Shown here: one piece after another, positions 1-64,000 of the stretch
Position numbering within the stretch: the first letter of the stretch is position 1
How the letters are laid out: the number at the start of each line of letters is the position of its first letter
Source of the DNA: an uncultured Cytophagales bacterium
GTDB lineage: Bacteria; Bacteroidota; Bacteroidia; Cytophagales; Bernardetiaceae
Assembly (NCBI GenBank): GCA_963761725.1
Contig: CAVXHP010000006.1
Span: forward strand, 381,534-445,533
Reading direction: 5' to 3'
DNA: 64,000 nucleotides
Notes under the pieces: model-generated
What the model was told of the DNA's origin: nothing
The model's input: only the letters and a program-made list of their open reading frames with translations
The model's database searches: none
Made by a program: the position numbers and the translations under genes

Positions 1-162
1 GTAAAACCAATTTTAAGTTCTTTTAAAGCCTTGAAAGATTGGAAAAGTAAGAGACAAGAATAAATTTTTACTCCTGTAACTCTTGTTACAAACTTCTAAA
101 ATAGAAAGGAGTAATTTTGTAGCATTCAATCTAGTTTCATAAAAATTTAAAAAGATACCACT

Positions 163-489
163 ATGTTAGATGCTCTCAAAAACGTATTCAAAAACTTATT
201 TAGCTCAAAACCACCAACAGACTACAAAACTCTTTTAAAAGAAGGAGCAATTATTATTGATGTTCGCTCAAAAGGCGAATATGCAAGTGGACACATTCAA
301 AAATCAAAAAATATTCCTTTAGATACTTTAGGGAATCAACTAACACAATTTAAAGATAAAGATCAAGTTATTATTACTTGTTGTGCTTCTGGAATGCGTA
401 GTGGAAGTGCTAAAAGCCTGTTACAGTCAAAAGGTTATACTAATGTTTATAATGGTGGTGGCTGGTCTAGCTTGAATAATAAGATTTAG
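163..489 (+). CDS. single-domain rhodanese-like sulfurtransferase
   Basis: 108-aa ORF with a rhodanese fold signature: IIDVRSKGEYASGHI, then the active-site loop CCASGMRSG with catalytic Cys. Confidence 0.8.
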   Translation: MLDALKNVFKNLFSSKPPTDYKTLLKEGAIIIDVRSKGEYASGHIQKSKNIPLDTLGNQLTQFKDKDQVIITCCASGMRSGSAKSLLQSKGYTNVYNGGGWSSLNNKI

Positions 490-550
490 CACAAAATATT
501 AAAAAAACAAAAATGGTATTTGAATTCTGAATTCAAATACCATTTTTTAA

Positions 551-1501
551 TTACTTCTCTTTTATCAAAATCTCTCCACTATCCGTAACTTCAATTATTC
601 CCTCTGGAATATCTGTCTTGTTTAGGTTTTGAATAATTGGAATTACTCTTTTCTGTTCATCAATCTTTACTCCTCCTCTTCCCAGTTGTATGATTGGCGT
701 AATCTGACCAGAAATAAACTTGCCTTCAGTATCAACTTTTATATTTACAATCGGTGCAAGTCCACTCACTCCACTCAAACTAAAACGGTCATAGGTACAA
801 AAATTACCCAAACTATAGGCAATGAATCTATCTTTATAGACTTCCATTGCACGAGTAACATGAGGTCCGTGTCCGAAAATAATGTCAGCACCCGCATCAA
901 TCATAGCGTGGGAAAAAGCATACACATTTCCTCTATTTTCTCCGTAAAAAGTCTCTGTCTTGCGTGTAATATGTTGCTTGCTTCTTCCTTCTGCTCCACC
1001 ATGAAAAGAAACAAGTACTACATCACAGGAATCATTTAATTTTCTGACAATTGCTTCGGCAGCCTTTATATCTCTAATATCCATTGTGCCAGAATTAGGT
1101 GCAAAGGCTGCAAAACCATATTTTACACCTTCTTTCTCAAAAATTGTATAAGGAGCAGTAGTAAGACCAGCAAACTCAATTCCTATACTTTTTAAGAATT
1201 TTTTGCTATTCTCTCTTCCTTCATTTCCAAAATCTCCCATATGATTATTGGCAATACTTACCACATCAAATCCTCCTTGCTTCAAAACATCTTCTACCAA
1301 TTTTTCAGGCATTCTAAAGGCATAACAAACAGAAGGGTCTGAACATTTTTTTACCTGTCCTCCTTTATCCAAAACCACACCTTCCAAATTACCAAAAGTA
1401 ATATCTGCACTCTTCAAAATTGAATCTACTTCTGAAATCAAATCCTTTCCATTATTAGGTGGCAAATGTGCAGCCGAAGGAAAGTTTGTTCCAAACATCA
1501 T
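551..1501 (-). CDS. CapA/PgsA-family protein (poly-gamma-glutamate synthesis / metallophosphatase-like)
   Basis: 316-aa ORF with CapA-like motifs (FGNLEGV..., SIANNHMGDFG, HGGAEG). No N-terminal signal peptide in this frame. Confidence 0.7.
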   Translation of the reverse strand: MMFGTNFPSAAHLPPNNGKDLISEVDSILKSADITFGNLEGVVLDKGGQVKKCSDPSVCYAFRMPEKLVEDVLKQGGFDVVSIANNHMGDFGNEGRENSKKFLKSIGIEFAGLTTAPYTIFEKEGVKYGFAAFAPNSGTMDIRDIKAAEAIVRKLNDSCDVVLVSFHGGAEGRSKQHITRKTETFYGENRGNVYAFSHAMIDAGADIIFGHGPHVTRAMEVYKDRFIAYSLGNFCTYDRFSLSGVSGLAPIVNIKVDTEGKFISGQITPIIQLGRGGVKIDEQKRVIPIIQNLNKTDIPEGIIEVTDSGEILIKEK

Positions 1502-1571
1502 ATCGCCTACTCCAATAATTTGAAGGTTTGTTTTCTTGTAGAATTATCTCAAGACAGATGAAAATGTAGTA

Positions 1572-1748
1572 TCATTTAATTTTAGTATTAGAGAATCTGC
1601 TAAATTTTGCTTTTAAGTCAGTAATTAAGGCTAAAGAATCAGTTGTCAGATTTTGTGTTGCTTTATAATCTGTCTGACTACAACTAAAGTGAGAAATACT
1701 AAAAGCAGGAAGAAAAACAAGAATAAAAAGTATTTTTTTGATTCGCAT
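1572..1748 (-). CDS. small ORF with lipoprotein-type signal peptide (possibly the detached N-terminus of capA)
   Basis: Hand-translated: MRIKKILFILVFLPAFSISHFSCSQTDYK... (58 aa). Hydrophobic leader plus Cys, immediately upstream of capA, which lacks a signal peptide. Confidence 0.25.
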   Translation of the reverse strand: MRIKKILFILVFLPAFSISHFSCSQTDYKATQNLTTDSLALITDLKAKFSRFSNTKIK

Positions 1749-2004
1749 AAGAAATAGGGAAATGTATAACTAGTTGTAATTAAATACAAAAAAAATAATT
1801 GATTTTGAAAAAACAATAAATGTTAATAAAAAGTTAATAAGAATTTAATTTGGTTATAAATTGCAAAAACGAATAAAATTTCGTATATTGTTTTTGTTAG
1901 TAATTTAACTAACAAGAAGTGAAAGTTTATTTTTGTAATACAGATTCTTAATTTACAATTATTTTCACTCATTTGTGCTTCAATTTTTCTAAAACACTAA
2001 TTCA

Positions 2005-2181
2005 ATGATTTTTATTGCCACAGAAGACCAGAAAGGAAAAATAACTGCATTTTTCGCAAAAAACAAAAAACAACTTAAAGAAAAAGGATTCAAATGGATT
2101 CGCAAGTTTGATGACGAACATCGTGCTATTCTTTGGGTAAACGAGAGTTACTTATTAAACAAAAAAGAATATTTGTATTAA
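2005..2181 (+). CDS. hypothetical small protein (58 aa)
   Basis: Hand-translated ORF MIFIATEDQKGKITAFFAKNKKQLKEKGFKWIRKFDDEHRAILWVNESYLLNKKEYLY. No recognisable family. Confidence 0.2.
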   Translation: MIFIATEDQKGKITAFFAKNKKQLKEKGFKWIRKFDDEHRAILWVNESYLLNKKEYLY

Positions 2182-2347
2182 CGATTAGTTATTAATTGTA
2201 AGTGATAAGTGAATTACACTGGTCAAGAATTGGTTCTAAAAAAGGCAGCTTGATAAATCAAGTTGTTACGTAATTTAAGCGTAGAAATTTGATTTATCAA
2301 ATTGACTGCGTCGTCTTTCAGTTCTAAAACTAATCACTAACCATTTA

Positions 2348-4447
2348 TCACTCATCACTATTTAGAAGGTCTTTTGCGATTATTTCCAGATACTCATGAT
2401 ACGGACTTAGTTTGGGAAGTGCATTCTTTATTTTCAGATACAATTGCTCTGCGTAGAGCTTGTCATTTTTTTCCATTGCTTGTGATAATTCTGTCAAATA
2501 TTTATCCATTATAGGCGATATTTCGGTTACGTTTCCTAAGAGACGAGCCAAAATTTCGCTAATTGTCCAAGCCCAAGGCATTCCTTCCAGTAGAAGAGGA
2601 TGAGTAATAATTCGCTCATCTTCCCATTCTAAAGCAAGAATATTATTTGAAGCCATAGACTGAATCATAAAAGGACTTTGCGTTCCTATTATAAATTGTG
2701 TATTTGGAAATATTTCTGAGAGACGAGGAATAAGAGTACGCTGCAAATTAGGACTTAAATGTACATCAATCTCATCAATCAACACAATCGCCTGTATGCT
2801 TTCTGGATGTTCCAAATCAAAGGGATGTTGAATGGCTCGTACACACAAATCCAATATCCAACTAAAAACAGTCTGAAAACCATCAGACATAACTGAAAGA
2901 AGAGCTTCTCCAGTAGAGGTCTGAAAGACAAAATCTCCATCTTTATTCAAACCCAAAAGTCCTTTTTCTAATTTTTCATCGTGTTTGTTTTCTGTGATTT
3001 CTTTGGAGGGTGCAAGCAGTCTATTAACTATTTTTCGGATAGTTTCTATATTATTTTCAATATAAGAATACGTGCTATGGTCATCTTCACTCTTCAAAAA
3101 ACCATTTTCTCCAAATAGAGATGCAATGGGAGCAAAAGTACGATGCTGAAAATCATAGTTTTTGAGTCCCTTTTTTCCTGTACTATAGCCTAAAATTAAT
3201 AAGTTTTCACGTATTATCTCAAAATAACGTTTATGACTTCCTGTATGCATGACACCATTTCTGTCAATCTTGAACTTTATATTTACTTCTTCTCCAAATC
3301 CTTGCAAACGTAGCACAAGGTGTCCTGCATCTTTATTTCCGTGTATAACATTTTCCCAGCCATAATTAATTGGAGGTTTGGGAATATTAGAAAGACCCAT
3401 AGCAATGAGTTGAAGAATGGTTGATTTGCCTGTTCCATTTGTTCCAACGATAAGCGTAACATTTTCTTTTGTATGGATATGAGGTAAATCAATGGATAGT
3501 TTGTCAAAACACCTGATGTTTTTGATAAACATGGATTCTAAAATAAGCGTATTATCTTCACTTACTTTGTGTTCTTCTGGAAAATCAATAGTTAGGAAAG
3601 GCGTAATAGTCTCAATAAAATGAACTTGAACTTGTTCTAAGACACGCATCACTTCAAAGTCTTCACAATCATCTACAAAAAAATACTCAAAATTAAACAC
3701 CATATTTTTTCCCAACATAGAATGTGGTGTTCGCTGTGCAGCCATTGCATTCAATTCTGTCAATGCAGTTTCAAAATACTTTTGTAATAATGGAAATGGA
3801 GTTGGATAAAGAACAGTCTCTTCTAAAAGTTGAGTAGCAGATTCATATAACTTTTGGGTAATCTGACGAATAATTCGATGACGTGCTACTGCCGACGAAC
3901 CCATATTTATTTTATAAGCTGTAATAGTAGAAGCTGCACGCAAATTTCTTTTTATAGGTTGAAAATTACCATCTCTATCAATAGCAAGATATTTTTCTGG
4001 AACATCCAATTCAGGATTAATAATAAGAGGTTCTTCTGCCAAATGAATATCTGAATCAGCACGCCAAAGCATTCTATTTTCTGGAGGAGACTTTACTCGT
4101 TTATGCTTGTTCATTATTGGAAACTGACTATCTTCATAAAGTTTGCATTCTTCACAAACAGGTAAAAGGTTTGTCCATTCATAGATAAGCCAATAATACA
4201 GTTCTGGCGACCTATAATGGGTCAGAAAGGCAGTCGATTCCTCAATAGAAATTCCTGCTTCACAAAAAGCACATTTATTATAATGGATTTCGAGAAGTTT
4301 GCCCAATACATCTTGGTGCATCAAAATATCCAAACGAGGATAACCCACAAACTTTCCTATCTCCAGAAGTGTCTGAATAATTTCTTCAGTTTCTGGAGAT
4401 TGTAAAATAGCTGGAATATCATTCGGATTTTTTCGTACTGAAATCAT
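2348..4447 (-). CDS. fusion protein: N-terminal HNH-like Cys-rich (zinc-finger nuclease-like) domain plus C-terminal AAA_21/ABC-type P-loop ATPase; candidate defence protein
   Basis: 699-aa ORF. N-terminal region has H-x3-CxxC (HYNKCAFCE) and N-x5-CxxC (NLLPVCEECK), as in HNH nucleases. Walker A is GTNGTGKST, Walker B is VLIDEIDVHLSP, and IIGTQSP is an H-loop like the TTHSP motif of AAA_21 ATPases. Confidence 0.6.
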   Translation of the reverse strand: MISVRKNPNDIPAILQSPETEEIIQTLLEIGKFVGYPRLDILMHQDVLGKLLEIHYNKCAFCEAGISIEESTAFLTHYRSPELYYWLIYEWTNLLPVCEECKLYEDSQFPIMNKHKRVKSPPENRMLWRADSDIHLAEEPLIINPELDVPEKYLAIDRDGNFQPIKRNLRAASTITAYKINMGSSAVARHRIIRQITQKLYESATQLLEETVLYPTPFPLLQKYFETALTELNAMAAQRTPHSMLGKNMVFNFEYFFVDDCEDFEVMRVLEQVQVHFIETITPFLTIDFPEEHKVSEDNTLILESMFIKNIRCFDKLSIDLPHIHTKENVTLIVGTNGTGKSTILQLIAMGLSNIPKPPINYGWENVIHGNKDAGHLVLRLQGFGEEVNIKFKIDRNGVMHTGSHKRYFEIIRENLLILGYSTGKKGLKNYDFQHRTFAPIASLFGENGFLKSEDDHSTYSYIENNIETIRKIVNRLLAPSKEITENKHDEKLEKGLLGLNKDGDFVFQTSTGEALLSVMSDGFQTVFSWILDLCVRAIQHPFDLEHPESIQAIVLIDEIDVHLSPNLQRTLIPRLSEIFPNTQFIIGTQSPFMIQSMASNNILALEWEDERIITHPLLLEGMPWAWTISEILARLLGNVTEISPIMDKYLTELSQAMEKNDKLYAEQLYLKIKNALPKLSPYHEYLEIIAKDLLNSDE

Positions 4448-4455
4448 AGATTCTA

Positions 4456-4497
4456 TGGTCTCTCAAACCCTTGGGGTTTTTGAAAACCCTAAGGGTT
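4456..4497 (-). terminator. hairpin downstream of gldC (putative intrinsic terminator)
   Basis: Imperfect inverted repeat aaacccttggggttttt / aaaaccctaagggttt between the gldC stop and the start of the next gene. Confidence 0.35.
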
Positions 4498-4504
4498 TAA
4501 AAGA

Positions 4505-4847
4505 TTACTGTTCTGTATTCTGCTGACTTTCCTTCAAATAAAGAGCTAATTTTTCGCAAAGCTGATGAATTTCTTGTGCCATATATTCATCATTGGTAGC
4601 TCGCATAAGTGTATCAGCCATTCCACCCAAAATATTTATACTAAACCCTTTCATTTCCTCAACAGGCATGTCTTTTGTCCAAAGGTCTAAACGCAAGACA
4701 GTTTTTTTCATGGCCGTCCCAAATTGCTAAGGCAATTGCTTTTGCTTCTTCAAGTTGATTTCCTGTATCAGATGCTTTCCAAAATATTTTTTCTGGAAGG
4801 TCTTTGTCATCTAATTCTATACTAAAACGGATTTCAGATTGTTTCAT
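4505..4847 (-). pseudogene. gldC: gliding motility protein GldC, split by a +1 frameshift in an A7/T7 run (possible sequencing error)
   Basis: ORFs 4659..4847 and 4505..4711 together match GldC (MKQSEIRFSIELDDKDLPEKIFW...AIWDGHEK // RLDLWTKDMPVEEMK...MRATNDEYMA). The frames join at the gaaaaaaac homopolymer near 4694-4702. Confidence 0.75.
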
Positions 4848-4966
4848 TTTTTTGATTTATAATTTCTGTATCGTAATTTTCTTTAATTAAAAGAGGAACA
4901 CAAATTTACGAAAAAAAACCACCTTATTCTATACTTGAAAATTGAATAAGGTACTATTCATTCAAC

Positions 4967-5200
4967 ATGAGTGTCATTGGTAAAAATCAAAAAATCCGTC
5001 TATTAGCTACAGAGTAGCTTTACCTTGGTAGAACAAGAATAGAAATTGATTTAAAAAGCTACAGCGTAGCGTAACTTTATTTTTAATTGCCAATTGTAAA
5101 GTTTCGCTACGCTGTAGCTCTATTAAAATAGTGTTTTTGATGTTCTACCAAGGTTACGTTGCTCTGCAACTAAAAGTCAATACCTAACAATGACACTCAT
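4967..5200. repeat. MITE-like palindromic repeat, family A, copy 1
   Basis: ~234-bp element with terminal inverted repeats (atgagtgtcattgg ... caatgacactcat) and an internal long palindrome (agctacagcgtagcgtaacttt...aaagtttcgctacgctgtagct). Near-identical copies at 18990..19233 (inverted) and 37002..37234. Confidence 0.8.
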
Positions 5201-5239
5201 ATTGATTCATTGGTTCTATATGACTTTAGTTGCAAACTA

Positions 5240-5345
5240 AATCTTGTATTTTGTTCAAGTCTGTACCGAAGGTCTAATTTGAACAAAATAAGCCTTTTTG
5301 AGCTTTAAATACACATTTCAAACTGATCAGACCTTGCGGTGCAGA
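5240..5345. repeat. hairpin repeat, family B, copy 1
   Basis: ~105-bp element with inverted arms gtctgtaccgaaggtct / cagaccttgcggtgcagac and ttgttcaag/cttgaacaa. Second copy in reverse at 57640..57760. Confidence 0.7.
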
Positions 5346-5457
5346 CCAATTTAAAATAGAGTATAGATACAATTAATTTTGCTTTGCTACTTACTCAATT
5401 AGTTAGGTATTTGTATTCATTTACCATTGATAATTTACCATTCATCATTCATCATTC

Positions 5458-7829
5458 CTATCTTCTGCTACCCGAATAGCTCATTGCTTCTCCTTTTCCA
5501 AAGGCGTAACTTACTCCAAAGGTTACAAAACGTCCACGCATTCCAAAATTATAGTTTTCGAAGGTAGGCTGATTTACAAAACTTTCTTGTATTCTTGATG
5601 CAAAAACATCTCTAATTCCTAAATTACCAACTACTTTTCCTTTAAGAAACTTCTTACGAATACCCAAATCCATAAAAGCAAAACCACTTTGTTTTCCTTG
5701 TACTGTTTCGAAGCTAGAACGGTAATTTCCAGCTATTTCAAAATCAATATCAGCAGGTAATTTTATTTTCGTGTCCAGACGAACAGACCATTGCGTTCCT
5801 GTAAAATCAAATTCTCGGCTTTCAAAAACTCCTCTTCGGTCAAAATACGTGTAATTAAAGTTACCATTAAAAGTAAGCCATTTAATAGGATTGTATTTTC
5901 CATTCGTTTCAAATCCAATAAGCGAATTTGTTCCAATATTTTGAGGTGTAGTAAAGGTAACATTATCTACAAAAGTAGAAACTCGTTCTACTACATCGGT
6001 CGTATATCTATGGTAAACACTAGAACTCATTGAAGCTTCTCCAAGTTCGTAGATACTTGTCAGTTCATAAGAGTCTGTAAATTCGGGTTGAAGGTCTGGG
6101 TTACCTGTACGAATATTAAAATTATTTCTGATATTAAAGAAAGGATTCAAATCCCACAATCTGGGTCTAAAAATACGTCTGGAGTATCCCGCTTGAAGTG
6201 CAAAATTTTCTGATGCTGTAAAGGAAGTATGTAAAGAAGGAAAAAGATTAGTAAAGTTTTGAGAATTAGATTCGTTTGTAGTTGTCAATTCTGTTTGAAG
6301 GTCTGTATTTTCTACACGCAAACCAGCTTTGATACCCCATATTTCAGTTTCAAAAGCTCCTGTTGCATACACTCCCAATACCTTCTGATTCCATTCAAAA
6401 TTATTGGTAAAATCCAAATTGCTTACATATTCTTATTTACAAAATCTTGTACTTCAAAATCATTTCCTACTCATTAATAACATACAATGCACCTGTTTCA
6501 AAAGTATATTTTTCTGTTATTGGATTGACATAATCTGCCTTAAAAGTATAATCTGTTTGGTCAAAAGTAGTAGCTGTAAGCTGATTACTATCTACATTTT
6601 CGCCTTCTAGTGTTCTATCAATAAAGACAGAAGAAAGGTCTTTTGCAAACGAACTTCCCAATGCACTTACTTGAAAAGTATGGTCTTCATTATTTTTGAA
6701 AGTTTTTGTCCAATTGAGTTCGTATTGCCATTTTGGGTTGGTAGCTTCTGTATCTTCATTACGCACCCACCTGGGAAATAGTATTATCATCTTCTAAAAA
6801 ACTAAAATTTGTTTCAGAAGGTTGGTCTTCTATTTCGTAGGCAAAGTTTCCTGAAAGTGTAAAGACATTGTACTCGTTTAGATGATAATCTGTACCTAAT
6901 CTGATATTGAAAAAGGTTTCGTTTCTAAACTCTTCTCCATCACTCAAAATAGTTTGTCCACTAATTAAATTTCGGTTGATGGCTTCTGTTTGTCTAGGTC
7001 TTGAGCGATGACCAATACCAAATTGAGTAAATAAATTAAACTTTTCAGTACGACGATTTATACTTCCTCCAAGACTATGATTAGCAGGAATACCTGTATT
7101 TGCAGAAATAGAACCATTCCAACCTTCCTTTGACTCCTTTTTAAGAACAATATTCAAAATTCCTGAGGTACCAGAAGCCTCATATTTTGCCGAAGGATTT
7201 GTAATTACTTCAATACTTTCAATCATATCTGCGGTAATAGTACCCAGTCCAGTACCACCATCTGTCAAGATAGAGGGTTTGCCATTGATAAGGATTTGTA
7301 CGCCAGCACTTCCACGCAAACTAATTTCTCCATCAATATTTACATTTACGGAAGGTACATTATTTAAAACTTCTAATGCACTAGCTCCCGTAGTGCTTAA
7401 GTCTTTTCCGACATTAAAAACACGTTTATCTAATTGAAAAGTGGTCTTGGAGACTTCTCCTTCTACTACTATTTGATCAAGCAGTTTCATATCTGGAGCA
7501 AGGGAAACAGTTCCCAAATTTACTTCATCACCTGAAATAGTAAATGCTGTTAGTGTCTTGGATTGATAACCCATAAAACTAATTTTTACATAAAAATTAG
7601 TTTGAGTAGTAGAGACAGAAAATGTTCCATCTTCGGCTGATATAACTCCTGTGATGAGTTCTTCTGTTCCTGTTTTGTAAAGTGCAACGGTAGCATAAGG
7701 AACAGGTTGAGCGGTTTCTTCTTCAACTAAATTGCCAAAGACTTCTATTTCTTGTTCTTGAGCAGTAGCAAAATTACTTCCTATAAAAAATAAGAATAAA
7801 CAAACTACGTGTAGTAAATAATTTTTCAT
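5458..7829 (-). pseudogene. TonB-dependent outer membrane receptor (CarboxypepD_reg-like N-domain plus plug plus barrel), split into three ORFs by two frameshifts
   Basis: ORF 6759..7829 carries a signal peptide, a carboxypeptidase-regulatory-like domain and plug motifs (ISLRGS...). ORFs 6467..6790 and 5458..6417 continue the beta-barrel. Frame changes at ~6760-6790 and ~6417-6467. Confidence 0.7.
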
Positions 7830-8148
7830 ATTTTTTTTTGATTTGTTGTTTTTTTCTAAACTTTGTGCTTCAAGAGTTGTTCTGATTTTCGTTTTTTTTA
7901 TGACTATGTCTTTCTATATAAACATTAGACACAAAGGAAAAGGAAAAGTTTAATGGACATTTTGCAAAAAACCTTAAAATATATAGTATATCAATTTTGA
8001 ACACAATAGGATTAAATAAAACTTTTCTTTGGAAATGCTGTTTTTGATATTTCAACCTTCAAAATAAAGAAAGGTAATCATCAGTAATGAGTTTTTTGAA
8101 AGAAAACTAACAACTCATACTATTTTTTCAACTATATAATTACACAAA

Positions 8149-9032
8149 ATGGCATCAGGATTTTTTGCTCTCTTCAACGATATTGCAGTACTTATGGACG
8201 ATGTGGCTGTAATGAGTAAACTTGCCACCAAAAAAACGGCAGGACTTTTAGCAGATGATTTGGCAGTAAATGCCGAGAAAGCATCGGGATTTGTTTCGAC
8301 TAGAGAACTTCCTATTTTATGGAGAATAACAAAAGGTTCTTTGCTCAATAAATTAATTATTTTGCCTGTTTTATTTCTTTTGAGTGCTTACTTTCCCGTT
8401 GCCATTGTCCCAATTTTACTGGTAGGAGGAGTTTATTTAGCGTATGAAGGTGCTGCAAAAATATATGAAACTCTTTTTGATAAGAAAGACAAAACTAAAG
8501 CAGGTATAGATAGCAAGAAAATGAGTGCAGCCGAGATAAAAGAGTATGAAGATGAAAAAATAAAATCAGCTATTATTGTAGATTTTATTCTGTCCGTAGA
8601 AATTGTAATTATCACTTTGAGTACCGTCATGAATAGTGATATTACTACACAAATTATAGTAGTAACCATAGTGGCTTTATAGCGACTGTATTTGTTTATG
8701 GACTTGTGGCTTTGCTTGTCAGAATGGACGATTTGGGATATAATCTGATAGCCAGAAACGACGAAGAGGATAGCACTTCGGATAAAATTGGACAGGCTTT
8801 AGTAAATACATTACCTTATTTAGTTAGAGGTTTAGGGATTTTGGGAACGGTAGCCATGATTTTGGTGGCAGGAGGAATATTTGTTCATAACATTGAATAT
8901 GTACATCATCTTGTAGAAGATTTCCCTGTTCCTACTATTCTTATTGAGTTTGTTGTCGGACTGATTGTTGGATTTTTGGCTTTGCCTATTGTAAAAGGAA
9001 TTATGAAGATTGTAGGCAAAAAAAACGAATAA
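8149..9032 (+). pseudogene. DUF808 (YedI-like) inner-membrane protein, split by a frameshift at a T-run near 8680
   Basis: ORFs 8149..8682 and 8706..9032 together resemble the ~290-aa DUF808 family (MASGFFALFNDIAVLMDDVAVMSK...). The frames merge at gtggctttatagcg (likely ttt vs tttt). Confidence 0.6.
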
Positions 9033-9821
9033 ATGGCACAAGATTATGACAAGATATTCAAAGAAAATATAGAGGAAATTATTCTTCCATTAGCTAAAAA
9101 ATTACTGAATATCGACCCAGAAGGACTTGAAGAAATCAAAGATGATTTACAATATACGATTGAACGTAAACCAGATTTTTTGAAAAAGGTAATTCATAAA
9201 GATTCTACAAAAGACTATATTCTGCATATTGAATTTCAAGTAAAAGACGAACCAGAAATGATTTATCGAATGCTTGAATATTATGCACTTTTACTTAGAG
9301 ACCATAAAATAAAACTAAAACAATACGTATTCTATATTGGAGAGGGAAAATCTAAAATGCCTATTTCGATAAAGCATGAAAAACTAGATTTCTCTTTTGA
9401 GGTAATTAGTATGCAATTAATAGATTATCACAAATTCTTGGATTCCTCAAAACCAGAAGAAGTCATTTTAGCAATATTAGCTGACTTTGGCAAAGAGGAA
9501 ACTCAAACTGCCATTACAACGATTGTAAAAAAGATAATGCAAATTACAGAACCAAACCTACAACAATCAAAATACGTTAGACAATTAGAAATACTATCTA
9601 GATTACGAGAACTACAAGAACAAATTATAAAATCTTTAGAAATTATGGCACTAACTTATGATATCAGAGGCGATATTCGCTTCAAGCAAGGCAAACAAGA
9701 AACACTGGTTGAAAATATAAAAGGTTTGATTTCTATTGAACTTTCTTTTGAGAAAATCGCAAAGGCATTGAATGTTTCGATAGATTTTATTGAAGAAGTT
9801 GCTAAATCTATGAAAAAGTAA
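9033..9821 (+). CDS. Rpn/YhgA-like PD-(D/E)XK nuclease family protein (putative transposase_31 family)
   Basis: 262-aa ORF with the characteristic LHIEFQ motif followed by MIYRMLEYYALLL, typical of the Rpn recombination-promoting nuclease / YhgA family. Confidence 0.6.
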   Translation: MAQDYDKIFKENIEEIILPLAKKLLNIDPEGLEEIKDDLQYTIERKPDFLKKVIHKDSTKDYILHIEFQVKDEPEMIYRMLEYYALLLRDHKIKLKQYVFYIGEGKSKMPISIKHEKLDFSFEVISMQLIDYHKFLDSSKPEEVILAILADFGKEETQTAITTIVKKIMQITEPNLQQSKYVRQLEILSRLRELQEQIIKSLEIMALTYDIRGDIRFKQGKQETLVENIKGLISIELSFEKIAKALNVSIDFIEEVAKSMKK

Positions 9822-9955
9822 ATAGAGTTTATTATATATCAATTTTCCTCTAATTCAATTTCTAATTTCTAAATCTAAATAAATTAGGCTACTTTCGTTA
9901 CTTAATTGTTTTGGTAAAAAAATATAAGAAATTCGTTTAAAAATTTAATTGAATT

Positions 9956-11242
9956 ATGGATTATTTGAGAGGATTGTTAGGAATGTTAGTTTTGCTAAGC
10001 GTGGCGTATGCATTTTCTAGCAATCGAAAAATGATAAATTGGAAACTGGTCGGAATAGGAATTCTTTTACAAATGGTTTTTGGAGTTCTGATTACTCAAG
10101 TTCCTTTTGTAGCAAGTGTATTTCAATCTGTAAGTGAAGGGTTTGTAAAATTTTTGAGTTTTTCTAACGATGGAGCAAAATTTTTGTTTAGTGATTTGGC
10201 TGATGTTCCTAAGGCTGGTTTTATATTCGCTTTTCAAGTTTTGCCTACTGTTATCTTCTTTTCTGCCGTAACAACAGGATTATATTATTTAGGCATTCTT
10301 CAAAAATTATCCTACGGAATTGCGTGGTTAATGGCAAAAACGATGGGATTATCGGGAGCAGAAAGCCTTTCAGCAGCAGGAAATATATTTTTAGGACAAA
10401 CAGAAGCACCTTTATTAGTTCGTCCTTTTATTGCCAAAATGACTACTTCCGAACTCATGTGTTTGATGACTGGAGGAATGGCAACTATTGCAGGAGCAGT
10501 TTTGGGAAGTTATGTTGCTTTTTTGGGAGGAGATGACCCTGTAAAACAAGCTGAAGTAGCTGCACGACTTTTAAGTGCATCGATTATGAATGCACCAGCA
10601 GGAATTGTTTTTGCCAAAATGCTTATTCCAGAAACCAAACCAGAACTTATAGATTCAGAATTAAAGGTAAATAAAGAAACACTGGGTGCAAATGTAATTG
10701 ATGCCTTAGCGATTGGTGCAGGTGATGGACTAAAATTAGCTCTCAATATTGGTGCAATGCTTTTAGCTTTTATTGCTGTTATTGCACTTCTTAATTACAT
10801 GTTGGAAGTAGTAGGAGATTGGACAACCTTAAACGCAATTATTGCAGAGAGTACCAACGGGATTTTTAATAAACTTTCGATGGAATATCTATTTGGACAG
10901 GTTTTTCGTTTGGCGGCTTTTGTAATTGGTGTAGAATGGGCTGATACATTACAGGTAGGAAGTCTTTTGGGACAAAAAACGGTTATTAATGAATTTGTAG
11001 CGTATGTAAGTTTGGCTGATATGCAAGCCAATAATGTAATTTCGCCTAAATCAATAACCATTGCTACCTTCGCTCTTTGTGGTTTTTCTAATTTTAGCTC
11101 TATTGCTATTCAAATTGGAGGAATTGGAGCAATGGCACCCAATCAACAAGCCAATTTGTCTCGTTTGGGACTAAAAGCTCTCTTAGCTGCAACGCTTGCT
11201 TGTATGATGACCGCTACGATTGCAGGAGCTTTACTTTCATAA
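9956..11242 (+). CDS. nupC: NupC/CNT-family concentrative nucleoside transporter
   Basis: 428-aa polytopic membrane protein with CNT-family conserved regions (GILQKLSYGIAWLMAKTMGLSGAESLSAAGNIFLGQTEAPLLVRPFI). Confidence 0.8.
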   Translation: MDYLRGLLGMLVLLSVAYAFSSNRKMINWKLVGIGILLQMVFGVLITQVPFVASVFQSVSEGFVKFLSFSNDGAKFLFSDLADVPKAGFIFAFQVLPTVIFFSAVTTGLYYLGILQKLSYGIAWLMAKTMGLSGAESLSAAGNIFLGQTEAPLLVRPFIAKMTTSELMCLMTGGMATIAGAVLGSYVAFLGGDDPVKQAEVAARLLSASIMNAPAGIVFAKMLIPETKPELIDSELKVNKETLGANVIDALAIGAGDGLKLALNIGAMLLAFIAVIALLNYMLEVVGDWTTLNAIIAESTNGIFNKLSMEYLFGQVFRLAAFVIGVEWADTLQVGSLLGQKTVINEFVAYVSLADMQANNVISPKSITIATFALCGFSNFSSIAIQIGGIGAMAPNQQANLSRLGLKALLAATLACMMTATIAGALLS

Positions 11243-11327
11243 GATTTTAGTTTTAGAATTAACATAAAAAAGGTTCAAACATTGCTGTTTGAACCTTTTT
11301 TGATATACATTAATCCATAAAATCTAA

Positions 11328-13112
11328 TTAATCACAATCATACACATATTGTGTAGTGCTTGTCGTGGTTGTTCCTGCTGCAATGATTGTAGCAACACTT
11401 GTACGCAATAATCCTTTTGCATCAATCGTATTATTTACTTCACCTTGACTTACACCATTTCCGTCCGTAACGACTGTTTTGAGAAGTTGACAATCTTTGT
11501 AAGTATTTACTTGCCTTTGAGTAAGAACGTCACTTGCATCAAAAGTTTCTACCAGTTTTGGGAAACTTCCTGTTGTATTTAGGAAATCAGAAGAAACTGT
11601 ATAGCCTGTTAATGCACCTGCTGGCGTATAAGAATCTGAACGAGTCAAACGTTTGTTTGTGTCATATGTATTGATTACATATGATGTTAGAGTTCCTGTT
11701 GCATCAAAATTATTTACTCTTACAGTACGATCTCCATTACTATACACATACTCAGCAGAACCTGTTGGGGTAGAACCGAATTTGGTTTCATCTTTTATTC
11801 TTCTTCCTTGTGCATCATATTGAATAGAAATAACTACGTTGCCAAAACCAGTTGCAGTAGTAATTGAGGAGAGATTTTTGACTCCATTCACAACCGTATA
11901 AGCATATGTTACAGTTATAGTTCCTGCTGCTGTTACTGATGTAGTTTTGGTTACATAACAATCAGGTAAATTACAAGGATTTCCTCCTCCTCCTGTTCCA
12001 GATGCAGCTTTTACAGTTACTTTCTTTGTTATTTCATTTGTTCCTACCGAATTTGTAACTACTAATTTTACATCAAAATCACCTGCTGCCGTAAAAGTAA
12101 ATTTTGGATTTTCCGCTGTTGAGCTAAAACTAGTCCCTGCTGCAGACCATTGATAAGAAGTTGCGTTTGTGCTTGTGTTTGTAAACGTTACTTCTTGTCC
12201 TGTTTCTGGACTAGCTGGAGAAAAACTAAATGCTGCAACAGGAGCTACTTGTGCAGCTTTTACAGTTACTTTTTTAGTTATTTCATTTGTTCCTACCGAA
12301 TTTGTAACTACTAATTTTACATCAAAATCACCTGCTGCCGTAAAGGTAAATTTTGGATTTTCTACTGTTGAGTTAAAACTGGTTCCTGCTGCTGACCATT
12401 GATAAGAAGTTGCATTTGTACTTGTATTTGTGAAAGTTACTTCTTGTCCTGTCTCTGGACTGGCTGGAGAAAAACTAAATGCCGCAACAGGAGCTACTTG
12501 TGCAGCCTTTACAGTTACTTTTTTAGTTATTTCATTTGTTCCTACCGAATTTGTAACTACTAATTTTACATCAAAATCACCTGCTGCCGTAAAAGTAAAT
12601 TTTGGATTTTCTACTGTTGAGCTAAAACTGGTTCCTGCTGCTGACCATTGATAAGAAGTTGCATTTGTGCTTGTGCTTGTAAATGTTACTTCTTGTCCTG
12701 TCTCTGGACTGGCTGGAGAAAAACTAAATGCTGCAACAGGTGCAGGTGGTGGTGGTGTATCTGCTGGAGCAACGCTAATTTGTTTGGTAACTGTCGTACT
12801 TCCACCTTCTCCTGTAGCTACTAATTTTATATCAAAAGTACCTACAGTAGTAAAAGTAAATGTTGGATTTTTTTCAGTAGAGTTGAAATTTGTTCCTGAC
12901 CAAACAAAAGAAGTTGCATTAGTACTTGTGTTAGTAAACGTAACAGCTTCGTTTACTTTCGGACTAACAGGAGTAAAAGAAAAATCTGCCGTTGGTGCTT
13001 TTGGTTTTTCCTCTTCTTCTTTTTCATCAGAACAGCTTGCTGCCACAAAGGAGAGCAAAACAAAAAAAAGGAAGACATTTTTTAATGTGTTTAGAAAGTG
13101 ATATGATTTCAT
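11328..13112 (-). CDS. secreted lipoprotein with four PKD-like domains (three near-identical tandem copies) and a C-terminal YD-repeat-like region
   Basis: Lipoprotein signal (LLSFVAASCSDE). An 83-aa unit (VAAFSFSPASPETGQEVTFTNTSTNATSYQWS...VTVKAAQVAP) repeats 3x almost identically. C-terminus has YD-like motifs (IQYDAQGRRI, YDTNKRLTRSDSY). Confidence 0.75.
   Translation of the reverse strand: MKSYHFLNTLKNVFLFFVLLSFVAASCSDEKEEEEKPKAPTADFSFTPVSPKVNEAVTFTNTSTNATSFVWSGTNFNSTEKNPTFTFTTVGTFDIKLVATGEGGSTTVTKQISVAPADTPPPPAPVAAFSFSPASPETGQEVTFTSTSTNATSYQWSAAGTSFSSTVENPKFTFTAAGDFDVKLVVTNSVGTNEITKKVTVKAAQVAPVAAFSFSPASPETGQEVTFTNTSTNATSYQWSAAGTSFNSTVENPKFTFTAAGDFDVKLVVTNSVGTNEITKKVTVKAAQVAPVAAFSFSPASPETGQEVTFTNTSTNATSYQWSAAGTSFSSTAENPKFTFTAAGDFDVKLVVTNSVGTNEITKKVTVKAASGTGGGGNPCNLPDCYVTKTTSVTAAGTITVTYAYTVVNGVKNLSSITTATGFGNVVISIQYDAQGRRIKDETKFGSTPTGSAEYVYSNGDRTVRVNNFDATGTLTSYVINTYDTNKRLTRSDSYTPAGALTGYTVSSDFLNTTGSFPKLVETFDASDVLTQRQVNTYKDCQLLKTVVTDGNGVSQGEVNNTIDAKGLLRTSVATIIAAGTTTTSTTQYVYDCD
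11990..12740. repeat. 3 x 249-bp near-identical tandem DNA repeat (PKD-domain units) inside CDS 11328..13112
   Basis: Antisense ORFs 12169.., 12430.. and 12667.. translate almost identically. Recurring landmarks are offset by 249 nt. Confidence 0.8.
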
Positions 13113-13371
13113 AGTGTAGATTATTTGGGGTAAAAAATTAAATTCAGAAAGAGATAAAACTAAAATATAGTTTTCTATTTATCATATAAAGGTAACGAAG
13201 ATAAGACAACCAAAACATACGTATAAATGGGTATATTTTGAAGAAACCTGATTTGTTCTTATATATTCTATTAACAATTTTATTACCATTACATCAAAAA
13301 TCTTCAAATTCTGCGTATCTTCGATAAAATTTTAGTTCCAAACTTGTTTTTGTTCTACATTTTCTCAAAAA

Positions 13372-13854
13372 ATGAATAACTCTTCTACTAATTCTTTGTC
13401 TAATTCTACACAGTTTGAGTGTAATTCTATTTCTGATTTGTCAGAGATAGCTCAAAAAGTTATTGCTTTAGCAAATCAACTAAATAGACGTATTTGGGTA
13501 TTAGAAGGAGATTTGGGAGCAGGAAAGACTACTTTTACAAAAGCTGTTTGTGCAGCATTGGGTGTAAAAGAAACGGTCAGTAGTCCTACCTTTGCTTTGA
13601 TAAATGAGTATGAAGGAAATTATGATAAGCAAGAATCAAAGCTCATTTATCATTGTGATTTTTATAGAATTAATAACCCTAATGAAGTTTTAGAGTTAGG
13701 AATAGAAGAATACTTTGAGAAAGCAGAAGATAATGGAAATTATTGTTTTATAGAATGGGCTTCTAAAATTGAGCCTTTTCTACCAGAAGAGTATCTGCAA
13801 ATCAATATAGAAGTAGATCAAATAAGTAATTCACGTATTTTTAGATGTGTCTGA
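13372..13854 (+). CDS. tsaE: tRNA threonylcarbamoyladenosine biosynthesis protein TsaE
   Basis: 160 aa. P-loop LEGDLGAGKTTF, then SPTFALINEY and YHCDFYRI, typical of TsaE/YjeE. Confidence 0.85.
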   Translation: MNNSSTNSLSNSTQFECNSISDLSEIAQKVIALANQLNRRIWVLEGDLGAGKTTFTKAVCAALGVKETVSSPTFALINEYEGNYDKQESKLIYHCDFYRINNPNEVLELGIEEYFEKAEDNGNYCFIEWASKIEPFLPEEYLQINIEVDQISNSRIFRCV

Positions 13855-13982
13855 AAAAATAATTTTATTTGATAAAACAGTTTGAAAAAGATATTTTATT
13901 CAATTGAATATAGCAATTCGTAATTTTTAATTAGCTAAGCTGATTATTTAATAATTCGTAATCCGTAATTGTTCCATAGCTT

Positions 13983-15215
13983 ATGAGTCAAGACGATGCC
14001 ATCAAAAAATTAGTACAACAGTACGAATATTATCAACCTCAAGAAATGCTTGCCAAAGTACGGGAGCGTAATCAACAGCTCACTATTGGTATTCCAAAGG
14101 AAACCAATCAAGATGAGTTTAGGGTGGCTATGCGTCCAGAAGCCGTTCGATTATTAGTTGCAAACGGACACGAAGTAATTCTAGAAACAGGTGCAGGTGA
14201 AAAATGTAAATATACCGACCACGAGTATAGCGATGCAGGAGCGCAAATAAAGTATTCTGCAAAAGAGGTTTTTCAATCCGAAATTATCTTGAAAGTTGCA
14301 CCTCCTACTTTGAAGGAATTGGAGGAAATGCAAGGACGAAAAACACTTATTTCTACTCTGCATTTGGCTACCGTAACACCTGAATATCTACATGCCATTA
14401 ATCGCAAAAAGATTACGGCTATTGCTTATGAAATGTTACAAGATAAAGAAGGTGGCTTGCCTGTTGTGCGTTCGATGAGTGAAATTGCAGGAAGTACAGT
14501 TATGCTGATTGCAGCCGAATATTTAAGTAGTGCAAACGAAGGACAAGGAATTATTTTGGGTGGAATTACAGGTGTTGCGCCTACAAATGTAGTTGTTTTA
14601 GGCTCGGGAACAGTTGGAGAATATGCCGCCAGAACAGCTCTAGGACTTGGTGCAAGTGTAAAAGTTTTTGATAGTAGCGTTCCGATGCTTCGCAGAATAA
14701 AATACAATCTTTTGCAGCCACATCTTTTTACTTCAATTTTTGACTTGGGAACTCTAAAAGCTGCTTTGGAAGAAGCTGATGTAGTAGTGGGAGCTATTCG
14801 TCCAGAAAACGGAAGAACCCCTTCTGTCGTTACGGAAGAAATGGTGTCTCGTATGAAACCAAATTCTGTAATTATTGATGTCAGTATTGATTATGGAGGG
14901 TGTATCGAAACTTCTGAAACTACTTCGCATCATAAACCAATTTATAGAAAGTACGATGTAATTCATTATTGTGTTCCCAATATTCCTTCTCGTGTAGCAA
15001 GAACAGCAACAAATGCACTTAGCAATATTTTTGCACCTATTCTTTTGCGTGCTGGCGAACTTGGAAGCATTGAAGAAATGATTTACGCTGATATTGGTTT
15101 TGCAAAAGGAGTTTATAGTTATCAAGGAGGTTTGACAAACCAACATTTGAGCAAAAAATTCAATATGCGTTTTAAGGATATTAGTCTTATTGCAGCAGCA
15201 AAACAAGGAATGTAG
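13983..15215 (+). CDS. ald: alanine dehydrogenase (AlaDH/PNT family)
   Basis: 410 aa. LTIGIPKETNQDEFRVAMRPEAV..., Rossmann VVVLGSGTVGEYAA, conserved C-terminal catalytic region. Has a ~30-aa N-terminal extension relative to typical Ald. Confidence 0.7.
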   Translation: MSQDDAIKKLVQQYEYYQPQEMLAKVRERNQQLTIGIPKETNQDEFRVAMRPEAVRLLVANGHEVILETGAGEKCKYTDHEYSDAGAQIKYSAKEVFQSEIILKVAPPTLKELEEMQGRKTLISTLHLATVTPEYLHAINRKKITAIAYEMLQDKEGGLPVVRSMSEIAGSTVMLIAAEYLSSANEGQGIILGGITGVAPTNVVVLGSGTVGEYAARTALGLGASVKVFDSSVPMLRRIKYNLLQPHLFTSIFDLGTLKAALEEADVVVGAIRPENGRTPSVVTEEMVSRMKPNSVIIDVSIDYGGCIETSETTSHHKPIYRKYDVIHYCVPNIPSRVARTATNALSNIFAPILLRAGELGSIEEMIYADIGFAKGVYSYQGGLTNQHLSKKFNMRFKDISLIAAAKQGM

Positions 15216-15217
15216 TC

Positions 15218-15293
15218 AGTTATTAGTTATTAGTTATTAGTTATTAGTTATTAGTTATTAGTTATTAGTTATTAGTTATTAGTGCTGAACTAT
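15218..15293. repeat. (AGTTATT)n heptanucleotide microsatellite, ~10.5 units
   Basis: Perfect tandem agttatt repeats immediately after the ald stop codon. Confidence 0.9.
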
Positions 15294-15396
15294 GCTTTTT
15301 TGATTTTTAGTATAAAAATCATTATTTTTAATAAAGAAAATTCGTAATCTTTAATTGACTTCGTCGCTTTGACAGGTCGTAATTCGTAATTGACTC

Positions 15397-16101
15397 ATGG
15401 CTAATTTTATTAAATCTCTTACTGGTCTTTTGGTTGTTCTTTTACTAGGATTTGGTGTTTATTATATCATTCTTCGAAAAGATGCAAAGGAATTATTGAC
15501 ACCAATAGAAACAGTTAGAGAAACTAATTTCAAAACTGTTTTGGAGGAAGTGGAAAGTTTAGGGAAATTAGAATTGGTAAAATATAATTTTAAAGATGTT
15601 GTCGAACACACGCAAAAAAACGGTTATAGTTCTGTTTTAGATTCAAAAGTGCTGCTGATTGTAGCTGGAGAAGCAGTTGGTTGTATGGATTTGACACGCA
15701 TAAAGACGGAAGATATTACGCAAGTAGGTGATTCTGTTTTTGTTCATTTGCCTGCTCCTGAACTATGTTATTATAAAATTGACCTTCAAAAATCTAAAGT
15801 TTATGATTCAGAGTCTTTGCCTTTTATTGCAGATGATAATTTGATAGGAGAAGCGTACGCAAAAGCAGAAAAACAAATTGAAAAAGCGGCTTTAGAATCT
15901 GGAATATTACTACAAACACAAGCAATGGCAAAAACTATGTTACAACCATTTTTGGAAAAAATTACTAAAAAAACCGTCTTCCTGACCTTTGAGCCTATTT
16001 CTACAAGCGAAAAAGTAAATCCTGAAAGTAAAAATAATTCTCAGAAAAATATATTAAATAATTCTACACCTATTCAGTCCAAAAGTTTGAATAAAGAGTA
16101 G
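15397..16101 (+). CDS. hypothetical membrane-anchored protein (possibly DUF4230-like)
   Basis: 234 aa. Single N-terminal TM helix (LTGLLVVLLLGFGVYYIIL), then a soluble domain. Start codon directly preceded by a cgtaattcgtaattg motif. Confidence 0.45.
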   Translation: MANFIKSLTGLLVVLLLGFGVYYIILRKDAKELLTPIETVRETNFKTVLEEVESLGKLELVKYNFKDVVEHTQKNGYSSVLDSKVLLIVAGEAVGCMDLTRIKTEDITQVGDSVFVHLPAPELCYYKIDLQKSKVYDSESLPFIADDNLIGEAYAKAEKQIEKAALESGILLQTQAMAKTMLQPFLEKITKKTVFLTFEPISTSEKVNPESKNNSQKNILNNSTPIQSKSLNKE

Positions 16102-16135
16102 ATTATGTTGAATCTATACTAAATGTCTTGTCAAA

Positions 16136-16924
16136 CTATTCTTCTATTTCTCCTATTGAGTTTATCTCTTCCTTCTGTTCTACTTTTTCTTCTGCTGTTT
16201 GTTTTCGTTCTTCATACAAAAAAGAAATATCAATCCAATAATTTTCTGGATTTTCCAAATCTATATAAATAGGAAGCGTTTCTCTTTGCTCCAAAAAGTC
16301 TGTTGGATCAGCAGCTAAAGGTTCACTTTTAAAAAGAAGTGTACTAGAATCTTCATCTCTTTTCCACTCGCACAAAATCACAAAAGCAGGTTTGTCTTGC
16401 AACATAATTTGTGGGTCTTGCACAATGGATTGAATTACACCTTCCAAAACACTTCCATTCTCTAAAAGCCATTTTTTACGATTGGCACGCAACCAAATCA
16501 AAAGTCCCCAAATAATTCCTCCTCCTATAAAAGCAACTCCTGTGATAGATAAAAAACTCATCCAAAACCATTCATAACGCACAATATGAGTATCATCAGG
16601 ATTGATAATATCATAATAAATCTCTACTACTTCTCCTAACTCGTAGCTAGAAAAACGAGAAACCTCGTGCCTTGCTTCTACCATTATCTTCTGACTATCC
16701 AACGCATAAAAACCAATAACAGGATATGTTTTATCTTCTGGGAGAGGTTTTATCTGGACTACTCTACCCAAAGTACGCTCGTATTTTGTCTGACGAATTT
16801 GTTCTTTATTCCAACTCTGAGCAGCCAGAACCAGAAAAACCAAACCTGTCAGAATAAGCGATAGAGCGAGATAAAATGCTGTTCTTTTCATTTTTGTTTT
16901 ACTTCTGTAGCCGATAGTTTTCAA
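16136..16924 (-). CDS. hypothetical membrane protein (two TM helices flanking a soluble domain, acidic C-terminus)
   Basis: 262-aa ORF with TM segments at ~15-35 and ~120-145. No confident family assignment. Confidence 0.45.
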   Translation of the reverse strand: MKTIGYRSKTKMKRTAFYLALSLILTGLVFLVLAAQSWNKEQIRQTKYERTLGRVVQIKPLPEDKTYPVIGFYALDSQKIMVEARHEVSRFSSYELGEVVEIYYDIINPDDTHIVRYEWFWMSFLSITGVAFIGGGIIWGLLIWLRANRKKWLLENGSVLEGVIQSIVQDPQIMLQDKPAFVILCEWKRDEDSSTLLFKSEPLAADPTDFLEQRETLPIYIDLENPENYWIDISFLYEERKQTAEEKVEQKEEINSIGEIEE

Positions 16925-17125
16925 CTTTCGACAAACTGTTTTCTGACAGCTAAAAACTGTCAGCTACATTATTTCTATAATTATGCAAAATACATAAATT
17001 TTGTTCACTTTTTTAGCATTTTATTTCGATTATTTGTTTCTCTTTTTCAGACTTACCAAACAAAAAACCCAACTCTGATAAGAACTGGGCTTGTTTTTGA
17101 AATCATCTCAAAATAAGAAGCTAGT

Positions 17126-17578
17126 TTATTTTGTCCCTCTAAATGCTAAAAAAGCCACACCACATGAAGTGGTAGAATTTTTGGGAAGAAAATCTAAGTA
17201 ATAAGGAGCTGTTCGATTACATTGAAAAGTAATAGTAGTATAGAATTTCCCTGAACTATTATCGTAATTAGAAGCGATAACTGTTCCTGAAAGTTCTTTG
17301 AAATTAGCAATAATACCATTTGCTCCACCCTCACTACTCAAAACAACAAGAGTATAAGTATTTCCTCTTGTCATGATTACAGTATAATTTCTAAAATTGT
17401 TACAGCCTCTACAAGTACGCTGAACACGATAACTCTTTGAGAGGCGATACCCGTTTTTGGATAAATCCCTTATAATTTTAGTTTGTGCTATTGAATCTAC
17501 ATCGCATTGAGCATTTACCTCAGAGATAGTAAAAACCACAAAGGCGAATAAACTACACAGAAAAAGTAAAATTTTCAT
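17126..17578 (-). CDS. hypothetical secreted Cys-containing protein
   Basis: 150 aa with N-terminal signal peptide (MKILLFLCSLFAFVVFTISEVNAQ) and 6 Cys. Confidence 0.4.
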   Translation of the reverse strand: MKILLFLCSLFAFVVFTISEVNAQCDVDSIAQTKIIRDLSKNGYRLSKSYRVQRTCRGCNNFRNYTVIMTRGNTYTLVVLSSEGGANGIIANFKELSGTVIASNYDNSSGKFYTTITFQCNRTAPYYLDFLPKNSTTSCGVAFLAFRGTK

Positions 17579-17756
17579 ACTTATTTTTTTTTAGAATTAC
17601 GATGAAATAAACGTTTTGTCTATTCAGATATATAAAATACATTTCCTACTACAATTAAATTTCCTAGCCAAACTATTTGCATTAGCTTTTGCTTTGAATA
17701 ATTTTGAGAATGAAAGATAGCCATAATAAATTAGTTCTCAATTTTCCTAAAAAAAT

Positions 17757-18830
17757 TTAGTTTACTTCTTCAATAAATTCTTCAAATCCCTTACTCATTA
17801 CTGTTTTTATAGTTCCGTTATCGTCATAAATCAAAAATACTTCTGTATTTTCTAATTTCTCAATCAGTGCTAAGGCTTTATCTTTTCCCAAAACCATACA
17901 AGCCGTTCCCAGACCATCGGCAGTCATTGCATCGCTAGCCAAAATAGTTGCACTCAAAAGCGTATGTGAAACAGGATAACCCGTTTTTGGATTGATGATA
18001 TGAGGATATTTTTTACCTTCTCTGATATAAAACTTGCGGTAATTTCCAGAAGTTACTAAGGATTTGTTATTTAAAGTAACAATGGCTTGAAGCTCTCTTT
18101 TCAAACTCTGATTTTCTTGATTACTGTCTTCTATGGGTTTGTCAATTCCTATTTTCCAACCTTTACCATCTGTTCCTGTTCCATTTGCTCGTACTTCTCC
18201 ACCAATTTCTACCATATAATTCGTTATATTTTTTTTCTCTAAAAATAAAGCAACTACATCAACTGCATAACCTTGAGCAATGGCATTAAAATTAAGTTCA
18301 ATATTACTTTTTGTCTTTTTGAGTGAAGTTTCATCAAACACAATATATTTATCAAAGCCTACAAATTCTAATAGAGAATCAATTTTATCAGACGGAATTT
18401 TTTCTGGTTCTTCTATTTCTCCAAAACCCCAAACACGAATAATAGGCGAAAGAGTTGGGTCAAAAGCTCCATCACTTATTTCAAAAATCTCTTTACTACT
18501 TTTCAGAACAGGATAAAAAAACTCGTTTTTAAAAATTATCGAACTATCAGAAGTTGATATTTTATTAAAAACAGAAATTTCAGAATCAGGAATATAGGTA
18601 GAAAGGCTTTGACTAAAAGCCACCAAAACAGAATCAAGAGCAATTTGATAGTTATTTCCTTTTTTAGAAATGTATTTTATAGTAAAAGTTGTTCCCTGCG
18701 TTTGTCCATAAACTTCATAGGTTTGCTCGTCGCTTGTCGTTTCTGTATCACGACATTTATACACCAAAAACATCAGCAGAATAAGTACACCTCCATAAAT
18801 TGCATTTCGATAATAATATTTTCTTTCCAT
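17757..18830 (-). CDS. apbE: FAD:protein FMN transferase (ApbE family)
   Basis: 357 aa with ApbE motifs: FDPTLSPI, AIAQGYAVD, VEIGGEV, HIINPKTGYP, SATILASDAMTADGLGTA. Confidence 0.85.
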   Translation of the reverse strand: MERKYYYRNAIYGGVLILLMFLVYKCRDTETTSDEQTYEVYGQTQGTTFTIKYISKKGNNYQIALDSVLVAFSQSLSTYIPDSEISVFNKISTSDSSIIFKNEFFYPVLKSSKEIFEISDGAFDPTLSPIIRVWGFGEIEEPEKIPSDKIDSLLEFVGFDKYIVFDETSLKKTKSNIELNFNAIAQGYAVDVVALFLEKKNITNYMVEIGGEVRANGTGTDGKGWKIGIDKPIEDSNQENQSLKRELQAIVTLNNKSLVTSGNYRKFYIREGKKYPHIINPKTGYPVSHTLLSATILASDAMTADGLGTACMVLGKDKALALIEKLENTEVFLIYDDNGTIKTVMSKGFEEFIEEVN

Positions 18831-18989
18831 TTTAATTTCTTCTTTTAGAGTTTTTTTGAAAATTGGGTAAGCAAAAATACAAACTATTCGTTTAAGATTT
18901 TTATAAGTATAAAGTTTATTAGTTTATACTTTAAAACATTCGTATCTCAATTTGTTTTATTAGAATAGAATCAAAACTATTTTTTCAAT

Positions 18990-19233
18990 ATGAGTGTCAT
19001 TTTTGAGTACTTGATTTTCAGTTGTAGAGCAACGTAACCTTTGTAGAACATCAAAAACGAGCTTTATCAGAGCTACAGAGTAGCGAAACCTTGTAACCTA
19101 TATGAAATTAGAATTAAAAATAAGGTTCCGCTACTCTGTAGCTTTTTAAATTAATTTTCTATTCTAATCTACAAAGGTTATGCTACTCTGTAGCTAAAAA
19201 ATGCCTATTTTGATTTTTATCAATGCCAATATT
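18990..19233. repeat. MITE-like palindromic repeat, family A, copy 2 (inverted orientation)
   Basis: Reverse complement aligns along its length with copies at 4967..5200 and 37002..37234 (gctacagagtagc..., ttctaccaaggttacgttgctct...). Confidence 0.8.
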
Positions 19234-19274
19234 TTTTAGAAACAATTTAATCAGAAACATTAAAAACAAACATC

Positions 19275-19919
19275 ATGGGAAAAACAGCCGTCATTGCAGG
19301 AGCTACAGGACTTATCGGACAAGAACTTATCAAATTGCTTTCAAAAGACAATAGATACGACAAAATTTTGGCACTTACTCGTAAAGCAAAAGCATCAGAT
19401 TTACCAAAATTAGAATACGTAGTTGTTGATTTTGACCATTTGCCTATTTATCAAGAAGAAATAAATGGAGATGATGCCTTTTGTGCCTTAGGAACGACAC
19501 GCCAAAAAGCGGGAAGTAAAGAGGCTTTTTACAAAGTTGATTATACCTACATTTGGGAATTTGGTAAAATAATGGCAAAAAACGATACTCAATCTTTTAC
19601 TTTAGTTTCATCAATGGGAGCAGATAAAGATTCGTTTTTTTATTACAATGAAGTAAAAGGAAAAATTGAAGATGCTATTTCTCAATTAGATTTTGAAAAA
19701 ATAACGATTGTTCGTCCTTCACTTTTATTGGGAGATAGAACAGAAGAGCGTTTTGGAGAAGGAATTGCACAAACTTTTTCTAAACTTTTTAGTCCAATCA
19801 TTCCAGCAAAATATGAAGGAATTGAGGCTTCACAAGTGGCAAAAGCAATGATAAAAGCTGCAAATGATGAGAAGAAAGAGTTAGAAATTATTGAAAATGA
19901 TGAGCTGCTGAAAATGTAG
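19275..19919 (+). CDS. NAD(P)H-binding atypical SDR family oxidoreductase/epimerase-like protein
   Basis: 214 aa. Rossmann motif AVIAGATGLIGQEL, YbjT/HTATIP2-like. Confidence 0.7.
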   Translation: MGKTAVIAGATGLIGQELIKLLSKDNRYDKILALTRKAKASDLPKLEYVVVDFDHLPIYQEEINGDDAFCALGTTRQKAGSKEAFYKVDYTYIWEFGKIMAKNDTQSFTLVSSMGADKDSFFYYNEVKGKIEDAISQLDFEKITIVRPSLLLGDRTEERFGEGIAQTFSKLFSPIIPAKYEGIEASQVAKAMIKAANDEKKELEIIENDELLKM

Positions 19920-20038
19920 TTTTTGATTGTTGGTGTCGCTTCGCTAAAATATCAACAATGGTAAAGTTTGATTGACATAAAAAATAGACTTATCACAAAT
20001 TTTGATTTTATGGTAAGTCTATTTTTTGTTGTATGATT

Positions 20039-20090
20039 TTCGAAGACTAAAGTCTTCGGTACATTTTCTCACGCTAAAGTGTGAGCTACA
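20039..20090. repeat. REP-like double-hairpin repeat, family C
   Basis: cgaagactaaagtcttcggtacattttctcacgctaaagtgtgagctaca. Related copies at 20866..20898, 20903..20935 and 31231..31281 (inverted). Confidence 0.7.
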
Positions 20091-20823
20091 TTTTTTTTGG
20101 TTTGTAATATCCATCTCTTTCTTCATCTATTTGTCCTCCTTCGTAAGCACACGTTCCCATTCTAGGAGAATTTACGACAGGCATTTTTGCATAATCCTCA
20201 AAATCTTTACACTTTTTTGCGTGTTTTTTGGCGCATTTTTTACAAAAAAATCCATCATCGTACATGTGAATTCCACAAATTTCCTCTGCAGGTTCTTTCT
20301 CACAAATTCGGCAAAGAATAGGTAATGGTTCGTTACGAGAAATTAAAACAATATTATCTGATTGAAGTGGTAGAGTATATTGATCTAGAACTTTAATTTT
20401 AAAATCAGTTGTAGAACCAAAATCATATTCATAATCAAGTACTAGTCCTTTTTCAAAAACTTTTGACACTTTTGTTGTCATCGGTTTTGTGTTTGGCTCA
20501 AATCCAAAACCAAAATCATCTCTCATATCCATAATCGTAACTTTAGATTTTACTCTAAAACTACTCATGTGTCCACAACATTCCAACCAAATTGCTCTAA
20601 AAAAATCATCTAATTCATCAAAATCGGTTGTACTTTCTACTGCCAAAACCAAAAACATTTCGGCTGCCGTTATAGTAAGATGATAATATTTAGCTTTGTT
20701 TTTGTTACCTTTCTCTAGCTCTTTTTCCATTTTTTTGAGATGCGTAGAAACGTGTCTGCTCATTCCTTGTTTGCTTATTGTTTCGCTACAATACAGGCAA
20801 ACTCCTTCTGATTTTAATGCCAT
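20086..20823 (-). CDS. hypothetical Cys-rich protein (possible zinc-binding; weak resemblance to pRiA4b ORF-3-like family)
   Basis: 245-aa ORF with CxxC pairs at both ends (CLYCSE..., CRICEK...CKKCAKKHAKKC). Flanked on both sides by family C repeats. Confidence 0.4.
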   Translation of the reverse strand: MALKSEGVCLYCSETISKQGMSRHVSTHLKKMEKELEKGNKNKAKYYHLTITAAEMFLVLAVESTTDFDELDDFFRAIWLECCGHMSSFRVKSKVTIMDMRDDFGFGFEPNTKPMTTKVSKVFEKGLVLDYEYDFGSTTDFKIKVLDQYTLPLQSDNIVLISRNEPLPILCRICEKEPAEEICGIHMYDDGFFCKKCAKKHAKKCKDFEDYAKMPVVNSPRMGTCAYEGGQIDEERDGYYKPKKM

Positions 20824-20865
20824 AATTTTTTTTGTTTAGAATATTAATCGCACCTTAAAAGGTAC

Positions 20866-20935
20866 GGTACATTTTCTCACGCTAGAGCGTAAGCTACATT
20901 TAATACATTTTCTCACGCTGAAGAGTGAGCTACAC
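20866..20935. repeat. two tandem family C repeat units upstream of gene 20086..20823
   Basis: ggtacattttctcacgctagagcgtaagctaca and atacattttctcacgctgaagagtgagctaca. Confidence 0.7.
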
Positions 20936-20939
20936 TTTT

Positions 20940-22568
20940 TTACAAAATCACTTCTTTTTCAAAAGTCTTCGTATTTACTCTCAAAATTTGATGATTATTT
21001 GTATCTGAAATATATAAATAATTTCCAATTAAAAGAACATCATTCGGTTCATTGAGTCCACTAATAATTGTTTTTACTCTATTTTTTTCTAAGTCCAAAA
21101 CTTTTATTTTTCCATTGTAGGTATCAGCAATATAAACTTGATTATCAGCATACAAAACACTTACAGGGTGCTGCAAAACTGCTTTTTGTGCCGTTCCATC
21201 TTCGTCTCCAAAATCAAAAAGTCCTGAACCAACAAGCGTTCTAACTTCCTTTTTTTGTAAATCTATCTGACGAATTGCACTCGCTTCTGAGTCGGCTACA
21301 TATAAGAAATTCTCAAACTGTGTAAGTCCACTTGGTTGATTAAAAGCTACTTTCTGAAAATCATCGCCATCTGTGAGCTGCTCTCTTCCACTTCCTGCAA
21401 AACGCTCAGTTTTATAATCCTGCAAATTCATTTTTAAGATTTGATGATTTCCAGCACTTGCGATGTACATTATATTTGGGTATTTTTTATCAATCAATAA
21501 ATCCCAAGGCGAATTTGGATTTACGTTTTCTCCCCACTTTTTATCTCCAAAATAATAACTTGTTTCGCCTGTTCCTGCAATCGTTTTGACAGTTTTGTTG
21601 ATTAAATCTGCTTCTTTTATTACATTATTTTTAGTATCAGCAATATATAATTTTTCTCCATTTGGAGATAAAGCTAATCCATGAGGTTCATAGAAACTTG
21701 TTTCCTGAAAACTTCCTTCTGTATTTCCTTTTTTAGAATTTCCAATAGTTTCAAATACTTTGCCTTTCAAATTTATTTTGATAATTCTATTATTTCCACT
21801 ATCAGCGATCCAGAAAGTAGGTTCATTATTATCATTCGCAGTAGTGTTTTCTTCTCCTTTTGCTTCTATTATTTTTGAGGGAAACATAAGTTCTTTTTTC
21901 TCTACTTTTGCAAGCTGAAATTCAAACTTTTGAGTATTTAATATTGATTTATTTTGATGAATAAGAGCTAAGATTTGATTTCTTGCATCTTCATAAAAAG
22001 TTTCTCCTGCACGCTGCCAAACTACTTTTTGGTCTGGAGAAATAAGTGTAAGCGTAGGCCAAGCACGAACAGCATAACTTTGCCAAACACTCATATCTGC
22101 ATCATTGATAACAGGATGATGAATTCCAAACTTTAAGGCAGCCTGACGAATTCGTTGTGTAGATTGTTCTGCACTAAATTTTGCTGAATGGATTCCAATT
22201 ATTACAAGTTCGTTTTCAAATTCTTTTTCTAATTTTTCAAGGTCTGGAATAATATGTTGGCAATTTATACATCCAAATGTCCAAAAATCTAATAAAACTA
22301 TTTTTCCTTTAAAGTCAGCTAATTTGTACGACTTTTCAGTATTTACCCAACCAAATTTTGTATCAATTTCGGGTGCAGTAGTGGGAGGAACAACCATATA
22401 TTTTGGACTTAATTTAATTACTTTTTGTGCTGTTTTGTCTTTATCTACTTCACTTGCAGAACCTTGTTTTTCACTACAAGAAATTAAGGCAAAACAAAAT
22501 AAAAGAGAGAAAAACAGTGTTTTTTTATTGTTTAAAGTACTGAGAATAGCAAACTTATGATTTTTCAT
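20940..22568 (-). CDS. lipoprotein fusing a thioredoxin-like TlpA/redoxin domain to an NHL-repeat beta-propeller
   Basis: 542 aa. Lipobox LISCSE. Redoxin motif IVLLDFWTFGCINCQHIIP...IIGIHSAKF. Then NHL-type repeats (YEPHGLALSPNGEKLYIAD, LYVADSEASAIRQID, VYIADTYNGKIKV). Confidence 0.75.
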   Translation of the reverse strand: MKNHKFAILSTLNNKKTLFFSLLFCFALISCSEKQGSASEVDKDKTAQKVIKLSPKYMVVPPTTAPEIDTKFGWVNTEKSYKLADFKGKIVLLDFWTFGCINCQHIIPDLEKLEKEFENELVIIGIHSAKFSAEQSTQRIRQAALKFGIHHPVINDADMSVWQSYAVRAWPTLTLISPDQKVVWQRAGETFYEDARNQILALIHQNKSILNTQKFEFQLAKVEKKELMFPSKIIEAKGEENTTANDNNEPTFWIADSGNNRIIKINLKGKVFETIGNSKKGNTEGSFQETSFYEPHGLALSPNGEKLYIADTKNNVIKEADLINKTVKTIAGTGETSYYFGDKKWGENVNPNSPWDLLIDKKYPNIMYIASAGNHQILKMNLQDYKTERFAGSGREQLTDGDDFQKVAFNQPSGLTQFENFLYVADSEASAIRQIDLQKKEVRTLVGSGLFDFGDEDGTAQKAVLQHPVSVLYADNQVYIADTYNGKIKVLDLEKNRVKTIISGLNEPNDVLLIGNYLYISDTNNHQILRVNTKTFEKEVIL

Positions 22569-22727
22569 TATTTATTATTTTAGTTAATTTTTTTGGTCCT
22601 GTTTGATGCAATTACGATTGTTGCAATATATTCTTTTCTGGCTTTTCTGAATTTCGTAGCTGTTTCTTTGACTTCATTATTTATAATCTGTAAAAATATC
22701 AAAATTGAAAAAGAATACAGAATTATA

Positions 22728-22805
22728 AAAAATTCTATATCCTTTTTTTGGTTTACTTTATATTTAACAGACTGGGAAGTCTGTTTTACAAAAAAAATAA
22801 TTATC
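22728..22805. repeat. ~78-bp direct repeat, left copy, bracketing the toxin-antitoxin segment
   Basis: aaaaattctatatcctttttttggtttactttatatttaacagactgggaagtctgtt... repeats at ~85% identity at 23467..23545. Confidence 0.75.
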
Positions 22806-22872
22806 TAACAAAAGTCTCTTAAGACTTCAATCAACTTTATTATTTCAGAGGGTAAAAGCGATGCAAATTTTG

Positions 22873-23140
22873 CTATGATGATAGGTTCTCAATAGTTACT
22901 ATTTTATTACACCTAACCTCACTTATTTTTGGTAATGGTCTGGATAAATATTGAATTTCTAAAAGAAATGAAAATATATCATTTCTTAGATTACTTGTTA
23001 TTGGACAAAGCAAATAATCATTATCTAAAGAATTTGAAATCTCATGCTTACAACAATTGCAGGTCGTCTTTTACTTTGAGAAAAATTATCAGAATAGGGA
23101 TAATTTACCCAAACTAAATCGCCTTGTTGGTATTTGCTCA
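22873..23140 (-). pseudogene. MazF/PemK-family toxin, frameshifted
   Basis: Hand-translated minus strand: MSKYQQGDLVWVNYPYSDNFSQSKRRPAIVVS... (PemK N-terminal signature). After a frameshift near 23040 it continues in another frame as ...DYLLCPITSNLRNDIFSFLLE...RCNKIVTIENLS. The ATG overlaps the upstream ORF stop (ATGA). Confidence 0.6.
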
Positions 23141-23395
23141 TTTATCTTGAAGTTGAGTTTCTTTAAAAAAATCGTCCCAAATGTTATCTTCTTCTGAATC
23201 CCAACTATTTTTGAAAGATTGCAAACTCAAATCTGTAAGCTCATCTATTTTTAATTCAGTTTCTACATCATCAATTTTTTCTACTTCTATATTTAATCGT
23301 TTAGCCATTTGAATTAAAATAGCTAAATCATTTAGGTTATTGGTTTTAAAAGATACATTCATAATTTTATCTAGTTGATTTTCACTAAAAATCAT
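23138..23395 (-). CDS. putative antitoxin partner of the MazF-like toxin (85 aa, family not recognised)
   Basis: Small acidic ORF immediately upstream of the toxin remnant, with its stop overlapping the toxin start in classic TA operon geometry. Confidence 0.4.
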   Translation of the reverse strand: MIFSENQLDKIMNVSFKTNNLNDLAILIQMAKRLNIEVEKIDDVETELKIDELTDLSLQSFKNSWDSEEDNIWDDFFKETQLQDK

Positions 23396-23466
23396 TTACT
23401 AATTCAATATACAAAAATCGTTTCAAATTTTCGTGTTTATCTACAAAAAAAGGATACAGAAATATG

Positions 23467-23545
23467 AAAAATTCTATATCCTTTTTTGATTTACTTTATA
23501 TTCAACAAATTAGGAAGTCTGTTATCCAAAAAAAATTAATTCAAA
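23467..23545. repeat. ~78-bp direct repeat, right copy
   Basis: aaaaattctatatccttttttgatttactttatattcaacaaattaggaagtctgttatcc... Extends into the purL stop codon. Confidence 0.75.
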
Positions 23546-25764
23546 TACTTCGGCAAAGTGGCCTCAAATTCTTCTCTTGCTTCATCTACCGAAAGCCAAA
23601 TATTTCCATCTATCTGACATACTTTTTCAGCAACTACACTTCCAAGATTTGAAAAATCTACATTATTAGTTTTAAGTATCGTTTCAAAATTTTCTTTCTT
23701 ATCTTGAGAAACCGAAACGACAACTCTACTCTGACTTTCCCCAAACCAAAACGCATCTTTACGAACTTTATGAGAAGTAGTCTTGACAGAAAAACCTAAC
23801 TCTTTACTGGCTGCCATTGCTGATTCTGTAAGGGTTACGAAAAGTCCACCGTCCGAAACATCATGAGCAGAAACGATAAGTTTGTTTTTGATAAGCTCTA
23901 AAATCGTTTTTTGAAGTTTTGCTTCTTCTTCCAAATCAATAAACGGAGCAGGAGAGGCTTTGTATTTGTGATAGGAATACAAATATTCGGATGAAGAAAT
24001 ATCATTTCTTGATGTTCCTAACTGATAAATAATATCGCCTTCATTTTTAAAATCTAATGTCATTTTGAGTTTAATATCCTCCAAAAGACCCAACATTCCG
24101 ATGGTAGGCGTAGGAAAAACAGGACCTTCATCAGAAGATTGATTATAAAAACTCACATTTCCACCCGTTACAGGCGTTTTCAGTTTTTCACAAGCTGCTC
24201 TCATTCCCTTTATTGCTCCCACAAAATGCCAATATACTTCTGGAATATACGGATTTCCAAAATTCAAACAATTCGTAATCGCAACAGGCTCGCCACCACT
24301 ACAAACAATATTTCTTGCAGCTTCACAAACGGCTATTATCGTTCCTTTTTCTGGGTCTGAATTTACATAACGAGAATTACAATCTACCGAAATAACAATA
24401 TTTTTATTTGTTCCTTTTACGTTTACAATCGCTGCATCAGAAGGCTGATTGGTAGAAGTATTTGCCGTTCCGACCATTGAATCATACTGTTCTGCAATCC
24501 AACGACGAGAGGCAATATTTGGATGACCAATTAAAAATTTAGCAATTTCTGGTAATTTTTCGTCTTCTGGCTCTTCTATTTCGTCAATCTGAAACTGTTG
24601 ATATTCACTAAAATAAGCTGGTTCGGTATATTCTCTGTGATAAACGGGTGCACCACCACCCAAAACTAAATCATCGGCAGGAACATCAGCCACCAACTCA
24701 TCGTTTACATAAAATTCTAAACGCTTCGAATCTGTAACTACTCCAATTTGAGCACAATTCAAATCCCACTTATCAAAGATAGCTTGTAATTCGGCTTCTT
24801 TTCCTTTCTTAATAACAATAAGCATACGTTCTTGAGATTCTGAAAGCAAAATCTCAAAAGGCTGCATATTTTTTTGTCTTGTCGGAACTTTATCCAAATA
24901 GATTTTCATTCCGTGTTCTCCTTTTGCACTCATTTCGGAAGTTGAACACGTAATTCCTGCTGCTCCCATGTCTTGGATTCCTATCAAATGACCTGTTGCG
25001 ATAGCTTCCAAGGTAGCTTCTAAAAGCAGTTTTTCTTGGAAAGGGTCGCCTACTTGTACGGCAGGAAGGTCTTTTATCGAATCATCTGAAATATCTTTTG
25101 AGGCAAATGAAGCACCATGAATTCCATCTTTTCCTGTTGCAGAACCTACAATATAAACTGGATTCCCTACGCCATACGAAATAGCAGAGGCAATTTTGTC
25201 TGTTTCTACAATTCCTGCTGAAAAAGCATTTACTAACGGATTTACATTATAGGATTCATCAAAATAAACTTCTCCTCCTACTGTCGGGATTCCAAAGGCA
25301 TTTCCATAATCTCCAATTCCTCTTACTACCCCTTTCACTAACCATTGCGTTTTTGGAGAAGTGATATTACCAAAACGGAGAGAATTAAGTTGTGCAATCG
25401 GTCTTGCTCCCATCGTGAAAATATCTCTATTTATTCCTCCTACACCTGTTGCTGCACCTTGGTAGGGTTCTAATGCTGACGGATGGTTATGCGATTCAAT
25501 TTTGAAACTACATGCCAAACCATCTCCAATATCCACCAAACCAGCGTTTTCTTCTCCTGCTTCTACAAGCATTCGTTCTGATTTTTTGGGAAGTGTTTTG
25601 AGCCAAACAATAGAATTTTTATAAGAACAGTGTTCTGACCACATAACAGAAAAAATACTGAGTTCAGTAAAATTAGGCTTCCTACCTAGAATTTCTTCTA
25701 TTTTGATAAACTCTTCTGCCGTAAGTCCTAGTTTTTGTGCTGTTTCGGTTGTCGTGATTTCCAT
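23536..25764 (-). CDS. purL: phosphoribosylformylglycinamidine synthase subunit PurL (FGAM synthase II)
   Basis: 742 aa. N-terminus [40 protein letters not shown] and AIR-synthase-related domains throughout. Confidence 0.95.
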
Positions 25765-26162
25765 AGTAATTGGGACGATTTGTAAAAACGAATAAGTATC
25801 AGGTTGGTATTTTTATGAATATACAAAAGTAACAATTTTTGAAGAGTTTGAGTAGTCTAAATCTTAATTTAAAATTTATTACAAAAAATTGTATTTTATG
25901 CTTTTTTTCTTTTACTTTATTTTTTCTTAGATACAATTGTTCAATAGCTAATTAATTCGTTTTTTTGAAACAACTACCTTAGTTATGGTGTTTTTGATTC
26001 ACGTAGAATGAAAGACTCTTAATTAGTTTTCTTTAAAAAAATTTTTTTCTTTTTTATTGTATTTTGTTTTGTAATTAACAAATTTCAGGATAAATATTTT
26101 TACTAAAACAACAACTAACTACTCAATTATCAGATACATTTTTTTATTATCTGTTTTCATAA

Positions 26163-28004
26163 ATGGCACTCAAATCATCTCTTCGTACACGTATTACAGT
26201 TGGCTTACTTTTTCTGCTAGGGATTATCATTCTTATTAGTGGGGTAGCTGTTTTTTATTTGACACGTCTTTCTAATTCATCGGATAAGATTCTAAGTGAA
26301 AATTATCAGACTATATTTTATGTTCAAACTCTAACAGAAAACTTTCAGGTTGTTTCCTCTTCTCAACTGCGGTATTTGGCAGATCAAGGTTTTGATTATG
26401 AGCTTTATAAAAAGTCAGATATGCTATCAAGTACATATATTGACTCATTATACCTTGTTATTGGAGATAAGAAAGAAAAGATATATTTAGATTCTCTCTC
26501 CTTAGGATATTCAAAGCTAGTAAAAGAGTTTGATGATGCAAGACAAGATACTTCTATTGTTCTGCCAGATATGGATTTGTATTACAACAAATTGAGATTA
26601 AACTTTCTTCCTGTAAGAGGTTATTTAGACAAGCTCAGAGAAATTAATCAAAATGAAATTATAGAAAAAAACGACTTTATACAAAGAAACACAGAAGATG
26701 CACTGCTTTATATGGCTATTATTGGTGGAATTTGTGTTCTGATTACTGTAGGTTTTATTTCTTATTTCCCTGTTTATTTGACAAAACCTTTGCACGATCT
26801 TTATTTGGCTTTGGAAGAAATGAGTAATAAAAACTATACCAAGCGTCTTTATGTAGGTTCGACCAATGAATTTGCACGATTGGCAACTTCTTTTAATAAA
26901 ATGTCTAGTAAAATAGCTGAATTCGAAAACCTAAACTTAGAAAAAGTATTAATTGAAAAAAAACGCACAGAAACGATAATAGAACATCTTCAAGATGGAA
27001 TAATAGGTGTAAGTGCTCAAAACAAAATTATTTTCATCAATCAAGTAGCTGAAATTTTACTTGATATGTCTTCAGAAGATGCTGCTGAGGTATATATCCC
27101 AAACTTACTTGTCAATAATGACATTCTTTACCACGTAATGGTAGATTTGATGGAAATAGACAACAGACAATCGTTCGCTGAAAAAACAATTAAAATTCCA
27201 TCAGCAGACCGAGATTTGTTTTTCTCTAGACAAGTAATGAGCCTTCCTGAAACAGAAGAACTTTCAGGACTTATTATTCTTCTCAAAAATGTAACGAAAT
27301 TTACAGAAATGGATGCTGCCAAAACGCATTTTATAGCTACCATTTCACACGAACTCAAGACTCCTCTCACTGCAATTCGTTTGAGTTTAGGCTTGTTAAA
27401 AGACAAAAGAATGGGATTGCTCAGTGAAGATCAGCTAGATTTGGTCAGTGATATAGAACAATCCACTGAACGCTTGTTTGCACTTACAGGAGAAATTCTT
27501 CAATTATCTCAAATTGAGTCTGGAAAAATAAAGATAAATCTTCAGCCTGTTGAGGTAGATGATTTAATAAAATACACTTTGCAAGCTGTAAAGGTATCTT
27601 CCGAACAAAAATTTTTATCCGTAGAAGCCGATACGGCTCCAAACTTACCTGTATTTTTTGCAGATATAGATAAGCTAAAATGGGTTATTATCAACTTTTT
27701 GACCAATGCTATACGGTATGCTCCCCAAAAATCAGAAGTGAGATTAAGCATTTATCCTGATAATAAAGGAGTTGTATTTTCGGTAACTGATTCAGGAAAG
27801 GGAATTAGTGAAATGTATCACTTAAAGATATTTGAAAAGTATTTTCAGATTCCTGATTCGGATGACAAGACCGATAAAAAAGGCTCAGGTTTGGGACTTG
27901 CCATTTGTAGAGAATTTATAGAAGCACATAAAGGCGAGATTTGGGTAGAAAGTGAAGTAGGAAAAGGCAGTACATTTTCTTTCTGGCTACCATTAGATTC
28001 ATAG
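26163..28004 (+). CDS. membrane-bound sensor histidine kinase
   Basis: 613 aa. N-terminal TM segments. HisKA H-box ISHELKTPLTAI. HATPase_c N/G boxes (LTNAIRYAP, GSGLGLAICREFIEAHKGEIWVES). Confidence 0.9.
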   Translation: MALKSSLRTRITVGLLFLLGIIILISGVAVFYLTRLSNSSDKILSENYQTIFYVQTLTENFQVVSSSQLRYLADQGFDYELYKKSDMLSSTYIDSLYLVIGDKKEKIYLDSLSLGYSKLVKEFDDARQDTSIVLPDMDLYYNKLRLNFLPVRGYLDKLREINQNEIIEKNDFIQRNTEDALLYMAIIGGICVLITVGFISYFPVYLTKPLHDLYLALEEMSNKNYTKRLYVGSTNEFARLATSFNKMSSKIAEFENLNLEKVLIEKKRTETIIEHLQDGIIGVSAQNKIIFINQVAEILLDMSSEDAAEVYIPNLLVNNDILYHVMVDLMEIDNRQSFAEKTIKIPSADRDLFFSRQVMSLPETEELSGLIILLKNVTKFTEMDAAKTHFIATISHELKTPLTAIRLSLGLLKDKRMGLLSEDQLDLVSDIEQSTERLFALTGEILQLSQIESGKIKINLQPVEVDDLIKYTLQAVKVSSEQKFLSVEADTAPNLPVFFADIDKLKWVIINFLTNAIRYAPQKSEVRLSIYPDNKGVVFSVTDSGKGISEMYHLKIFEKYFQIPDSDDKTDKKGSGLGLAICREFIEAHKGEIWVESEVGKGSTFSFWLPLDS

Positions 28005-28200
28005 AAAATTTTGAATATTTTCAGATTAATGCTTCTATTACGAATAATATAATGCAATTCTGTTTCAAAACTTATTTTATTTGGCTAGCATCTAATAAAA
28101 GTTTTACATAATTTTGCACAACGGCAAAAACGTTTATTCTACTGTTTTCGTTATATACCTTTAATTATTCATCAAATTTATTTAAAAATCAATCCTAACT

Positions 28201-28713
28201 ATGGCACTGCACTACAAAATAGATCAAATAGACAAACAGATTCTAGAAATTCTTCAAGAAAATGCTAAAATCACTAATGCTCAACTTTCAAAAGATATTA
28301 ATCTCTCACCTGCACCTACATTAGAACGTGTAAAAAAACTAGAAAATGCGGGTTATATCAAGAGTTATCATGCTCGTCTTGATGCTCAAAAATTAGGTTT
28401 GGGAGTGGCTACTTTCATTAGTGTAAAGCTAAATAAGCACAACAAATTAAGTAATGAAAATTTTGTAAACCAGATAAGAGCTATTGATGAAATAGTCGAA
28501 TGCCATTATGTTACAGGGTCTAGTGATTATGTTTTAAAGGTAGTTTCGAAGGATATAGAATCCTATCAAAGTTTGATAATGAATAAAATTAGTGAAATTA
28601 CAGAAGTAGATAATATGCAAACTATGGTAATTCTCAATACTATAAAGGATAGTGATTCACTTCCTATTCCAGAGGCAACTCCAGCCTTGATAAAAAATGC
28701 AGATAATGGTTAA
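28201..28713 (+). CDS. Lrp/AsnC-family transcriptional regulator
   Basis: 170 aa. HTH (IDKQILEILQENAKITNAQLSKDINLSPAPTLERVKKLE) plus RAM domain. Confidence 0.9.
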   Translation: MALHYKIDQIDKQILEILQENAKITNAQLSKDINLSPAPTLERVKKLENAGYIKSYHARLDAQKLGLGVATFISVKLNKHNKLSNENFVNQIRAIDEIVECHYVTGSSDYVLKVVSKDIESYQSLIMNKISEITEVDNMQTMVILNTIKDSDSLPIPEATPALIKNADNG

Positions 28714-28976
28714 GTAAAAATGCTCAATTTTGCTATATATTAAAATAGAAATAGTAAAAAAACAGGAATAAAAGACAACGTAATAATTCTGTAACATTAG
28801 ATTTTTAGCTTCTTAAATACTATGTTAATAGGTATTTACTAACACCTATTACTTGATTTCATTTTAAATTTTGTATTTTTGTTTAAAACTAATTATCTCT
28901 TGCTCTACTTTTTAAAGTAAATGTATAACTTAGTTTTATAAAAAATCTACTTTATTATAATTATTTCTATTCTGTT

Positions 28977-29531
28977 ATGCATATTGATCTTACCAATTCT
29001 GATAAAAAAGTAAAACTTTGTCGACAAGGTTTTTTGTACTTGCGAAAAAAAGGAATTCATGAAGGTTGGCGATTACATTCAGCGGGTTATGCTGTGCTTC
29101 AACAAATGAAGTTTGGAAAAATACAAACGCTTTATATGCACAAAATCTTGGCCGATACATTCATAAAGAAACAAGATACTGACAAGAGGCTTTTTGTGCG
29201 TATGCTTGACTCTAATAAGATAAATTGTCAGATAGATAATTTGGAATGGGCAACCATGTCAGAGCTTCGTCGTCATCAAACAAATCATACACCAAACAAT
29301 TATAGGGGAGTTTCGAAAGATGGCAAAAAATACAGAGCCATTATATATGATCAAGGTGAGCGAATTTATTTAGGTGTCTTCAATACTCCTGAGCTTGCCG
29401 CAGTTGCTTATAACCAAGAATCATTGAAGAGATTTGGTGTAACTGAAAGTCTGAACGAGCTTCCAAGTCCTTTAGATATGAGTCCTCCTCCTACACGAAA
29501 TGAAGTTACAAATGCAAGAGGAAGTAAATAA
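28977..29531 (+). CDS. AP2-domain-containing protein (HNH-homing-endonuclease-associated AP2-like DNA-binding domain)
   Basis: 184 aa. Central YRGVSKDGKKYRAIIYDQGERIYLGVFNTPELAAVAYNQ matches the AP2/ERF-like fold found in phage/HNH_3 proteins. Sits in an AT-rich intergenic context. Confidence 0.5.
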   Translation: MHIDLTNSDKKVKLCRQGFLYLRKKGIHEGWRLHSAGYAVLQQMKFGKIQTLYMHKILADTFIKKQDTDKRLFVRMLDSNKINCQIDNLEWATMSELRRHQTNHTPNNYRGVSKDGKKYRAIIYDQGERIYLGVFNTPELAAVAYNQESLKRFGVTESLNELPSPLDMSPPPTRNEVTNARGSK

Positions 29532-29553
29532 ATAGTAGTACTCAAATTTCTTT

Positions 29554-30072
29554 TTAGTCTAAGAGTACCTGTTTTTGGTCTAACTTATCTAAAAATCTTA
29601 CTTTGTAATTATCTAGGTAATCTTGATAAAATTTCCCATTTATCCATTCCGATTCTAGAGTAGCTTCCCATCTTTCATAAAATGTGATGGCTGGAGTATT
29701 CCAATCCAAAACTTGCCATGTCATCATATTTGTATTTTGGCGTTTGGCTTCTAAAATAGTAGCTTCAAATAAAAGTTTTCCTATTCCTTCACCTCTATAT
29801 TCTTCATTTACTAAAAAGTCTTCTAAATACAAACAGCGTCCTTTCCAAGTGGAGTAACGAATATAAAAAAGTGAAAAACCGATAATTCTATTACCTTGCT
29901 CTGCTACAATTGCACCATATGCAGGATTATCACCAAATCCATCAAGTAGCATTTGTCCGGGTGTAGTATCTACTTCATGTTCAGCTTTTTCATAAATGGC
30001 AAGCTCAACAATTAAATCAAAAATTTGAGGTACATCTTTTTCAGTAGCTCTGCGTATTGTTGTTTTTTTCAT
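29554..30072 (-). CDS. GNAT-family N-acetyltransferase
   Basis: 172 aa. Acetyl-CoA binding motif VNEEYRGEGIGKLLFE. Confidence 0.9.
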   Translation of the reverse strand: MKKTTIRRATEKDVPQIFDLIVELAIYEKAEHEVDTTPGQMLLDGFGDNPAYGAIVAEQGNRIIGFSLFYIRYSTWKGRCLYLEDFLVNEEYRGEGIGKLLFEATILEAKRQNTNMMTWQVLDWNTPAITFYERWEATLESEWINGKFYQDYLDNYKVRFLDKLDQKQVLLD

Positions 30073-30245
30073 AATTAATTTAGTTGTGTAGTACAGACTT
30101 TCTAGTCTGTGTAAAAAACAATAATTTCATTCTAATTTGTAAAAATAAAACAAAAATAAGTGTTTCTCTATTTTAGTGTGTAAATTTGTCAAATTAAAAG
30201 TACACAAATTATTTTTGCCAATCTATTTTCAATTTATTTAGAAAC

Positions 30246-31223
30246 ATGTCTGATTCTTCATCAATTTTGACTATTCCTCTACAAATTTCAGTTGTTATTC
30301 CTCTTTTCAATGAAGACGAATCGCTCCCTCCATTGCATGATTGGATTGTAAAAGTAATGGAAAATAATAATTTTTCGTATGAAATCATTTTTATAAATGA
30401 TGGTAGCACAGATAATTCGTGGAAGGTAATTGAAGAGTTAGCAAGTAAAAATAAAAATGTACGAGCAATTTGTTTTTCAAGAAATTATGGAAAATCACCT
30501 GCTTTAGATGCAGGGTTCAAAATTGTAAAAGGGGAAGTAGTAATTACAATGGACGCAGATTTACAAGACAGTCCAGACGAAATTCCTGAATTATATGATT
30601 TAATCAAAAATCAAAACTTTGATTTGATTTCAGGCTGGAAAAGAAAACGTCATGACCCACTTTCCAAAACACTTCCTACCAAACTTTTCAATGCTGCTAC
30701 TCGTGCATTTTCAGGAATCAAACTCAATGATTTTAATTGTGGATTAAAAGCCTATAAAGTTGAAGTAGTCAGAACATTAAATGTCTATGGAGAAATGCAC
30801 CGTTACCTTCCTGTTTTGGCAAAATGGAATGGCTTTACAAAGATAGGCGAAAAAGTAGTCGAACATAGAGCAAGGGAGTTTGGAAGCACAAAATTTGGTT
30901 TAGAACGCTTCACAAACGGACTTTTAGATTTACTTTCTGTTACCTTCATTACACGTTTCAAAAAAAAACCGATGCACTTTTTTGGTACACTCGGTTTGCT
31001 TTCCTTTTTTATAGGCTTCGGGATTGCTCTTGCAATTCTTGTAGAAAAATTCTTTGGAGCAAATGTCATAACAGAACGTGAACCCGTCGATATGCCTATT
31101 TTTTATATTTCACTTCTTGCAATTAGTGTAGGAACACAACTTTTTTTGGCTGGTTTTATTGCCGAAATGATAGTAATTCACTCTAATGAAAGAAATGATT
31201 ATATTATTTCAAAAGAATTGTAA
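30246..31223 (+). CDS. family 2 glycosyltransferase (polyprenol-phosphate/dolichol-phosphate sugar transferase-like, GtrB/ArnC-like)
   Basis: 325 aa. VVIPLFNEDESL, FINDGSTDNS, TMDADLQDSP DXD region. Two C-terminal TM helices. Confidence 0.85.
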   Translation: MSDSSSILTIPLQISVVIPLFNEDESLPPLHDWIVKVMENNNFSYEIIFINDGSTDNSWKVIEELASKNKNVRAICFSRNYGKSPALDAGFKIVKGEVVITMDADLQDSPDEIPELYDLIKNQNFDLISGWKRKRHDPLSKTLPTKLFNAATRAFSGIKLNDFNCGLKAYKVEVVRTLNVYGEMHRYLPVLAKWNGFTKIGEKVVEHRAREFGSTKFGLERFTNGLLDLLSVTFITRFKKKPMHFFGTLGLLSFFIGFGIALAILVEKFFGANVITEREPVDMPIFYISLLAISVGTQLFLAGFIAEMIVIHSNERNDYIISKEL

Positions 31224-31230
31224 CACACCT

Positions 31231-31281
31231 GTAGCATACGCTTTAGCGTGTGAAAATGCACCAAAGACTTTAGTCTTCGCA
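31231..31281. repeat. family C REP-like repeat (inverted copy)
   Basis: Reverse complement reads cgaagactaaagtctttggtgcattttcacacgctaaagcgtatgctaca. Confidence 0.7.
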
Positions 31282-31288
31282 AAAATAG

Positions 31289-31726
31289 TTATTTAAACAA
31301 ATCCTTCAATTTATATTTGTATTTTTCAAACATTCCTTCTGAATAGGTCTCAACGGCTTTCATACCTGCTTTTTTGACAAAACCTGTTACGACAGGAAAC
31401 AAAGCAGCCAATAAAGAGGCTTTTACACCTTTCATGAAAGATTGAGGAGAAACATCGCTTTGAGAAGAATTATTGGTATTGCCTTGAGGAGCTTGAACAT
31501 AGACAATTTGAGGTTCGTTTTGCTTTTTGCTTTTACCAAAAACTTTACGTCCCAAAAATCCTACTACTTTTATTCCTACATAAGCAGAAGCTCCACCAAT
31601 AAGAGCTAGTTTTGCTACATTTTTAGATACATTTTTGGTGTCTTCAATTTGTTCTTTTAAAGCAATTTTTTGAGCAAATTGCATCTCTTCTAATTCTTTT
31701 TTATGTAAATCTAAAGGCTTATTCAT
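31289..31726 (-). CDS. hypothetical protein (coiled-coil N-terminus plus glycine-zipper TM)
   Basis: 145-aa ORF. No confident family. Confidence 0.4.
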   Translation of the reverse strand: MNKPLDLHKKELEEMQFAQKIALKEQIEDTKNVSKNVAKLALIGGASAYVGIKVVGFLGRKVFGKSKKQNEPQIVYVQAPQGNTNNSSQSDVSPQSFMKGVKASLLAALFPVVTGFVKKAGMKAVETYSEGMFEKYKYKLKDLFK

Positions 31727-32064
31727 AATTTTGATATAGTTTAAAAAATGATATGTGTAGATAAGAAATAAGAATTAAATAAACTGCTACTTTCAAAACC
31801 ATAACTAGTTAATATTCAATTAATTAAATCCGTAATTGATTGATTACTCTCCTTTTATTTGTCTTTTCAATTCTTCATTACGAAGGTCTGTTTCCTCGTT
31901 TACTTGTTCTATAAGTGCTTTTTTTGCTTCTTCTTCTGTAAGAGTAGGTTTTACTTTTTCGTGCCTAATATCATCATCCATAATTCCTTTTTCTATATTC
32001 TTACGAGTAGTAGATTTTGGATATAATATTTGAGGAATTGTCTTGAGTTCTAAAGGCGTTCCTT

Positions 32065-32427
32065 TTATTCCATTCTGTTACTCCATCTTTCTACTTTTGA
32101 TTTAATCATAGATTGCATCGCAGCAAAAATAACAGCTAAAATAACATAAAATCCTGTTAGAATAGAAAATCCTGTCCAATAACGAGAATTAAAAAACCAT
32201 TCACTAATTCCAAAACCAAGCATAAGATTAAGGAAAAGAAAAATACAAAGTCCTAAAAAAGCAAAACCTGCTCCTTTGATTGCTCCATGAATAGCCTTTG
32301 TTCCACTATCAACAACGGATGTTTTTATAGTTTCAGATTGTAGCGTAACATAAAGGCGTATTTGTTCGGTAAGTGCATTTATTCCGAAATAATCCTTAAT
32401 TTGTTCTATTATTTGTTGTTTATTCAC
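32065..32427 (-). CDS. hypothetical small membrane protein (phage holin-X/holin family 3-like topology)
   Basis: 120 aa with two predicted TM helices (GFAFLGLCIFLFLNLMLGF, FSILTGFYVILAVIFAAM). Confidence 0.35.
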   Translation of the reverse strand: MNKQQIIEQIKDYFGINALTEQIRLYVTLQSETIKTSVVDSGTKAIHGAIKGAGFAFLGLCIFLFLNLMLGFGISEWFFNSRYWTGFSILTGFYVILAVIFAAMQSMIKSKVERWSNRME

Positions 32428-32708
32428 GATATATAAAAGTTTCAGTTGAAAAAATGGAATTCCTAATTATAAAAAAATCGAAAAATTAAAAGTTACAGCA
32501 AAAAAATCTTCCTTTGTAATTAAATGTTAAAAGTAACTATTTTTAAAGATTTCACAAAGACTATTTTTCAAACACTCATTTCAAAAAAAAGTTTAATCAA
32601 TTCTAAATTTTATCTTTGTTGAATGAATACTATTCAAAAAGCTGTATTTGCAAAACCAGAATCAAACAAAATCAATTGTTGATAAAATCGCTAAACCACA
32701 AGTCAAAA

Positions 32709-34035
32709 ATGAATTCATTTATCTATATTATTCTTCTACCTATTTTAGTTTTCTCTTGTACAAATAATAAAGTTGCTATTTCTAAAGAAGAAAATAAAAC
32801 AGAAACAATACATCAAGATTCTAGCAAAATAAGCCAGAAAGGAATTGTAATAGCTACTAACAAACTAATTATAGGAGCTGCACAAACTGAAAAGTATTTT
32901 GATTTAATCAAAAATAAGCGTGTCGGACTAGTTGTAAATCATACTTCAGTAGTTTATACTGAAAATGATTCACTTCATTTAGTAGATTTTTTACTCAAAA
33001 ATAAGAATGAGAACAAAATAAATATACAAACAATTTTTGCACCCGAACACGGTTTTCGGGGAACAGCAAGTGCAGGAGAGACTATCAAAAATGGAAAAGA
33101 TACAAAAACAGGAATTGATATAATTTCTCTTTATGGTAAAAACAAAAAACCAACTAAAGAACAGCTAAATAATATCGATGTTTTGATATTTGATATTCAA
33201 GACGTTGGTACCCGTTTTTATACTTACATTAGTACAATGCACTATTGTATGGAAGCTGCTGCCGAAAATAACAAACAAATAATTATCTTAGATAGACCAA
33301 ACCCAAATGGTTTTTATGTCGATGGTTGTATCAGAGAGGAAAAATACGAAGTCTTTTGTAGGAATGCACCCTATTCCGATTGTTCACGGACTTACAGTAG
33401 GCGAGCTTGCCAAAATGATTGAAGAAGAAAAATGGCTCAAAAATGAAAAAAAAGAAGTCGTACAATTAAAAGAAAATTTAATACTTATTCCTTGTCAAAA
33501 CTATTCTCACAAAGATAAATATAATTTACCTACTGCACCTTCTCCAAACCTACCTACTCAAAATTCAATTTTAATTTATCCTTCTCTATGCCTTTTTGAG
33601 GGAACAACAATGAGTGTCGGACGTGGAACAACTTTTCCTTTTGAAGTAGTAGGACATCCAAAATTCCCCAAAGAAAATGCATCTATTTCATTTACTCCGA
33701 TACCAAACGAAGGAGCAAAATACCCTCCTCTTGAAAATAAATTATGTTATGGAATCGATTACCAAACCCAAGAATTAGAAAGTAGTTTTTCATTAAAGCC
33801 TATTTTAAACTTTTATCAAATTATGAAAGATAAAGACTTAGAGGGAAAAGATAAAAGAGATAAAAAAGATAATTTCTTTAATTCCTACTTCAACACACTT
33901 GCAGGAAATGATAAACTACAAGCACAAATAAAAGAAGGTCTATCGGAGCAGGAAATCAAAGCAACATGGAAAGAAGATTTACAGACCTATAAAATAATGA
34001 GAAAAAAATATCTATTATATGAAGATTTTGAGTAG
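32709..34035 (+). pseudogene. DUF1343 / NamZ-like exo-beta-N-acetylmuramidase lipoprotein, split by a frameshift near 33335
   Basis: ORFs 32616..33422 (lipoprotein signal MNSFIYIILLPILVFSC from 32709) and 33307..34035 contain DUF1343 motifs (VGLVVNHTSV, DIQDVGTRFYTY, SFVGMHPIPIVHGLTVGELA). The frames join at gaggaaaaatacgaag. Confidence 0.65.
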
Positions 34036-34314
34036 CTTTTGAAGCTCAGAAGACTACTACTTGTGTTTTTTGCTTATTTCTCTTCAAACTCTATAATTTC
34101 AAAAACATATTCATATTTCCTCTGCGTTTCAAAAACGTATTTCGTTGATAAATAAAAAACAAAGTATTTTCATTAGTTTTTTTGAAAATATCTAAAAAAG
34201 TAGTTTCTTTGCAGTCTCAAATTTTTCTCTTAAAAAGAACATAAAGTTTGAGAGTCAGAGATATTCAAATCAACTTTGACTAAAAAAAATTCTGAAAAAT
34301 AAGCAAGTAAATAT

Positions 34315-34689
34315 ATGTTATACGTCTTAATAAGCATTGTACTTTTTGTTGCCATTTTATTAATGGTAGTAGTACTAGCACAAGAACCAAAAGGTAGTGG
34401 AATCTCTAAAGAATTTGGAGGTGCAGGAGCAAACCAGATTATGGGAGCAAAGAACACCACTAACATCATGGAAAAAATCACTTGGACGCTCATTGCTATT
34501 GTTTTTGCTGGAAGTATTGCAGCAACGTTACTTACTGATGCAGAAGCACCAACTTATGTTAGTCCAAATGTTGAAAGAGCAAACGAACAAGTTATTCCTA
34601 ATCAACTTGAAAATAGTGGTTCTCAACTTGAAGAAAACGATCCTACAAATCTTTCTGATCCTGAAAAAGGAGAAAAGACAGGAAACTAG
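34315..34689 (+). CDS. secG: preprotein translocase subunit SecG
   Basis: 124 aa. LAQEPKGSGISKEFGGAGANQIMG plus a second TM helix, with C-terminal extension. Confidence 0.8.
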   Translation: MLYVLISIVLFVAILLMVVVLAQEPKGSGISKEFGGAGANQIMGAKNTTNIMEKITWTLIAIVFAGSIAATLLTDAEAPTYVSPNVERANEQVIPNQLENSGSQLEENDPTNLSDPEKGEKTGN

Positions 34690-35050
34690 TACAAGAGTTA
34701 GTTATCGTTTTGTTTTCATTTCTAAATAATTCAACTTCAAAAAACTTTTGACGAATTTTAACGATATTATTTAGAAATGAAACTAAAAAAAGCAAAAATG
34801 AATTATATATCTGATTATACAGATTAATTTAAGTTTTCAAAGGTCTAGCTTTAAATGAATTAGTATATAATTCGAAAAATAATTCAAAATTTAATTTCAA
34901 ATATTTGGATTGTAAAAATAAAGTCTTTACTTTTGCACTCGCTTTAACACACAAACTAAACACAAATTTAATTTGTTTTAAGTGTTTTAAAAATAGTGTT
35001 TTAAAAAATACTATTTAAAAAGCAGGTTGAGAAACCTAAACAATCTAGTT

Positions 35051-35133
35051 GGGGGGATACCAAAGCGGCCAACTGGGACGGACTGTAAATCCGTTGATTC
35101 ATTTCTTCGCAGGTTCGAATCCTGCTCCCCCCA
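35051..35133 (+). tRNA. tRNA-Tyr (anticodon GTA)
   Basis: Hand-folded cloverleaf: acceptor stem GGGGGGA/TCCCCCC, anticodon loop cTGTAAa, long variable arm, T-loop GTTCGAATC. Confidence 0.85.
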
Positions 35134-35268
35134 CAAATAGTTTTTATAATTACATTTATGTGATTGAAAAAATTATTTTTATATTTATTCATTAGGAATA
35201 GATGGTATTATTTCAAATAAAACCAAACTTTGATTTTTAAAATTCTATTTTAAAATTTCAATTTATAT

Positions 35269-35341
35269 GCGAGAGTAGCTCAGTTGGTAGAGCGACAGCC
35301 TTCCAAGCTGTAGGTCGCGGGTTCGAGCCTCGTCTCTCGCT
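35269..35341 (+). tRNA. tRNA-Gly (anticodon TCC)
   Basis: Acceptor stem GCGAGAG/CTCTCGC, anticodon loop cTTCCAa, T-loop GGTTCGAGCC. Confidence 0.85.
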
Positions 35342-35526
35342 CTAATATAATCTGATACATAACTATTGGTATTTTTTATAGCATTACTTATTAGATACAT
35401 TTTTTGTAAAAATTTTTCTAATTAAAAAACAAACTTTTCACTAATCTCTATTTTAATATTTTTAGACTAATCCTCCAAAAAATAAAGTAAGATATTAGAG
35501 TATGGAAAGTTTCTATCATGCTATAA

Positions 35527-35598
35527 GCCGATGTAGCTCAGGGGTAGAGCGCTTCCTTGGTAAGGAAGAGGTCGTGGGTTCAATTCCCATCGTTGGCT
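35527..35598 (+). tRNA. tRNA-Thr (anticodon GGT)
   Basis: Acceptor stem GCCGATG/CGTTGGC, anticodon stem-loop cttcc-TTGGTAA-ggaag, T-loop GGTTCAATTCC. Confidence 0.8.
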
Positions 35599-35694
35599 CT
35601 ACGAATGGCTCTACCAAATGTATCAAATAGGTTATGTTTTATTAAGAATTACCTTTTCATACTATTCTCATACTATTTTAAATTCTTTGTTAAG

Positions 35695-36879
35695 ATGGCT
35701 AAGGAAACCTTCAACCGAGCGAAACCTCACGTAAATATCGGAACTATTGGTCACGTTGACCACGGTAAAACTACTTTAACTGCTGCAATTACGAAAGTAT
35801 TGGCAGATGCAGGTTATTCTGCAGCTCGTAGCTTTGACTCTATTGACAACGCTCCTGAGGAGAAAGAGCGTGGTATTACTATCAACACTTCTCACGTAGA
35901 GTATGAGACTTTAAATCGTCATTATGCTCACGTTGATTGTCCAGGTCACGCCGATTATGTGAAAAACATGGTTACGGGTGCTGCTCAAATGGACGGTGCT
36001 ATTCTTGTAGTAGCTGCTACTGATGGTCCTATGCCTCAAACTCGTGAACACATTCTTTTGGCTCGCCAAGTAGGTGTTCCTTCTATCGTTGTATTCATGA
36101 ATAAAGTGGATATGGTAGATGATGAAGAATTATTAGAACTTGTAGAAATGGAAATTCGTGATCTTTTGAGTTTCTATGATTTTGACGGTGATAATATTCC
36201 AGTTGTTCAAGGTTCTGCACTTGGTGCATTGAACGGAGAAGGCAAATGGGTAGATACTGTTTTAGCATTAATGGCTGCTGTTGATGAGAGCATTCCAATG
36301 CCTCCTCGTATTACAGACAAACCATTCTTGATGCCAGTAGAGGACGTGTTCTCAATTACTGGTCGTGGTACTGTTGCTACAGGTCGTGTAGAGCGTGGTG
36401 CTATCAAAGTAGGTGAGCCAATCGAAATCTTAGGATTAGGTGAAGCTCCAATCAAATCTACTGTTACAGGTGTAGAGATGTTCCGTAAATTATTAGATGC
36501 TGCTGAAGCTGGTGATAACGCTGGTATTCTTTTACGTGGTGTTGATAAAGAACAAATCAAACGTGGTATGGTAATCGCTAAACCAGGTTCTGTAACTACT
36601 CATACTAAATTTAAAGCAGAAGTTTACGTATTGAAGAAAGAAGAAGGTGGACGTCATACTCCATTCTTTAAAGGATATAATCCTCAATTCTACTTCCGTA
36701 CAACTGACGTAACTGGTGCTATTGAACTTCCTGAAGGCGTAGAAATGGTAATGCCTGGTGATAATATCACTATTACTGTTGAGCTTTTGAAGCCAATTGC
36801 AATGGAAAAAGGTCTTCGTTTCGCTATTCGTGAAGGTGGACGTACAGTAGGTGCTGGTCAAGTAACTGAAATTCTTTAA
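35695..36879 (+). CDS. tuf: elongation factor Tu
   Basis: [33 protein letters not shown]... The six-frame ORF starts at 35557, but the true start is the ATG at 35695, downstream of tRNA-Thr. Confidence 0.97.
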
Positions 36880-36936
36880 TCTAAAATTTTATTCTTTTGA
36901 ATAAAAAATACGATTAATTGAGCTATAAATATTAAA

Positions 36937-36976
36937 ATGACATTATTTTCTTTTGAAAGTGATGTCATTTTTTTAT
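36937..36976 (+). terminator. intrinsic terminator of tuf
   Basis: Stem atgacat ... atgtcat followed by ttttttt. Confidence 0.6.
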
Positions 36977-37001
36977 GTTTAAATATTATTTCTACTTCAA
37001 T

Positions 37002-37234
37002 ATGAGTGTCATTGGCAAAAATCAAAATAGGCATTTATTAGCTACAGAGTAGCTTTACCTTGGTAGAACAAAAGTAAAATTAATTTGAAAAGCTACAGCG
37101 TAGCGTAACTTTATTTTTAATTGCCAATTGCAAGGTTTCGCTGCTCTGTAGCTCTATTAAAGTACGTTTTTGATGTTCTACCAAGGTTACGTTGCGGCTA
37201 CAACTAAAAGTCAATATCTGAAAATAACATTCAT
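37002..37234. repeat. MITE-like palindromic repeat, family A, copy 3
   Basis: atgagtgtcattggcaaaaatcaaaataggcatttattagctacagagtagc...aaagtcaatatctgaaaataacattcat. Aligns with copies 1 and 2. Confidence 0.8.
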
Positions 37235-37945
37235 ATTTCTACTTGATTACTATTCTAAAATATTTTTAATTTCGTTTTTTTTGATATATTCAAGCTATGA
37301 AACGATTATTCTATCTTATTTCGGCTCTACTTTTTTGTCTTGGAATTATGTTTTACAAACAAACTCCTACTTACAATCCTTTTGATGAGGTTTTTGATGT
37401 TGATATAAATCAACTTGTAGAATGTGATACAATTTTTGCAGAATGTGGGTATATTCAATTTTCAACTAAAAACAGATAAAAATTTGAAATGTTTATTATC
37501 ATCTTTGGGAAGATTGATAATATTGTTTCAAAATGTTTTACTTATGTGGAAGATACTATTTCTATTCCAGAAAAGTATGATCATGAGAATTATTTGATTC
37601 TGTAATGAAATTACCCACCAATATAAAGAATTTTAATAATCATTAAATGAATTTGATTATTTCTATTTGGACAAAAGTAAAGATGGTTATTATACAAAAA
37701 TAAAAATTATTCATAAAACATCATCTTGATACAATTACAACTTCATTAGATTGGCAAGAGTTAGAAAACGATTCTACAAAAATCGTTCGTACCATAAGCT
37801 ATTATAAAATCAAACCAAGAATATATTCGTAATGCCAATGGAGGTTTCATAGAGTAAAATAAGTAATTATTTAATCTAAAAACTAAATTTCATTCTTTCG
37901 GTTTAGGATATTTAAAATCCAACTCATAAAATTAATTCTACCAAA

Positions 37946-39366
37946 AATGAAATTCTTTTATTCCCTTTCACTATTTCTATTCATTTCTTCTTTATCTTTG
38001 CTCAAAAAACTCAATTACCTATCTCTGAATATGACCCTAAAATTTATGAAATTATAAAAAATACTTCTACTCAAAATGTAGAAAACGATGTCAAAAAATT
38101 AGCAGACTTCGGAACTCGTCATACGCTTTCTGATACTGTTTCAGAAACTCGTGGAATTGGTGCAGCCAGAAGATGGATAAAAGCAGAGTTTGATAAAATT
38201 TCGGCAGCTTGTAATGGTTGTTTGGAAGTATCATATCAAAGAAATTTACTCAAAAAAGGAGCAAACGAACGCATTGTAAATGATGTTTGGATTGTCAATG
38301 TAATTGCAGTTTTGAGAGGAACAGAGAATCCAACTAGTTATGCTATAATGGCTGGTGATATTGATTCTCGTGCTTCTGATGTTACTAATTTTACAATTGA
38401 TGCTCCAGGTGCAAATGATAATGCTACAGGAATTGCTGGAATTTTGGAAGCTGCACGAGTTTTGTCAAAATATCATTTAAAGATGGAAGTAAGTTTAAAA
38501 ATAGTGTTGTATTTGCAGCACTTTCTGGAGAAGAACAAGGACTTTTCGGAGGACAGTTTATGGCAAAACAAGCCAAAAAAGACGGTTGGGATATTATTGG
38601 AGTAATTAATAATGATATGATTGGAAATATTGAAGGTGTTGATGGAGTAATTGATAATCGCAGTTTTCGTATTTTTTCAGAACCAACACCTGTTACAGAA
38701 ACTGAACAGGAGAGAAATAGAAGACGTTATTATGGAGGAGAAATAGATGGTGTTTCTCGTCAACTTGCTCGCTACATCCATTCTACTACTCAAAAATACA
38801 TGCCTGAAATGAACCCTACTATGATTTATCGCTTAGATAGATTTGGCAGAGGTGGACATCACAAACCTTTTAATGATGAAGGTTTTGCAGGAGTTCGTAT
38901 CATGGAAAGCCACGAAAATTATAACCGTCAGCATCAAGATATTAGAGTAGAAAACGGAATAAAATATGGCGATGTAGTAGAGGGAGTAAATTTTGACTAT
39001 TTGGCAAAACTTACTTCTGTCAATGCAATTGTACTTGCCAATTTGGGTTGGTCACCTTTAGCACCTCAAAATGTAAAAATTGGTGGAGCAGTTCAGCCTT
39101 CAACTACACTTTCTTGGGACAAGCCAAAACAAGACAATTCTACAATAATTGGTTACAAAGTTTATTGGAGAGAAACCACAGCTCCACAATGGAAAAATGC
39201 TCGTTTTGTGCCAAAAGAATTGTATCAAGATAATGGAAATACAAAAGAACAGATTACCTTTGTACTAGAAAATATCGTCATCGATAATTATCTTTTCGGA
39301 GTAGCTACGGTTGATGAAAATGGATATGAAAGTATAGTAAGTTTTCCAAAAGAAGTAATTCGATAA
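37946..39366 (+). pseudogene. M28-family aminopeptidase with C-terminal fibronectin-III-like domain, split by two frameshifts
   Basis: Signal peptide MKFFYSLSLFLFISS in frame A. Frame B 38001..38605 has DIDSRASDVTNFTIDAPGANDNATGIAGILEAARV. Frame C 38560..39366 has GQFMAKQAKKDGWDIIGVINNDMIGN... Frameshifts at ctcaaaaaactc (~38003) and catttaaagatgg (~38545). Confidence 0.65.
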
Positions 39367-39487
39367 AAATTACGGATTACGGATTACGGATTACGGACTA
39401 AAAGCTATGAACTACAAATACCAATCAAAACATATTTAACTGAAATTAACTGGTTACTGATTACTGGTAACTGCTAACTGACAAAGA

Positions 39488-39874
39488 ATGGAAATAGAAG
39501 ATTACAACGACGCAGAATTAGACACCAAATATTTAGGCAAATTGACGACAAACTTCGTTAAGATTGCAGATAATCTGAAAGAAGCAGGTTATCAAATAAA
39601 AAAAAGAGGTTTTTCTTCCTATCCTATTTTTCCTATTTGTAAATCAAAACAACCTATCGGACAGGTTTTGTTTGCAAAAAATGATATGCCAGAATTAGAA
39701 TGGGATTATTACGCTTCTTTTTTGGAAGAGTTTGAGCAGAGAAATATTTTGGATAAAGAAGGAAGCAAGCGTTTTAAGGCAGCTTACAAAAACCCAGATG
39801 AGTTTTGCTGTCTTTTTGTGATTGATGAAACTTTTACACGATTTGTTTTTGTGCCTTATCCAGAGGAGGAATAG
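39488..39874 (+). CDS. hypothetical protein (128 aa)
   Basis: ORF only. No recognisable family. Confidence 0.4.
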   Translation: MEIEDYNDAELDTKYLGKLTTNFVKIADNLKEAGYQIKKRGFSSYPIFPICKSKQPIGQVLFAKNDMPELEWDYYASFLEEFEQRNILDKEGSKRFKAAYKNPDEFCCLFVIDETFTRFVFVPYPEEE

Positions 39875-40115
39875 AATTGAAAATGTAATAATTAATTCAA
39901 GTTGCGTATCACAGACTTCCTAGTTTGTGTAAATAGTAAAACAAGCCTTTTCAAAACAAAAATGCCTATCCATTCAGACTAGGAAGTCTGAAATACGTAT
40001 AATCCAGAACTTAAGTTAATTATATAAATGGGAACTTGAAATTTCAGGTTTCCATTTTTTTTGAAACCTATTATTGCATAGCTAATCAAAACAAAATTGA
40101 CAAATAGAAGTTGAA

Positions 40116-42602
40116 ATGAAAGCAAAACTTATTTTATTGCTCCTTCATTTTTTTTATAGTCTAATCATTATTTTATCAAATGCGAAACATTTTTTACCTT
40201 TTCGTACCTCGTTTTTCTGTACATTTTTTTATTCATTCTTTATTTTCTTGGTTATTGCTTTTTTAATTAGTGGTTGTACTGGTCTTAGTAGAATCACAAA
40301 AGAAAATCCTTTATATACTGGAAGTGAAATAAAATGGGACAAAAAAGAGGGAGACATTTCAGAAGAAAAACGTGTAAAAGCCGAATCAGAAGAAGTATTA
40401 GCACCAAAACCAAATACAAAATTTTTGTGGATGCGTCCACAACTTGCTTTTTACAATACATTTTATACCGAAAAAGAAAAAGGTTTAAAACATTGGTTGA
40501 TGACCAAAATTGGAAAACCTCCAGTCTTGGTAAATGATATCAATGAAGAACGTATTAGGCTTTTGGTTTTGAATAGACTTTTAGCAAACGGACATTTTCA
40601 AGCCGAAACAGAAGCTGAAATTAAACAAAAAAGAAAAACAGCAGAAATAATTTATACAGCAACTATTTATCAACCTTATACATTAGATACAATCAATTTT
40701 CCTGAAGAGCCAGACCCATTAGGCAATGTTCTTAATAATGCAACTGAAGAAACTCTACTAAAAAAAGGAGACCCTTACAATTTTGAAGTCTTAGAGCAAG
40801 AAAGAGAGAGATTAAACCAGTATGCAAAGGAAAGAGGTTATTTTTATTTCAATGATAAGTTTATTATTTATAAGCTAGATTCAACCGTCGGAAACCGTCA
40901 GATAAATGTTTATATGCAGGTAAAAGACAAAATGCCTGATATTGCTAGAAAGCCTTATCGAATTAGAGACGTATTTTTGTATCCTAATTATGCTATGGGA
41001 ATGGATACTATCAAAAGTCCTGAAAGTCTAAAGAAAATAGGAAAACTAGAAGGAGATTCTAGTTATTATTGTTTGATGGAAAATTGTGTTTTTCGTCCAG
41101 AAATTCTTGCTCGTTCGATTTATTTAGAACCCGATACACTTTATTCCGCACAAAGACACGAACAGACTTTGAAACGCTTAATGGGTCTGGGAGCTCTCAA
41201 ATTTGCAGATATTCGTTACAAACTTACTGATTCTCTGGGAGATGAAGGTTATTTAGATGCTTATGTTCAGATGGTTCCTTCTAAAAGAAAATCATTTAGA
41301 GCAGAGTTAGACGTAGTTTCGAAATCTAATAATTTTACAGGACCAGGATTAAATTTAAGTTACAGAAACAAAAATACGTTTAGAGGAGCAGAACTTATGG
41401 TAGTTCGTTTAGACGGACGTTTTGAAACTCAACTTAGTGGACGAAATAGAAACCAAAACATAGAACAACCCAATCAGCAAAATGGAGTTTATTCGTATGA
41501 AATTGGAGCAGGCTTGGAAATATATGTTCCTCGTTTTATTAGTCCTTTCAAATTTCCTAGTTTTAGTCAAAAATATGTCCCAAAGACGGTTTATCAAGGA
41601 GAAGTTCAATTATTAAGCAGAGTAAATTACTTTAGATTACTTTCTGGAACGGCACAATTTGGTTATGAATGGCAAGAGACGGCAGCTAAAAGACATCGTT
41701 TTAATCCTATTTCTATAAATTATGTCCGTCTGATGGACACTACAAGTCTATTTAATCAAGCCATTGGAGATAATCCCTTATTGAGAAGAAGTTTTCAAAA
41801 TCAATTTATTTTTGGGGGTAATTATTCTTTTACCTATCAGAGTGCTGCTAAAGCAGATGAGAATACACGAAAAGATAAAAATCACTTTTTCTTCAATGGA
41901 AATGTTGATGTAGGAGGTAATCTTATCCATACTGTTCAAAGCCTTTTTACTTCAAGAGAATCTAGCGGTGCAGAACCTTACACTATTCTTAGTGAGCCTT
42001 ATGCTCAATATTCTCGTGTAGATTTGGATTTTAGATATTATTTGAATTTTAATGAAGAAACCCATCACAAGATAGCTACTCGTTTTATTGCTGGTGTAGG
42101 TTTCGCTTACGGGAATGCTGATGTTTTGCCTTATACAAAGCAATTTTTTGCAGGTGGAGCGAATAGTATTCGTGCCTTTCAAGCTCGTTCGATTGGACCT
42201 GGTTCGTATATTTCGAAGGATAGCACAAGTGGACTTTTCTATGACCAGACAGGAGATATGCGTCTGGAAGCAAATATTGAATATCGTTTTCCTATTTATA
42301 GCGTTTTCAAAGGTGCTGTTTTTGCCGATGCTGGTAATGTTTGGCTTGTTAGAGAAGACCCAGACCGTGAAGGTGGTGTATTCAGAACAAATGATTTAAT
42401 TGATGATATTGCTGTTGGTGTAGGTGCAGGACTTCGTGTAGATGTAAAGTTTTTTGTAATTCGTCTGGATGCTGCTTTTCCTCTTAGCAAACCTTGGTTA
42501 CCAGAAAATGAACGTTGGGTAAGAAGACAAATAAATGTAAGAGACAGGGATTGGCGAAGAGATAATTTGGTACTTAATATTGCTATTGGATATCCTTTTT
42601 AG
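40116..42602 (+). CDS. Omp85-superfamily outer membrane protein, lipoprotein type (TamL/BamA-like)
   Basis: 828 aa. Possible lipobox LISGCTG after a long hydrophobic leader. Central POTRA-like region. C-terminal surface-antigen barrel ending NIAIGYPF, with a terminal aromatic beta-signal. Confidence 0.65.
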   Translation: MKAKLILLLLHFFYSLIIILSNAKHFLPFRTSFFCTFFYSFFIFLVIAFLISGCTGLSRITKENPLYTGSEIKWDKKEGDISEEKRVKAESEEVLAPKPNTKFLWMRPQLAFYNTFYTEKEKGLKHWLMTKIGKPPVLVNDINEERIRLLVLNRLLANGHFQAETEAEIKQKRKTAEIIYTATIYQPYTLDTINFPEEPDPLGNVLNNATEETLLKKGDPYNFEVLEQERERLNQYAKERGYFYFNDKFIIYKLDSTVGNRQINVYMQVKDKMPDIARKPYRIRDVFLYPNYAMGMDTIKSPESLKKIGKLEGDSSYYCLMENCVFRPEILARSIYLEPDTLYSAQRHEQTLKRLMGLGALKFADIRYKLTDSLGDEGYLDAYVQMVPSKRKSFRAELDVVSKSNNFTGPGLNLSYRNKNTFRGAELMVVRLDGRFETQLSGRNRNQNIEQPNQQNGVYSYEIGAGLEIYVPRFISPFKFPSFSQKYVPKTVYQGEVQLLSRVNYFRLLSGTAQFGYEWQETAAKRHRFNPISINYVRLMDTTSLFNQAIGDNPLLRRSFQNQFIFGGNYSFTYQSAAKADENTRKDKNHFFFNGNVDVGGNLIHTVQSLFTSRESSGAEPYTILSEPYAQYSRVDLDFRYYLNFNEETHHKIATRFIAGVGFAYGNADVLPYTKQFFAGGANSIRAFQARSIGPGSYISKDSTSGLFYDQTGDMRLEANIEYRFPIYSVFKGAVFADAGNVWLVREDPDREGGVFRTNDLIDDIAVGVGAGLRVDVKFFVIRLDAAFPLSKPWLPENERWVRRQINVRDRDWRRDNLVLNIAIGYPF

Positions 42603-42649
42603 AAAGAAATTTTGTTAATTAAATTAATTTCAATTATACCAAACCACAA

Positions 42650-42682
42650 AAAAGACCTTCCACAAAGTAGAAGGTCTTTTGA
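42650..42682. terminator. bidirectional intrinsic terminator between convergent TamL-like gene and recA
   Basis: aaaaagaccttc cacaaagta gaaggtctttt: perfect 8-bp stem flanked by A-run and T-run. Confidence 0.7.
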
Positions 42683-42747
42683 TATATCAAACAAATAGAT
42701 GAAGTAAATCCATTTTTAATCAAAACTCAAAATTAGTTACAGACAGG

Positions 42748-43908
42748 TTATTCTCCGTCTTCTAATTCTTCGTCTTCAAAGACAAAGTCTTCATCGCTTT
42801 CTTCCTCTTCACTTTCGTCTTCAGAAGTTGCAGCAATAGCTTTTTCTGCTTTTTTGTCTTTGCCTTTGGCTCCTTTATTTCTACCTTCTTTTTCTGCTAA
42901 GACTGATGCCTTATCCAAATCACGTAGTTGTTTTTCAAGGTCTGCCATTAATACCTCATCGTCTTCGATAAGAGCTTTTACAGAATCACGACCTTGTCCG
43001 AGTTTGTTGTCTCCGTAAGAGTACCAAGAACCCGATTTTTTTACGATATCCAAATCAACAGCCAAATCCAAGATTTCGCCAGCTTTAGAAATTCCTCTTC
43101 CATACATAATATCAAACTCAACTTGTTTGAAAGGAGGAGCTAATTTGTTTTTCTTGACACTTACACGAGTACGGTTACCCGTAATTTTGTCTCCGTCTTT
43201 GATTGCACCAATACGGCGAATATCCAAACGAACAGAAGAATAAAACTTAAGTGCATTACCACCCGTCGTAGTTTCTGGACTACCGAACATTACACCAATC
43301 TTATCACGAAGTTGGTTGATAAAGATACACGTACATTGCGTTTTGCTAATTACACCCGTCAGTTTACGAAGTGCTTGCGACATAAGACGTGCTTGAAGAC
43401 CCATTTTAGAATCTCCCATATCACCTTCTAATTCTGCCTTTGGCACAAGAGCAGCCACAGAGTCAATTACTACAATATCAATCGCAGTTGAGCGAATCAA
43501 TTGTTCGGCAATTTCTAAGGCTTGCTCACCATTATCAGGCTGTGAGATAAGAAGGTTATCCAAATCTACACCTAATGCTTGAGCATAGGCACGGTCAAAA
43601 GCGTGTTCTGCATCAATAAAGGCAGCTAATCCACCTTGTTTTTGTGCTTCTGCAATAGCGTGCAGAGTGAGCGTAGTTTTACCAGAAGACTCTGGTCCAT
43701 AAATCTCTACTACTCTACCACGAGGTAATCCACCAATTCCTAAAGCAATATCAAGTCCTAATGAACCTGTTGAGATGCTCGGAATATCTACTACATTATC
43801 GTCAGTCAATTTCATGACTGTTCCTTTTCCGTAAGTTTTGTCTAATTTTGCTAGAGTTACTTTTAGTGCTTCTAGCTTCTTTTTTTGTTCGTCGGCTGCT
43901 TTCGCCAT
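42748..43908 (-). CDS. recA: recombinase RecA
   Basis: 386 aa. Walker [10 protein letters not shown]. Canonical RecA core ([14 protein letters not shown]). Acidic C-terminal tail. Confidence 0.97.
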
Positions 43909-43960
43909 AATTGAAATATATATAAGAGTGATAAATTATTTACTGATTTTTGTGTCCTTT

Positions 43961-44286
43961 AAGGATAATACAAAATTAATAGTGCAGAACGTAAGCGATT
44001 TACGTTGTAAAAATTAATTTCTTAAAAAACATTAAATTTCATTTTCTAAGACTTTTTTTAATCCGAAGCTAAAGCATCGGCTACATTAAAGAACAATACA
44101 AAATTAAGAGAGCAGAACGTAAGCGATTTACATTCTAGAAATTATTTCTAAAAATAGTTTTAAAATTTAATTTTTAGAAGTATAATTTTTTCTTATTATC
44201 CGAAGCTAAAGCATCGGCTAGATTAAGAATACTACAAAGATAATGGTGCAGAACGTAAACGATTTACGTTGTGAAAAATAATTTGA
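43961..44286. repeat. ~2.5 tandem copies of a ~130-bp repeat in the recA upstream region
   Basis: Each unit contains gcagaacgtaagcgatttacgtt (palindromic aacgta...tacgtt) and atccgaagctaaagcatcggcta. Unit boundaries ~43961, ~44089, ~44224. Confidence 0.75.
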
Positions 44287-44342
44287 TTATCTGGTATTTT
44301 GAAGTAATTCGTAAAATATCAAATCTTTAAAGTTATTATTTT

Positions 44343-45107
44343 TTGTACTTTTACAGACTTATTAGAGTAAAACAAAATTCAAAAAATTATATAGTTACTA
44401 TGGAAAATTACACAATCAATTATCACAAAACCTTCTTGACTGATATATCAAAAGGTCTTCAAGCTGCTCTTGATGCCTACAAAAACCAATATATCAAACA
44501 AGCAATTTATGCCTTCGGAAGTCCGACCAGCAAAGACGACAAACTCAGTATAGAATTTGCGACAGCTCCACAAGGTCATTGCTTTACCGATTATGTACTT
44601 TTAGAACAGCAACTCAACAAACAAAAAATCTATCAACGTTATCTTGAAGAGCAATCAGAAGCGAAAGAAATACCTTTATTGAGTAAGTTTATTCCTTCTC
44701 TTGAAAAATCATATACTTCCCTTTTTAGAATTATAGATGTTGATGTAGAAGAGGGAATTATCTATTTTGATGATGTTTTGGGAGTAAAGGAAAATCAAGA
44801 AATTGCAATTATAGATAAAATACTTGCTGATACAATAGACAGAAATCCTATTAATATGAATTTTTTGATGTTCTTTCGTTTCATTCCTTTTTTAGGAGAT
44901 TTTATTGATATGAATGATGAGGAAGATGTAGTAAAGGGAATGACAAATGGGTATATTTATATATTCAATCCACAAGAAGAACATAAAATTATAAAAGAAT
45001 ACGAAAAAATGGCTGCCAAAGTACGAGTTTCGAAATCTTCTTCTAAAAGACAAATTGCTTTTACAGAACTAGATAAAAAGTACGGACAAAAATTGTTGTT
45101 GTCTTAA
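44343..45107 (+). CDS. hypothetical protein
   Basis: 254-aa ORF (alternative start MENYTINYHK at 44401). No recognisable family. Confidence 0.4.
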   Translation: MYFYRLIRVKQNSKNYIVTMENYTINYHKTFLTDISKGLQAALDAYKNQYIKQAIYAFGSPTSKDDKLSIEFATAPQGHCFTDYVLLEQQLNKQKIYQRYLEEQSEAKEIPLLSKFIPSLEKSYTSLFRIIDVDVEEGIIYFDDVLGVKENQEIAIIDKILADTIDRNPINMNFLMFFRFIPFLGDFIDMNDEEDVVKGMTNGYIYIFNPQEEHKIIKEYEKMAAKVRVSKSSSKRQIAFTELDKKYGQKLLLS

Positions 45108-45117
45108 TTAAATAATT

Positions 45118-47860
45118 CTAAAACTTAAAACGAACAGAAGCCAAAATTTGTCGTGGTCGCAAATCAAAAACAGTTTGTGTATAAAAAAAACTAGAATTAG
45201 AAATATTCACAAACTGTTTTGTATTCAGAATATTAGTCAGAGAAAGTTCTAAATCAATAGATTTTTTGACAAACGTATATCTATAAAGCATATCCAAAAA
45301 CTGGCTATTTTGAGTAATTGCATTGTTTGCTTCTATTTTATTCTGATAAAAATCTGCTTTTAGAGAAATATAATTTGCACTATTTGGATAAATGCTAAGT
45401 GAGATTTGATGTTCTTGTTGTTGGATTGTGTTTAGTCTTTCATCAGAAATAGTGGCATTCAGAAATGAAAAACGGTTTGAATACGTCAGACCAAAATACT
45501 TGCTAAAATCAGTATTTATTTTTCCTCCAAACTGTATATTCTGATTCTGGACTTGCTGTAAATTTTCATTAATAGAAACTAGGTTTTGGGAAAGATTGAA
45601 AGATGAATTTAGTGAAAAGGTAGTCTTTATTTTATAGAAAAATTTGCTTGCTGTTGAGTTTATTACATGCGAAGTAAAGTAATTAGTCCTCAAAATTCCT
45701 CTCAGAATAGCCGTTCCGTTCTCATCAAATTCGTTTTGCCAGATCAGGTTGGTCTTTCCATAACTATAAAAATAAAGTCCATTAAAAAAAATAGAATTGA
45801 TAGGATTTCGGTAACTAATTCCTGCATTGAGCGTAGAATTGAGTGTTTGCTGAAGTGGAACATCATTTCTTGTAATGCTTCTATAATTCTGCAAAATATA
45901 TGCTTCATAAAGCCGATTTATTTTACCAAAATCATTATTCAATCTTGCTCCTGCTGACATTTTCCAGTAATTACTCAACTCTTTTGCAACTCTCAAACTC
46001 GGTTCAATGGTTAGGCGTTCTAGCTTTTCAGTTTGGTTTTGTAGTTTTTTATCTATATCAAAATAATGTAGAGAAATAGGAACATCAAAATTAATTTTCC
46101 AGTTTTTCTTTTGATACTGCGTTCCTATTTCTGCAAAGGCTGTATAATGAGCAAAGGAAAGCTCATTTTGAAACTCATTTGATAATCTTAGATTTTTTGA
46201 ATCTGTTTCGAAAGCAGTATTGTTTTCTAGGTCAATAGAACTTTCTAATTTTTGGTAACTGGTCTGTATTCCCAGTTTTGGAGAAAGCGAAACACCTTTT
46301 ATTTTTTTGGTAAAACTGACCGAATTTTGAGTAAAAAATGTTTTTTGATTTAGATTTTGGATAATCTTGTTATAGTTTTCCACACTATCATTTGCAGCAA
46401 AATTTGTTAGATTAATTATCAGTTCTGGGAAAACAACAGGATTTACACCCAAAGAAGGAACATGATTTTGATAATTAATAGTAGAATTAAAATTTAGCAC
46501 ACTTTTTTTAATTGATTTGTTTGGAATAATCCAGTTTAGCGTATTGCTAATTTCTGAAAAAGGATTCAAAACGTCTTGAGAAATGGTTTGAATATCACTC
46601 TGTTCTTCTCTTCTAATTATTCCATTCTGACTGTTCCATTGTCTTTTTATTTCCAACTCATTTTTAAAATAGTTTTGTTTTGAGTTTTTGGTGAGAATAA
46701 ATTTTGCTTCTAGCTCACTATTTACAAATCTATTTTGAGTATTTTCTAGTAGATTTATTTCAGAATTAGGCAGGAAAATGGTTGTTTGTGTATTTCCAAA
46801 CTGCTTTTGAGTATCATTGAAATAAGAAAGATTTGTTTTTAGCTGATAGTCATTTTTTAGTTTAGTCAGAAAATTAAAACTAAATAAATGAATTTGATTA
46901 TTGAGCCAACGATTTTGAGTAAAATTAGGCGTATTCAACCTTTGAACAGAAAGCCAATCTATTTTTTTAGGAACTTGAGAGTTGGCAATAAAATCTTCTA
47001 GCGTAAACGAACGAAGCTGAGAAGAAACGTCATTTCCAGTATTATTGGTCTGATAAGAAGCAATCAATTGATTTTTCTTTCCAAAAAACATCGGAGTTAC
47101 GTTTGCATCCCACAGAAAAGGAATAAAATTTTGATTATCTTGAATTAGACCACTTCCTAGTTTTGCTGTTCCTGTTGTGGTAATTCCATTTTTGAGCTTT
47201 ATGTTTAGCGAAGTATTATTCGAAAAAGTAAGTGAATCTAATGCTTTTATAGGTTGATGATTTTCTAGTATTTCTACTTTTTCTACAGCATCAGCAGGAA
47301 TATTTTTGTTTGCTAAATCGTATTTTGCCTCCAATAAATCTAATCCTTCAATATAATATTTTTCAATGGGTTTGCCTTGATACAAAATTTTTCCATCTGG
47401 CTGTACTTCTATACCAGGCATTTTGGAGAGTACATCGGCAATTACTCTATCTTTTTGAGACTTAAAACTCTCTACATCAAAACTAAGTGTATCACCTTTT
47501 CTAGAAATCGGATTTGTCTTTTTAAAAACAATTTCTTCTAATACTTGTACTTCACTTTCCAATCTAAAATCAATTGTCTGATTTTTATTTGCTATCTTCT
47601 GTTCTACTTTTTTGTGTGAAATATGGGTAATTCGGAGCAGTAAAGAATCTGCAGGCAAATTAAACTTTAAGATTGTATTTTCCATCACTCTTCGAAATAT
47701 AAAATGGCTTTACCAGTTCGCTATCTGTATTGAGAATAATTATGCTTGCATTTGAGATAGGATTATCAAACTCATCGGTCAATATTCCTGTAATTTGAGT
47801 TGTCTGTGCAGTAGCGTAAAAACACAGATTGAGAAATAGAATTGTAAATAAATTACGCAT
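45118..47860 (-). pseudogene. TonB-dependent receptor-like outer membrane protein (CarboxypepD_reg-like N-domain plus plug plus barrel), frameshifted near 47660-47690
   Basis: ORF 47660..47860 has a signal peptide and MRNLFTILFLNLCFYATAQTTQITGILTDEFDNPISNASIIIL. ORF 45118..47688 has a plug region (GIEVQPDGKILYQGKPIEKYYIEG) and ends VRFKF. Confidence 0.65.
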
Positions 47861-48173
47861 TTTGTGGCTAATTTTAAACCCTAAAAATTCTTAGCGATTT
47901 TTAGGGTTTTATAGTTTTTGGAAAGAATCAAAGAAAATAGTTTACTCTAATTCAATTGGATTATTTTCACGTTTTAGACGAGCTTCTGTATTTTTTTTCA
48001 TTCGTCATCGTTTTTGCCCTCCAGAAGATATTCATATCAGCAAATTTCAATTGTGGATTTTCAGTTCAAATTTCTTTTTCATTTCCCAAAATTCTTTTTT
48101 AGAAATTATTTTTTCAAGTTGGTCTACAGCATCATAAACGGTAGACTTTCCAACAGTCTGTATTTCTAACAAA

Positions 48174-48750
48174 CTAAATTGATAATGACTTTTCAGAGTC
48201 TGTAATTTGCATTATTGTACCCAATAATCCAATAAATTTATAAGGAAAAGCAGTCAATGGAATTTTAGTCGTGTACCAAGCTGTATAATTTCTACCTGCA
48301 AAATTAGTGGTTGCTTTTTGACATAAATAATTTCCTATAGTAAGAGTGTCATCTGAAAGTTTCCAGTCTAAATTTATTTCTTCCTGATAAGCAAATTCTT
48401 GTAAAGCAACTCTTTCATAATGATTAGTGACATTCTTTTCATTAAAAATAATATATGTATTTTTTGGGTTCTTAGGACGATCGGTTGGGTTTCCCATCAT
48501 GTTCATCAACTGCTGGTTACTAGAAGTAAATACAACAGAATCTCTAACAAATAGATCTTGGCTTAAAAAGTAACTTGCATTGTCAAACATATCCAGATAA
48601 AATAACTCATTACTGACTGAATTAACGTCCGTAGAATCTAATCTATCTGATATTTTAAATCGTAGATTAGCGATGCCCCGTTTGTGCTTTTGATAAAAAC
48701 GGAAAAATCAATAAAACCGTGAAGAGAAAGTATTTCATTTTGATTTGGTA
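48174..48750 (-). pseudogene. GLPGLI-family-like secreted protein, frameshifted at a T-run near 48700
   Basis: Signal peptide MKYFLFTVLLIFPFLSKAQ in one frame (from 48750). Remainder is in ORF 48174..48590 and its upstream open frame, with FIGLLGTIMQI near the C-terminus. Confidence 0.45.
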
Positions 48751-49327
48751 TTAGTAAAAATGAAGAGCAGTTATATGATTAATTAAATTGTTAGTCTAAA
48801 TTAAAAATTAATTATACAAATTTATTACATTATTTTTTTTAAAATTTTTAAAAGTTTTTTTTGAACAACCTTGTTTTTGTACCAAAAACAGAAAATATAC
48901 TTAAAAAATTTTCATTAAATAATTATGTTTACTAAAATGATTTTCTATACAATTAAACAGAACTCTTTTATATAGGTCAGTTCATAGAGCAGACCGTTTA
49001 TAAGCATTAGTAGATGGTCTGCCCTTCGGGACTGACCTATCTATTCAAAAAATGTCTAGTAATTATGATTTTCATAAAAGCCAACATTGATATTTTCTTA
49101 GCAAACTCAAAGACAAAAAAACCATAATAAATTTTGTGTTTCATTATGGTTTTATTTTTCGGAAAAATGTTTTTTTTAATTAACAATTACAGGTACATAA
49201 CCAGCCTTTCTGCCAAGAACGACAGGTTCCAGAACCCTCACACTTTTTATCTTAGTAAGGACAATCAGTATTGTAGAAACTCCAAGCTCTAACACTCTGT
49301 GTTATTTGTTTATTTCTCTATCTTATC

Positions 49328-49681
49328 TTACGTAATTTTCAAAACCTCAAAAATAACCATCAGTTCGCTTTCTGTAACATTTTTCCCTAAATAGTCATAA
49401 CGAAAAGTAGTAATTCCTCTTTCACTATATTCAACAGTTTCCATAAAAGATAGTAAATCTTTAGAAGGAATTTTAGAAAAGATATCTTTATAGTGAAAAT
49501 TAAGAACAATATCTAGTTCTTCTCTATTTGTAATCTTAGTAGGAAGTTTTTCAGAATTTACTACTTCTTTTTCTAGAAAAGATAAAACTGCTGTTTCCTT
49601 TGTCATTTCTTCTTTACTATTTACGCAAGAGAACAATCCTATCATCACAAAGAGCATCAAAAAATAAAATGAATACTTCAT
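49328..49681 (-). CDS. hypothetical small lipoprotein
   Basis: 117 aa. Signal/lipobox MLFVMIGLFSCVNSKEE. Confidence 0.45.
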   Translation of the reverse strand: MKYSFYFLMLFVMIGLFSCVNSKEEMTKETAVLSFLEKEVVNSEKLPTKITNREELDIVLNFHYKDIFSKIPSKDLLSFMETVEYSERGITTFRYDYLGKNVTESELMVIFEVLKIT

Positions 49682-50228
49682 AAAAAATGTATTAAATGTG
49701 AATAAATATAAACGTTTAAATAATCTCTACTTATTCATATATTTTCTTGCAAGAAATACCTTTTCTGACCTATTCGCAACCACATCAAAAAGATATAAAA
49801 TACACAAAGTAAGAGAAATAATAAAACATATCAAATAAATGATACAATTCTCAAATAAGACTTTAAAATTGTATTTATCTTTTATCAAATTCAATTTCTT
49901 AGCTATTTTTGAGAATAATTATTTGTTAATGACAATCTAAATTAAAAATTAAAAATTAATTATGCAAATTTATTACATTAATTTTTTTAAACTTTTAGAA
50001 GATTTTATTGAACAATTACTTTGTTGAGTTAGAAACAAAGAAAAATAACTGAAAATAGTTTCATCAAATAGTGCTATTTAATTTCATGTATTAAAATTTC
50101 TAATCCAATTAGCAATAAAAACACAAAAATGGTATTTTTGTAGTTAAATGTATAACAGACTTCCCAGTCTGTTACAAAAATAGATTGTATTTGCACAGAT
50201 TAAAAAATCTGTACTACTTGAAAAATAT

Positions 50229-52074
50229 ATGAGTCAGCCCAAATCAAAAGATGAATTAAGAGAGCGTTTGAAGGATATTATCAGAAATATTCCACGCCAA
50301 CCTGGTATTTATAAGTATAAAGATGAGAGTAATGAAATTATTTATGTAGGAAAAGCAAAGGAATTACGCAAACGTGTTTCTAGTTATTTTACCAAATCGC
50401 ATCAATACGACCGAAAAACTCGGCAGCTTGTTCGTGAAATAAGAAATGTAGAAATTACTATTGTCGATAGTGAAGCTGATGCACTGCTTTTGGAAAATAA
50501 TTTGATAAAAGCACATCAGCCGAAATACAATATTTTATTAAAAGATGGAAAATCATATCCTTATATATGTATAACAGACGAGCCTTTTCCTAGAGTTTTT
50601 ATTACCAGAAACCCTAATAGAAAGCAAGGAACGCATTACGGACCTTATACAAATGGAAAAACTTTGTACGCTATCAATGAACTTGTCAAGAAATTATATA
50701 CAATCAGAACCTGTTATTATAATTTGAGTGAGCAAAATATTGAGGAAAAAAAATATAAAGTGTGTTTGGAATATCATATCAAAAACTGTAAAGGACCTTG
50801 TGAGGGTTTGCAAAGTGAAGCCGAATATTTGAAAGATATCGAACAGATTAGAAATATTTTAGTGGGTAAAACATCAAGAGCAAAAGAATATTTCAAAACC
50901 AAAATGAAAACGGCAGCCGAAACAATGGAATTTGAAGAAGCCCAAAAAGCAAAAGAAAAATGGGAAGCTCTTCATACCTATCAAAGCAAATCCCTTATCA
51001 CAAATCCGAATATTTCAGATACAGAAGTGATTGCACTCTTAGATGATGAAGCAAATGTTTATGTAAATTATCTACGAATTGAAGATGGAAGTATTGTTTA
51101 TACAGCCAATGAATCCTATAAAAAACGGCTTGACGAAACGCCAGAGGATATTTTGCCGATGGTTGCCGTAGAGTTTAGACAGCGTTTTGGAAGTGAAGCC
51201 GAGCGAATTGTGAGTAATATTTCGGCAGAAATTCCGTTGCCAAAAGTAGAAGTCATTAATCCAAAAATTGGAGATTTAAAAAAACTTTTAGATTTATCAC
51301 TCAAAAATGTAGAGTATTTTAAGAAAGAAAGATTAAGAAAGAAATTAGATTTTGCAGAAAAGAAACAAGAAAGAGGACTTTTAGCTGTAGAATCACTTGC
51401 AAAAAGATTTAGGATTAAAAGAATTGCCTTTACACGTAGAATGTTTTGATAACTCCAATTTGCAGGGTACAAATCCAGTTTCTTCGATGGTTTGTTTTAT
51501 TAATGGAAAACCATCAAAGAGAAATTACAGAAAATACCACGTCAAGACTGTAGAAGGAGCAAATGATTTTGCAACGATGTATGAAGTGGTTTATAGAAGA
51601 TACAGAAGGCTTTTAGAAGAAAAACAACCGTTGCCAAACTTAGTAATTGTAGATGGTGGGAAAGGACAACTTAGTTTTGGAGCACAGGCGTTGAAAGATT
51701 TAGATTTGTATGGCAAAATTCCAATTATTGGAATTGCGAAGCGTTTGGAAGAAGTTTTTTATCCAGAAGACCAGCATCCTATTTATATCAATAAAAAATC
51801 TCCTTCCATCAAACTCATTCAACATTTGCGTAATGAAGCTCACCGTTTTGCCATTACTTTTCATAGAGATGTTAGAAGTAAAAATGCACTTCGCAATCCA
51901 TTGGAAAATGTAAAAGGAGTGGGAAAAGCAACTATCGAAAAGCTACTTTTGGAATATAAATCTATTAAAAAAATTTCAAAAACACCAGATTCAGAATTGA
52001 AGGAATTGATTGGTACAAATCGTACTCGTTTGATTAGAGAATATATTAAAAATAATCCTGATTTGTTGAGTTAG
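50229..52074 (+). pseudogene. uvrC: excinuclease ABC subunit UvrC, split by a frameshift near 51420-51445
   Basis: ORF 50229..51449 has GIY-YIG (GIYKYKDESNEIIYVGKAKELRKRVSSYF) and the UvrBC region. ORF 51397..52074 has the RNaseH-like endonuclease and HhH C-terminus (LENVKGVGKATIEKLL). Confidence 0.85.
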
Positions 52075-52089
52075 AATTTTCATAAAAAA

Positions 52090-52125
52090 ATGACATTATT
52101 CAAAAAAGAATAATGTCGTTTTTTC
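52090..52125 (+). terminator. intrinsic terminator downstream of uvrC
   Basis: Stem gacattattc / gaataatgtc with aaaaaa loop, followed by gtttttt. Confidence 0.55.
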
Positions 52126-52182
52126 GTAATTTTTAGTTAGCTACGCTGATTATTTCGTAATTCGTAATCCGTAATTGAATTA

Positions 52183-53221
52183 CTATTTTCCCAAATGCAC
52201 ATAAACGGGAAAATGGTCACTATAACCACCTAGGTATTTTGTTCCTACATACATTCTAAAAGGATTTCCTTCGTATTTTCCTGATGCTTCTTTCAAATAT
52301 TCTGCATCATAAATAGCTCTATCAAGATAATTCAAGCCTTTGGCATTATTAGTTAAAAGTCCATTACTAATAATCATTTGGTCAAGCATATTCCAATCTC
52401 CTCTATAATTATAAGTTCCTTTTCCTTGTTTTTGTAAAGAATAAAAGACATTAAAAAGCTGTTTTCCTTGAAGGTCTTTCGAATCAACTGCCTGCAATCC
52501 ATTTGCAAGACTTTCATTAAATGGTTCATCATTAAAATCTCCCATCAAAATAATTTTTGCATTTTTGTTTTCAGCTTCCAAATCATCTACAATCTGACGA
52601 GCAACAAGTGCCGAAACCATACGTTTGGGTGCAGATTTCTCTTCTCCTCCACCTCTTGACGACCAATGATTTACAATAAAATGAATTTGTTCTCCTTCTA
52701 ATTTTCCAGAAACCAGCAAAACATCTCTCGTCTTATCATTATCAGCTAATTTTGCTTCGTAATTTTTGGAAAAAGTAACTTCAAAAACGGACTTCTTTAT
52801 AAAGAAGTGCTACATCAATTCCACGCTCATCTGGCGAATCATATTGTACATAATCGTAACCCTTTTCTTTCAGAATTGACTCATTGATTAAATCTTGTAA
52901 AACCTTTTCATTTTCTATTTCACAAACTCCAATTATTTCTGCTCCATCTTCATCTCCTATCGAACTGATTACTTTAGCTATTTTTTGTAACTTCTCTGCA
53001 TAGCGTTCGTTTGTCCACTCTTGCTTTCCGTTTGGCGTAAAATCATCATCAAAGGTATTTGGGTCATCATCTGTATCAAACAAATTTTCTACATTATAAA
53101 ATGCAACTGTATGTATCGGAGTAGATAGCTCTTGCTTATCAATTACGCTTTTGGGTGGCGAGCAAGAAAAAAGAACCAAAAGACTGATTATAATTATAGA
53201 AAATAGAAATATATTTTTCAT
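52183..53221 (-). pseudogene. endonuclease/exonuclease/phosphatase (EEP) family lipoprotein, frameshifted near 52760
   Basis: ORF 52781..53221 (signal plus VAFYNVENLFD...IGVCEIEN) and ORF 52183..52719 (LMGDFNDEP...SDHFPVYVHL). An alternative frame across the gap reads continuously (LLYKKSVFEVTFSKNYEAKLADNDKTRDVLLVSGKLEGE). Confidence 0.65.
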
Positions 53222-53289
53222 TGAATTTTATGATTTTGAAGTAACTTGAGTTTTTTATTTTTTTTTGATTTCTTTATTTTTGATGTCTT

Positions 53290-55167
53290 CTAAAAGTTAA
53301 GTTGCAGACCTATCAGCAAAACATCATCTACTTGGTCTTCGTTTTCTTTCCATTTATCAAATTGATTAGTAAAGAATTGATGCTGCTCTTCCATTGGTTT
53401 ATGATGATTTTCAAAAAGTAATTGTTTGAATTTTGCTTTCATAAACTTCCTTCCTTCATCTCCTCCAAATTGGTCTTGATAACCATCAGAATAAATATAA
53501 ATAGTAGTTGGTTTGCTTACATCAATAGTATGCTTTTGAAAATTAACTCGTTTGTTTTTATAAAATGCTCCTCCTACACTTGCATTAGTTCCCTTTATTT
53601 CGTGTAATTGATTATCCTGAATATAAATAAGAGGATTCTTTGCACCTACAAAATCAATCGTTTGTTTTTCTGAATCATAAACACACATAGACAAATCCAT
53701 TCCATCTCTGTTATCTGTTTGTTCTTGTTGAAGAGACTGAATAACTCCTTTGTGCAATTTCTCAACTAATAAATTAGGTTCTTCTAAAGTAGCTTCATTT
53801 GAAAACTGGTTCAAAAGGTTATAACCAATCATAGACATAATTGCTCCAGGAACGCCATGTCCTGTACAATCTATGGCAGCAATAGCTATACGCATATTTC
53901 CATTACTACTCATTTTTCTATCAATCCAATAAAAATCTCCTGAAACTATGTCTTTTGGTCTGTATAATATGAAAGATTTGGGGAAAAGAGCGTTTACTAT
54001 TTCAGTAGGAGGAAGAATGGCACTTTGAATACGTTTTGCATAATTTATACTCTGATGTAGTGTTTTGGTTTTAGATTCTAGTGCAAGGTAAGAATACTCT
54101 AAAGCCTTATTTTGTGCTCCAATTTGCTGTGTTCTTCTTTCTACTTCTTTTTCTAATCGTTGTTCTGATGTTTGTAACTCTTTGTTGATACGGTTCATTT
54201 CTTCCATTGCTTGTTGCATGATGGCTTCTTGTGCCTCCATTTGCTCTGTTTTTTCTTGAAGTTCTTCAAAAGAATTACGCATTGCTTCTTCCTGTTCTTC
54301 TATCTGATGGAGCTGAAATCTGTTTTCTTCTATTTTTGCTAATAATTTTTGTTCTTGTTGAGTAATTTGTTCGTTTACGCTTGTGAGTTCCTCAACAGTT
54401 TGTCTCATTTCTTCTTCTTGTGTCTGCAACTCATTATTTTTGAGAGCCATTTCTTTTTTATCTTCTTCTAATTTGTGCAAAGCCATTTGAAGAGATTTTT
54501 CAGTAGTAGCAAGTTCTTCATTTTGTTCTTGTGTTATGGCATTTAGCTCTTCGGTTTCTTTAAGTATTACCAACAACTCTTTTTCTGAATTCTCATTATT
54601 AATAGAAAGCGAACCTACAAGCATCGCAATAATAGGAAACATGAGAAACAATAAGGCTGCATGAATTATATTTTGCTGTAAAGGCTCAAGAATTCCCCAG
54701 TCTTCCAAACCGTATTTCAGTTCTATGCCGTAAAATACGAGTGCAGATAAAAGAGTAAAAGTGCCCAATAAAATAATTGTGTTTCTGTTGTCTTTTATAG
54801 AATATATAGAAAAAGGAATAATAGCTACTAAATAAAAAACATGAGAAATTCCAGAATTTTTGCCTAAGAAAGGAATAAAAGCAACTACTGTAAACCAAAA
54901 TAGGAAATAAGTAGAAAGACGAGAGATAGCAAATTTCTTTTTTGAATTAAGATATAGATTGAAAATAAATCCAGCACCAATACCGACTACCAAAATAGAC
55001 AACTGCCATTGTATAAAAATATATAAAGCAAAAAAAGCAGGTACAGCAAATAAAATCAAAAAATTAATTTGATTCAATATTTGCACACGTTTGCGTTCCC
55101 CTCTTTCCATAGAATTATCTATGCCAAGAGAAGAAATTTTTTGCCATGTTTTTTTAGTAAAACTCAT
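53290..55167 (-). CDS. membrane-anchored PP2C/SpoIIE-family serine/threonine phosphatase with coiled-coil linker
   Basis: 625 aa. Multiple N-terminal TM helices. Long coiled coil (EEL...QEQNEEL...). C-terminal PP2C domain (IAAIDCTGHGVPGAIMS...DGMDLSMCVYD...YIYSDGYQDQFGG). Confidence 0.8.
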   Translation of the reverse strand: MSFTKKTWQKISSLGIDNSMERGERKRVQILNQINFLILFAVPAFFALYIFIQWQLSILVVGIGAGFIFNLYLNSKKKFAISRLSTYFLFWFTVVAFIPFLGKNSGISHVFYLVAIIPFSIYSIKDNRNTIILLGTFTLLSALVFYGIELKYGLEDWGILEPLQQNIIHAALLFLMFPIIAMLVGSLSINNENSEKELLVILKETEELNAITQEQNEELATTEKSLQMALHKLEEDKKEMALKNNELQTQEEEMRQTVEELTSVNEQITQQEQKLLAKIEENRFQLHQIEEQEEAMRNSFEELQEKTEQMEAQEAIMQQAMEEMNRINKELQTSEQRLEKEVERRTQQIGAQNKALEYSYLALESKTKTLHQSINYAKRIQSAILPPTEIVNALFPKSFILYRPKDIVSGDFYWIDRKMSSNGNMRIAIAAIDCTGHGVPGAIMSMIGYNLLNQFSNEATLEEPNLLVEKLHKGVIQSLQQEQTDNRDGMDLSMCVYDSEKQTIDFVGAKNPLIYIQDNQLHEIKGTNASVGGAFYKNKRVNFQKHTIDVSKPTTIYIYSDGYQDQFGGDEGRKFMKAKFKQLLFENHHKPMEEQHQFFTNQFDKWKENEDQVDDVLLIGLQLNF

Positions 55168-55432
55168 TTATCTCGTTTACTTATAAATAAAAATGGAAAA
55201 TAGAAGTTTTCATTTAAAAAGTAGCAGTATATATAGTTGTTTTCTGATTTCTGATTTTTAATTGGAACTATTCAGAAATTTACCATAATTTATTGAATCT
55301 AAAAAACCAAAACAGAATTAAAGCAGAACTAAAAAAAACTCTTTCTCATAGAGAAAGAGTTTTCGAACCTAACACACAAACACAAACAATAGAGAAATTA
55401 CTCAAAAGAGAATAAAAACTCTATATGTTACA

Positions 55433-56347
55433 CTATTTGATAGCAGGAATTTCCTGCTCTTGGGTTGCGCTTCCCAAGTTTCTTGAATGGCTTTGAGTAG
55501 AATGAGTAGAGTTAGAAGAAACTTCATTTCTTCCCGTAAATTTGCTCATTGAATTATATACATTAAAAATATTTCCTGCAAGGAAATCATAAACTCTAGC
55601 TGGCATTACTCCTCTTAATAATGGCAATACCTTTACCATAAATGGTTCTTGTACTAATATTTCGTTTGATTTAACAGCCTTTATAATTTCTTCAGCAATT
55701 TCTTCAGGAACTAAAAGTGGTGTAATAAGTGGTGCAGATGCTCCATTAAACATTCCTGTATCAATGTACCCAGGCATTACTGTTGTTACATGCAAATCTG
55801 TTTTCTGACGATCGTTTATCTGTTCCATTTCCAAGCGAAGCGATTCAGACCAACCCAAAACTGCCCATTTACTACCTGCATAAACAGACATACGAGGATT
55901 TGGCGTAAATGCTGAAGCCGAAGAAATGTTAATAATATGACCTGCTCCTTTTTTTATCATTCCAGCTACAAATGCTCTAGCGATGTGCATCACACCCAAA
56001 ACATTTATACGAACTGTTTTTTCAATTTCTTCATACGTATGGTCTTCAAAATGCTTTCCTACTACAATTCCTGCATTATTGAATAAAATATCTATTGTTC
56101 CTACTTCTGTTGCTACCTTTGCAGCAGCATCTTGAATGCTCTCCAAATCTGAAACATCCACTTTATACGTATGAACTCTATAACCTTTGTTTCCAAATTC
56201 TAAAGCTGTTTGATCAAGCCCTTGTTGATTAATATCCCAAATTACAAGCTCAGAAGCACCTTCTTCCATACACTTACGACCCATAATTTTGCCGATTCCA
56301 CTAGCTCCTCCTGTAATAAGTACGATTTTGTTGGTTATTCTTGACAT
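55433..56347 (-). CDS. SDR-family short-chain dehydrogenase/reductase
   Basis: 304 aa. TGGASGIGK, NNAG, catalytic YAGSK. Confidence 0.9.
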   Translation of the reverse strand: MSRITNKIVLITGGASGIGKIMGRKCMEEGASELVIWDINQQGLDQTALEFGNKGYRVHTYKVDVSDLESIQDAAAKVATEVGTIDILFNNAGIVVGKHFEDHTYEEIEKTVRINVLGVMHIARAFVAGMIKKGAGHIINISSASAFTPNPRMSVYAGSKWAVLGWSESLRLEMEQINDRQKTDLHVTTVMPGYIDTGMFNGASAPLITPLLVPEEIAEEIIKAVKSNEILVQEPFMVKVLPLLRGVMPARVYDFLAGNIFNVYNSMSKFTGRNEVSSNSTHSTQSHSRNLGSATQEQEIPAIK

Positions 56348-56678
56348 AGTATTTTAATGGTTAATTATCAATGATTGACTATAAACGAATTACAATTGAC
56401 TTTAATGAACTTTACTTTCTTTGATTTTTACAAATTGCTTGTTAAAATTTTTCTAGCCATAAAATATTTTAAAAAAATACTCGGCTTGCATACTATCTAT
56501 AAACGTCTATATTCGAAATAAGTTGTGAAAAACTAAAAAATATTTTTCTTTTAATTTTACTAGGAAAAGGCAAGCCATTTTCCCTACTTCTGAAATTCTC
56601 ATTATCTCGTTCCAATATATTAGAAATTTTTATTCTCCAATCCCCAATCTCTCGTTCCTCGCTCCTAATCTCCATTCC

Positions 56679-57311
56679 CTATTTCAACATTCTTTCTACC
56701 ATTTTCCAATGTGTGGTAATTAAGTCGTTTTTGGTTAGGGAGAAATAATGTTCGATTATATTTGCTTTGCGTTTTATTACCTGCAAAACTCCTGTAAACT
56801 GACTCCAAAGCACAAAAGCAGTTTCAAATGGATTTCCCTGCTGAGTAATACTTCCATCTTTTGCTCCTTCTCTAAGTGCTTTTACCAAAATTGTAATTAC
56901 TGCATTTCCTTCTTCTAAGGCTTGCAAAGATTCAGATTCAGCAGAAGAAAGATTGAATGTATCGTTTTCATAATCCAAAATAGTAGTAAAATAATTTGGA
57001 TATTTTTCTGAAAATTCTACATACGTTTTTCCTACAATGATAATTTTTTCATAACCTGTTTTTCCTTCTTTTGTAGCTTCACGCAACATTTTTCTAAGAA
57101 TAACAAATCCTCTTAAAATAATAGCTCTATATAACTCTTCTTTACTCTTAAAATAAAGATACAATGTTCCTTTGCTAAGTTCGGCTGCTTTGGCTACTTG
57201 TGCCATTGTCGCAACTGAAAATCCATGCTTAAAAATTACATCTTCGGCTGCATCTACGATTGCGTTTTTTCTATGTACTCGTTCTCGTGCCTTGCGTTCT
57301 GCTATTCCCAT
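56679..57311 (-). CDS. TetR/AcrR-family transcriptional regulator
   Basis: 210 aa. N-terminal HTH (FSVATMAQVAKAAELSKGTLYLYFKSKEELY). Confidence 0.9.
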   Translation of the reverse strand: MGIAERKARERVHRKNAIVDAAEDVIFKHGFSVATMAQVAKAAELSKGTLYLYFKSKEELYRAIILRGFVILRKMLREATKEGKTGYEKIIIVGKTYVEFSEKYPNYFTTILDYENDTFNLSSAESESLQALEEGNAVITILVKALREGAKDGSITQQGNPFETAFVLWSQFTGVLQVIKRKANIIEHYFSLTKNDLITTHWKMVERMLK

Positions 57312-57639
57312 CTAAGCGTTCTGAAATTTAGATTCTAACTAGATTGTGTGTTCGTTTAAAATGACCAGCAGTCATTATATGAATACAAATATACTAGAAA
57401 GGTTTTGATTTACAACTATTTTCTGTAAAAAAGTAGAAATAATTTTAAGTTTAACATTTGTAACTTACTTTTTATCAGATGATTATATAGTTATTGCATT
57501 TTAATTAGATAAAATTATATTTTTATTTTATTTGAATTTTTCTTTTAAAAATGACCGAGTGTCAGTGAAATTTATTTTATATAAAAAAGTGGCTCTTCCG
57601 ACTTTCTAGCGATTTTCGTATTCTAAAAACTAACTTCTA

Positions 57640-57760
57640 TTTTAATTTGGTCTGTACCGAAGGTCTGACCAAGTTAAAATACGCATTTGCAATTTGTAAA
57701 GGCTTATTTTGTTCAAGTCAGACCTTCGGTACAGACTTGAACAAAATACAAAATATATTT
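57640..57760. repeat. hairpin repeat, family B, copy 2 (inverted)
   Basis: ggtctgtaccgaaggtctgacc ... gtcagaccttcggtacagac inverted arms. Reverse complement aligns with 5240..5345. Confidence 0.7.
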
Positions 57761-57837
57761 TTTCGCTAGAAAGTCGGAAGAACCAAAAAAGTTTTAGAAT
57801 TTTGATTTCCAAAACTTTTTTTCAAATTTATTATTTC

Positions 57838-59091
57838 TTACTCTTGCTCATCTTGATTTTCCTCAATTATTCCATAATCTTCATTATTAAAATCCTTTGC
57901 TTCAGCATAATGATTAGGACGAACATAATTAGGATAAATCTGAAAATGACGAGCTGCAATAAGTTCAATTAATTTTTCTTTTAGTTCGTCTAAGTTTTCA
58001 TTTTTGGCTGCTGAGACGAAAACAGTATTTTTTGTATCCGTTCCCAAATAAGACTCTTTGAGTTCTTCCAAAGTAGGAGGACAAACCAAATAGTTTTGAC
58101 CTACCTGAACATCATTTGTATAAGCATCAATTTTATTAAAAACTAAAAGTGTAGGCTTTTCGGCTGCTCCTAATTCCTTAAGCGTTTCTTGTACTACTTT
58201 TATCTGCTCTTCGAAAGCTGGATGCGAAATATCTACCACGTGAATAAGAACATCGGCTTCCACAATTTCCTGCAATGTAGATTTAAAACTGGCAATAAGC
58301 GTAGTAGGTAATTTGCGAATAAAACCAACCGTATCAGAAAGCAAAAACGGAATTCCTTCCCAAAAAACCTTACGAACCGTAGAATCAACGGTAGCAAAAA
58401 GTTTGTTTTCAGCAAAGACATCCGAACCACTCAAAATAGTCATTAAGGTAGATTTTCCAACGTTGGTATAACCCACCAAAGAAACACGAACTACTTTATG
58501 ACGCTGTTTGCGACGAGTTTCGTCCTGCATTTCAATTTTTTTCAAACGCTCTTTCAAAAGCGTAATTCTATCTCTAACAATACGACGATCCGTTTCAATC
58601 TCCTTTTCACCAGCTCCACGCTGACCCACACCACCACGCTGACGAGAAAGGTGAGTCCACATATTGGTAAGACGTGGCAAAAGATATTGATAACGAGCAA
58701 GTTCAACTTGTGTACTTGCTTGTGAAGTTTGGGCTCTGTGCTTGAAAATTTCTAAAATAAGTGTACTTCTATCAAAAACTTGTTTGTTTTCGAATTCTTT
58801 ACCAATATTTCGAACGTGGCGAGGCGAAAGTTCGTCATCAAAAATAACAGTGTCAATTTCTTTCGAAATCATATATTCCTGAATTTCTTCAATCTTTCCT
58901 TTTCGTACAAAAGTAGTCGTATCTGGCGTATCTAATTGCTGCGTAAAACGCTTTACACACTTTATCCCCAGCGTTTCTGCCAAAAATTCTAGTTCATCTA
59001 AATATTCTTGTGATTTTTGTAAATTTTGTTTTTGATTGACAATTCCTACCAAAACGGCTGTTTCGGGTTTTGTATTTTGAGTATCTAGCAT
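57838..59091 (-). CDS. hflX: GTPase HflX
   Basis: 417 aa. HflX N-domain, then G-domain motifs (VGYTNVGKSTL, DTVGF, NKID). Confidence 0.95.
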   Translation of the reverse strand: MLDTQNTKPETAVLVGIVNQKQNLQKSQEYLDELEFLAETLGIKCVKRFTQQLDTPDTTTFVRKGKIEEIQEYMISKEIDTVIFDDELSPRHVRNIGKEFENKQVFDRSTLILEIFKHRAQTSQASTQVELARYQYLLPRLTNMWTHLSRQRGGVGQRGAGEKEIETDRRIVRDRITLLKERLKKIEMQDETRRKQRHKVVRVSLVGYTNVGKSTLMTILSGSDVFAENKLFATVDSTVRKVFWEGIPFLLSDTVGFIRKLPTTLIASFKSTLQEIVEADVLIHVVDISHPAFEEQIKVVQETLKELGAAEKPTLLVFNKIDAYTNDVQVGQNYLVCPPTLEELKESYLGTDTKNTVFVSAAKNENLDELKEKLIELIAARHFQIYPNYVRPNHYAEAKDFNNEDYGIIEENQDEQE

Positions 59092-59242
59092 ATATTTTTT
59101 TTAGGTATAGAAAGGCTAGTGTGGTGTTTTATAATCTTGTCAATTTATGAAACTGCATCCTTTTTAGTTTTGTTTAAAACAAGAGATTCTGACAAGTGTT
59201 TTACTACAATTCTAATTTTCTAAAATTCGTTCCTTAGTAGAT

Positions 59243-61984
59243 TTATTTCTTAACTTTTGTTTCTCTCATAAACATCACATCTGCATTAGAAAATGTAATA
59301 TGTCTAAAATAACCTCCTCCAACTTTGATTAGTTTATTAAGAGAATCTTCTGCGTTTTGAGTAGAATAATTTAGAATAGAAAGAATAATATCATTTTCTG
59401 CATTCTCTTTTACTAATTCTAGTAAAGAATTTTCTACTTCAAAATCGCCATCAGTAACCAAAATTACTTTGTTGTTTCCTTTTCTTTTATAGTTTTGGTT
59501 GGCAGTTTTGTAGGCTATTTTCACTCCTTTTTCTACATTCGTTTTACCTTCCGATTCCAATTCATCTATAACTTTTAAGATTTTGTCTTTCTCATTTCCA
59601 GAAGTTGGAGATAACATTACCTTTGCTTTTCCAGAATATACCACAATAGAAACTTCGTCTTCGGCTCTCATATTGGCTACAAATAGTTTCAAAGATTTCT
59701 TTAAAAGTGGCAAACGGTCGGCTCGCTGCATCGAACCTGAAACATCTATCAAAACAACCAAATTGTTAGGAGCATATCCATCCAAATTATAAAATTTTTC
59801 ATCTACTGTTGAGTTATCCAAATAGAGTGTATCTTTTTGATAAATATAAATAGTATCTCTTAAAACAGTAGATTTTTCTTTTGATTTTTTATTCGAATCT
59901 GCATTGGATTTAGTTTTTTTCTCAGCAACTTCTATAGGTTTGCTGGTTTCTTGTGTCTTCTCAACTTTTGAGGTTATAGCTTCTTTTTCTATCACACCTC
60001 TACGAGATATAGCTATAAATGAAACGTCAGGAAGAAATCGGTAAGGTAGTTTCTCTAAAAATCCATTGTAATCGTTTATTGAATTTTCATATAGTCTGAA
60101 ATTTGAACTAAATGTATAATTAGATCTTTTATATAGACTGTAATAACTATGTTCATCGTAAAATTTATCTGACAGCCCATATATTATTTCAGATGCCGTT
60201 TGTTCTATATAGTCATAATAATAATGTGATTGCTCTATCTCTTTTCTAGGTGGTTCTCTTTTTCTGTCTATGTTAAAACCTACATATCGTTCGTATTCTT
60301 TTTTAAGAGAATCTATCCTAGGAATCTCATCATTATCTAACAGATACCTATTATGTAATTCAAGAGCTAACTTTCTCTGTTGCAACAAAAGGTCTTGCAT
60401 CTGTTTTACAGATTTATACCAATAACTCTCTTTAGAAACAACATTTTTGGCATAATAGGAATTTGTTATATCTTCTCTTAGCTTTGAGTGATGAGACAAA
60501 AGAGAGTCAGAAAGCACGAAATATCGTTCTTTCATACGCTCAAGAGAATCTGTAGTAGTACCAAACTTGTCAAAACGTTCTTTCATAGCACCTTGTGTCG
60601 TAGTACCAAACATTTCACTATAATATGCTCTTTTATGTATAGAGTATAGTTCTTCTGAAATAGAATATATATTTTCTACTTGAGGCAATAAACTTTCTTT
60701 ACAGTTTTTAGGTAGCGCATCGCTATATAGCTTTACCTTCAAATAACTTTCTTTTGGCAAAATTTTTTCAGATACCATTTTAGAGATACTTTCTATCTTG
60801 TACTTCGAATCAGGATGGTTAAGATAACCGATTGTTTCTACATTAAATCTTTTATGCCCCTGTTTTACTTCTTCTAAAAAATACATATAGGTTGAAAATG
60901 CCTCAAATTCCTTTTCAGTCCAAGACTTAGATGAAGAAGAACAATCACAGATTTGATAAGGAATATCTTTGTAATAAGAGAACTCAGCAGAAAATTTGCT
61001 ACTGCTTTTCGCTCTCTTGTAAGGTATAAAAGCTAAAGGAACAGAAGAATTATAATGACCATACTCCATTCCCATTTCTAGAAGTCGGGAGTAATCAGAA
61101 GTAAGGATATCCAAAGCAATACTCAATCTTGCTAAAGCAAAATTAGAATATTCATCGTTGTCTGTTGTTTCTATATCATCACTATTTATGATTTCTTTTT
61201 TCTCCTTTTGATGATGCTCCAAATTGCTAATCAATTTCTCCAGTATATACGAATCTGATTTGTAAGTAGAAAACTTATCCTCTCTTAGCTCCATAAGCAA
61301 TTTCTCGTTGTGTAGATAACTTTTATTTACTGCTTCGATGAACGCAGAAGTATTTGTTCGTGTGAGAAGTGGCGAGTAACTGAAATAGAAAGGCTTCAAT
61401 AGCAATTTCTCTTCTAAAATATGCTCTCTTACTAATTTATCAATGTCCTTAAATCTAGAAGTATTGACTAATTTCTGTTGTGCAATATTTTCTAGTTTAG
61501 TTTGATATTCATAAGCAAGCTCGTCGTGAATATCAAATAGTTTAAAAAGAGAATCTAAAATTGAATGATATTCATCAAAATTATCTTGTTCATGTTTTTT
61601 AGTTTTATAGTAAATCTCTAACCTCTTAACTCTTTCAGCTATCTTCTCAAAACCTAACTTTGTTTGTTCCTTTATTTTTTTCAAAGATGTAGAACTAGCT
61701 CCCAAAACACTATTTCGTATAGGAATTGAAGTGTATAATTTGTCAAACAATATTAAATCTAAGGAGGGATTGAAATAATCTATATGGTAGGTAGTATCAT
61801 TTTGTAACACACTAAAAGGCTCGCTGTCTTTGAGTTCGTAACTTAGATTCCAGACTTGAGTGTTTGTTTCAGAAAGAAATTTTACGTGTGCATCCAACTC
61901 TTTTTTTATAGTAGCCTTTTGTGCTTTCGCCGTAAAAGAAATAAGAAAAATAGCTGCGAAAATTAAAAAAATATATTTAGTCAT
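59243..61984 (-). CDS. large secreted protein with C-terminal von Willebrand factor type A (VWA) domain
   Basis: 913 aa. Signal peptide. C-terminal MIDAS-containing VWA domain (VVLIDVSGSMQRADRL...VILVTDGDFE). Confidence 0.7.
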   Translation of the reverse strand: MTKYIFLIFAAIFLISFTAKAQKATIKKELDAHVKFLSETNTQVWNLSYELKDSEPFSVLQNDTTYHIDYFNPSLDLILFDKLYTSIPIRNSVLGASSTSLKKIKEQTKLGFEKIAERVKRLEIYYKTKKHEQDNFDEYHSILDSLFKLFDIHDELAYEYQTKLENIAQQKLVNTSRFKDIDKLVREHILEEKLLLKPFYFSYSPLLTRTNTSAFIEAVNKSYLHNEKLLMELREDKFSTYKSDSYILEKLISNLEHHQKEKKEIINSDDIETTDNDEYSNFALARLSIALDILTSDYSRLLEMGMEYGHYNSSVPLAFIPYKRAKSSSKFSAEFSYYKDIPYQICDCSSSSKSWTEKEFEAFSTYMYFLEEVKQGHKRFNVETIGYLNHPDSKYKIESISKMVSEKILPKESYLKVKLYSDALPKNCKESLLPQVENIYSISEELYSIHKRAYYSEMFGTTTQGAMKERFDKFGTTTDSLERMKERYFVLSDSLLSHHSKLREDITNSYYAKNVVSKESYWYKSVKQMQDLLLQQRKLALELHNRYLLDNDEIPRIDSLKKEYERYVGFNIDRKREPPRKEIEQSHYYYDYIEQTASEIIYGLSDKFYDEHSYYSLYKRSNYTFSSNFRLYENSINDYNGFLEKLPYRFLPDVSFIAISRRGVIEKEAITSKVEKTQETSKPIEVAEKKTKSNADSNKKSKEKSTVLRDTIYIYQKDTLYLDNSTVDEKFYNLDGYAPNNLVVLIDVSGSMQRADRLPLLKKSLKLFVANMRAEDEVSIVVYSGKAKVMLSPTSGNEKDKILKVIDELESEGKTNVEKGVKIAYKTANQNYKRKGNNKVILVTDGDFEVENSLLELVKENAENDIILSILNYSTQNAEDSLNKLIKVGGGYFRHITFSNADVMFMRETKVKK

Positions 61985-62005
61985 CTTTTGATTATTGTTT
62001 AAAAA

Positions 62006-63280
62006 TTAGTTTTTCACACTAGCAAAGCAAAAACCACAAATTGCTTTTGGATAGAAATAGGTTGATTTTTGTGGCATTGTAAAACCAGATTTACAGACAT
62101 CTTTTACTTCTGTCATCGTAACGGCATTCGTAATTATGGCTACATCGACTTCTTTTCGAATTACTTTGGTTACGCAGTCTGTAAAATTTCTTTCAAATTG
62201 AATCTTTGTACTTTTGCGTTGGTCTTTTCCTTTTATTCCAATTATTTTTTCGATAATAAAATAATGAAGTACAGTAAGGTCAAGATTTTTGACAGAATCT
62301 GGAAATTTCCATTCCATAGTTTCCCACTTTTCGGGTTTTAGACGGATTTTGTAAGCATTTTCTGAAAATATAACTCCAAATGTCCATTTTTTACCCCAAA
62401 TCATTTGGTCTAAATCTGACGTATTTTCTACCTGTTTTAGTACAAAATCTTCTTCTAATCTCTTTATAAACTCTTCTTCACTTAACTTTAAATCTGTCAA
62501 TAATCTATGTGTAGGCAAAATACGAAGGTCATTTGAGCTAGAATTAGTCAGATACATCAAATGGAAATTATATAATTCATCGCCTGTATGATTTGGATTT
62601 TCTGCCTTACATTTTTGGCGATGAACCATCGAACCCTCATATCTGTGATGTCCATCTGCCAAAATAATAGTCTTGTCTTCTAACTTTTGTACAAATTTTT
62701 CTACAATCTTCGGGTCGTCTATTTTTGCAAAAACTTCTCTTACACCTTGATAATCTTCCGTTTCATAAATTGGGTTTTTAATTGCCTCATCCATATACTG
62801 CTCTAGCTCAAACTTATCATCTCCATATAAGCCATGTGTCGGACTTACATTCAATCCTGTTTTTTCTAATAATTCTATTCTATCATTTACAGCAGCAGGA
62901 ATGGTATTTTCGTGTCTTAAAATTATATTATCCTTCCAATCATACGCCTTTATTAGTGTTACAAAACCTTTTCTACAATACTCTTTCTTTTTCGAAATGC
63001 GTGTAGGAAGCATAAAGTATTGATAATAAACATAAATAGTTGGTTTTTCGTCTTGCTCAATTGTTCCGTCTTCTATCCATTTTATAAGTGTTTTTCTGGC
63101 ATCATCAGCAGGACTTTGACCCAAAGGAACAGACAAATGAATACTATTTAATGGATTTTGGTATAGTTTATCTCGCTGTTTTTGAGAAACAACATCAAAT
63201 AAAGGAGAGGTAAACTCTTGAATTTGAGGAGTTAATGAAGAATTATATCTCCAAGCACGAAAAGGACGGATTTCTGCCAT
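62006..63280 (-). CDS. DUF1015 family protein
   Basis: 424 aa. N-terminus MAEIRPFRAWRYNSSL, characteristic of DUF1015. Confidence 0.75.
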   Translation of the reverse strand: MAEIRPFRAWRYNSSLTPQIQEFTSPLFDVVSQKQRDKLYQNPLNSIHLSVPLGQSPADDARKTLIKWIEDGTIEQDEKPTIYVYYQYFMLPTRISKKKEYCRKGFVTLIKAYDWKDNIILRHENTIPAAVNDRIELLEKTGLNVSPTHGLYGDDKFELEQYMDEAIKNPIYETEDYQGVREVFAKIDDPKIVEKFVQKLEDKTIILADGHHRYEGSMVHRQKCKAENPNHTGDELYNFHLMYLTNSSSNDLRILPTHRLLTDLKLSEEEFIKRLEEDFVLKQVENTSDLDQMIWGKKWTFGVIFSENAYKIRLKPEKWETMEWKFPDSVKNLDLTVLHYFIIEKIIGIKGKDQRKSTKIQFERNFTDCVTKVIRKEVDVAIITNAVTMTEVKDVCKSGFTMPQKSTYFYPKAICGFCFASVKN

Positions 63281-63406
63281 AATTAGGGAGTGGGAATTAG
63301 ATATTAGGAAATGAGAATGAGGACATGGGACATGAGAATGAGAAGTTAGGATTATGAATTGTATTTCATCATTTCCATGTCCTAGTTCCTATTCTCCCAT
63401 TTCCTA

Positions 63407-63712
63407 TCAGACGACTTCCAAAATTGTGCGAAAAGCAACTACTTTGTTTCCAAATTTTTGAGTGTGGTCTTGTTGTAATTTGGGAGCAAATTTTTGTTGA
63501 TACTGTTCCAAATCTTCCAACGAATTACAAAAATACTGAAAAGCATATGTTGTTCCTTCTTCGTCTGGAAGTGTAGATAAGAGTTTCAATATTTTGTTTT
63601 CTACAAACATTCCTGTATTCATAACATCTGGAATATGTACTTCTTTCATCCATTTTATCCAATCTTTGTGAATGGCATCTTCTACATTTACGGTAACATT
63701 ATATAAAATCAT
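63407..63712 (-). CDS. DUF4286-family small protein
   Basis: 101 aa beginning MILYNVTVNVEDAIHKDWIKWMKEVHIPDV, typical of the Bacteroidetes DUF4286 family. Confidence 0.55.
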   Translation of the reverse strand: MILYNVTVNVEDAIHKDWIKWMKEVHIPDVMNTGMFVENKILKLLSTLPDEEGTTYAFQYFCNSLEDLEQYQQKFAPKLQQDHTQKFGNKVVAFRTILEVV

Positions 63713-64000
63713 TTCAGAGAATTAGTTTGTTTTTGTGTCTTATTTTTATGCACTATTTCTATATCCTAATGGTGTATTTCTGAAAAATTCAGAATAACCT
63801 ACTAAAAAGCAAAGGTACTAATTTCTTAACTTATTTGTTAGATAAAAGCTATATGCTTTTACTTTGCATCTCAAAATAATTTCATAAAAAATATCCCTTT
63901 ATTTCTATAAAAAGAAACAAAAGGATATTTACTAATTTCATTTTCATCTACAATTATTTATTTTTCTATTTTAATAATTACTTCATTTTGGTTTAATTGT

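Follow-up and report, generated by a model that had tools for sequence, protein, structure and literature searches.

Copies of the palindrome in the window

The 64,000-nt stretch of DNA analysed here (the window) carries the palindrome ACAGACT-N4-AGTCTGT at several intergenic sites, and the initial annotation left two readings of it: one more miniature repeat, or the regulon-defining operator of a dimeric transcription factor. Very probably the palindromes are copies of one GTAG-type REP/REPIN family of a Bernardetia-like bacterium (Cytophagales), putatively moved by a RAYT (HUH-Y1) transposase.

The pattern itself is real. AGACT-N3-6-AGTCT occurs four times in the window against 0.35 expected, the heptamer ACAGACT 18 times (6.6 expected), and the full palindrome with up to three mismatches 10 times (2.5 expected); for each of these, 0 of 100 shuffles gave as many. 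An nhmmer search with a profile of oriented units retrieved exactly seven copies from the window (E <= 6e-4), at five intergenic loci, and the next match had E = 0.095. All seven lie in non-coding DNA of a window that is 75% coding, at a density of about one copy per 9 kb. The palindromes at 22767-22784, 30093-30110, and 50155-50172 are free of mismatches; that at 39911-39928 has one, and that at 39974-39991 has two, its outer pair being T-A instead of A-T. The units and the larger repeats are as follows.

22708..22798, no strand assigned: ~90-nt direct repeat, copy 1, comprising a REP unit and the terminator-type hairpin AAAAAGRATACAGAA..TTCTATATCCTTTTTT
22766..22789, minus strand: perfect REP unit GTAA-A-ACAGACT-TCCC-AGTCTGT-T; hairpin of -6.7 kcal/mol, z -4.1
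23447..23536, no strand assigned: ~90-nt direct repeat, copy 2, directly after purL
23504..23527, minus strand: decayed REP unit GGAT-A-ACAGACT-TCCT-AATTTGT-T; two stem mismatches, head degraded, folding lost
30088..30111, plus strand: perfect-stem REP unit GTAG-T-ACAGACT-TTCT-AGTCTGT-G, a singlet
39889..40022, plus strand: 134-nt REPIN-like doublet; units 39906-39929 (+) and 39973-39996 (-), heads outward
50150..50217, plus strand: second doublet, heads outward, z -5.8; its units 57 and 17 nt ahead of the start of uvrC
50150-50173, plus strand: perfect unit GTAT-A-ACAGACT-TCCC-AGTCTGT-T, left part of the second doublet
50194-50217, minus strand: diverged unit GTAG-T-ACAGATT-TTTT-AATCTGT-G, with a compensated C-G to T-A change

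The initial list of six or more sites was sound and overlooked the seventh copy, at 50195-50212 (ACAGATT-AAAA-AATCTGT), which ends 17 nt ahead of uvrC. A copy is indeed located at the presumed half-site 23507..23524, but it is a decayed full copy (23505-23522) with two mismatches. The gene names GNAT, GT2, uvrC, Lrp/AsnC, and TetR were all confirmed. The conserved tail described after several copies is partly real, but at 22767 the string 'ttttacaaaa' is the opposite-strand reading of the element's own GTAAA head.

The unit at 22766..22789 is located 3' of a disrupted PemK-like toxin ORF, directly before a terminator-type hairpin and 199 nt upstream of the start of an NHL/thioredoxin gene. The decayed unit at 23504..23527 lies 13 nt past the purL stop codon, also before a terminator-type hairpin, and the two ~90-nt direct repeats flank a small toxin-antitoxin-like cassette. 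The 30088..30111 singlet occupies the divergent GNAT/GT2 spacer, with the start codon of GNAT 21 nt away. The 134-nt doublet sits between the stop codon of a 128-aa gene (39874) and a terminator-like hairpin at 40026-40057. At three of the five loci in the window the copies follow a stop codon and precede a terminator-type hairpin, so that the earlier description of the sites as mostly promoter-proximal applies only in part: it does not fit the copies at 22767 and 23505 or the 39911/39974 pair.

Architecture and folding of the unit

The unit is 24 nt long and can be written as GTA[T/G/A]-N-ACAGACT-TYCY-AGTCTGT-N'. Its stem of 8 bp (N-ACAGACT / AGTCTGT-N') closes a pyrimidine-rich 4-nt loop, TYCY, and a GTAG-like head stands at the foot of the stem, on one side only; unit, stem, and loop fall within the size range of REP hairpins (about 20-40 nt, 7 bp or more, and 2-5 nt, respectively). 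Of 23 copies oriented in the window and in its relatives, 21 have GTA at positions -5 to -3 of the core. The fourth base of the head in the window is T in three copies, G in two, and A in one, the seventh head being degraded. Among 61 copies with a TYCN loop collected across phyla, 39 carry GTAG, GTAT, GTGG, or GTAA at -5 to -2, and none does on the mirror side. Such a one-sided head and the conserved, non-palindromic TYCY centre are at odds with the two-fold symmetry of an operator.

The two arms change together. The flanking pair was left unspecified in the search, yet 57 of 64 copies have a Watson-Crick pair there, where 21 would be expected, and three pair types are represented. In an alignment of 59 distinct units two-sided changes occur at six of the eight pairs and 98.3% of cells pair, and the outer stem pair is AU in 19 units, GC in 18, and CG in 13; none of 500 shuffles reached the observed value. 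Compensated stem variants include TCAGACT/AGTCTGA, ACAGATT/AATCTGT, ACAGACA/TGTCTGT, and ACAGTCT/AGACTGT, i.e., the complementary-change stem sub-families typical of REPs, and several copies accommodate G-T (G-U) wobbles.

Intact single units fold as ssDNA hairpins at -5.6 to -6.7 kcal/mol, and heads-outward doublets form long hairpins with z of -5.6 to -8.7. Inverted pairs of the REPIN/BIME type are present in the window at 39906-39996 and 50150-50217, in the comparison loci L071, L100, L121, and L123, and in 11 loci of other phyla, with a spacer between the paired units that varies from 24 to 65 nt. In the 134-nt doublet the inverted flanks extend beyond the two units, and the whole forms one long hairpin (-20 kcal/mol, z -5.6).

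This doublet suggests another definition of the element, in which the elementary unit is a doublet of ~134 nt, bounded by inverted ends of ~45 nt, and the single palindromes are broken halves. Both the 39889-40022 doublet and its L071 homologue have inverted flanks past the cores (TAATTAAYTYAAGTT...) and fold end to end, and the full 134 nt are 82% conserved between genomes. Singlets with intact head and stem are, however, common (22767, 30093, and most copies of the relatives), the distance between units is not fixed, and head and hairpin are the only part conserved across phyla. In addition, no transposase gene with such ends is present in any locus examined, and no target-site duplication was recognised. 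A 134-nt elementary unit is very unlikely.

Presence, absence and movement among relatives

L120-L124 provided orthologous spacers for comparison with those of GNAT-GT2, 128aa-Omp85, purL, and uvrC; the close relatives compared were four, with 87-91% protein identity. Copies are present, absent or displaced in these spacers. The GNAT-GT2 copy was found only in the window: L122 has none, while L123 and L124 carry a diverged GTAGG-TCAGATT-TTG-AACCTGA. The doublet of the 128aa-Omp85 spacer is likewise limited to the window, the orthologous spacer in L121 and L122 being devoid of it. Upstream of uvrC, L121 contains a different doublet, 180-260 nt away, and L120 contains none. The purL spacer has an orthologous copy in L123 and L124 and none in L122.

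Copies also recur in non-syntenic contexts of a relative. The 134-nt doublet is 82% identical to L071 4322-4454, and the copy-1 repeat region, comprising REP, terminator, and toxin, shows 88.6% identity over 394 nt to L070. The density ranges from 0 per 43 kb (L120 and L122 together) to the value found in the window. Within a single genus, copies are gained and lost from species to species, and an insertion can separate a stop codon from its terminator.

Location between stop codons and terminators raises the question of whether the hairpin acts at the RNA level, as an mRNA 3'-end stabiliser, attenuator or small RNA that is kept by selection at each site and not transposed. Three 3'-UTR loci upstream of terminators, sense to purL, the toxin gene, and the 128-aa gene, are consistent with this, as are the tolerated G-U wobbles and the mRNA stabilisation by REPs reported in the literature. 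However, Rfam contains no family matching the units, its only hits in the window and 18 motif-bearing loci being tRNAs and one SRP RNA. A terminator scan of the sites found no T-run after the units and reported only the separate hairpin at 40026-40057; without a U-tract the unit is not itself a terminator. Moreover, presence varies at orthologous genes, both orientations relative to neighbouring genes occur, and dispersed non-syntenic copies require a spreading mechanism anyway. As an explanation of the origin of the copies, to which alone it is a rival, the RNA element is very unlikely; as a secondary function, an RNA role would be in keeping with an origin as REPs.

The operator reading assumes that a homodimeric helix-turn-helix regulator binds ACAGACT-N4-AGTCTGT at uvrC, GNAT/GT2, Omp85, and other promoters, forming a stress/repair regulon. 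The half-site centres, 11 bp apart, suit a dimer on duplex DNA, several copies are located 20-140 nt from start codons, and some palindrome of the family occurs upstream of uvrC in two of three related genomes. Host proteins such as IHF and gyrase bind REPs secondarily according to the literature, so some protein binding is possible. On the other hand, no site conserved at orthologous promoters and at a similar distance from the start was found in L120-L124, in spite of proteins 87-91% identical, and the elements upstream of uvrC are unlike in type and distance, with none in L120. The 3' position of three loci ahead of terminators, the one-sided head with its non-palindromic centre, arms that covary within one lineage, and the same doublet in unrelated contexts of a relative also stand against it, as does an Anaerolineae contig (L033) that has the element in nearly every spacer. 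An SOS/LexA box can be dismissed, since the published Bacteroidetes motifs, GGA-N5-TCC and CTAA-N5-TTAG, differ. By the comparison of orthologous sites the operator reading appears largely refuted, and a regulon of this kind is highly improbable.

The other proposal, a miniature repeat, was supported and can be narrowed to a GTAG-type REP/REPIN family.

The same hairpin in other phyla

A GTAG- or GTGG-headed form of the stem-loop recurs in Acidobacteriota (many Pyrinomonadaceae among them), Chloroflexota, Planctomycetota, KSB1, and Bacteroidota, as well as in a Clostridia MAG. It is extragenic there too: only three of 61 cross-phylum copies fall inside ORFs, in DNA that is 77% coding, and 58 are extragenic. 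The head is canonical GTAG in 19 copies and GTGG in eight, and doublets occur in at least 11 loci. In 119 loci, ORFs up to 2.5 kb from the motif were compared by all-against-all BLAST, and no recurrent neighbour gene emerged. In L083 and L091 the ORFs enclosed by inverted copies proved to be ordinary genes and not transposases. A viral collection contained only four exact matches, which indicates that the hairpin is not a phage feature.

The palindromes are an ordinary kind of feature, and the curious point is an almost identical hairpin in unrelated phyla. The string (GTAG/GTGG/GTAT)-N-ACAGACT-TYCY-AGTCTGT-N' is found near letter-for-letter in Bernardetia, Acidobacteriota, Chloroflexota, Planctomycetota, KSB1, and the Clostridia MAG, and published REPtrons of two further lineages share the GACAGAC stem (PMC6006769). 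As REPs are described in the literature as species-specific and co-evolving with their own RAYT, a stem-loop frozen across phyla would point to a RAYT clade (subclass 2.7 or 2.4) of unusually fixed hairpin specificity, transferred horizontally along with its REP, or else to constraint by a conserved host factor reading this hairpin. This explanation is tentative and may well not hold.

Probable link to RAYT transposases and proposed mechanism

Several published REPtrons bear on the mobility of the family. One set belongs to 'FlitA01', which we take to be Flexibacter (now Bernardetia) litoralis. Quentin et al. 2018 (PMC6006769) list three tnpAREP genes for 'FlitA01' in their Table S1, with REP families including GTAGCTCACTCTTTAGAGTG, GTAGGGAAAATGGCTTGCCTTTTCC, GTAGGTCAAAGGCTTGCCTTTGAC, and GTACAGACGCACYGT; the ACAGACT family is absent among the FlitA01 REPs of that table. 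The REP GTAGGGAAAATGGCTTGCCTTTTCC matches the window exactly, 25/25, at 56563-56587, and another FlitA01 REP matches at 18/20 twice, at 20070 and 20914. The presence of FlitA01-type REPs in the window indicates that its lineage carries putative REP-RAYT systems, working or recent. In the same Table S1, GTAGGACAGACTTTAGTCTGTC and GTAGGACAGACTTCAGTCTGTC flank the tnpAREP gene AFH48914.1 ('IalbA01', subclass 2.7), and GTAGGGACAGACTTTATGTCTGTCC flanks ACS97067.1 ('AaphA01', subclass 2.4); in the REPtron tables GTAGGACAGACTTYAGTCTGTC adjoins a RAYT gene (PMC6006769).

A RAYT gene was found neither by an HMM made from the RAYT/TIRYT alignment published with Di Nocera 2013 (PMC3733652) nor by the regular expression HUH...Y..NP in the ORFs of the window and 124 loci (~1 Mb), those of L122-L124 excepted. 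The ORF at 20086-20823 is flanked by other REPs but is not a RAYT. Scanning with the Di Nocera alignment yielded 80 RAYT/TIRYT-like metagenome loci, which contain no copy of the motif; these are of acidobacterial type, and the result excludes that subfamily only. The AT-rich flanks of the copies show no readable target-site or excision footprint, which also counts against the REP reading. The intragenic-REP table of Di Nocera 2013 (PMC3733652) contains none of the peptides encodable by the core, and a full-text literature search for the sequence returned no relevant paper. Since the DNA examined contained no RAYT gene, we infer dependence of the family on a RAYT from the published REPtrons with almost identical REPs and from the RAYT genes attributed to FlitA01.

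Under the REP/REPIN reading, a single-copy RAYT/TnpAREP (HUH-Y1 transposase), encoded elsewhere in the genome, would recognise the hairpin and head on ssDNA and, by cutting and rejoining it, would spread copies into non-coding DNA. Units occur alone or as inverted heads-outward pairs, REPINs, able to form one long hairpin. Copies would later decay, or stay where they are harmless, e.g., past a stop codon but ahead of the terminator, and there be co-transcribed as 3' hairpins. They may also secondarily affect the expression of neighbouring genes.

For annotation, the sites should be masked as REP/REPIN repeats and are unfit for inferring a DNA-repair/stress regulon; motif discovery on the source genome would otherwise yield a false one. 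GTAG-type REPs reach AT-rich Cytophagales, with a relaxed GTAT/GTAA head that escapes current REP-finding rules, and the cross-phylum near-identity of the hairpin offers a testable exception to the species-specificity of REPs.

Comparison with known systems

Correia elements of Neisseria, ERIC, and RUP-type MITEs are likewise small (100-150 nt) intergenic inverted repeats that can be co-transcribed and can alter the expression of neighbouring genes. Unlike the family described here, in which none was recognised, they possess defined terminal inverted repeats together with target duplications, and they lack a short GTAG-headed hairpin unit that also exists alone.

The GTAG-tagged REPs and REPINs mobilised by RAYT (TnpAREP) enzymes (Nunvar 2010, PMC2817692; Bertels & Rainey 2011, PMC3116915; Di Nocera 2013, PMC3733652; Quentin 2018, PMC6006769) are much closer. 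They share a GTAG-like 4-nt head at the stem foot, a hairpin of 7-8 bp, and a 4-nt pyrimidine-rich loop, and in head and hairpin the known GTAG REPs GTAGGTCGGCCTTCAGGCCGAC and GTAGGGTGGGCTTCAGCCCACC are comparable to the window unit. Further common traits are extragenic location as singlets and heads-outward dimers 20-100 nt apart, stem sub-families related by complementary changes, and the presence of several families per genome. The head in the window lineage is, however, mostly GTAT or GTAA instead of GTAG or GTGG, and the stem is AT-rich at its base. Both traits fall outside the published RNAMotif rule (head GT[AG]G, then 0-2 nt, then a stem of 7-20 bp closing a loop of 2-5 nt), which would miss the family because of the AT-rich stem base. 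Di Nocera 2013 (PMC3733652) reported only the CGTC type and no GTAG-type REPs in Bacteroidetes, whereas the window family is of GTAG type in Bacteroidota.

The FlitA01 REP families come from the same genus-level lineage as the window, and two of them are present in it, with other stem sequences. In stem sequence the nearest relatives are the REPs of AFH48914.1/'IalbA01', GTAG-GACAGAC-TTTA/TTCA-GTCTGTC, and ACS97067.1/'AaphA01', GTAG-GGACAGAC-TTTAT-GTCTGTCC, both near-identical to the window family as compared from the table alone (PMC6006769). The window stem differs from them in being one pair longer (the loop-side T-A), in its TYCY loop, and in its host lineage. Written in the same way, the family itself reads GTAG-GACAGACT-TTCC-AGTCTGTC in other phyla and GTAT-AACAGACT-TCCY-AGTCTGTT in the window.

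Copies of the palindrome in the window

The dispersed palindrome ACAGACT-N4-AGTCTGT reported in the initial annotation is real. Three pattern counts in the window exceed expectation, each at a level reached by 0 of 100 shuffles: AGACT-N3-6-AGTCT (4 observed, 0.35 expected), the heptamer ACAGACT (18 observed, 6.6 expected) and ACAGACT-N4-AGTCTGT with up to three mismatches (10 observed, 2.5 expected). Seven copies, and no others, are retrieved with a profile made from oriented units (E ≤ 6e-4; the next match has E = 0.095); all seven are non-coding, whereas coding sequence makes up 75% of the window. The site near 23505 stands, but its description as a half-site does not, and a seventh copy had been overlooked.

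22767 (start): perfect copy
23505-23522: decayed full copy, first reported as a half-site
30093 (start): perfect copy
39911 (start): imperfect copy, one mismatch
39974 (start): imperfect copy, two mismatches
50155 (start): perfect copy
50195-50212: overlooked copy, ACAGATT-AAAA-AATCTGT
39906-39996: doublet, heads outward
50150-50217: doublet, heads outward

Two of the ACAGACT matches outside the family are accounted for by a 36-nt palindromic repeat, TTGTTCAAGTC-(AGACCTTCGGTAC)-AGACTTGAACAA, which includes the heptamer by overlap and occurs in two copies of opposite orientation (5237-5285 and 57709-57745).

Structure of the unit

Copies from the window and related genomes, oriented so that the centre reads TYCY, give the consensus GTA[T/G/A]-N-ACAGACT-TYCY-AGTCTGT-N'. 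GTA occupies positions -5 to -3 in 21 of 23 oriented copies, without a counterpart on the other side; the element is therefore oriented and lacks two-fold symmetry. This 24-nt unit is treated here as a repetitive extragenic palindrome (REP). The doublet at 39906-39996, with extended flanks (39889-40022), folds into a single 134-nt hairpin (z = -5.6); for its homologues in two related loci, z is -6.5 (L071) and -8.7 (L100). No T-run follows the units, and a terminator scan of the window makes no call at them.

Orthologous spacers in related genomes

The window has a G+C content of about 31%, and the nearest relatives of its proteins are from Bernardetia: UvrC is 91% identical to that of MAG CAVRCG01 and 89% to that of Bernardetia sp. 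MNP-M8, and the GT2 protein shares 89% identity with that of Bernardetia sp. OM2101. The gene names assigned earlier (GNAT, GT2, uvrC, purL, Omp85-family gene, Lrp/AsnC and TetR regulators) were confirmed.

The proposal that the palindrome is an operator defining a regulon was examined in the orthologous spacers of four loci of close relatives. The GNAT-GT2 spacer carries the palindrome in the window, none in L122, and in L123/L124 a diverged GTAGG-TCAGATT-TTG-AACCTGA at the same position, with two changes compensated; the promoter-like block of GT2 adjoining the site is kept in all loci compared. Between the genes for a 128-aa protein and Omp85, the window doublet, located between the stop codon and a conserved terminator, is missing from L121 and L122. 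Upstream of uvrC, the window has a doublet at -75 to -17, L120 has nothing, and L121 has another doublet at about -260 to -180, homologous to the window element 39889-40022. The copy at the 3' end of purL is shared with L123/L124 and missing from L122. Copy density ranges from 0 in 43 kb (L120 and L122) to about 1 per 9 kb (window).

Furthermore, the 134-nt doublet recurs in L071 with 82% identity, and a 390-nt block (terminator hairpin, REP and toxin fragment) in L070 with 88.6% identity, in both cases beside unrelated flanking genes. This recurrence and the variation of orthologous spacers lead us to reject the operator reading; the presence/absence pattern is that of a mobile repeat, unlike that of a regulon operator. 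An SOS box was also discarded, since published Bacteroidetes SOS motifs do not match the palindrome. The alternative first offered, a miniature repeat, is upheld and can be refined, from its REP-like architecture and mobile-repeat distribution, to a GTAG-type family of REPs and their inverted pairs (REPINs). Copies within 3' untranslated regions, or 17-57 nt ahead of a start codon, may have secondary roles; for example, they might serve as 3' hairpins on mRNA, bind proteins, or interfere with the leader of GNAT or uvrC.

A region of 22708-23536 comprises a cassette of about 640 bp between two direct repeats of about 90 nt (REP unit plus terminator-type hairpin; 87-89% identity), with two features:

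22873-23141, - strand: gene for a PemK/MazF-like toxin, interrupted by a stop codon or a frameshift
23138-23395, - strand: 85-aa ORF

A fragment of its toxin, REP and hairpin block recurs in a different genomic context in a related MAG (L070). The arrangement suggests that recombination at the REP/terminator module inserted, or duplicated, a small toxin-antitoxin cassette.

Many genes intact in relatives are split in the window into two or three adjacent ORFs (5458-7829, 8149-9032, 32616-34035, 38222-39366, 50229-52074 and 52183-53221). They comprise a TonB-dependent receptor, DUF808, NamZ, probably an M28 peptidase, uvrC (split into 406 and 225 aa, where relatives have 614-616 aa) and an Exo_endo_phos_3 nuclease. 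These are either assembly indel errors or widespread pseudogenes.

The hairpin in other phyla

A scan for ACAGACT-N4-AGTCTGT in one genome per species, a sample that gives no copy counts, returned at least 127 matches. Of the 127 matches listed, 54 have GGAA/TTCC, or a sequence close to it, at the centre, which the search left free. The listed matches include 61 with a TYCN loop, and 39 of these are headed at -5 to -2 by GTAG (19), GTAT (10), GTGG (8) or GTAA (2); such heads occur on the mirror side in 0 of 61. Only 3 of these 61 copies lie inside ORFs, although their loci are 77% coding. Also among the matches listed, the pair next outside the searched core is Watson-Crick (G-C, A-T or C-G) in 57 of 64, against 21 expected. 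In 59 distinct units, 98.3% of cells are paired and 6 of 8 pairs are changed on both sides (0 of 500 shuffles as high), the inner seven pairs being constrained by the search and the outer one free.

Hosts among the matches listed include Acidobacteriota (many Pyrinomonadaceae), Chloroflexota, Planctomycetota, KSB1, a Clostridia MAG and Bacteroidota; viral contigs provide only four matches to the core. Heads-outward doublets were found repeatedly in other phyla, and one Anaerolineae contig carries seven copies within 8 kb, with every spacer occupied. Verrucomicrobia MAGs have the core with a GGAAC head. In five such contigs (L002, L003, L035, L083 and L119), ACAGACT-GGAA-AGTCTGT is embedded in a repeat of about 48 nt, AGCGGAGTGCAACTCCGCTGGGCGC-[core]-GTTCC, with a second hairpin and GGAAC in place of GTAG, which may be a distinct composite element.

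Other repeats in the window

Further families include GTAG-headed palindromes at 2269-2300 and 16907-16990. Two inverted copies of GTAGC-YGACAGT-TTTYA-... lie between 16924 and 17126, and relatives carry this palindrome (L115 at 103, L123 at 18119); the palindromes GTAGA-AATTTGA-TTTA-TCAAATT and GTAAC-AACTTGA-TTTA-TCAAGCT are found also in L037 and L039. A dispersed repeat of about 200 bp (4954-5162 and 36989-37195; 84-100% identity) contains GCTACAGCGTAGC-type palindromes, one copy being located 3' of tuf. Three tandem units of about 130 bp (43958-44312; 66-77% identity), each with a CAGAACGTAAGCGATTTACGTT palindrome, occupy the spacer between recA (42748-43908, - strand) and ORF 44343-45107 (+ strand). 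Motifs of the form TTCGTAAT abound in a 55-nt repeat (13917-13971 and 52123-52177; 93% identity); L027 carries this repeat too, and L122 has it as TTCGTAATTCGTAATT between GNAT and GT2. Directly after an alanine dehydrogenase/PNT-family gene (13983-15215), the heptamer AGTTATT is repeated in tandem about 12 times (15204-15301), and three to four tandem 249-bp repeats, mutually 93% identical (12003-12949), lie within the gene of a PKD-domain protein (11328-13112, - strand).

Relationship to known REP-RAYT systems

REPs adjoining the genes of RAYT (TnpAREP, an HUH-Y1 transposase) are given in Table S1 of Quentin et al. (2018; PMC6006769). The genome coded FlitA01 there, taken to be Flexibacter (now Bernardetia) litoralis, has three tnpAREP genes, and separate REP families are assigned to each of them. 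Its REP GTAGGGAAAATGGCTTGCCTTTTCC, listed beside AFM05599.1 (Quentin et al., 2018; PMC6006769), matches the window at 25 of 25 positions (56563-56587, - strand). The genes on either side of this copy encode a short-chain dehydrogenase and TetR, and the copy is conserved at this position in a related MAG (L121, about 16464). A second FlitA01 REP matches at 18 of 20 positions at 20070 and 20914. Thus, the lineage has REP-RAYT systems, and the window several REP families, the palindrome being one. The ACAGACT family is absent from the REPs given for FlitA01 (Table S1; Quentin et al., 2018; PMC6006769), searches of the window and of about 1 Mb of other loci gave no RAYT gene, and the motif is absent from 80 RAYT-like metagenome loci of acidobacterial type. 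The units are probably spread by a RAYT enzyme, which would act on the single-stranded hairpin with its head.

Other REPs cluster at 20022-20097 and 20830-20941, on both sides of ORF 20086-20823: three GTAGCTCACACTTTAGCGTGAG-type units (matching a published FlitA01 REP at 18 of 20 positions) beside the GTAC-headed hairpins GTACCGAAGACTTTAGTCTTCG and GTACCGTACCTTTTAAGGTGCG. This ORF is not a transposase; its product is rich in Cys and matches PRiA4_ORF3 weakly.

The published definition of REPs calls for a fully paired stem of at least 7 nt, a loop of 2-5 nt and, at 0-2 nt from the stem, the guide tetranucleotide GT[AG]G; REPs are extragenic and occur singly or in inverted pairs. The palindrome units share the stem-loop, the position of the head, the extragenic placement and the occurrence as singlets and inverted pairs. 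In the window's lineage, however, most heads read GTAT or GTAA in place of GTAG or GTGG and the stem base is AT-rich, and such units would therefore be missed by published REP-finding rules. The REPs GTAGGACAGACTTTAGTCTGTC and GTAGGACAGACTTCAGTCTGTC, adjoining AFH48914.1 (subclass 2.7), and GTAGGGACAGACTTTATGTCTGTCC, adjoining ACS97067.1 (subclass 2.4) (Quentin et al., 2018; PMC6006769), are the window's hairpin minus one stem pair. The sole unusual point is the nearly identical stem-loop across several phyla, whereas REPs are described as species-specific.

Follow-up and report, generated by a model that had tools for sequence, protein, structure and literature searches.

The recA locus and its upstream array

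In the window, that is, the whole stretch of 64,000 nucleotides that was analysed, a recA gene lies on the minus strand and the region upstream of it, up to a divergent neighbour on the plus strand, is occupied by an array of three tandem units. The genes and elements of the locus are the following (coordinates of the window; evidence in brackets):

42748..43908, minus strand: coding sequence of recA, 386 aa, which the array serves (open reading frame; Pfam RecA, E=7e-138)
43958..44312, minus strand: whole array, three tandem promoter-plus-dyad units of ~128-136 bp, as read from the sequence (repeat-family search; blastn of the window)
43971..43978, minus strand: proximal predicted -7 box TAATTTTG (TAnnTTTG) (sequence and cross-site phasing)
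43990..44004, minus strand: proximal dyad CGTAAATCGCTTACG (CGTA-N7-TACG), with a 3' TTCT extension at 43986-43989
44061..44083, minus strand: second motif, copy 1 (TAGCCGATGCTTTAGCTTCGGAT when read in the direction of recA), covering about +12 to +34 of the transcript predicted for the middle promoter (exact repeat)
44099..44106, minus strand: middle predicted -7 box TAATTTTG (sequence and phasing)
44118..44132, minus strand: middle dyad TGTAAATCGCTTACG, whose distal half-site has one mismatch, TTCT at 44114-44117
44198..44220, minus strand: second motif, copy 2, covering about +11 to +33 of the transcript predicted for the distal promoter (exact repeat)
44235..44242, minus strand: distal predicted -7 box TATCTTTG (sequence and phasing)
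44254..44268, minus strand: distal dyad CGTAAATCGTTTACG, TTCT at 44250-44253
44400..45107, plus strand: divergent neighbour gene, 235 aa, outside the element (open reading frame; Pfam scan without hit)

The RecA encoded in the window matches one database protein at 100% identity and the RecA of named Bernardetia at 91-94%. The proteins of this genus measure 380-387 aa vs 342-371 aa in the retrieved relatives, and carry a C-terminal tail of ~45 aa, lysine-rich and then strongly acidic, which is encoded at the recA 3' end (42748-42900 of the window). As for the divergent gene, the earlier note had rightly recognised its presence but placed its start at 44343, which is an in-frame TTG upstream of the actual ATG at 44400. 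The neighbours found at the same position in two related loci (L066 and L068) are also of 235 aa and have precomputed DUF7986 hits, and the gene on the divergent side is a different one in L069-L071.

The region 43958-44312 contains three copies of the sequence GCAGAACGTAA[G/A]CGATTTAC[G/A]TT, at 43984, 44112 and 44248, and the 23-mer GCAGAACGTAAGCGATTTACGTT is recovered on the plus strand at the same three positions with 0, 1 and 1 mismatches, respectively, and never in 100 shuffles. The repeats of ~130 bp that had been reported upstream of recA are resolved by a repeat-family search into three 91-nt copies (43958-44048, 44086-44176 and 44222-44312) with a spacing of 128 and 136 nt, and the palindrome that had been placed three times at 60-340 bp from the gene has its centres ~89, 217 and 353 nt upstream of the recA ATG. 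The copies are 66-77% identical to the reference copy, and this limited likeness is probably the reason why the array escaped Tandem Repeats Finder (minimum score 30). A second repeated motif, ATCCGAAGCTAAAGCATCGGCTA, occurs as two exact copies at 44061 and 44198 (none expected by chance, with no matches in 100 shuffles), as had been noticed before, but it is not conserved within the genus: at its position the other Bernardetia have a different sequence, and it falls outside the conserved element. It forms a weak hairpin (-7.4 kcal/mol, z=-1.85).

Other tandem repeats are present elsewhere in the window. Perfect or near-perfect heptamer repeats, which recall the short tandem heptamer repeats of cyanobacteria, lie in intergenic DNA near the ends of open reading frames: AGTTATT x9.4 (15218-15283) and ATTACGG x4.1 (39369-39397) start 2-3 nt past a stop codon, TAACTGR x5 (39447-39481) follows the ATTACGG repeat by 50 nt, and a TCATTCA-like run x6 (5417-5457) ends at the stop codon of the ORF 5458..6417 on the minus strand. 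Furthermore, a 249-bp unit is repeated 3.0 times with 94% identity at 12003-12740, within a 594-aa ORF (11328..13112, minus strand), giving an in-frame repeat of an 83-aa segment.

Promoter elements of the repeated unit

Read on the recA strand, the three units have the same order, namely a T-rich stretch, CGTA-N7-TACG, TTCT, 7 nt and TAnnTTTG, the last one being TAATTTTG in the proximal and middle units and TATCTTTG in the distal unit. In Bacteroidetes TAnnTTTG is the -7 box of sigma-A promoters and spans positions -12 to -5 of the mapped Flavobacterium starts (PMC9723704), and therefore the centre of the dyad falls near -31, the usual place of the -33 element. The predicted start sites lie near 43966, 44094 and 44230, and the proximal one would give a leader of 58 nt to the recA ATG. 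A -33 element TTG is expected ~17-21 nt upstream of the -7 box in Bacteroidetes sigma-A promoters. This TTG is absent at the dyad centre in every site, where the sequence reads TCG, TCC, TAG or TCA.

Upstream of the genes of the window TAnnTTTG is found in 9 out of 38 cases vs 6 out of 38 on the other strand, an enrichment that is not significant, so that the assignment of the -7 box rests on its phasing across species and not on this genome alone. In fact, TTTG starts at a fixed distance of 11-12 nt after TTCT across ~30 distinct sites, and in three loci (L042, L044 and L046) the recA ATG lies ~20 nt past the box, which therefore belongs to the recA promoter. A scan for sigma-70 promoters and terminators, made with a tool that does not cover Bacteroidetes promoters, gave nothing meaningful. 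As judged from sequence, every unit amounts to an entire core promoter of recA that includes the dyad.

Occurrence of the dyad in Bacteroidota

Scanning 185,579 species genomes for AGAACGTAANCGATTTAC gave 44 loci, about 15 of which are non-coding Bacteroidota sites with a uniform orientation to the downstream TTTG. In eight of the genome-scan loci (L004, L010, L019, L026, L038, L042, L044 and L016, the last from a Bernardetia MAG) recA is the next gene after the dyad, and L018, whose stored sequence ends just before the expected recA, is the ninth of this list. A metagenome scan returned eight recA loci, the same dinB and 106-aa loci described below and one further cas-adjacent site. Both scans were exact matches with 17-18 bases fixed and give a small sample of the regulon; sites with other centres are consequently missed, e.g., the recA copies of Bernardetia sp. 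OM2101 itself. The recA loci were also retrieved through RecA homologues, independently of the dyad pattern.

In the loci retrieved through RecA the invariant part is CGTA-N7-TACG and then (T/G)TCT. The 7 nt at the centre differ by species (AATCGCT, AATCCCT, TATCCTT, CATAGAT, ATTCGTT) and tend to be uniform within one genome. The site is asymmetric, as the promoter-proximal TCT is invariant and the distal flank is variable, and in two lineages both half-sites have changed symmetrically to CCGTA...TACGG.

The phased architecture is found upstream of recA in genomes and metagenomes of both Flavobacteriales and Cytophagales. In Flavobacteriales the dyad begins 3-17 nt past the stop codon of the peroxiredoxin gene bcp, and therefore recA has its own promoter within an apparent operon; in Cytophagales the upstream gene varies or is divergent, and the dyad is nevertheless at recA. 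The bcp and recA genes are neighbours on the same strand in the Flavobacteriales loci L004, L010, L026, L038, L042 and L044 and in the metagenome loci L045-L049, L055, L056 and L063.

Outside recA, the dyad was found once per lineage at dinB, at a gene for a 106-aa protein and beside a type I cas operon. In a Crocinitomicaceae lineage (L028/L059, 8551-8583) it lies between divergent gyrB and dinB genes (IMS domains in Pfam), with the -7 box facing dinB, ~220 nt upstream of the dinB start codon. In a second pair of loci (L021/L051; L051 2062-2437) a perfect dyad and an in-phase TTTG precede the 106-aa gene (MKNLTDKIVVNQIEWTNNESDMH...), whose product has no Pfam hit and may be a small protein induced by damage. 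In Bernardetia sp. OM2101 (L009, 5799-5833) a dyad with its -7 box lies ~270 nt from the start of cas6, identified by a Cas6 Pfam hit, in a type I CRISPR-Cas operon, and in a Cytophagales MAG and a metagenome contig (L035, 4398-4432; L053, 1971-2005) the dyad is on the same side of a cas6 homologue. The cas-adjacent promoters point away from cas6, and downstream of these copies a search for ORFs, conserved RNAs and CRISPR arrays gave none.

A further dyad lies at L030 (6347-6448), 30 nt upstream of a gene that starts with MMKKKQTITDFIKEFGT and is cut by the contig end, near apparent excisionase-type (mobile-element) genes. This gene could be another member of the regulon or the regulator itself.

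Possible nucleic-acid structure or sigma-factor contact

The position of the dyad 3-17 nt past the bcp stop codon would also suit a hairpin, acting as a terminator, stabiliser or processing site of the upstream gene, or as a leader structure in the distal transcripts. Phage terminators with similar stems do exist, two lineages show the symmetric change to CCGTA...TACGG, and the middle copy folds at -8.6 kcal/mol (z=-4.7), but the other two copies fold weakly (-4.8 and -5.6 kcal/mol). No T-run follows the dyad on either strand, so it is not a terminator, and its own promoter does not transcribe it, since it precedes the -7 box; moreover, the element keeps to recA where the upstream gene changes or is divergent. 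The alignment of 31 sites points in the same direction. The four inner pairs are invariant, and pairing in the outer arms is interrupted in roughly half of the sites, as TTCT on the promoter-proximal side is fixed and the distal flank drifts. Covariation does not exceed that of shuffles (49 of 500), which makes a hairpin role unlikely. In Rfam, the gathering scan gave only three tRNAs and a scan of the region at E<=10 gave only noise. Overall, we regard a nucleic-acid hairpin as very improbable.

Viral contigs were scanned with AGAACGTA-N7-TACGTTCT, which retrieved mostly terminators of T4-like phages and coding matches, and no match in a Bacteroidota promoter context. In about 11 T4-like phage contigs (L076-L092) a stem AGAACGTAG-N5-CTACGTTCT and a T-run after it precede a gp55-like gene; as relatives of the dyad these stems were discarded, being terminators with a chance resemblance.

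The fixed phase with the TTTG box and the invariant, asymmetric TACGTTCT beside it might instead suggest an alternative-sigma or an unusual extended sigma-A promoter, in which RNA polymerase itself reads the dyad-like sequence. AAC and CGT elements are frequent in ECF-type promoters, and a CGT box has been reported for flavobacterial ECF promoters. However, the downstream box is a perfect sigma-A TAnnTTTG, and GAAC and CGT are ~11 nt apart, too close for an ECF promoter. The twofold symmetry of CGTA and TACG is unexpected for a sigma contact, as is the symmetric change of both half-sites in two lineages, and direct reading by the polymerase is therefore, in our opinion, improbable.

Copy number and age of the array in Bernardetia

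The earlier note had proposed a comparison of the recA upstream regions of relatives. All of the seven Bernardetia genomes examined, including that of the window, have two to three tandem units at recA, whereas outgroups have one unit in four cases and none in two. The units at recA are:

Bernardetia litoralis DSM 6794: 2 units
Bernardetia sp. OM2101: 3 units
Two Wsw4-3y2 assemblies: 3 units each
Bernardetia sp. ABR2-2B: 3 units
Bernardetia MAG (L016): at least 2 units, the contig breaking inside the array
Hugenholtzia roseola: 1 unit
Bernardetiaceae MAG: 1 unit
Algivirga pacifica: 1 unit
Sediminitomix flava: 1 unit
Chryseotalea: 0 units
Cesiribacter: 0 units

Identity is 96% between the middle units of L069 and L071, and pairs of proximal units are at 62-85% identity overall, with six out of ten at 74-85%. 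Units are thus partly orthologous by position between genomes, and therefore the array is older than these species. The -7 box and the dyad are intact in all three units and the array has been retained genus-wide, which makes it likely that the copies are all functional. In the Bernardetia arrays the spacing of the units ranges from 106 to 154 nt with no constant helical phase, so that cooperativity based on looping is not supported.

A generic satellite or mobile repeat that landed upstream of recA, with no regulatory role, would account for the tandem copies, for the assembly break inside the array in L016 and for the single unit found beside a cas operon elsewhere. On the other hand, blastn finds no other copy in the 64-kb window and there are no extra copies in 766 kb of retrieved loci, every element found precedes a gene start and has its -7 box in phase, the outgroups have one copy at recA, and the array is kept in seven Bernardetia genomes with units orthologous by position. 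Furthermore, since the single-copy outgroups carry the same dyad plus -7 box, the units are the native promoter, and the idea of an inserted satellite displacing it, which the earlier note had raised, is not supported. We hold a satellite origin to be hardly credible. Instead, a conserved regulator site embedded in the promoter, and amplified together with it, is a probable description of the array.

Comparison with known damage-response sites

The earlier impression that no canonical LexA box lies upstream of recA was confirmed and extended. Within one mismatch, the region 43909-44400 contains none of the canonical boxes of the E. coli, Gram-positive and alphaproteobacterial types (CTGT-N8-ACAG, GAAC-N4-GTTC, GTTC-N7-GTTC), of the Bacteroidetes LexA boxes (CTAA-N5-TTAG, GGA-N5-TCC), of the Deinococcus RDRM, i.e., the DdrO site (TTAYGT-N5-ACRTAA), and of the DriD and DdaA boxes. 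CTAA-N5-TTAG is not enriched in the window either (48 matches vs 54 expected), and compared with the RDRM the dyad has its half-sites in reverse order. In the literature searched we found no described recA palindrome in Bacteroidota. In particular, the dyad is absent from the text, from the supplements and from Table S10 of diverged dyads of the study on the Bacteroidetes SOS response (PMC8565304), where the dinB/umuD upstream sequences include one TTACGTT and no AACGTAA.

The non-canonical LexA boxes of Bacteroidetes are nevertheless close in several respects, as they belong to the same phylum, are palindromic dyad-spacer sites upstream of recA and dinB, can occur several times in one promoter and have diverged among paralogues. 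They differ in sequence and in geometry, which is 4-5-4 or 3-5-3 vs 4-7-4 here.

The DriD box of Caulobacter is C1G2(T3)C4-N7-G12(A13)C14G15, its centre being AT-rich. It is bound by DriD at the promoters of recA and driD, and base C4 of the box is read by Arg41 of DriD and is critical for binding. The DdaA box of Moraxellaceae is CGWCA-N5-TGWCG and is found at recA, at gyrA/B and in 90% of the Acinetobacter CRISPR-Cas promoters. With these boxes the dyad shares the 15-bp size, the 7-bp and mostly AT-rich centre and bases 1-3 of the half-site (C, G, T), as well as the recA target; here, too, one dinB site is divergent from gyrB and three sites are cas-adjacent. DriD binds asymmetrically (PMC10853764), which is reminiscent of the one-sided invariant extension of the dyad. 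In contrast, base 4 is C in the DriD and DdaA boxes and A in 31 of the 31 sites aligned here, most of which read CGTAA-N5-TTACG and differ from those boxes at base 4 alone. The sites of DriD and DdaA are found 17 nt ahead of the -35 element, or at about -50, further upstream than the dyad, which near -31 sits on the -33 position and is closer to the PafBC arrangement. Both regulators are known from other phyla, and no WYL regulator is linked to the dyad here.

PafBC-activated promoters do not have a -35 element. The RecA-NDp class of mycobacteria, like the promoters described here, is a class of damage promoters including recA that do without the upstream hexamer and have the regulator site just upstream of the downstream box, the activator replacing the missing contact. 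RecA-NDp is, however, non-palindromic, unrelated in sequence and bound by a heterodimer, whereas for the promoters described here such a mechanism would be suggested by position only. Mycobacterial recA is under dual PafBC/LexA control, with one LexA-dependent and one PafBC-dependent promoter, and resembles the recA of Bernardetia in having more than one promoter predicted to respond to damage. Those are two different promoters with different regulators, unlike the promoters of the array, which are near-identical tandem duplicates of one module.

The putative regulator: repressor or activator

From the twofold symmetry, the 15-bp core, the free centre, the fixed promoter phase and the conservation at recA, we infer that the dyad is the site of a dimeric, DNA-damage-responsive regulator. 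A regulator gene was sought in the ORFs of the window and of the retrieved loci, where pattern searches gave no S24 peptidase and no WYL regulator. One Bacteroidota WYL family was retrieved (PF13280; L095-L104; N-terminus MATNKNALIRYKVLD...); in several contigs it lies directly beside brxL (BREX), and thus looks like a BrxR-type defence regulator. It was set aside as the regulator, as no CGTA-N7-TACG dyad is present upstream of these genes.

The 18-mer pattern also matches coding DNA, in the RKRFT...HE..H region of apparent ImmA/IrrE-type metalloprotease genes (L008, 7152-7169; L020; L032). In L008, from an Owenweeksia MAG, this gene adjoins a DdrO-like XRE gene, possibly forming a damage-response module. 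As dyad sites, the three matches were rejected as coding coincidences.

The regulator may be a repressor. A diverged paralogue of Bacteroidetes LexA (HTH plus S24), or another protein of XRE type, would exclude RNA polymerase from the -33 position until its own removal following damage, and three operator-promoter modules would combine tight repression with a high induced output. The overlap of the dyad centre, near -31, with the -33 position is what an operator would show, and both recA and dinB belong to the core SOS genes. The LexA-like repressors of Bacteroidetes are characterised by paralogy, fast motif divergence and frequent occurrence of several sites per promoter (PMC8565304), and in the tree of the same study Fluviicola (Crocinitomicaceae) and Owenweeksia are labelled L2 without M2, which we read as a regulator without its cognate motif. 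Most sites, in addition, can be read as GTAA-N5-TTAC, one base from CTAA-N5-TTAG; yet this 4-5-4 reading fails in L066, L072 and L073, where CGTA-N7-TACG alone holds, and the absence of the dyad from the diverged dyads and supplements of that study also weighs against a LexA paralogue. The uniform lack of the -33 TTG would be odd for a strong promoter that is merely repressed, and a symmetric dimer leaves the invariant, asymmetric TCT unexplained. In our view a repressor is possible, but doubtful.

The balance tips slightly towards an activator, and all the other explanations taken together are unlikely. Our tentative candidate at the recA dyad is an HTH-WYL protein similar to DriD, DdaA or PafBC, and HTH-WYL-WCX regulators are prominent in Bacteroidetes. 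About 30 distinct sites share the phased architecture, in recA, dinB and cas-adjacent contexts, and the resemblance to the DriD/DdaA box, the one-sided invariant TCT and the missing -33 TTG are all consistent with activation. Against it stand the difference from every DriD/DdaA site at base 4, a base critical for DriD binding, the position of the DriD/DdaA sites further upstream than -31, and the results of the gene search, with no WYL or S24 gene in the window and retrieved loci and the sole retrieved WYL family linked to BREX. Furthermore, a site centred at -31 is in the classic position of a repressor. As a consequence, the operator sites for a non-canonical damage regulator that the earlier note had envisaged are upheld only in part: the dyad is conserved, phased and present at recA and once at dinB, but its reading as a repressor site is not favoured over that of an activator site.

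If an activator is at work, an HTH-WYL protein would sense single-stranded DNA and bind the dyad near -31, and the bound protein would recruit RNA polymerase, replacing the missing -33 contact. Amplification of the promoter together with its site would then have produced three tandem damage-inducible recA promoters with an additive induced output. Transcripts starting at the distal promoters would have to pass the downstream sites, where the bound protein could act as a roadblock or as an assisting factor.

Implications for recA control in Bacteroidota

The control of recA in Bacteroidota is partly known, as the LexA-like system described so far is limited to some lineages and motifs, and this recA has neither motif. 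In the literature searched, the element is undescribed for Bacteroidota, and the genus-wide amplification of a whole module is unusual. A promoter-embedded dyad conserved across two orders offers a 23-bp bait for the missing regulator, and activation and repression predict opposite outcomes of a mutation in the dyad.

More speculatively, and with odds that we consider rather poor, many Bacteroidota may have a second, LexA-independent damage circuit, in which a candidate WYL activator similar to DriD and DdaA would act on CGTA-N7-TACG at the -33 position of recA and of a few other repair and defence promoters, replacing the absent promoter element, and whose module would have been amplified two- to three-fold in Bernardetia and kept through the radiation of the genus. 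The likeness to DriD and DdaA and the cas-adjacent copies hint that a link between DNA damage and phage defence of the Moraxellaceae type may exist in Bacteroidota, and the stable tandem triplication of a promoter with its putative regulator site would represent a natural experiment in which promoter copy number tunes a stress gene.
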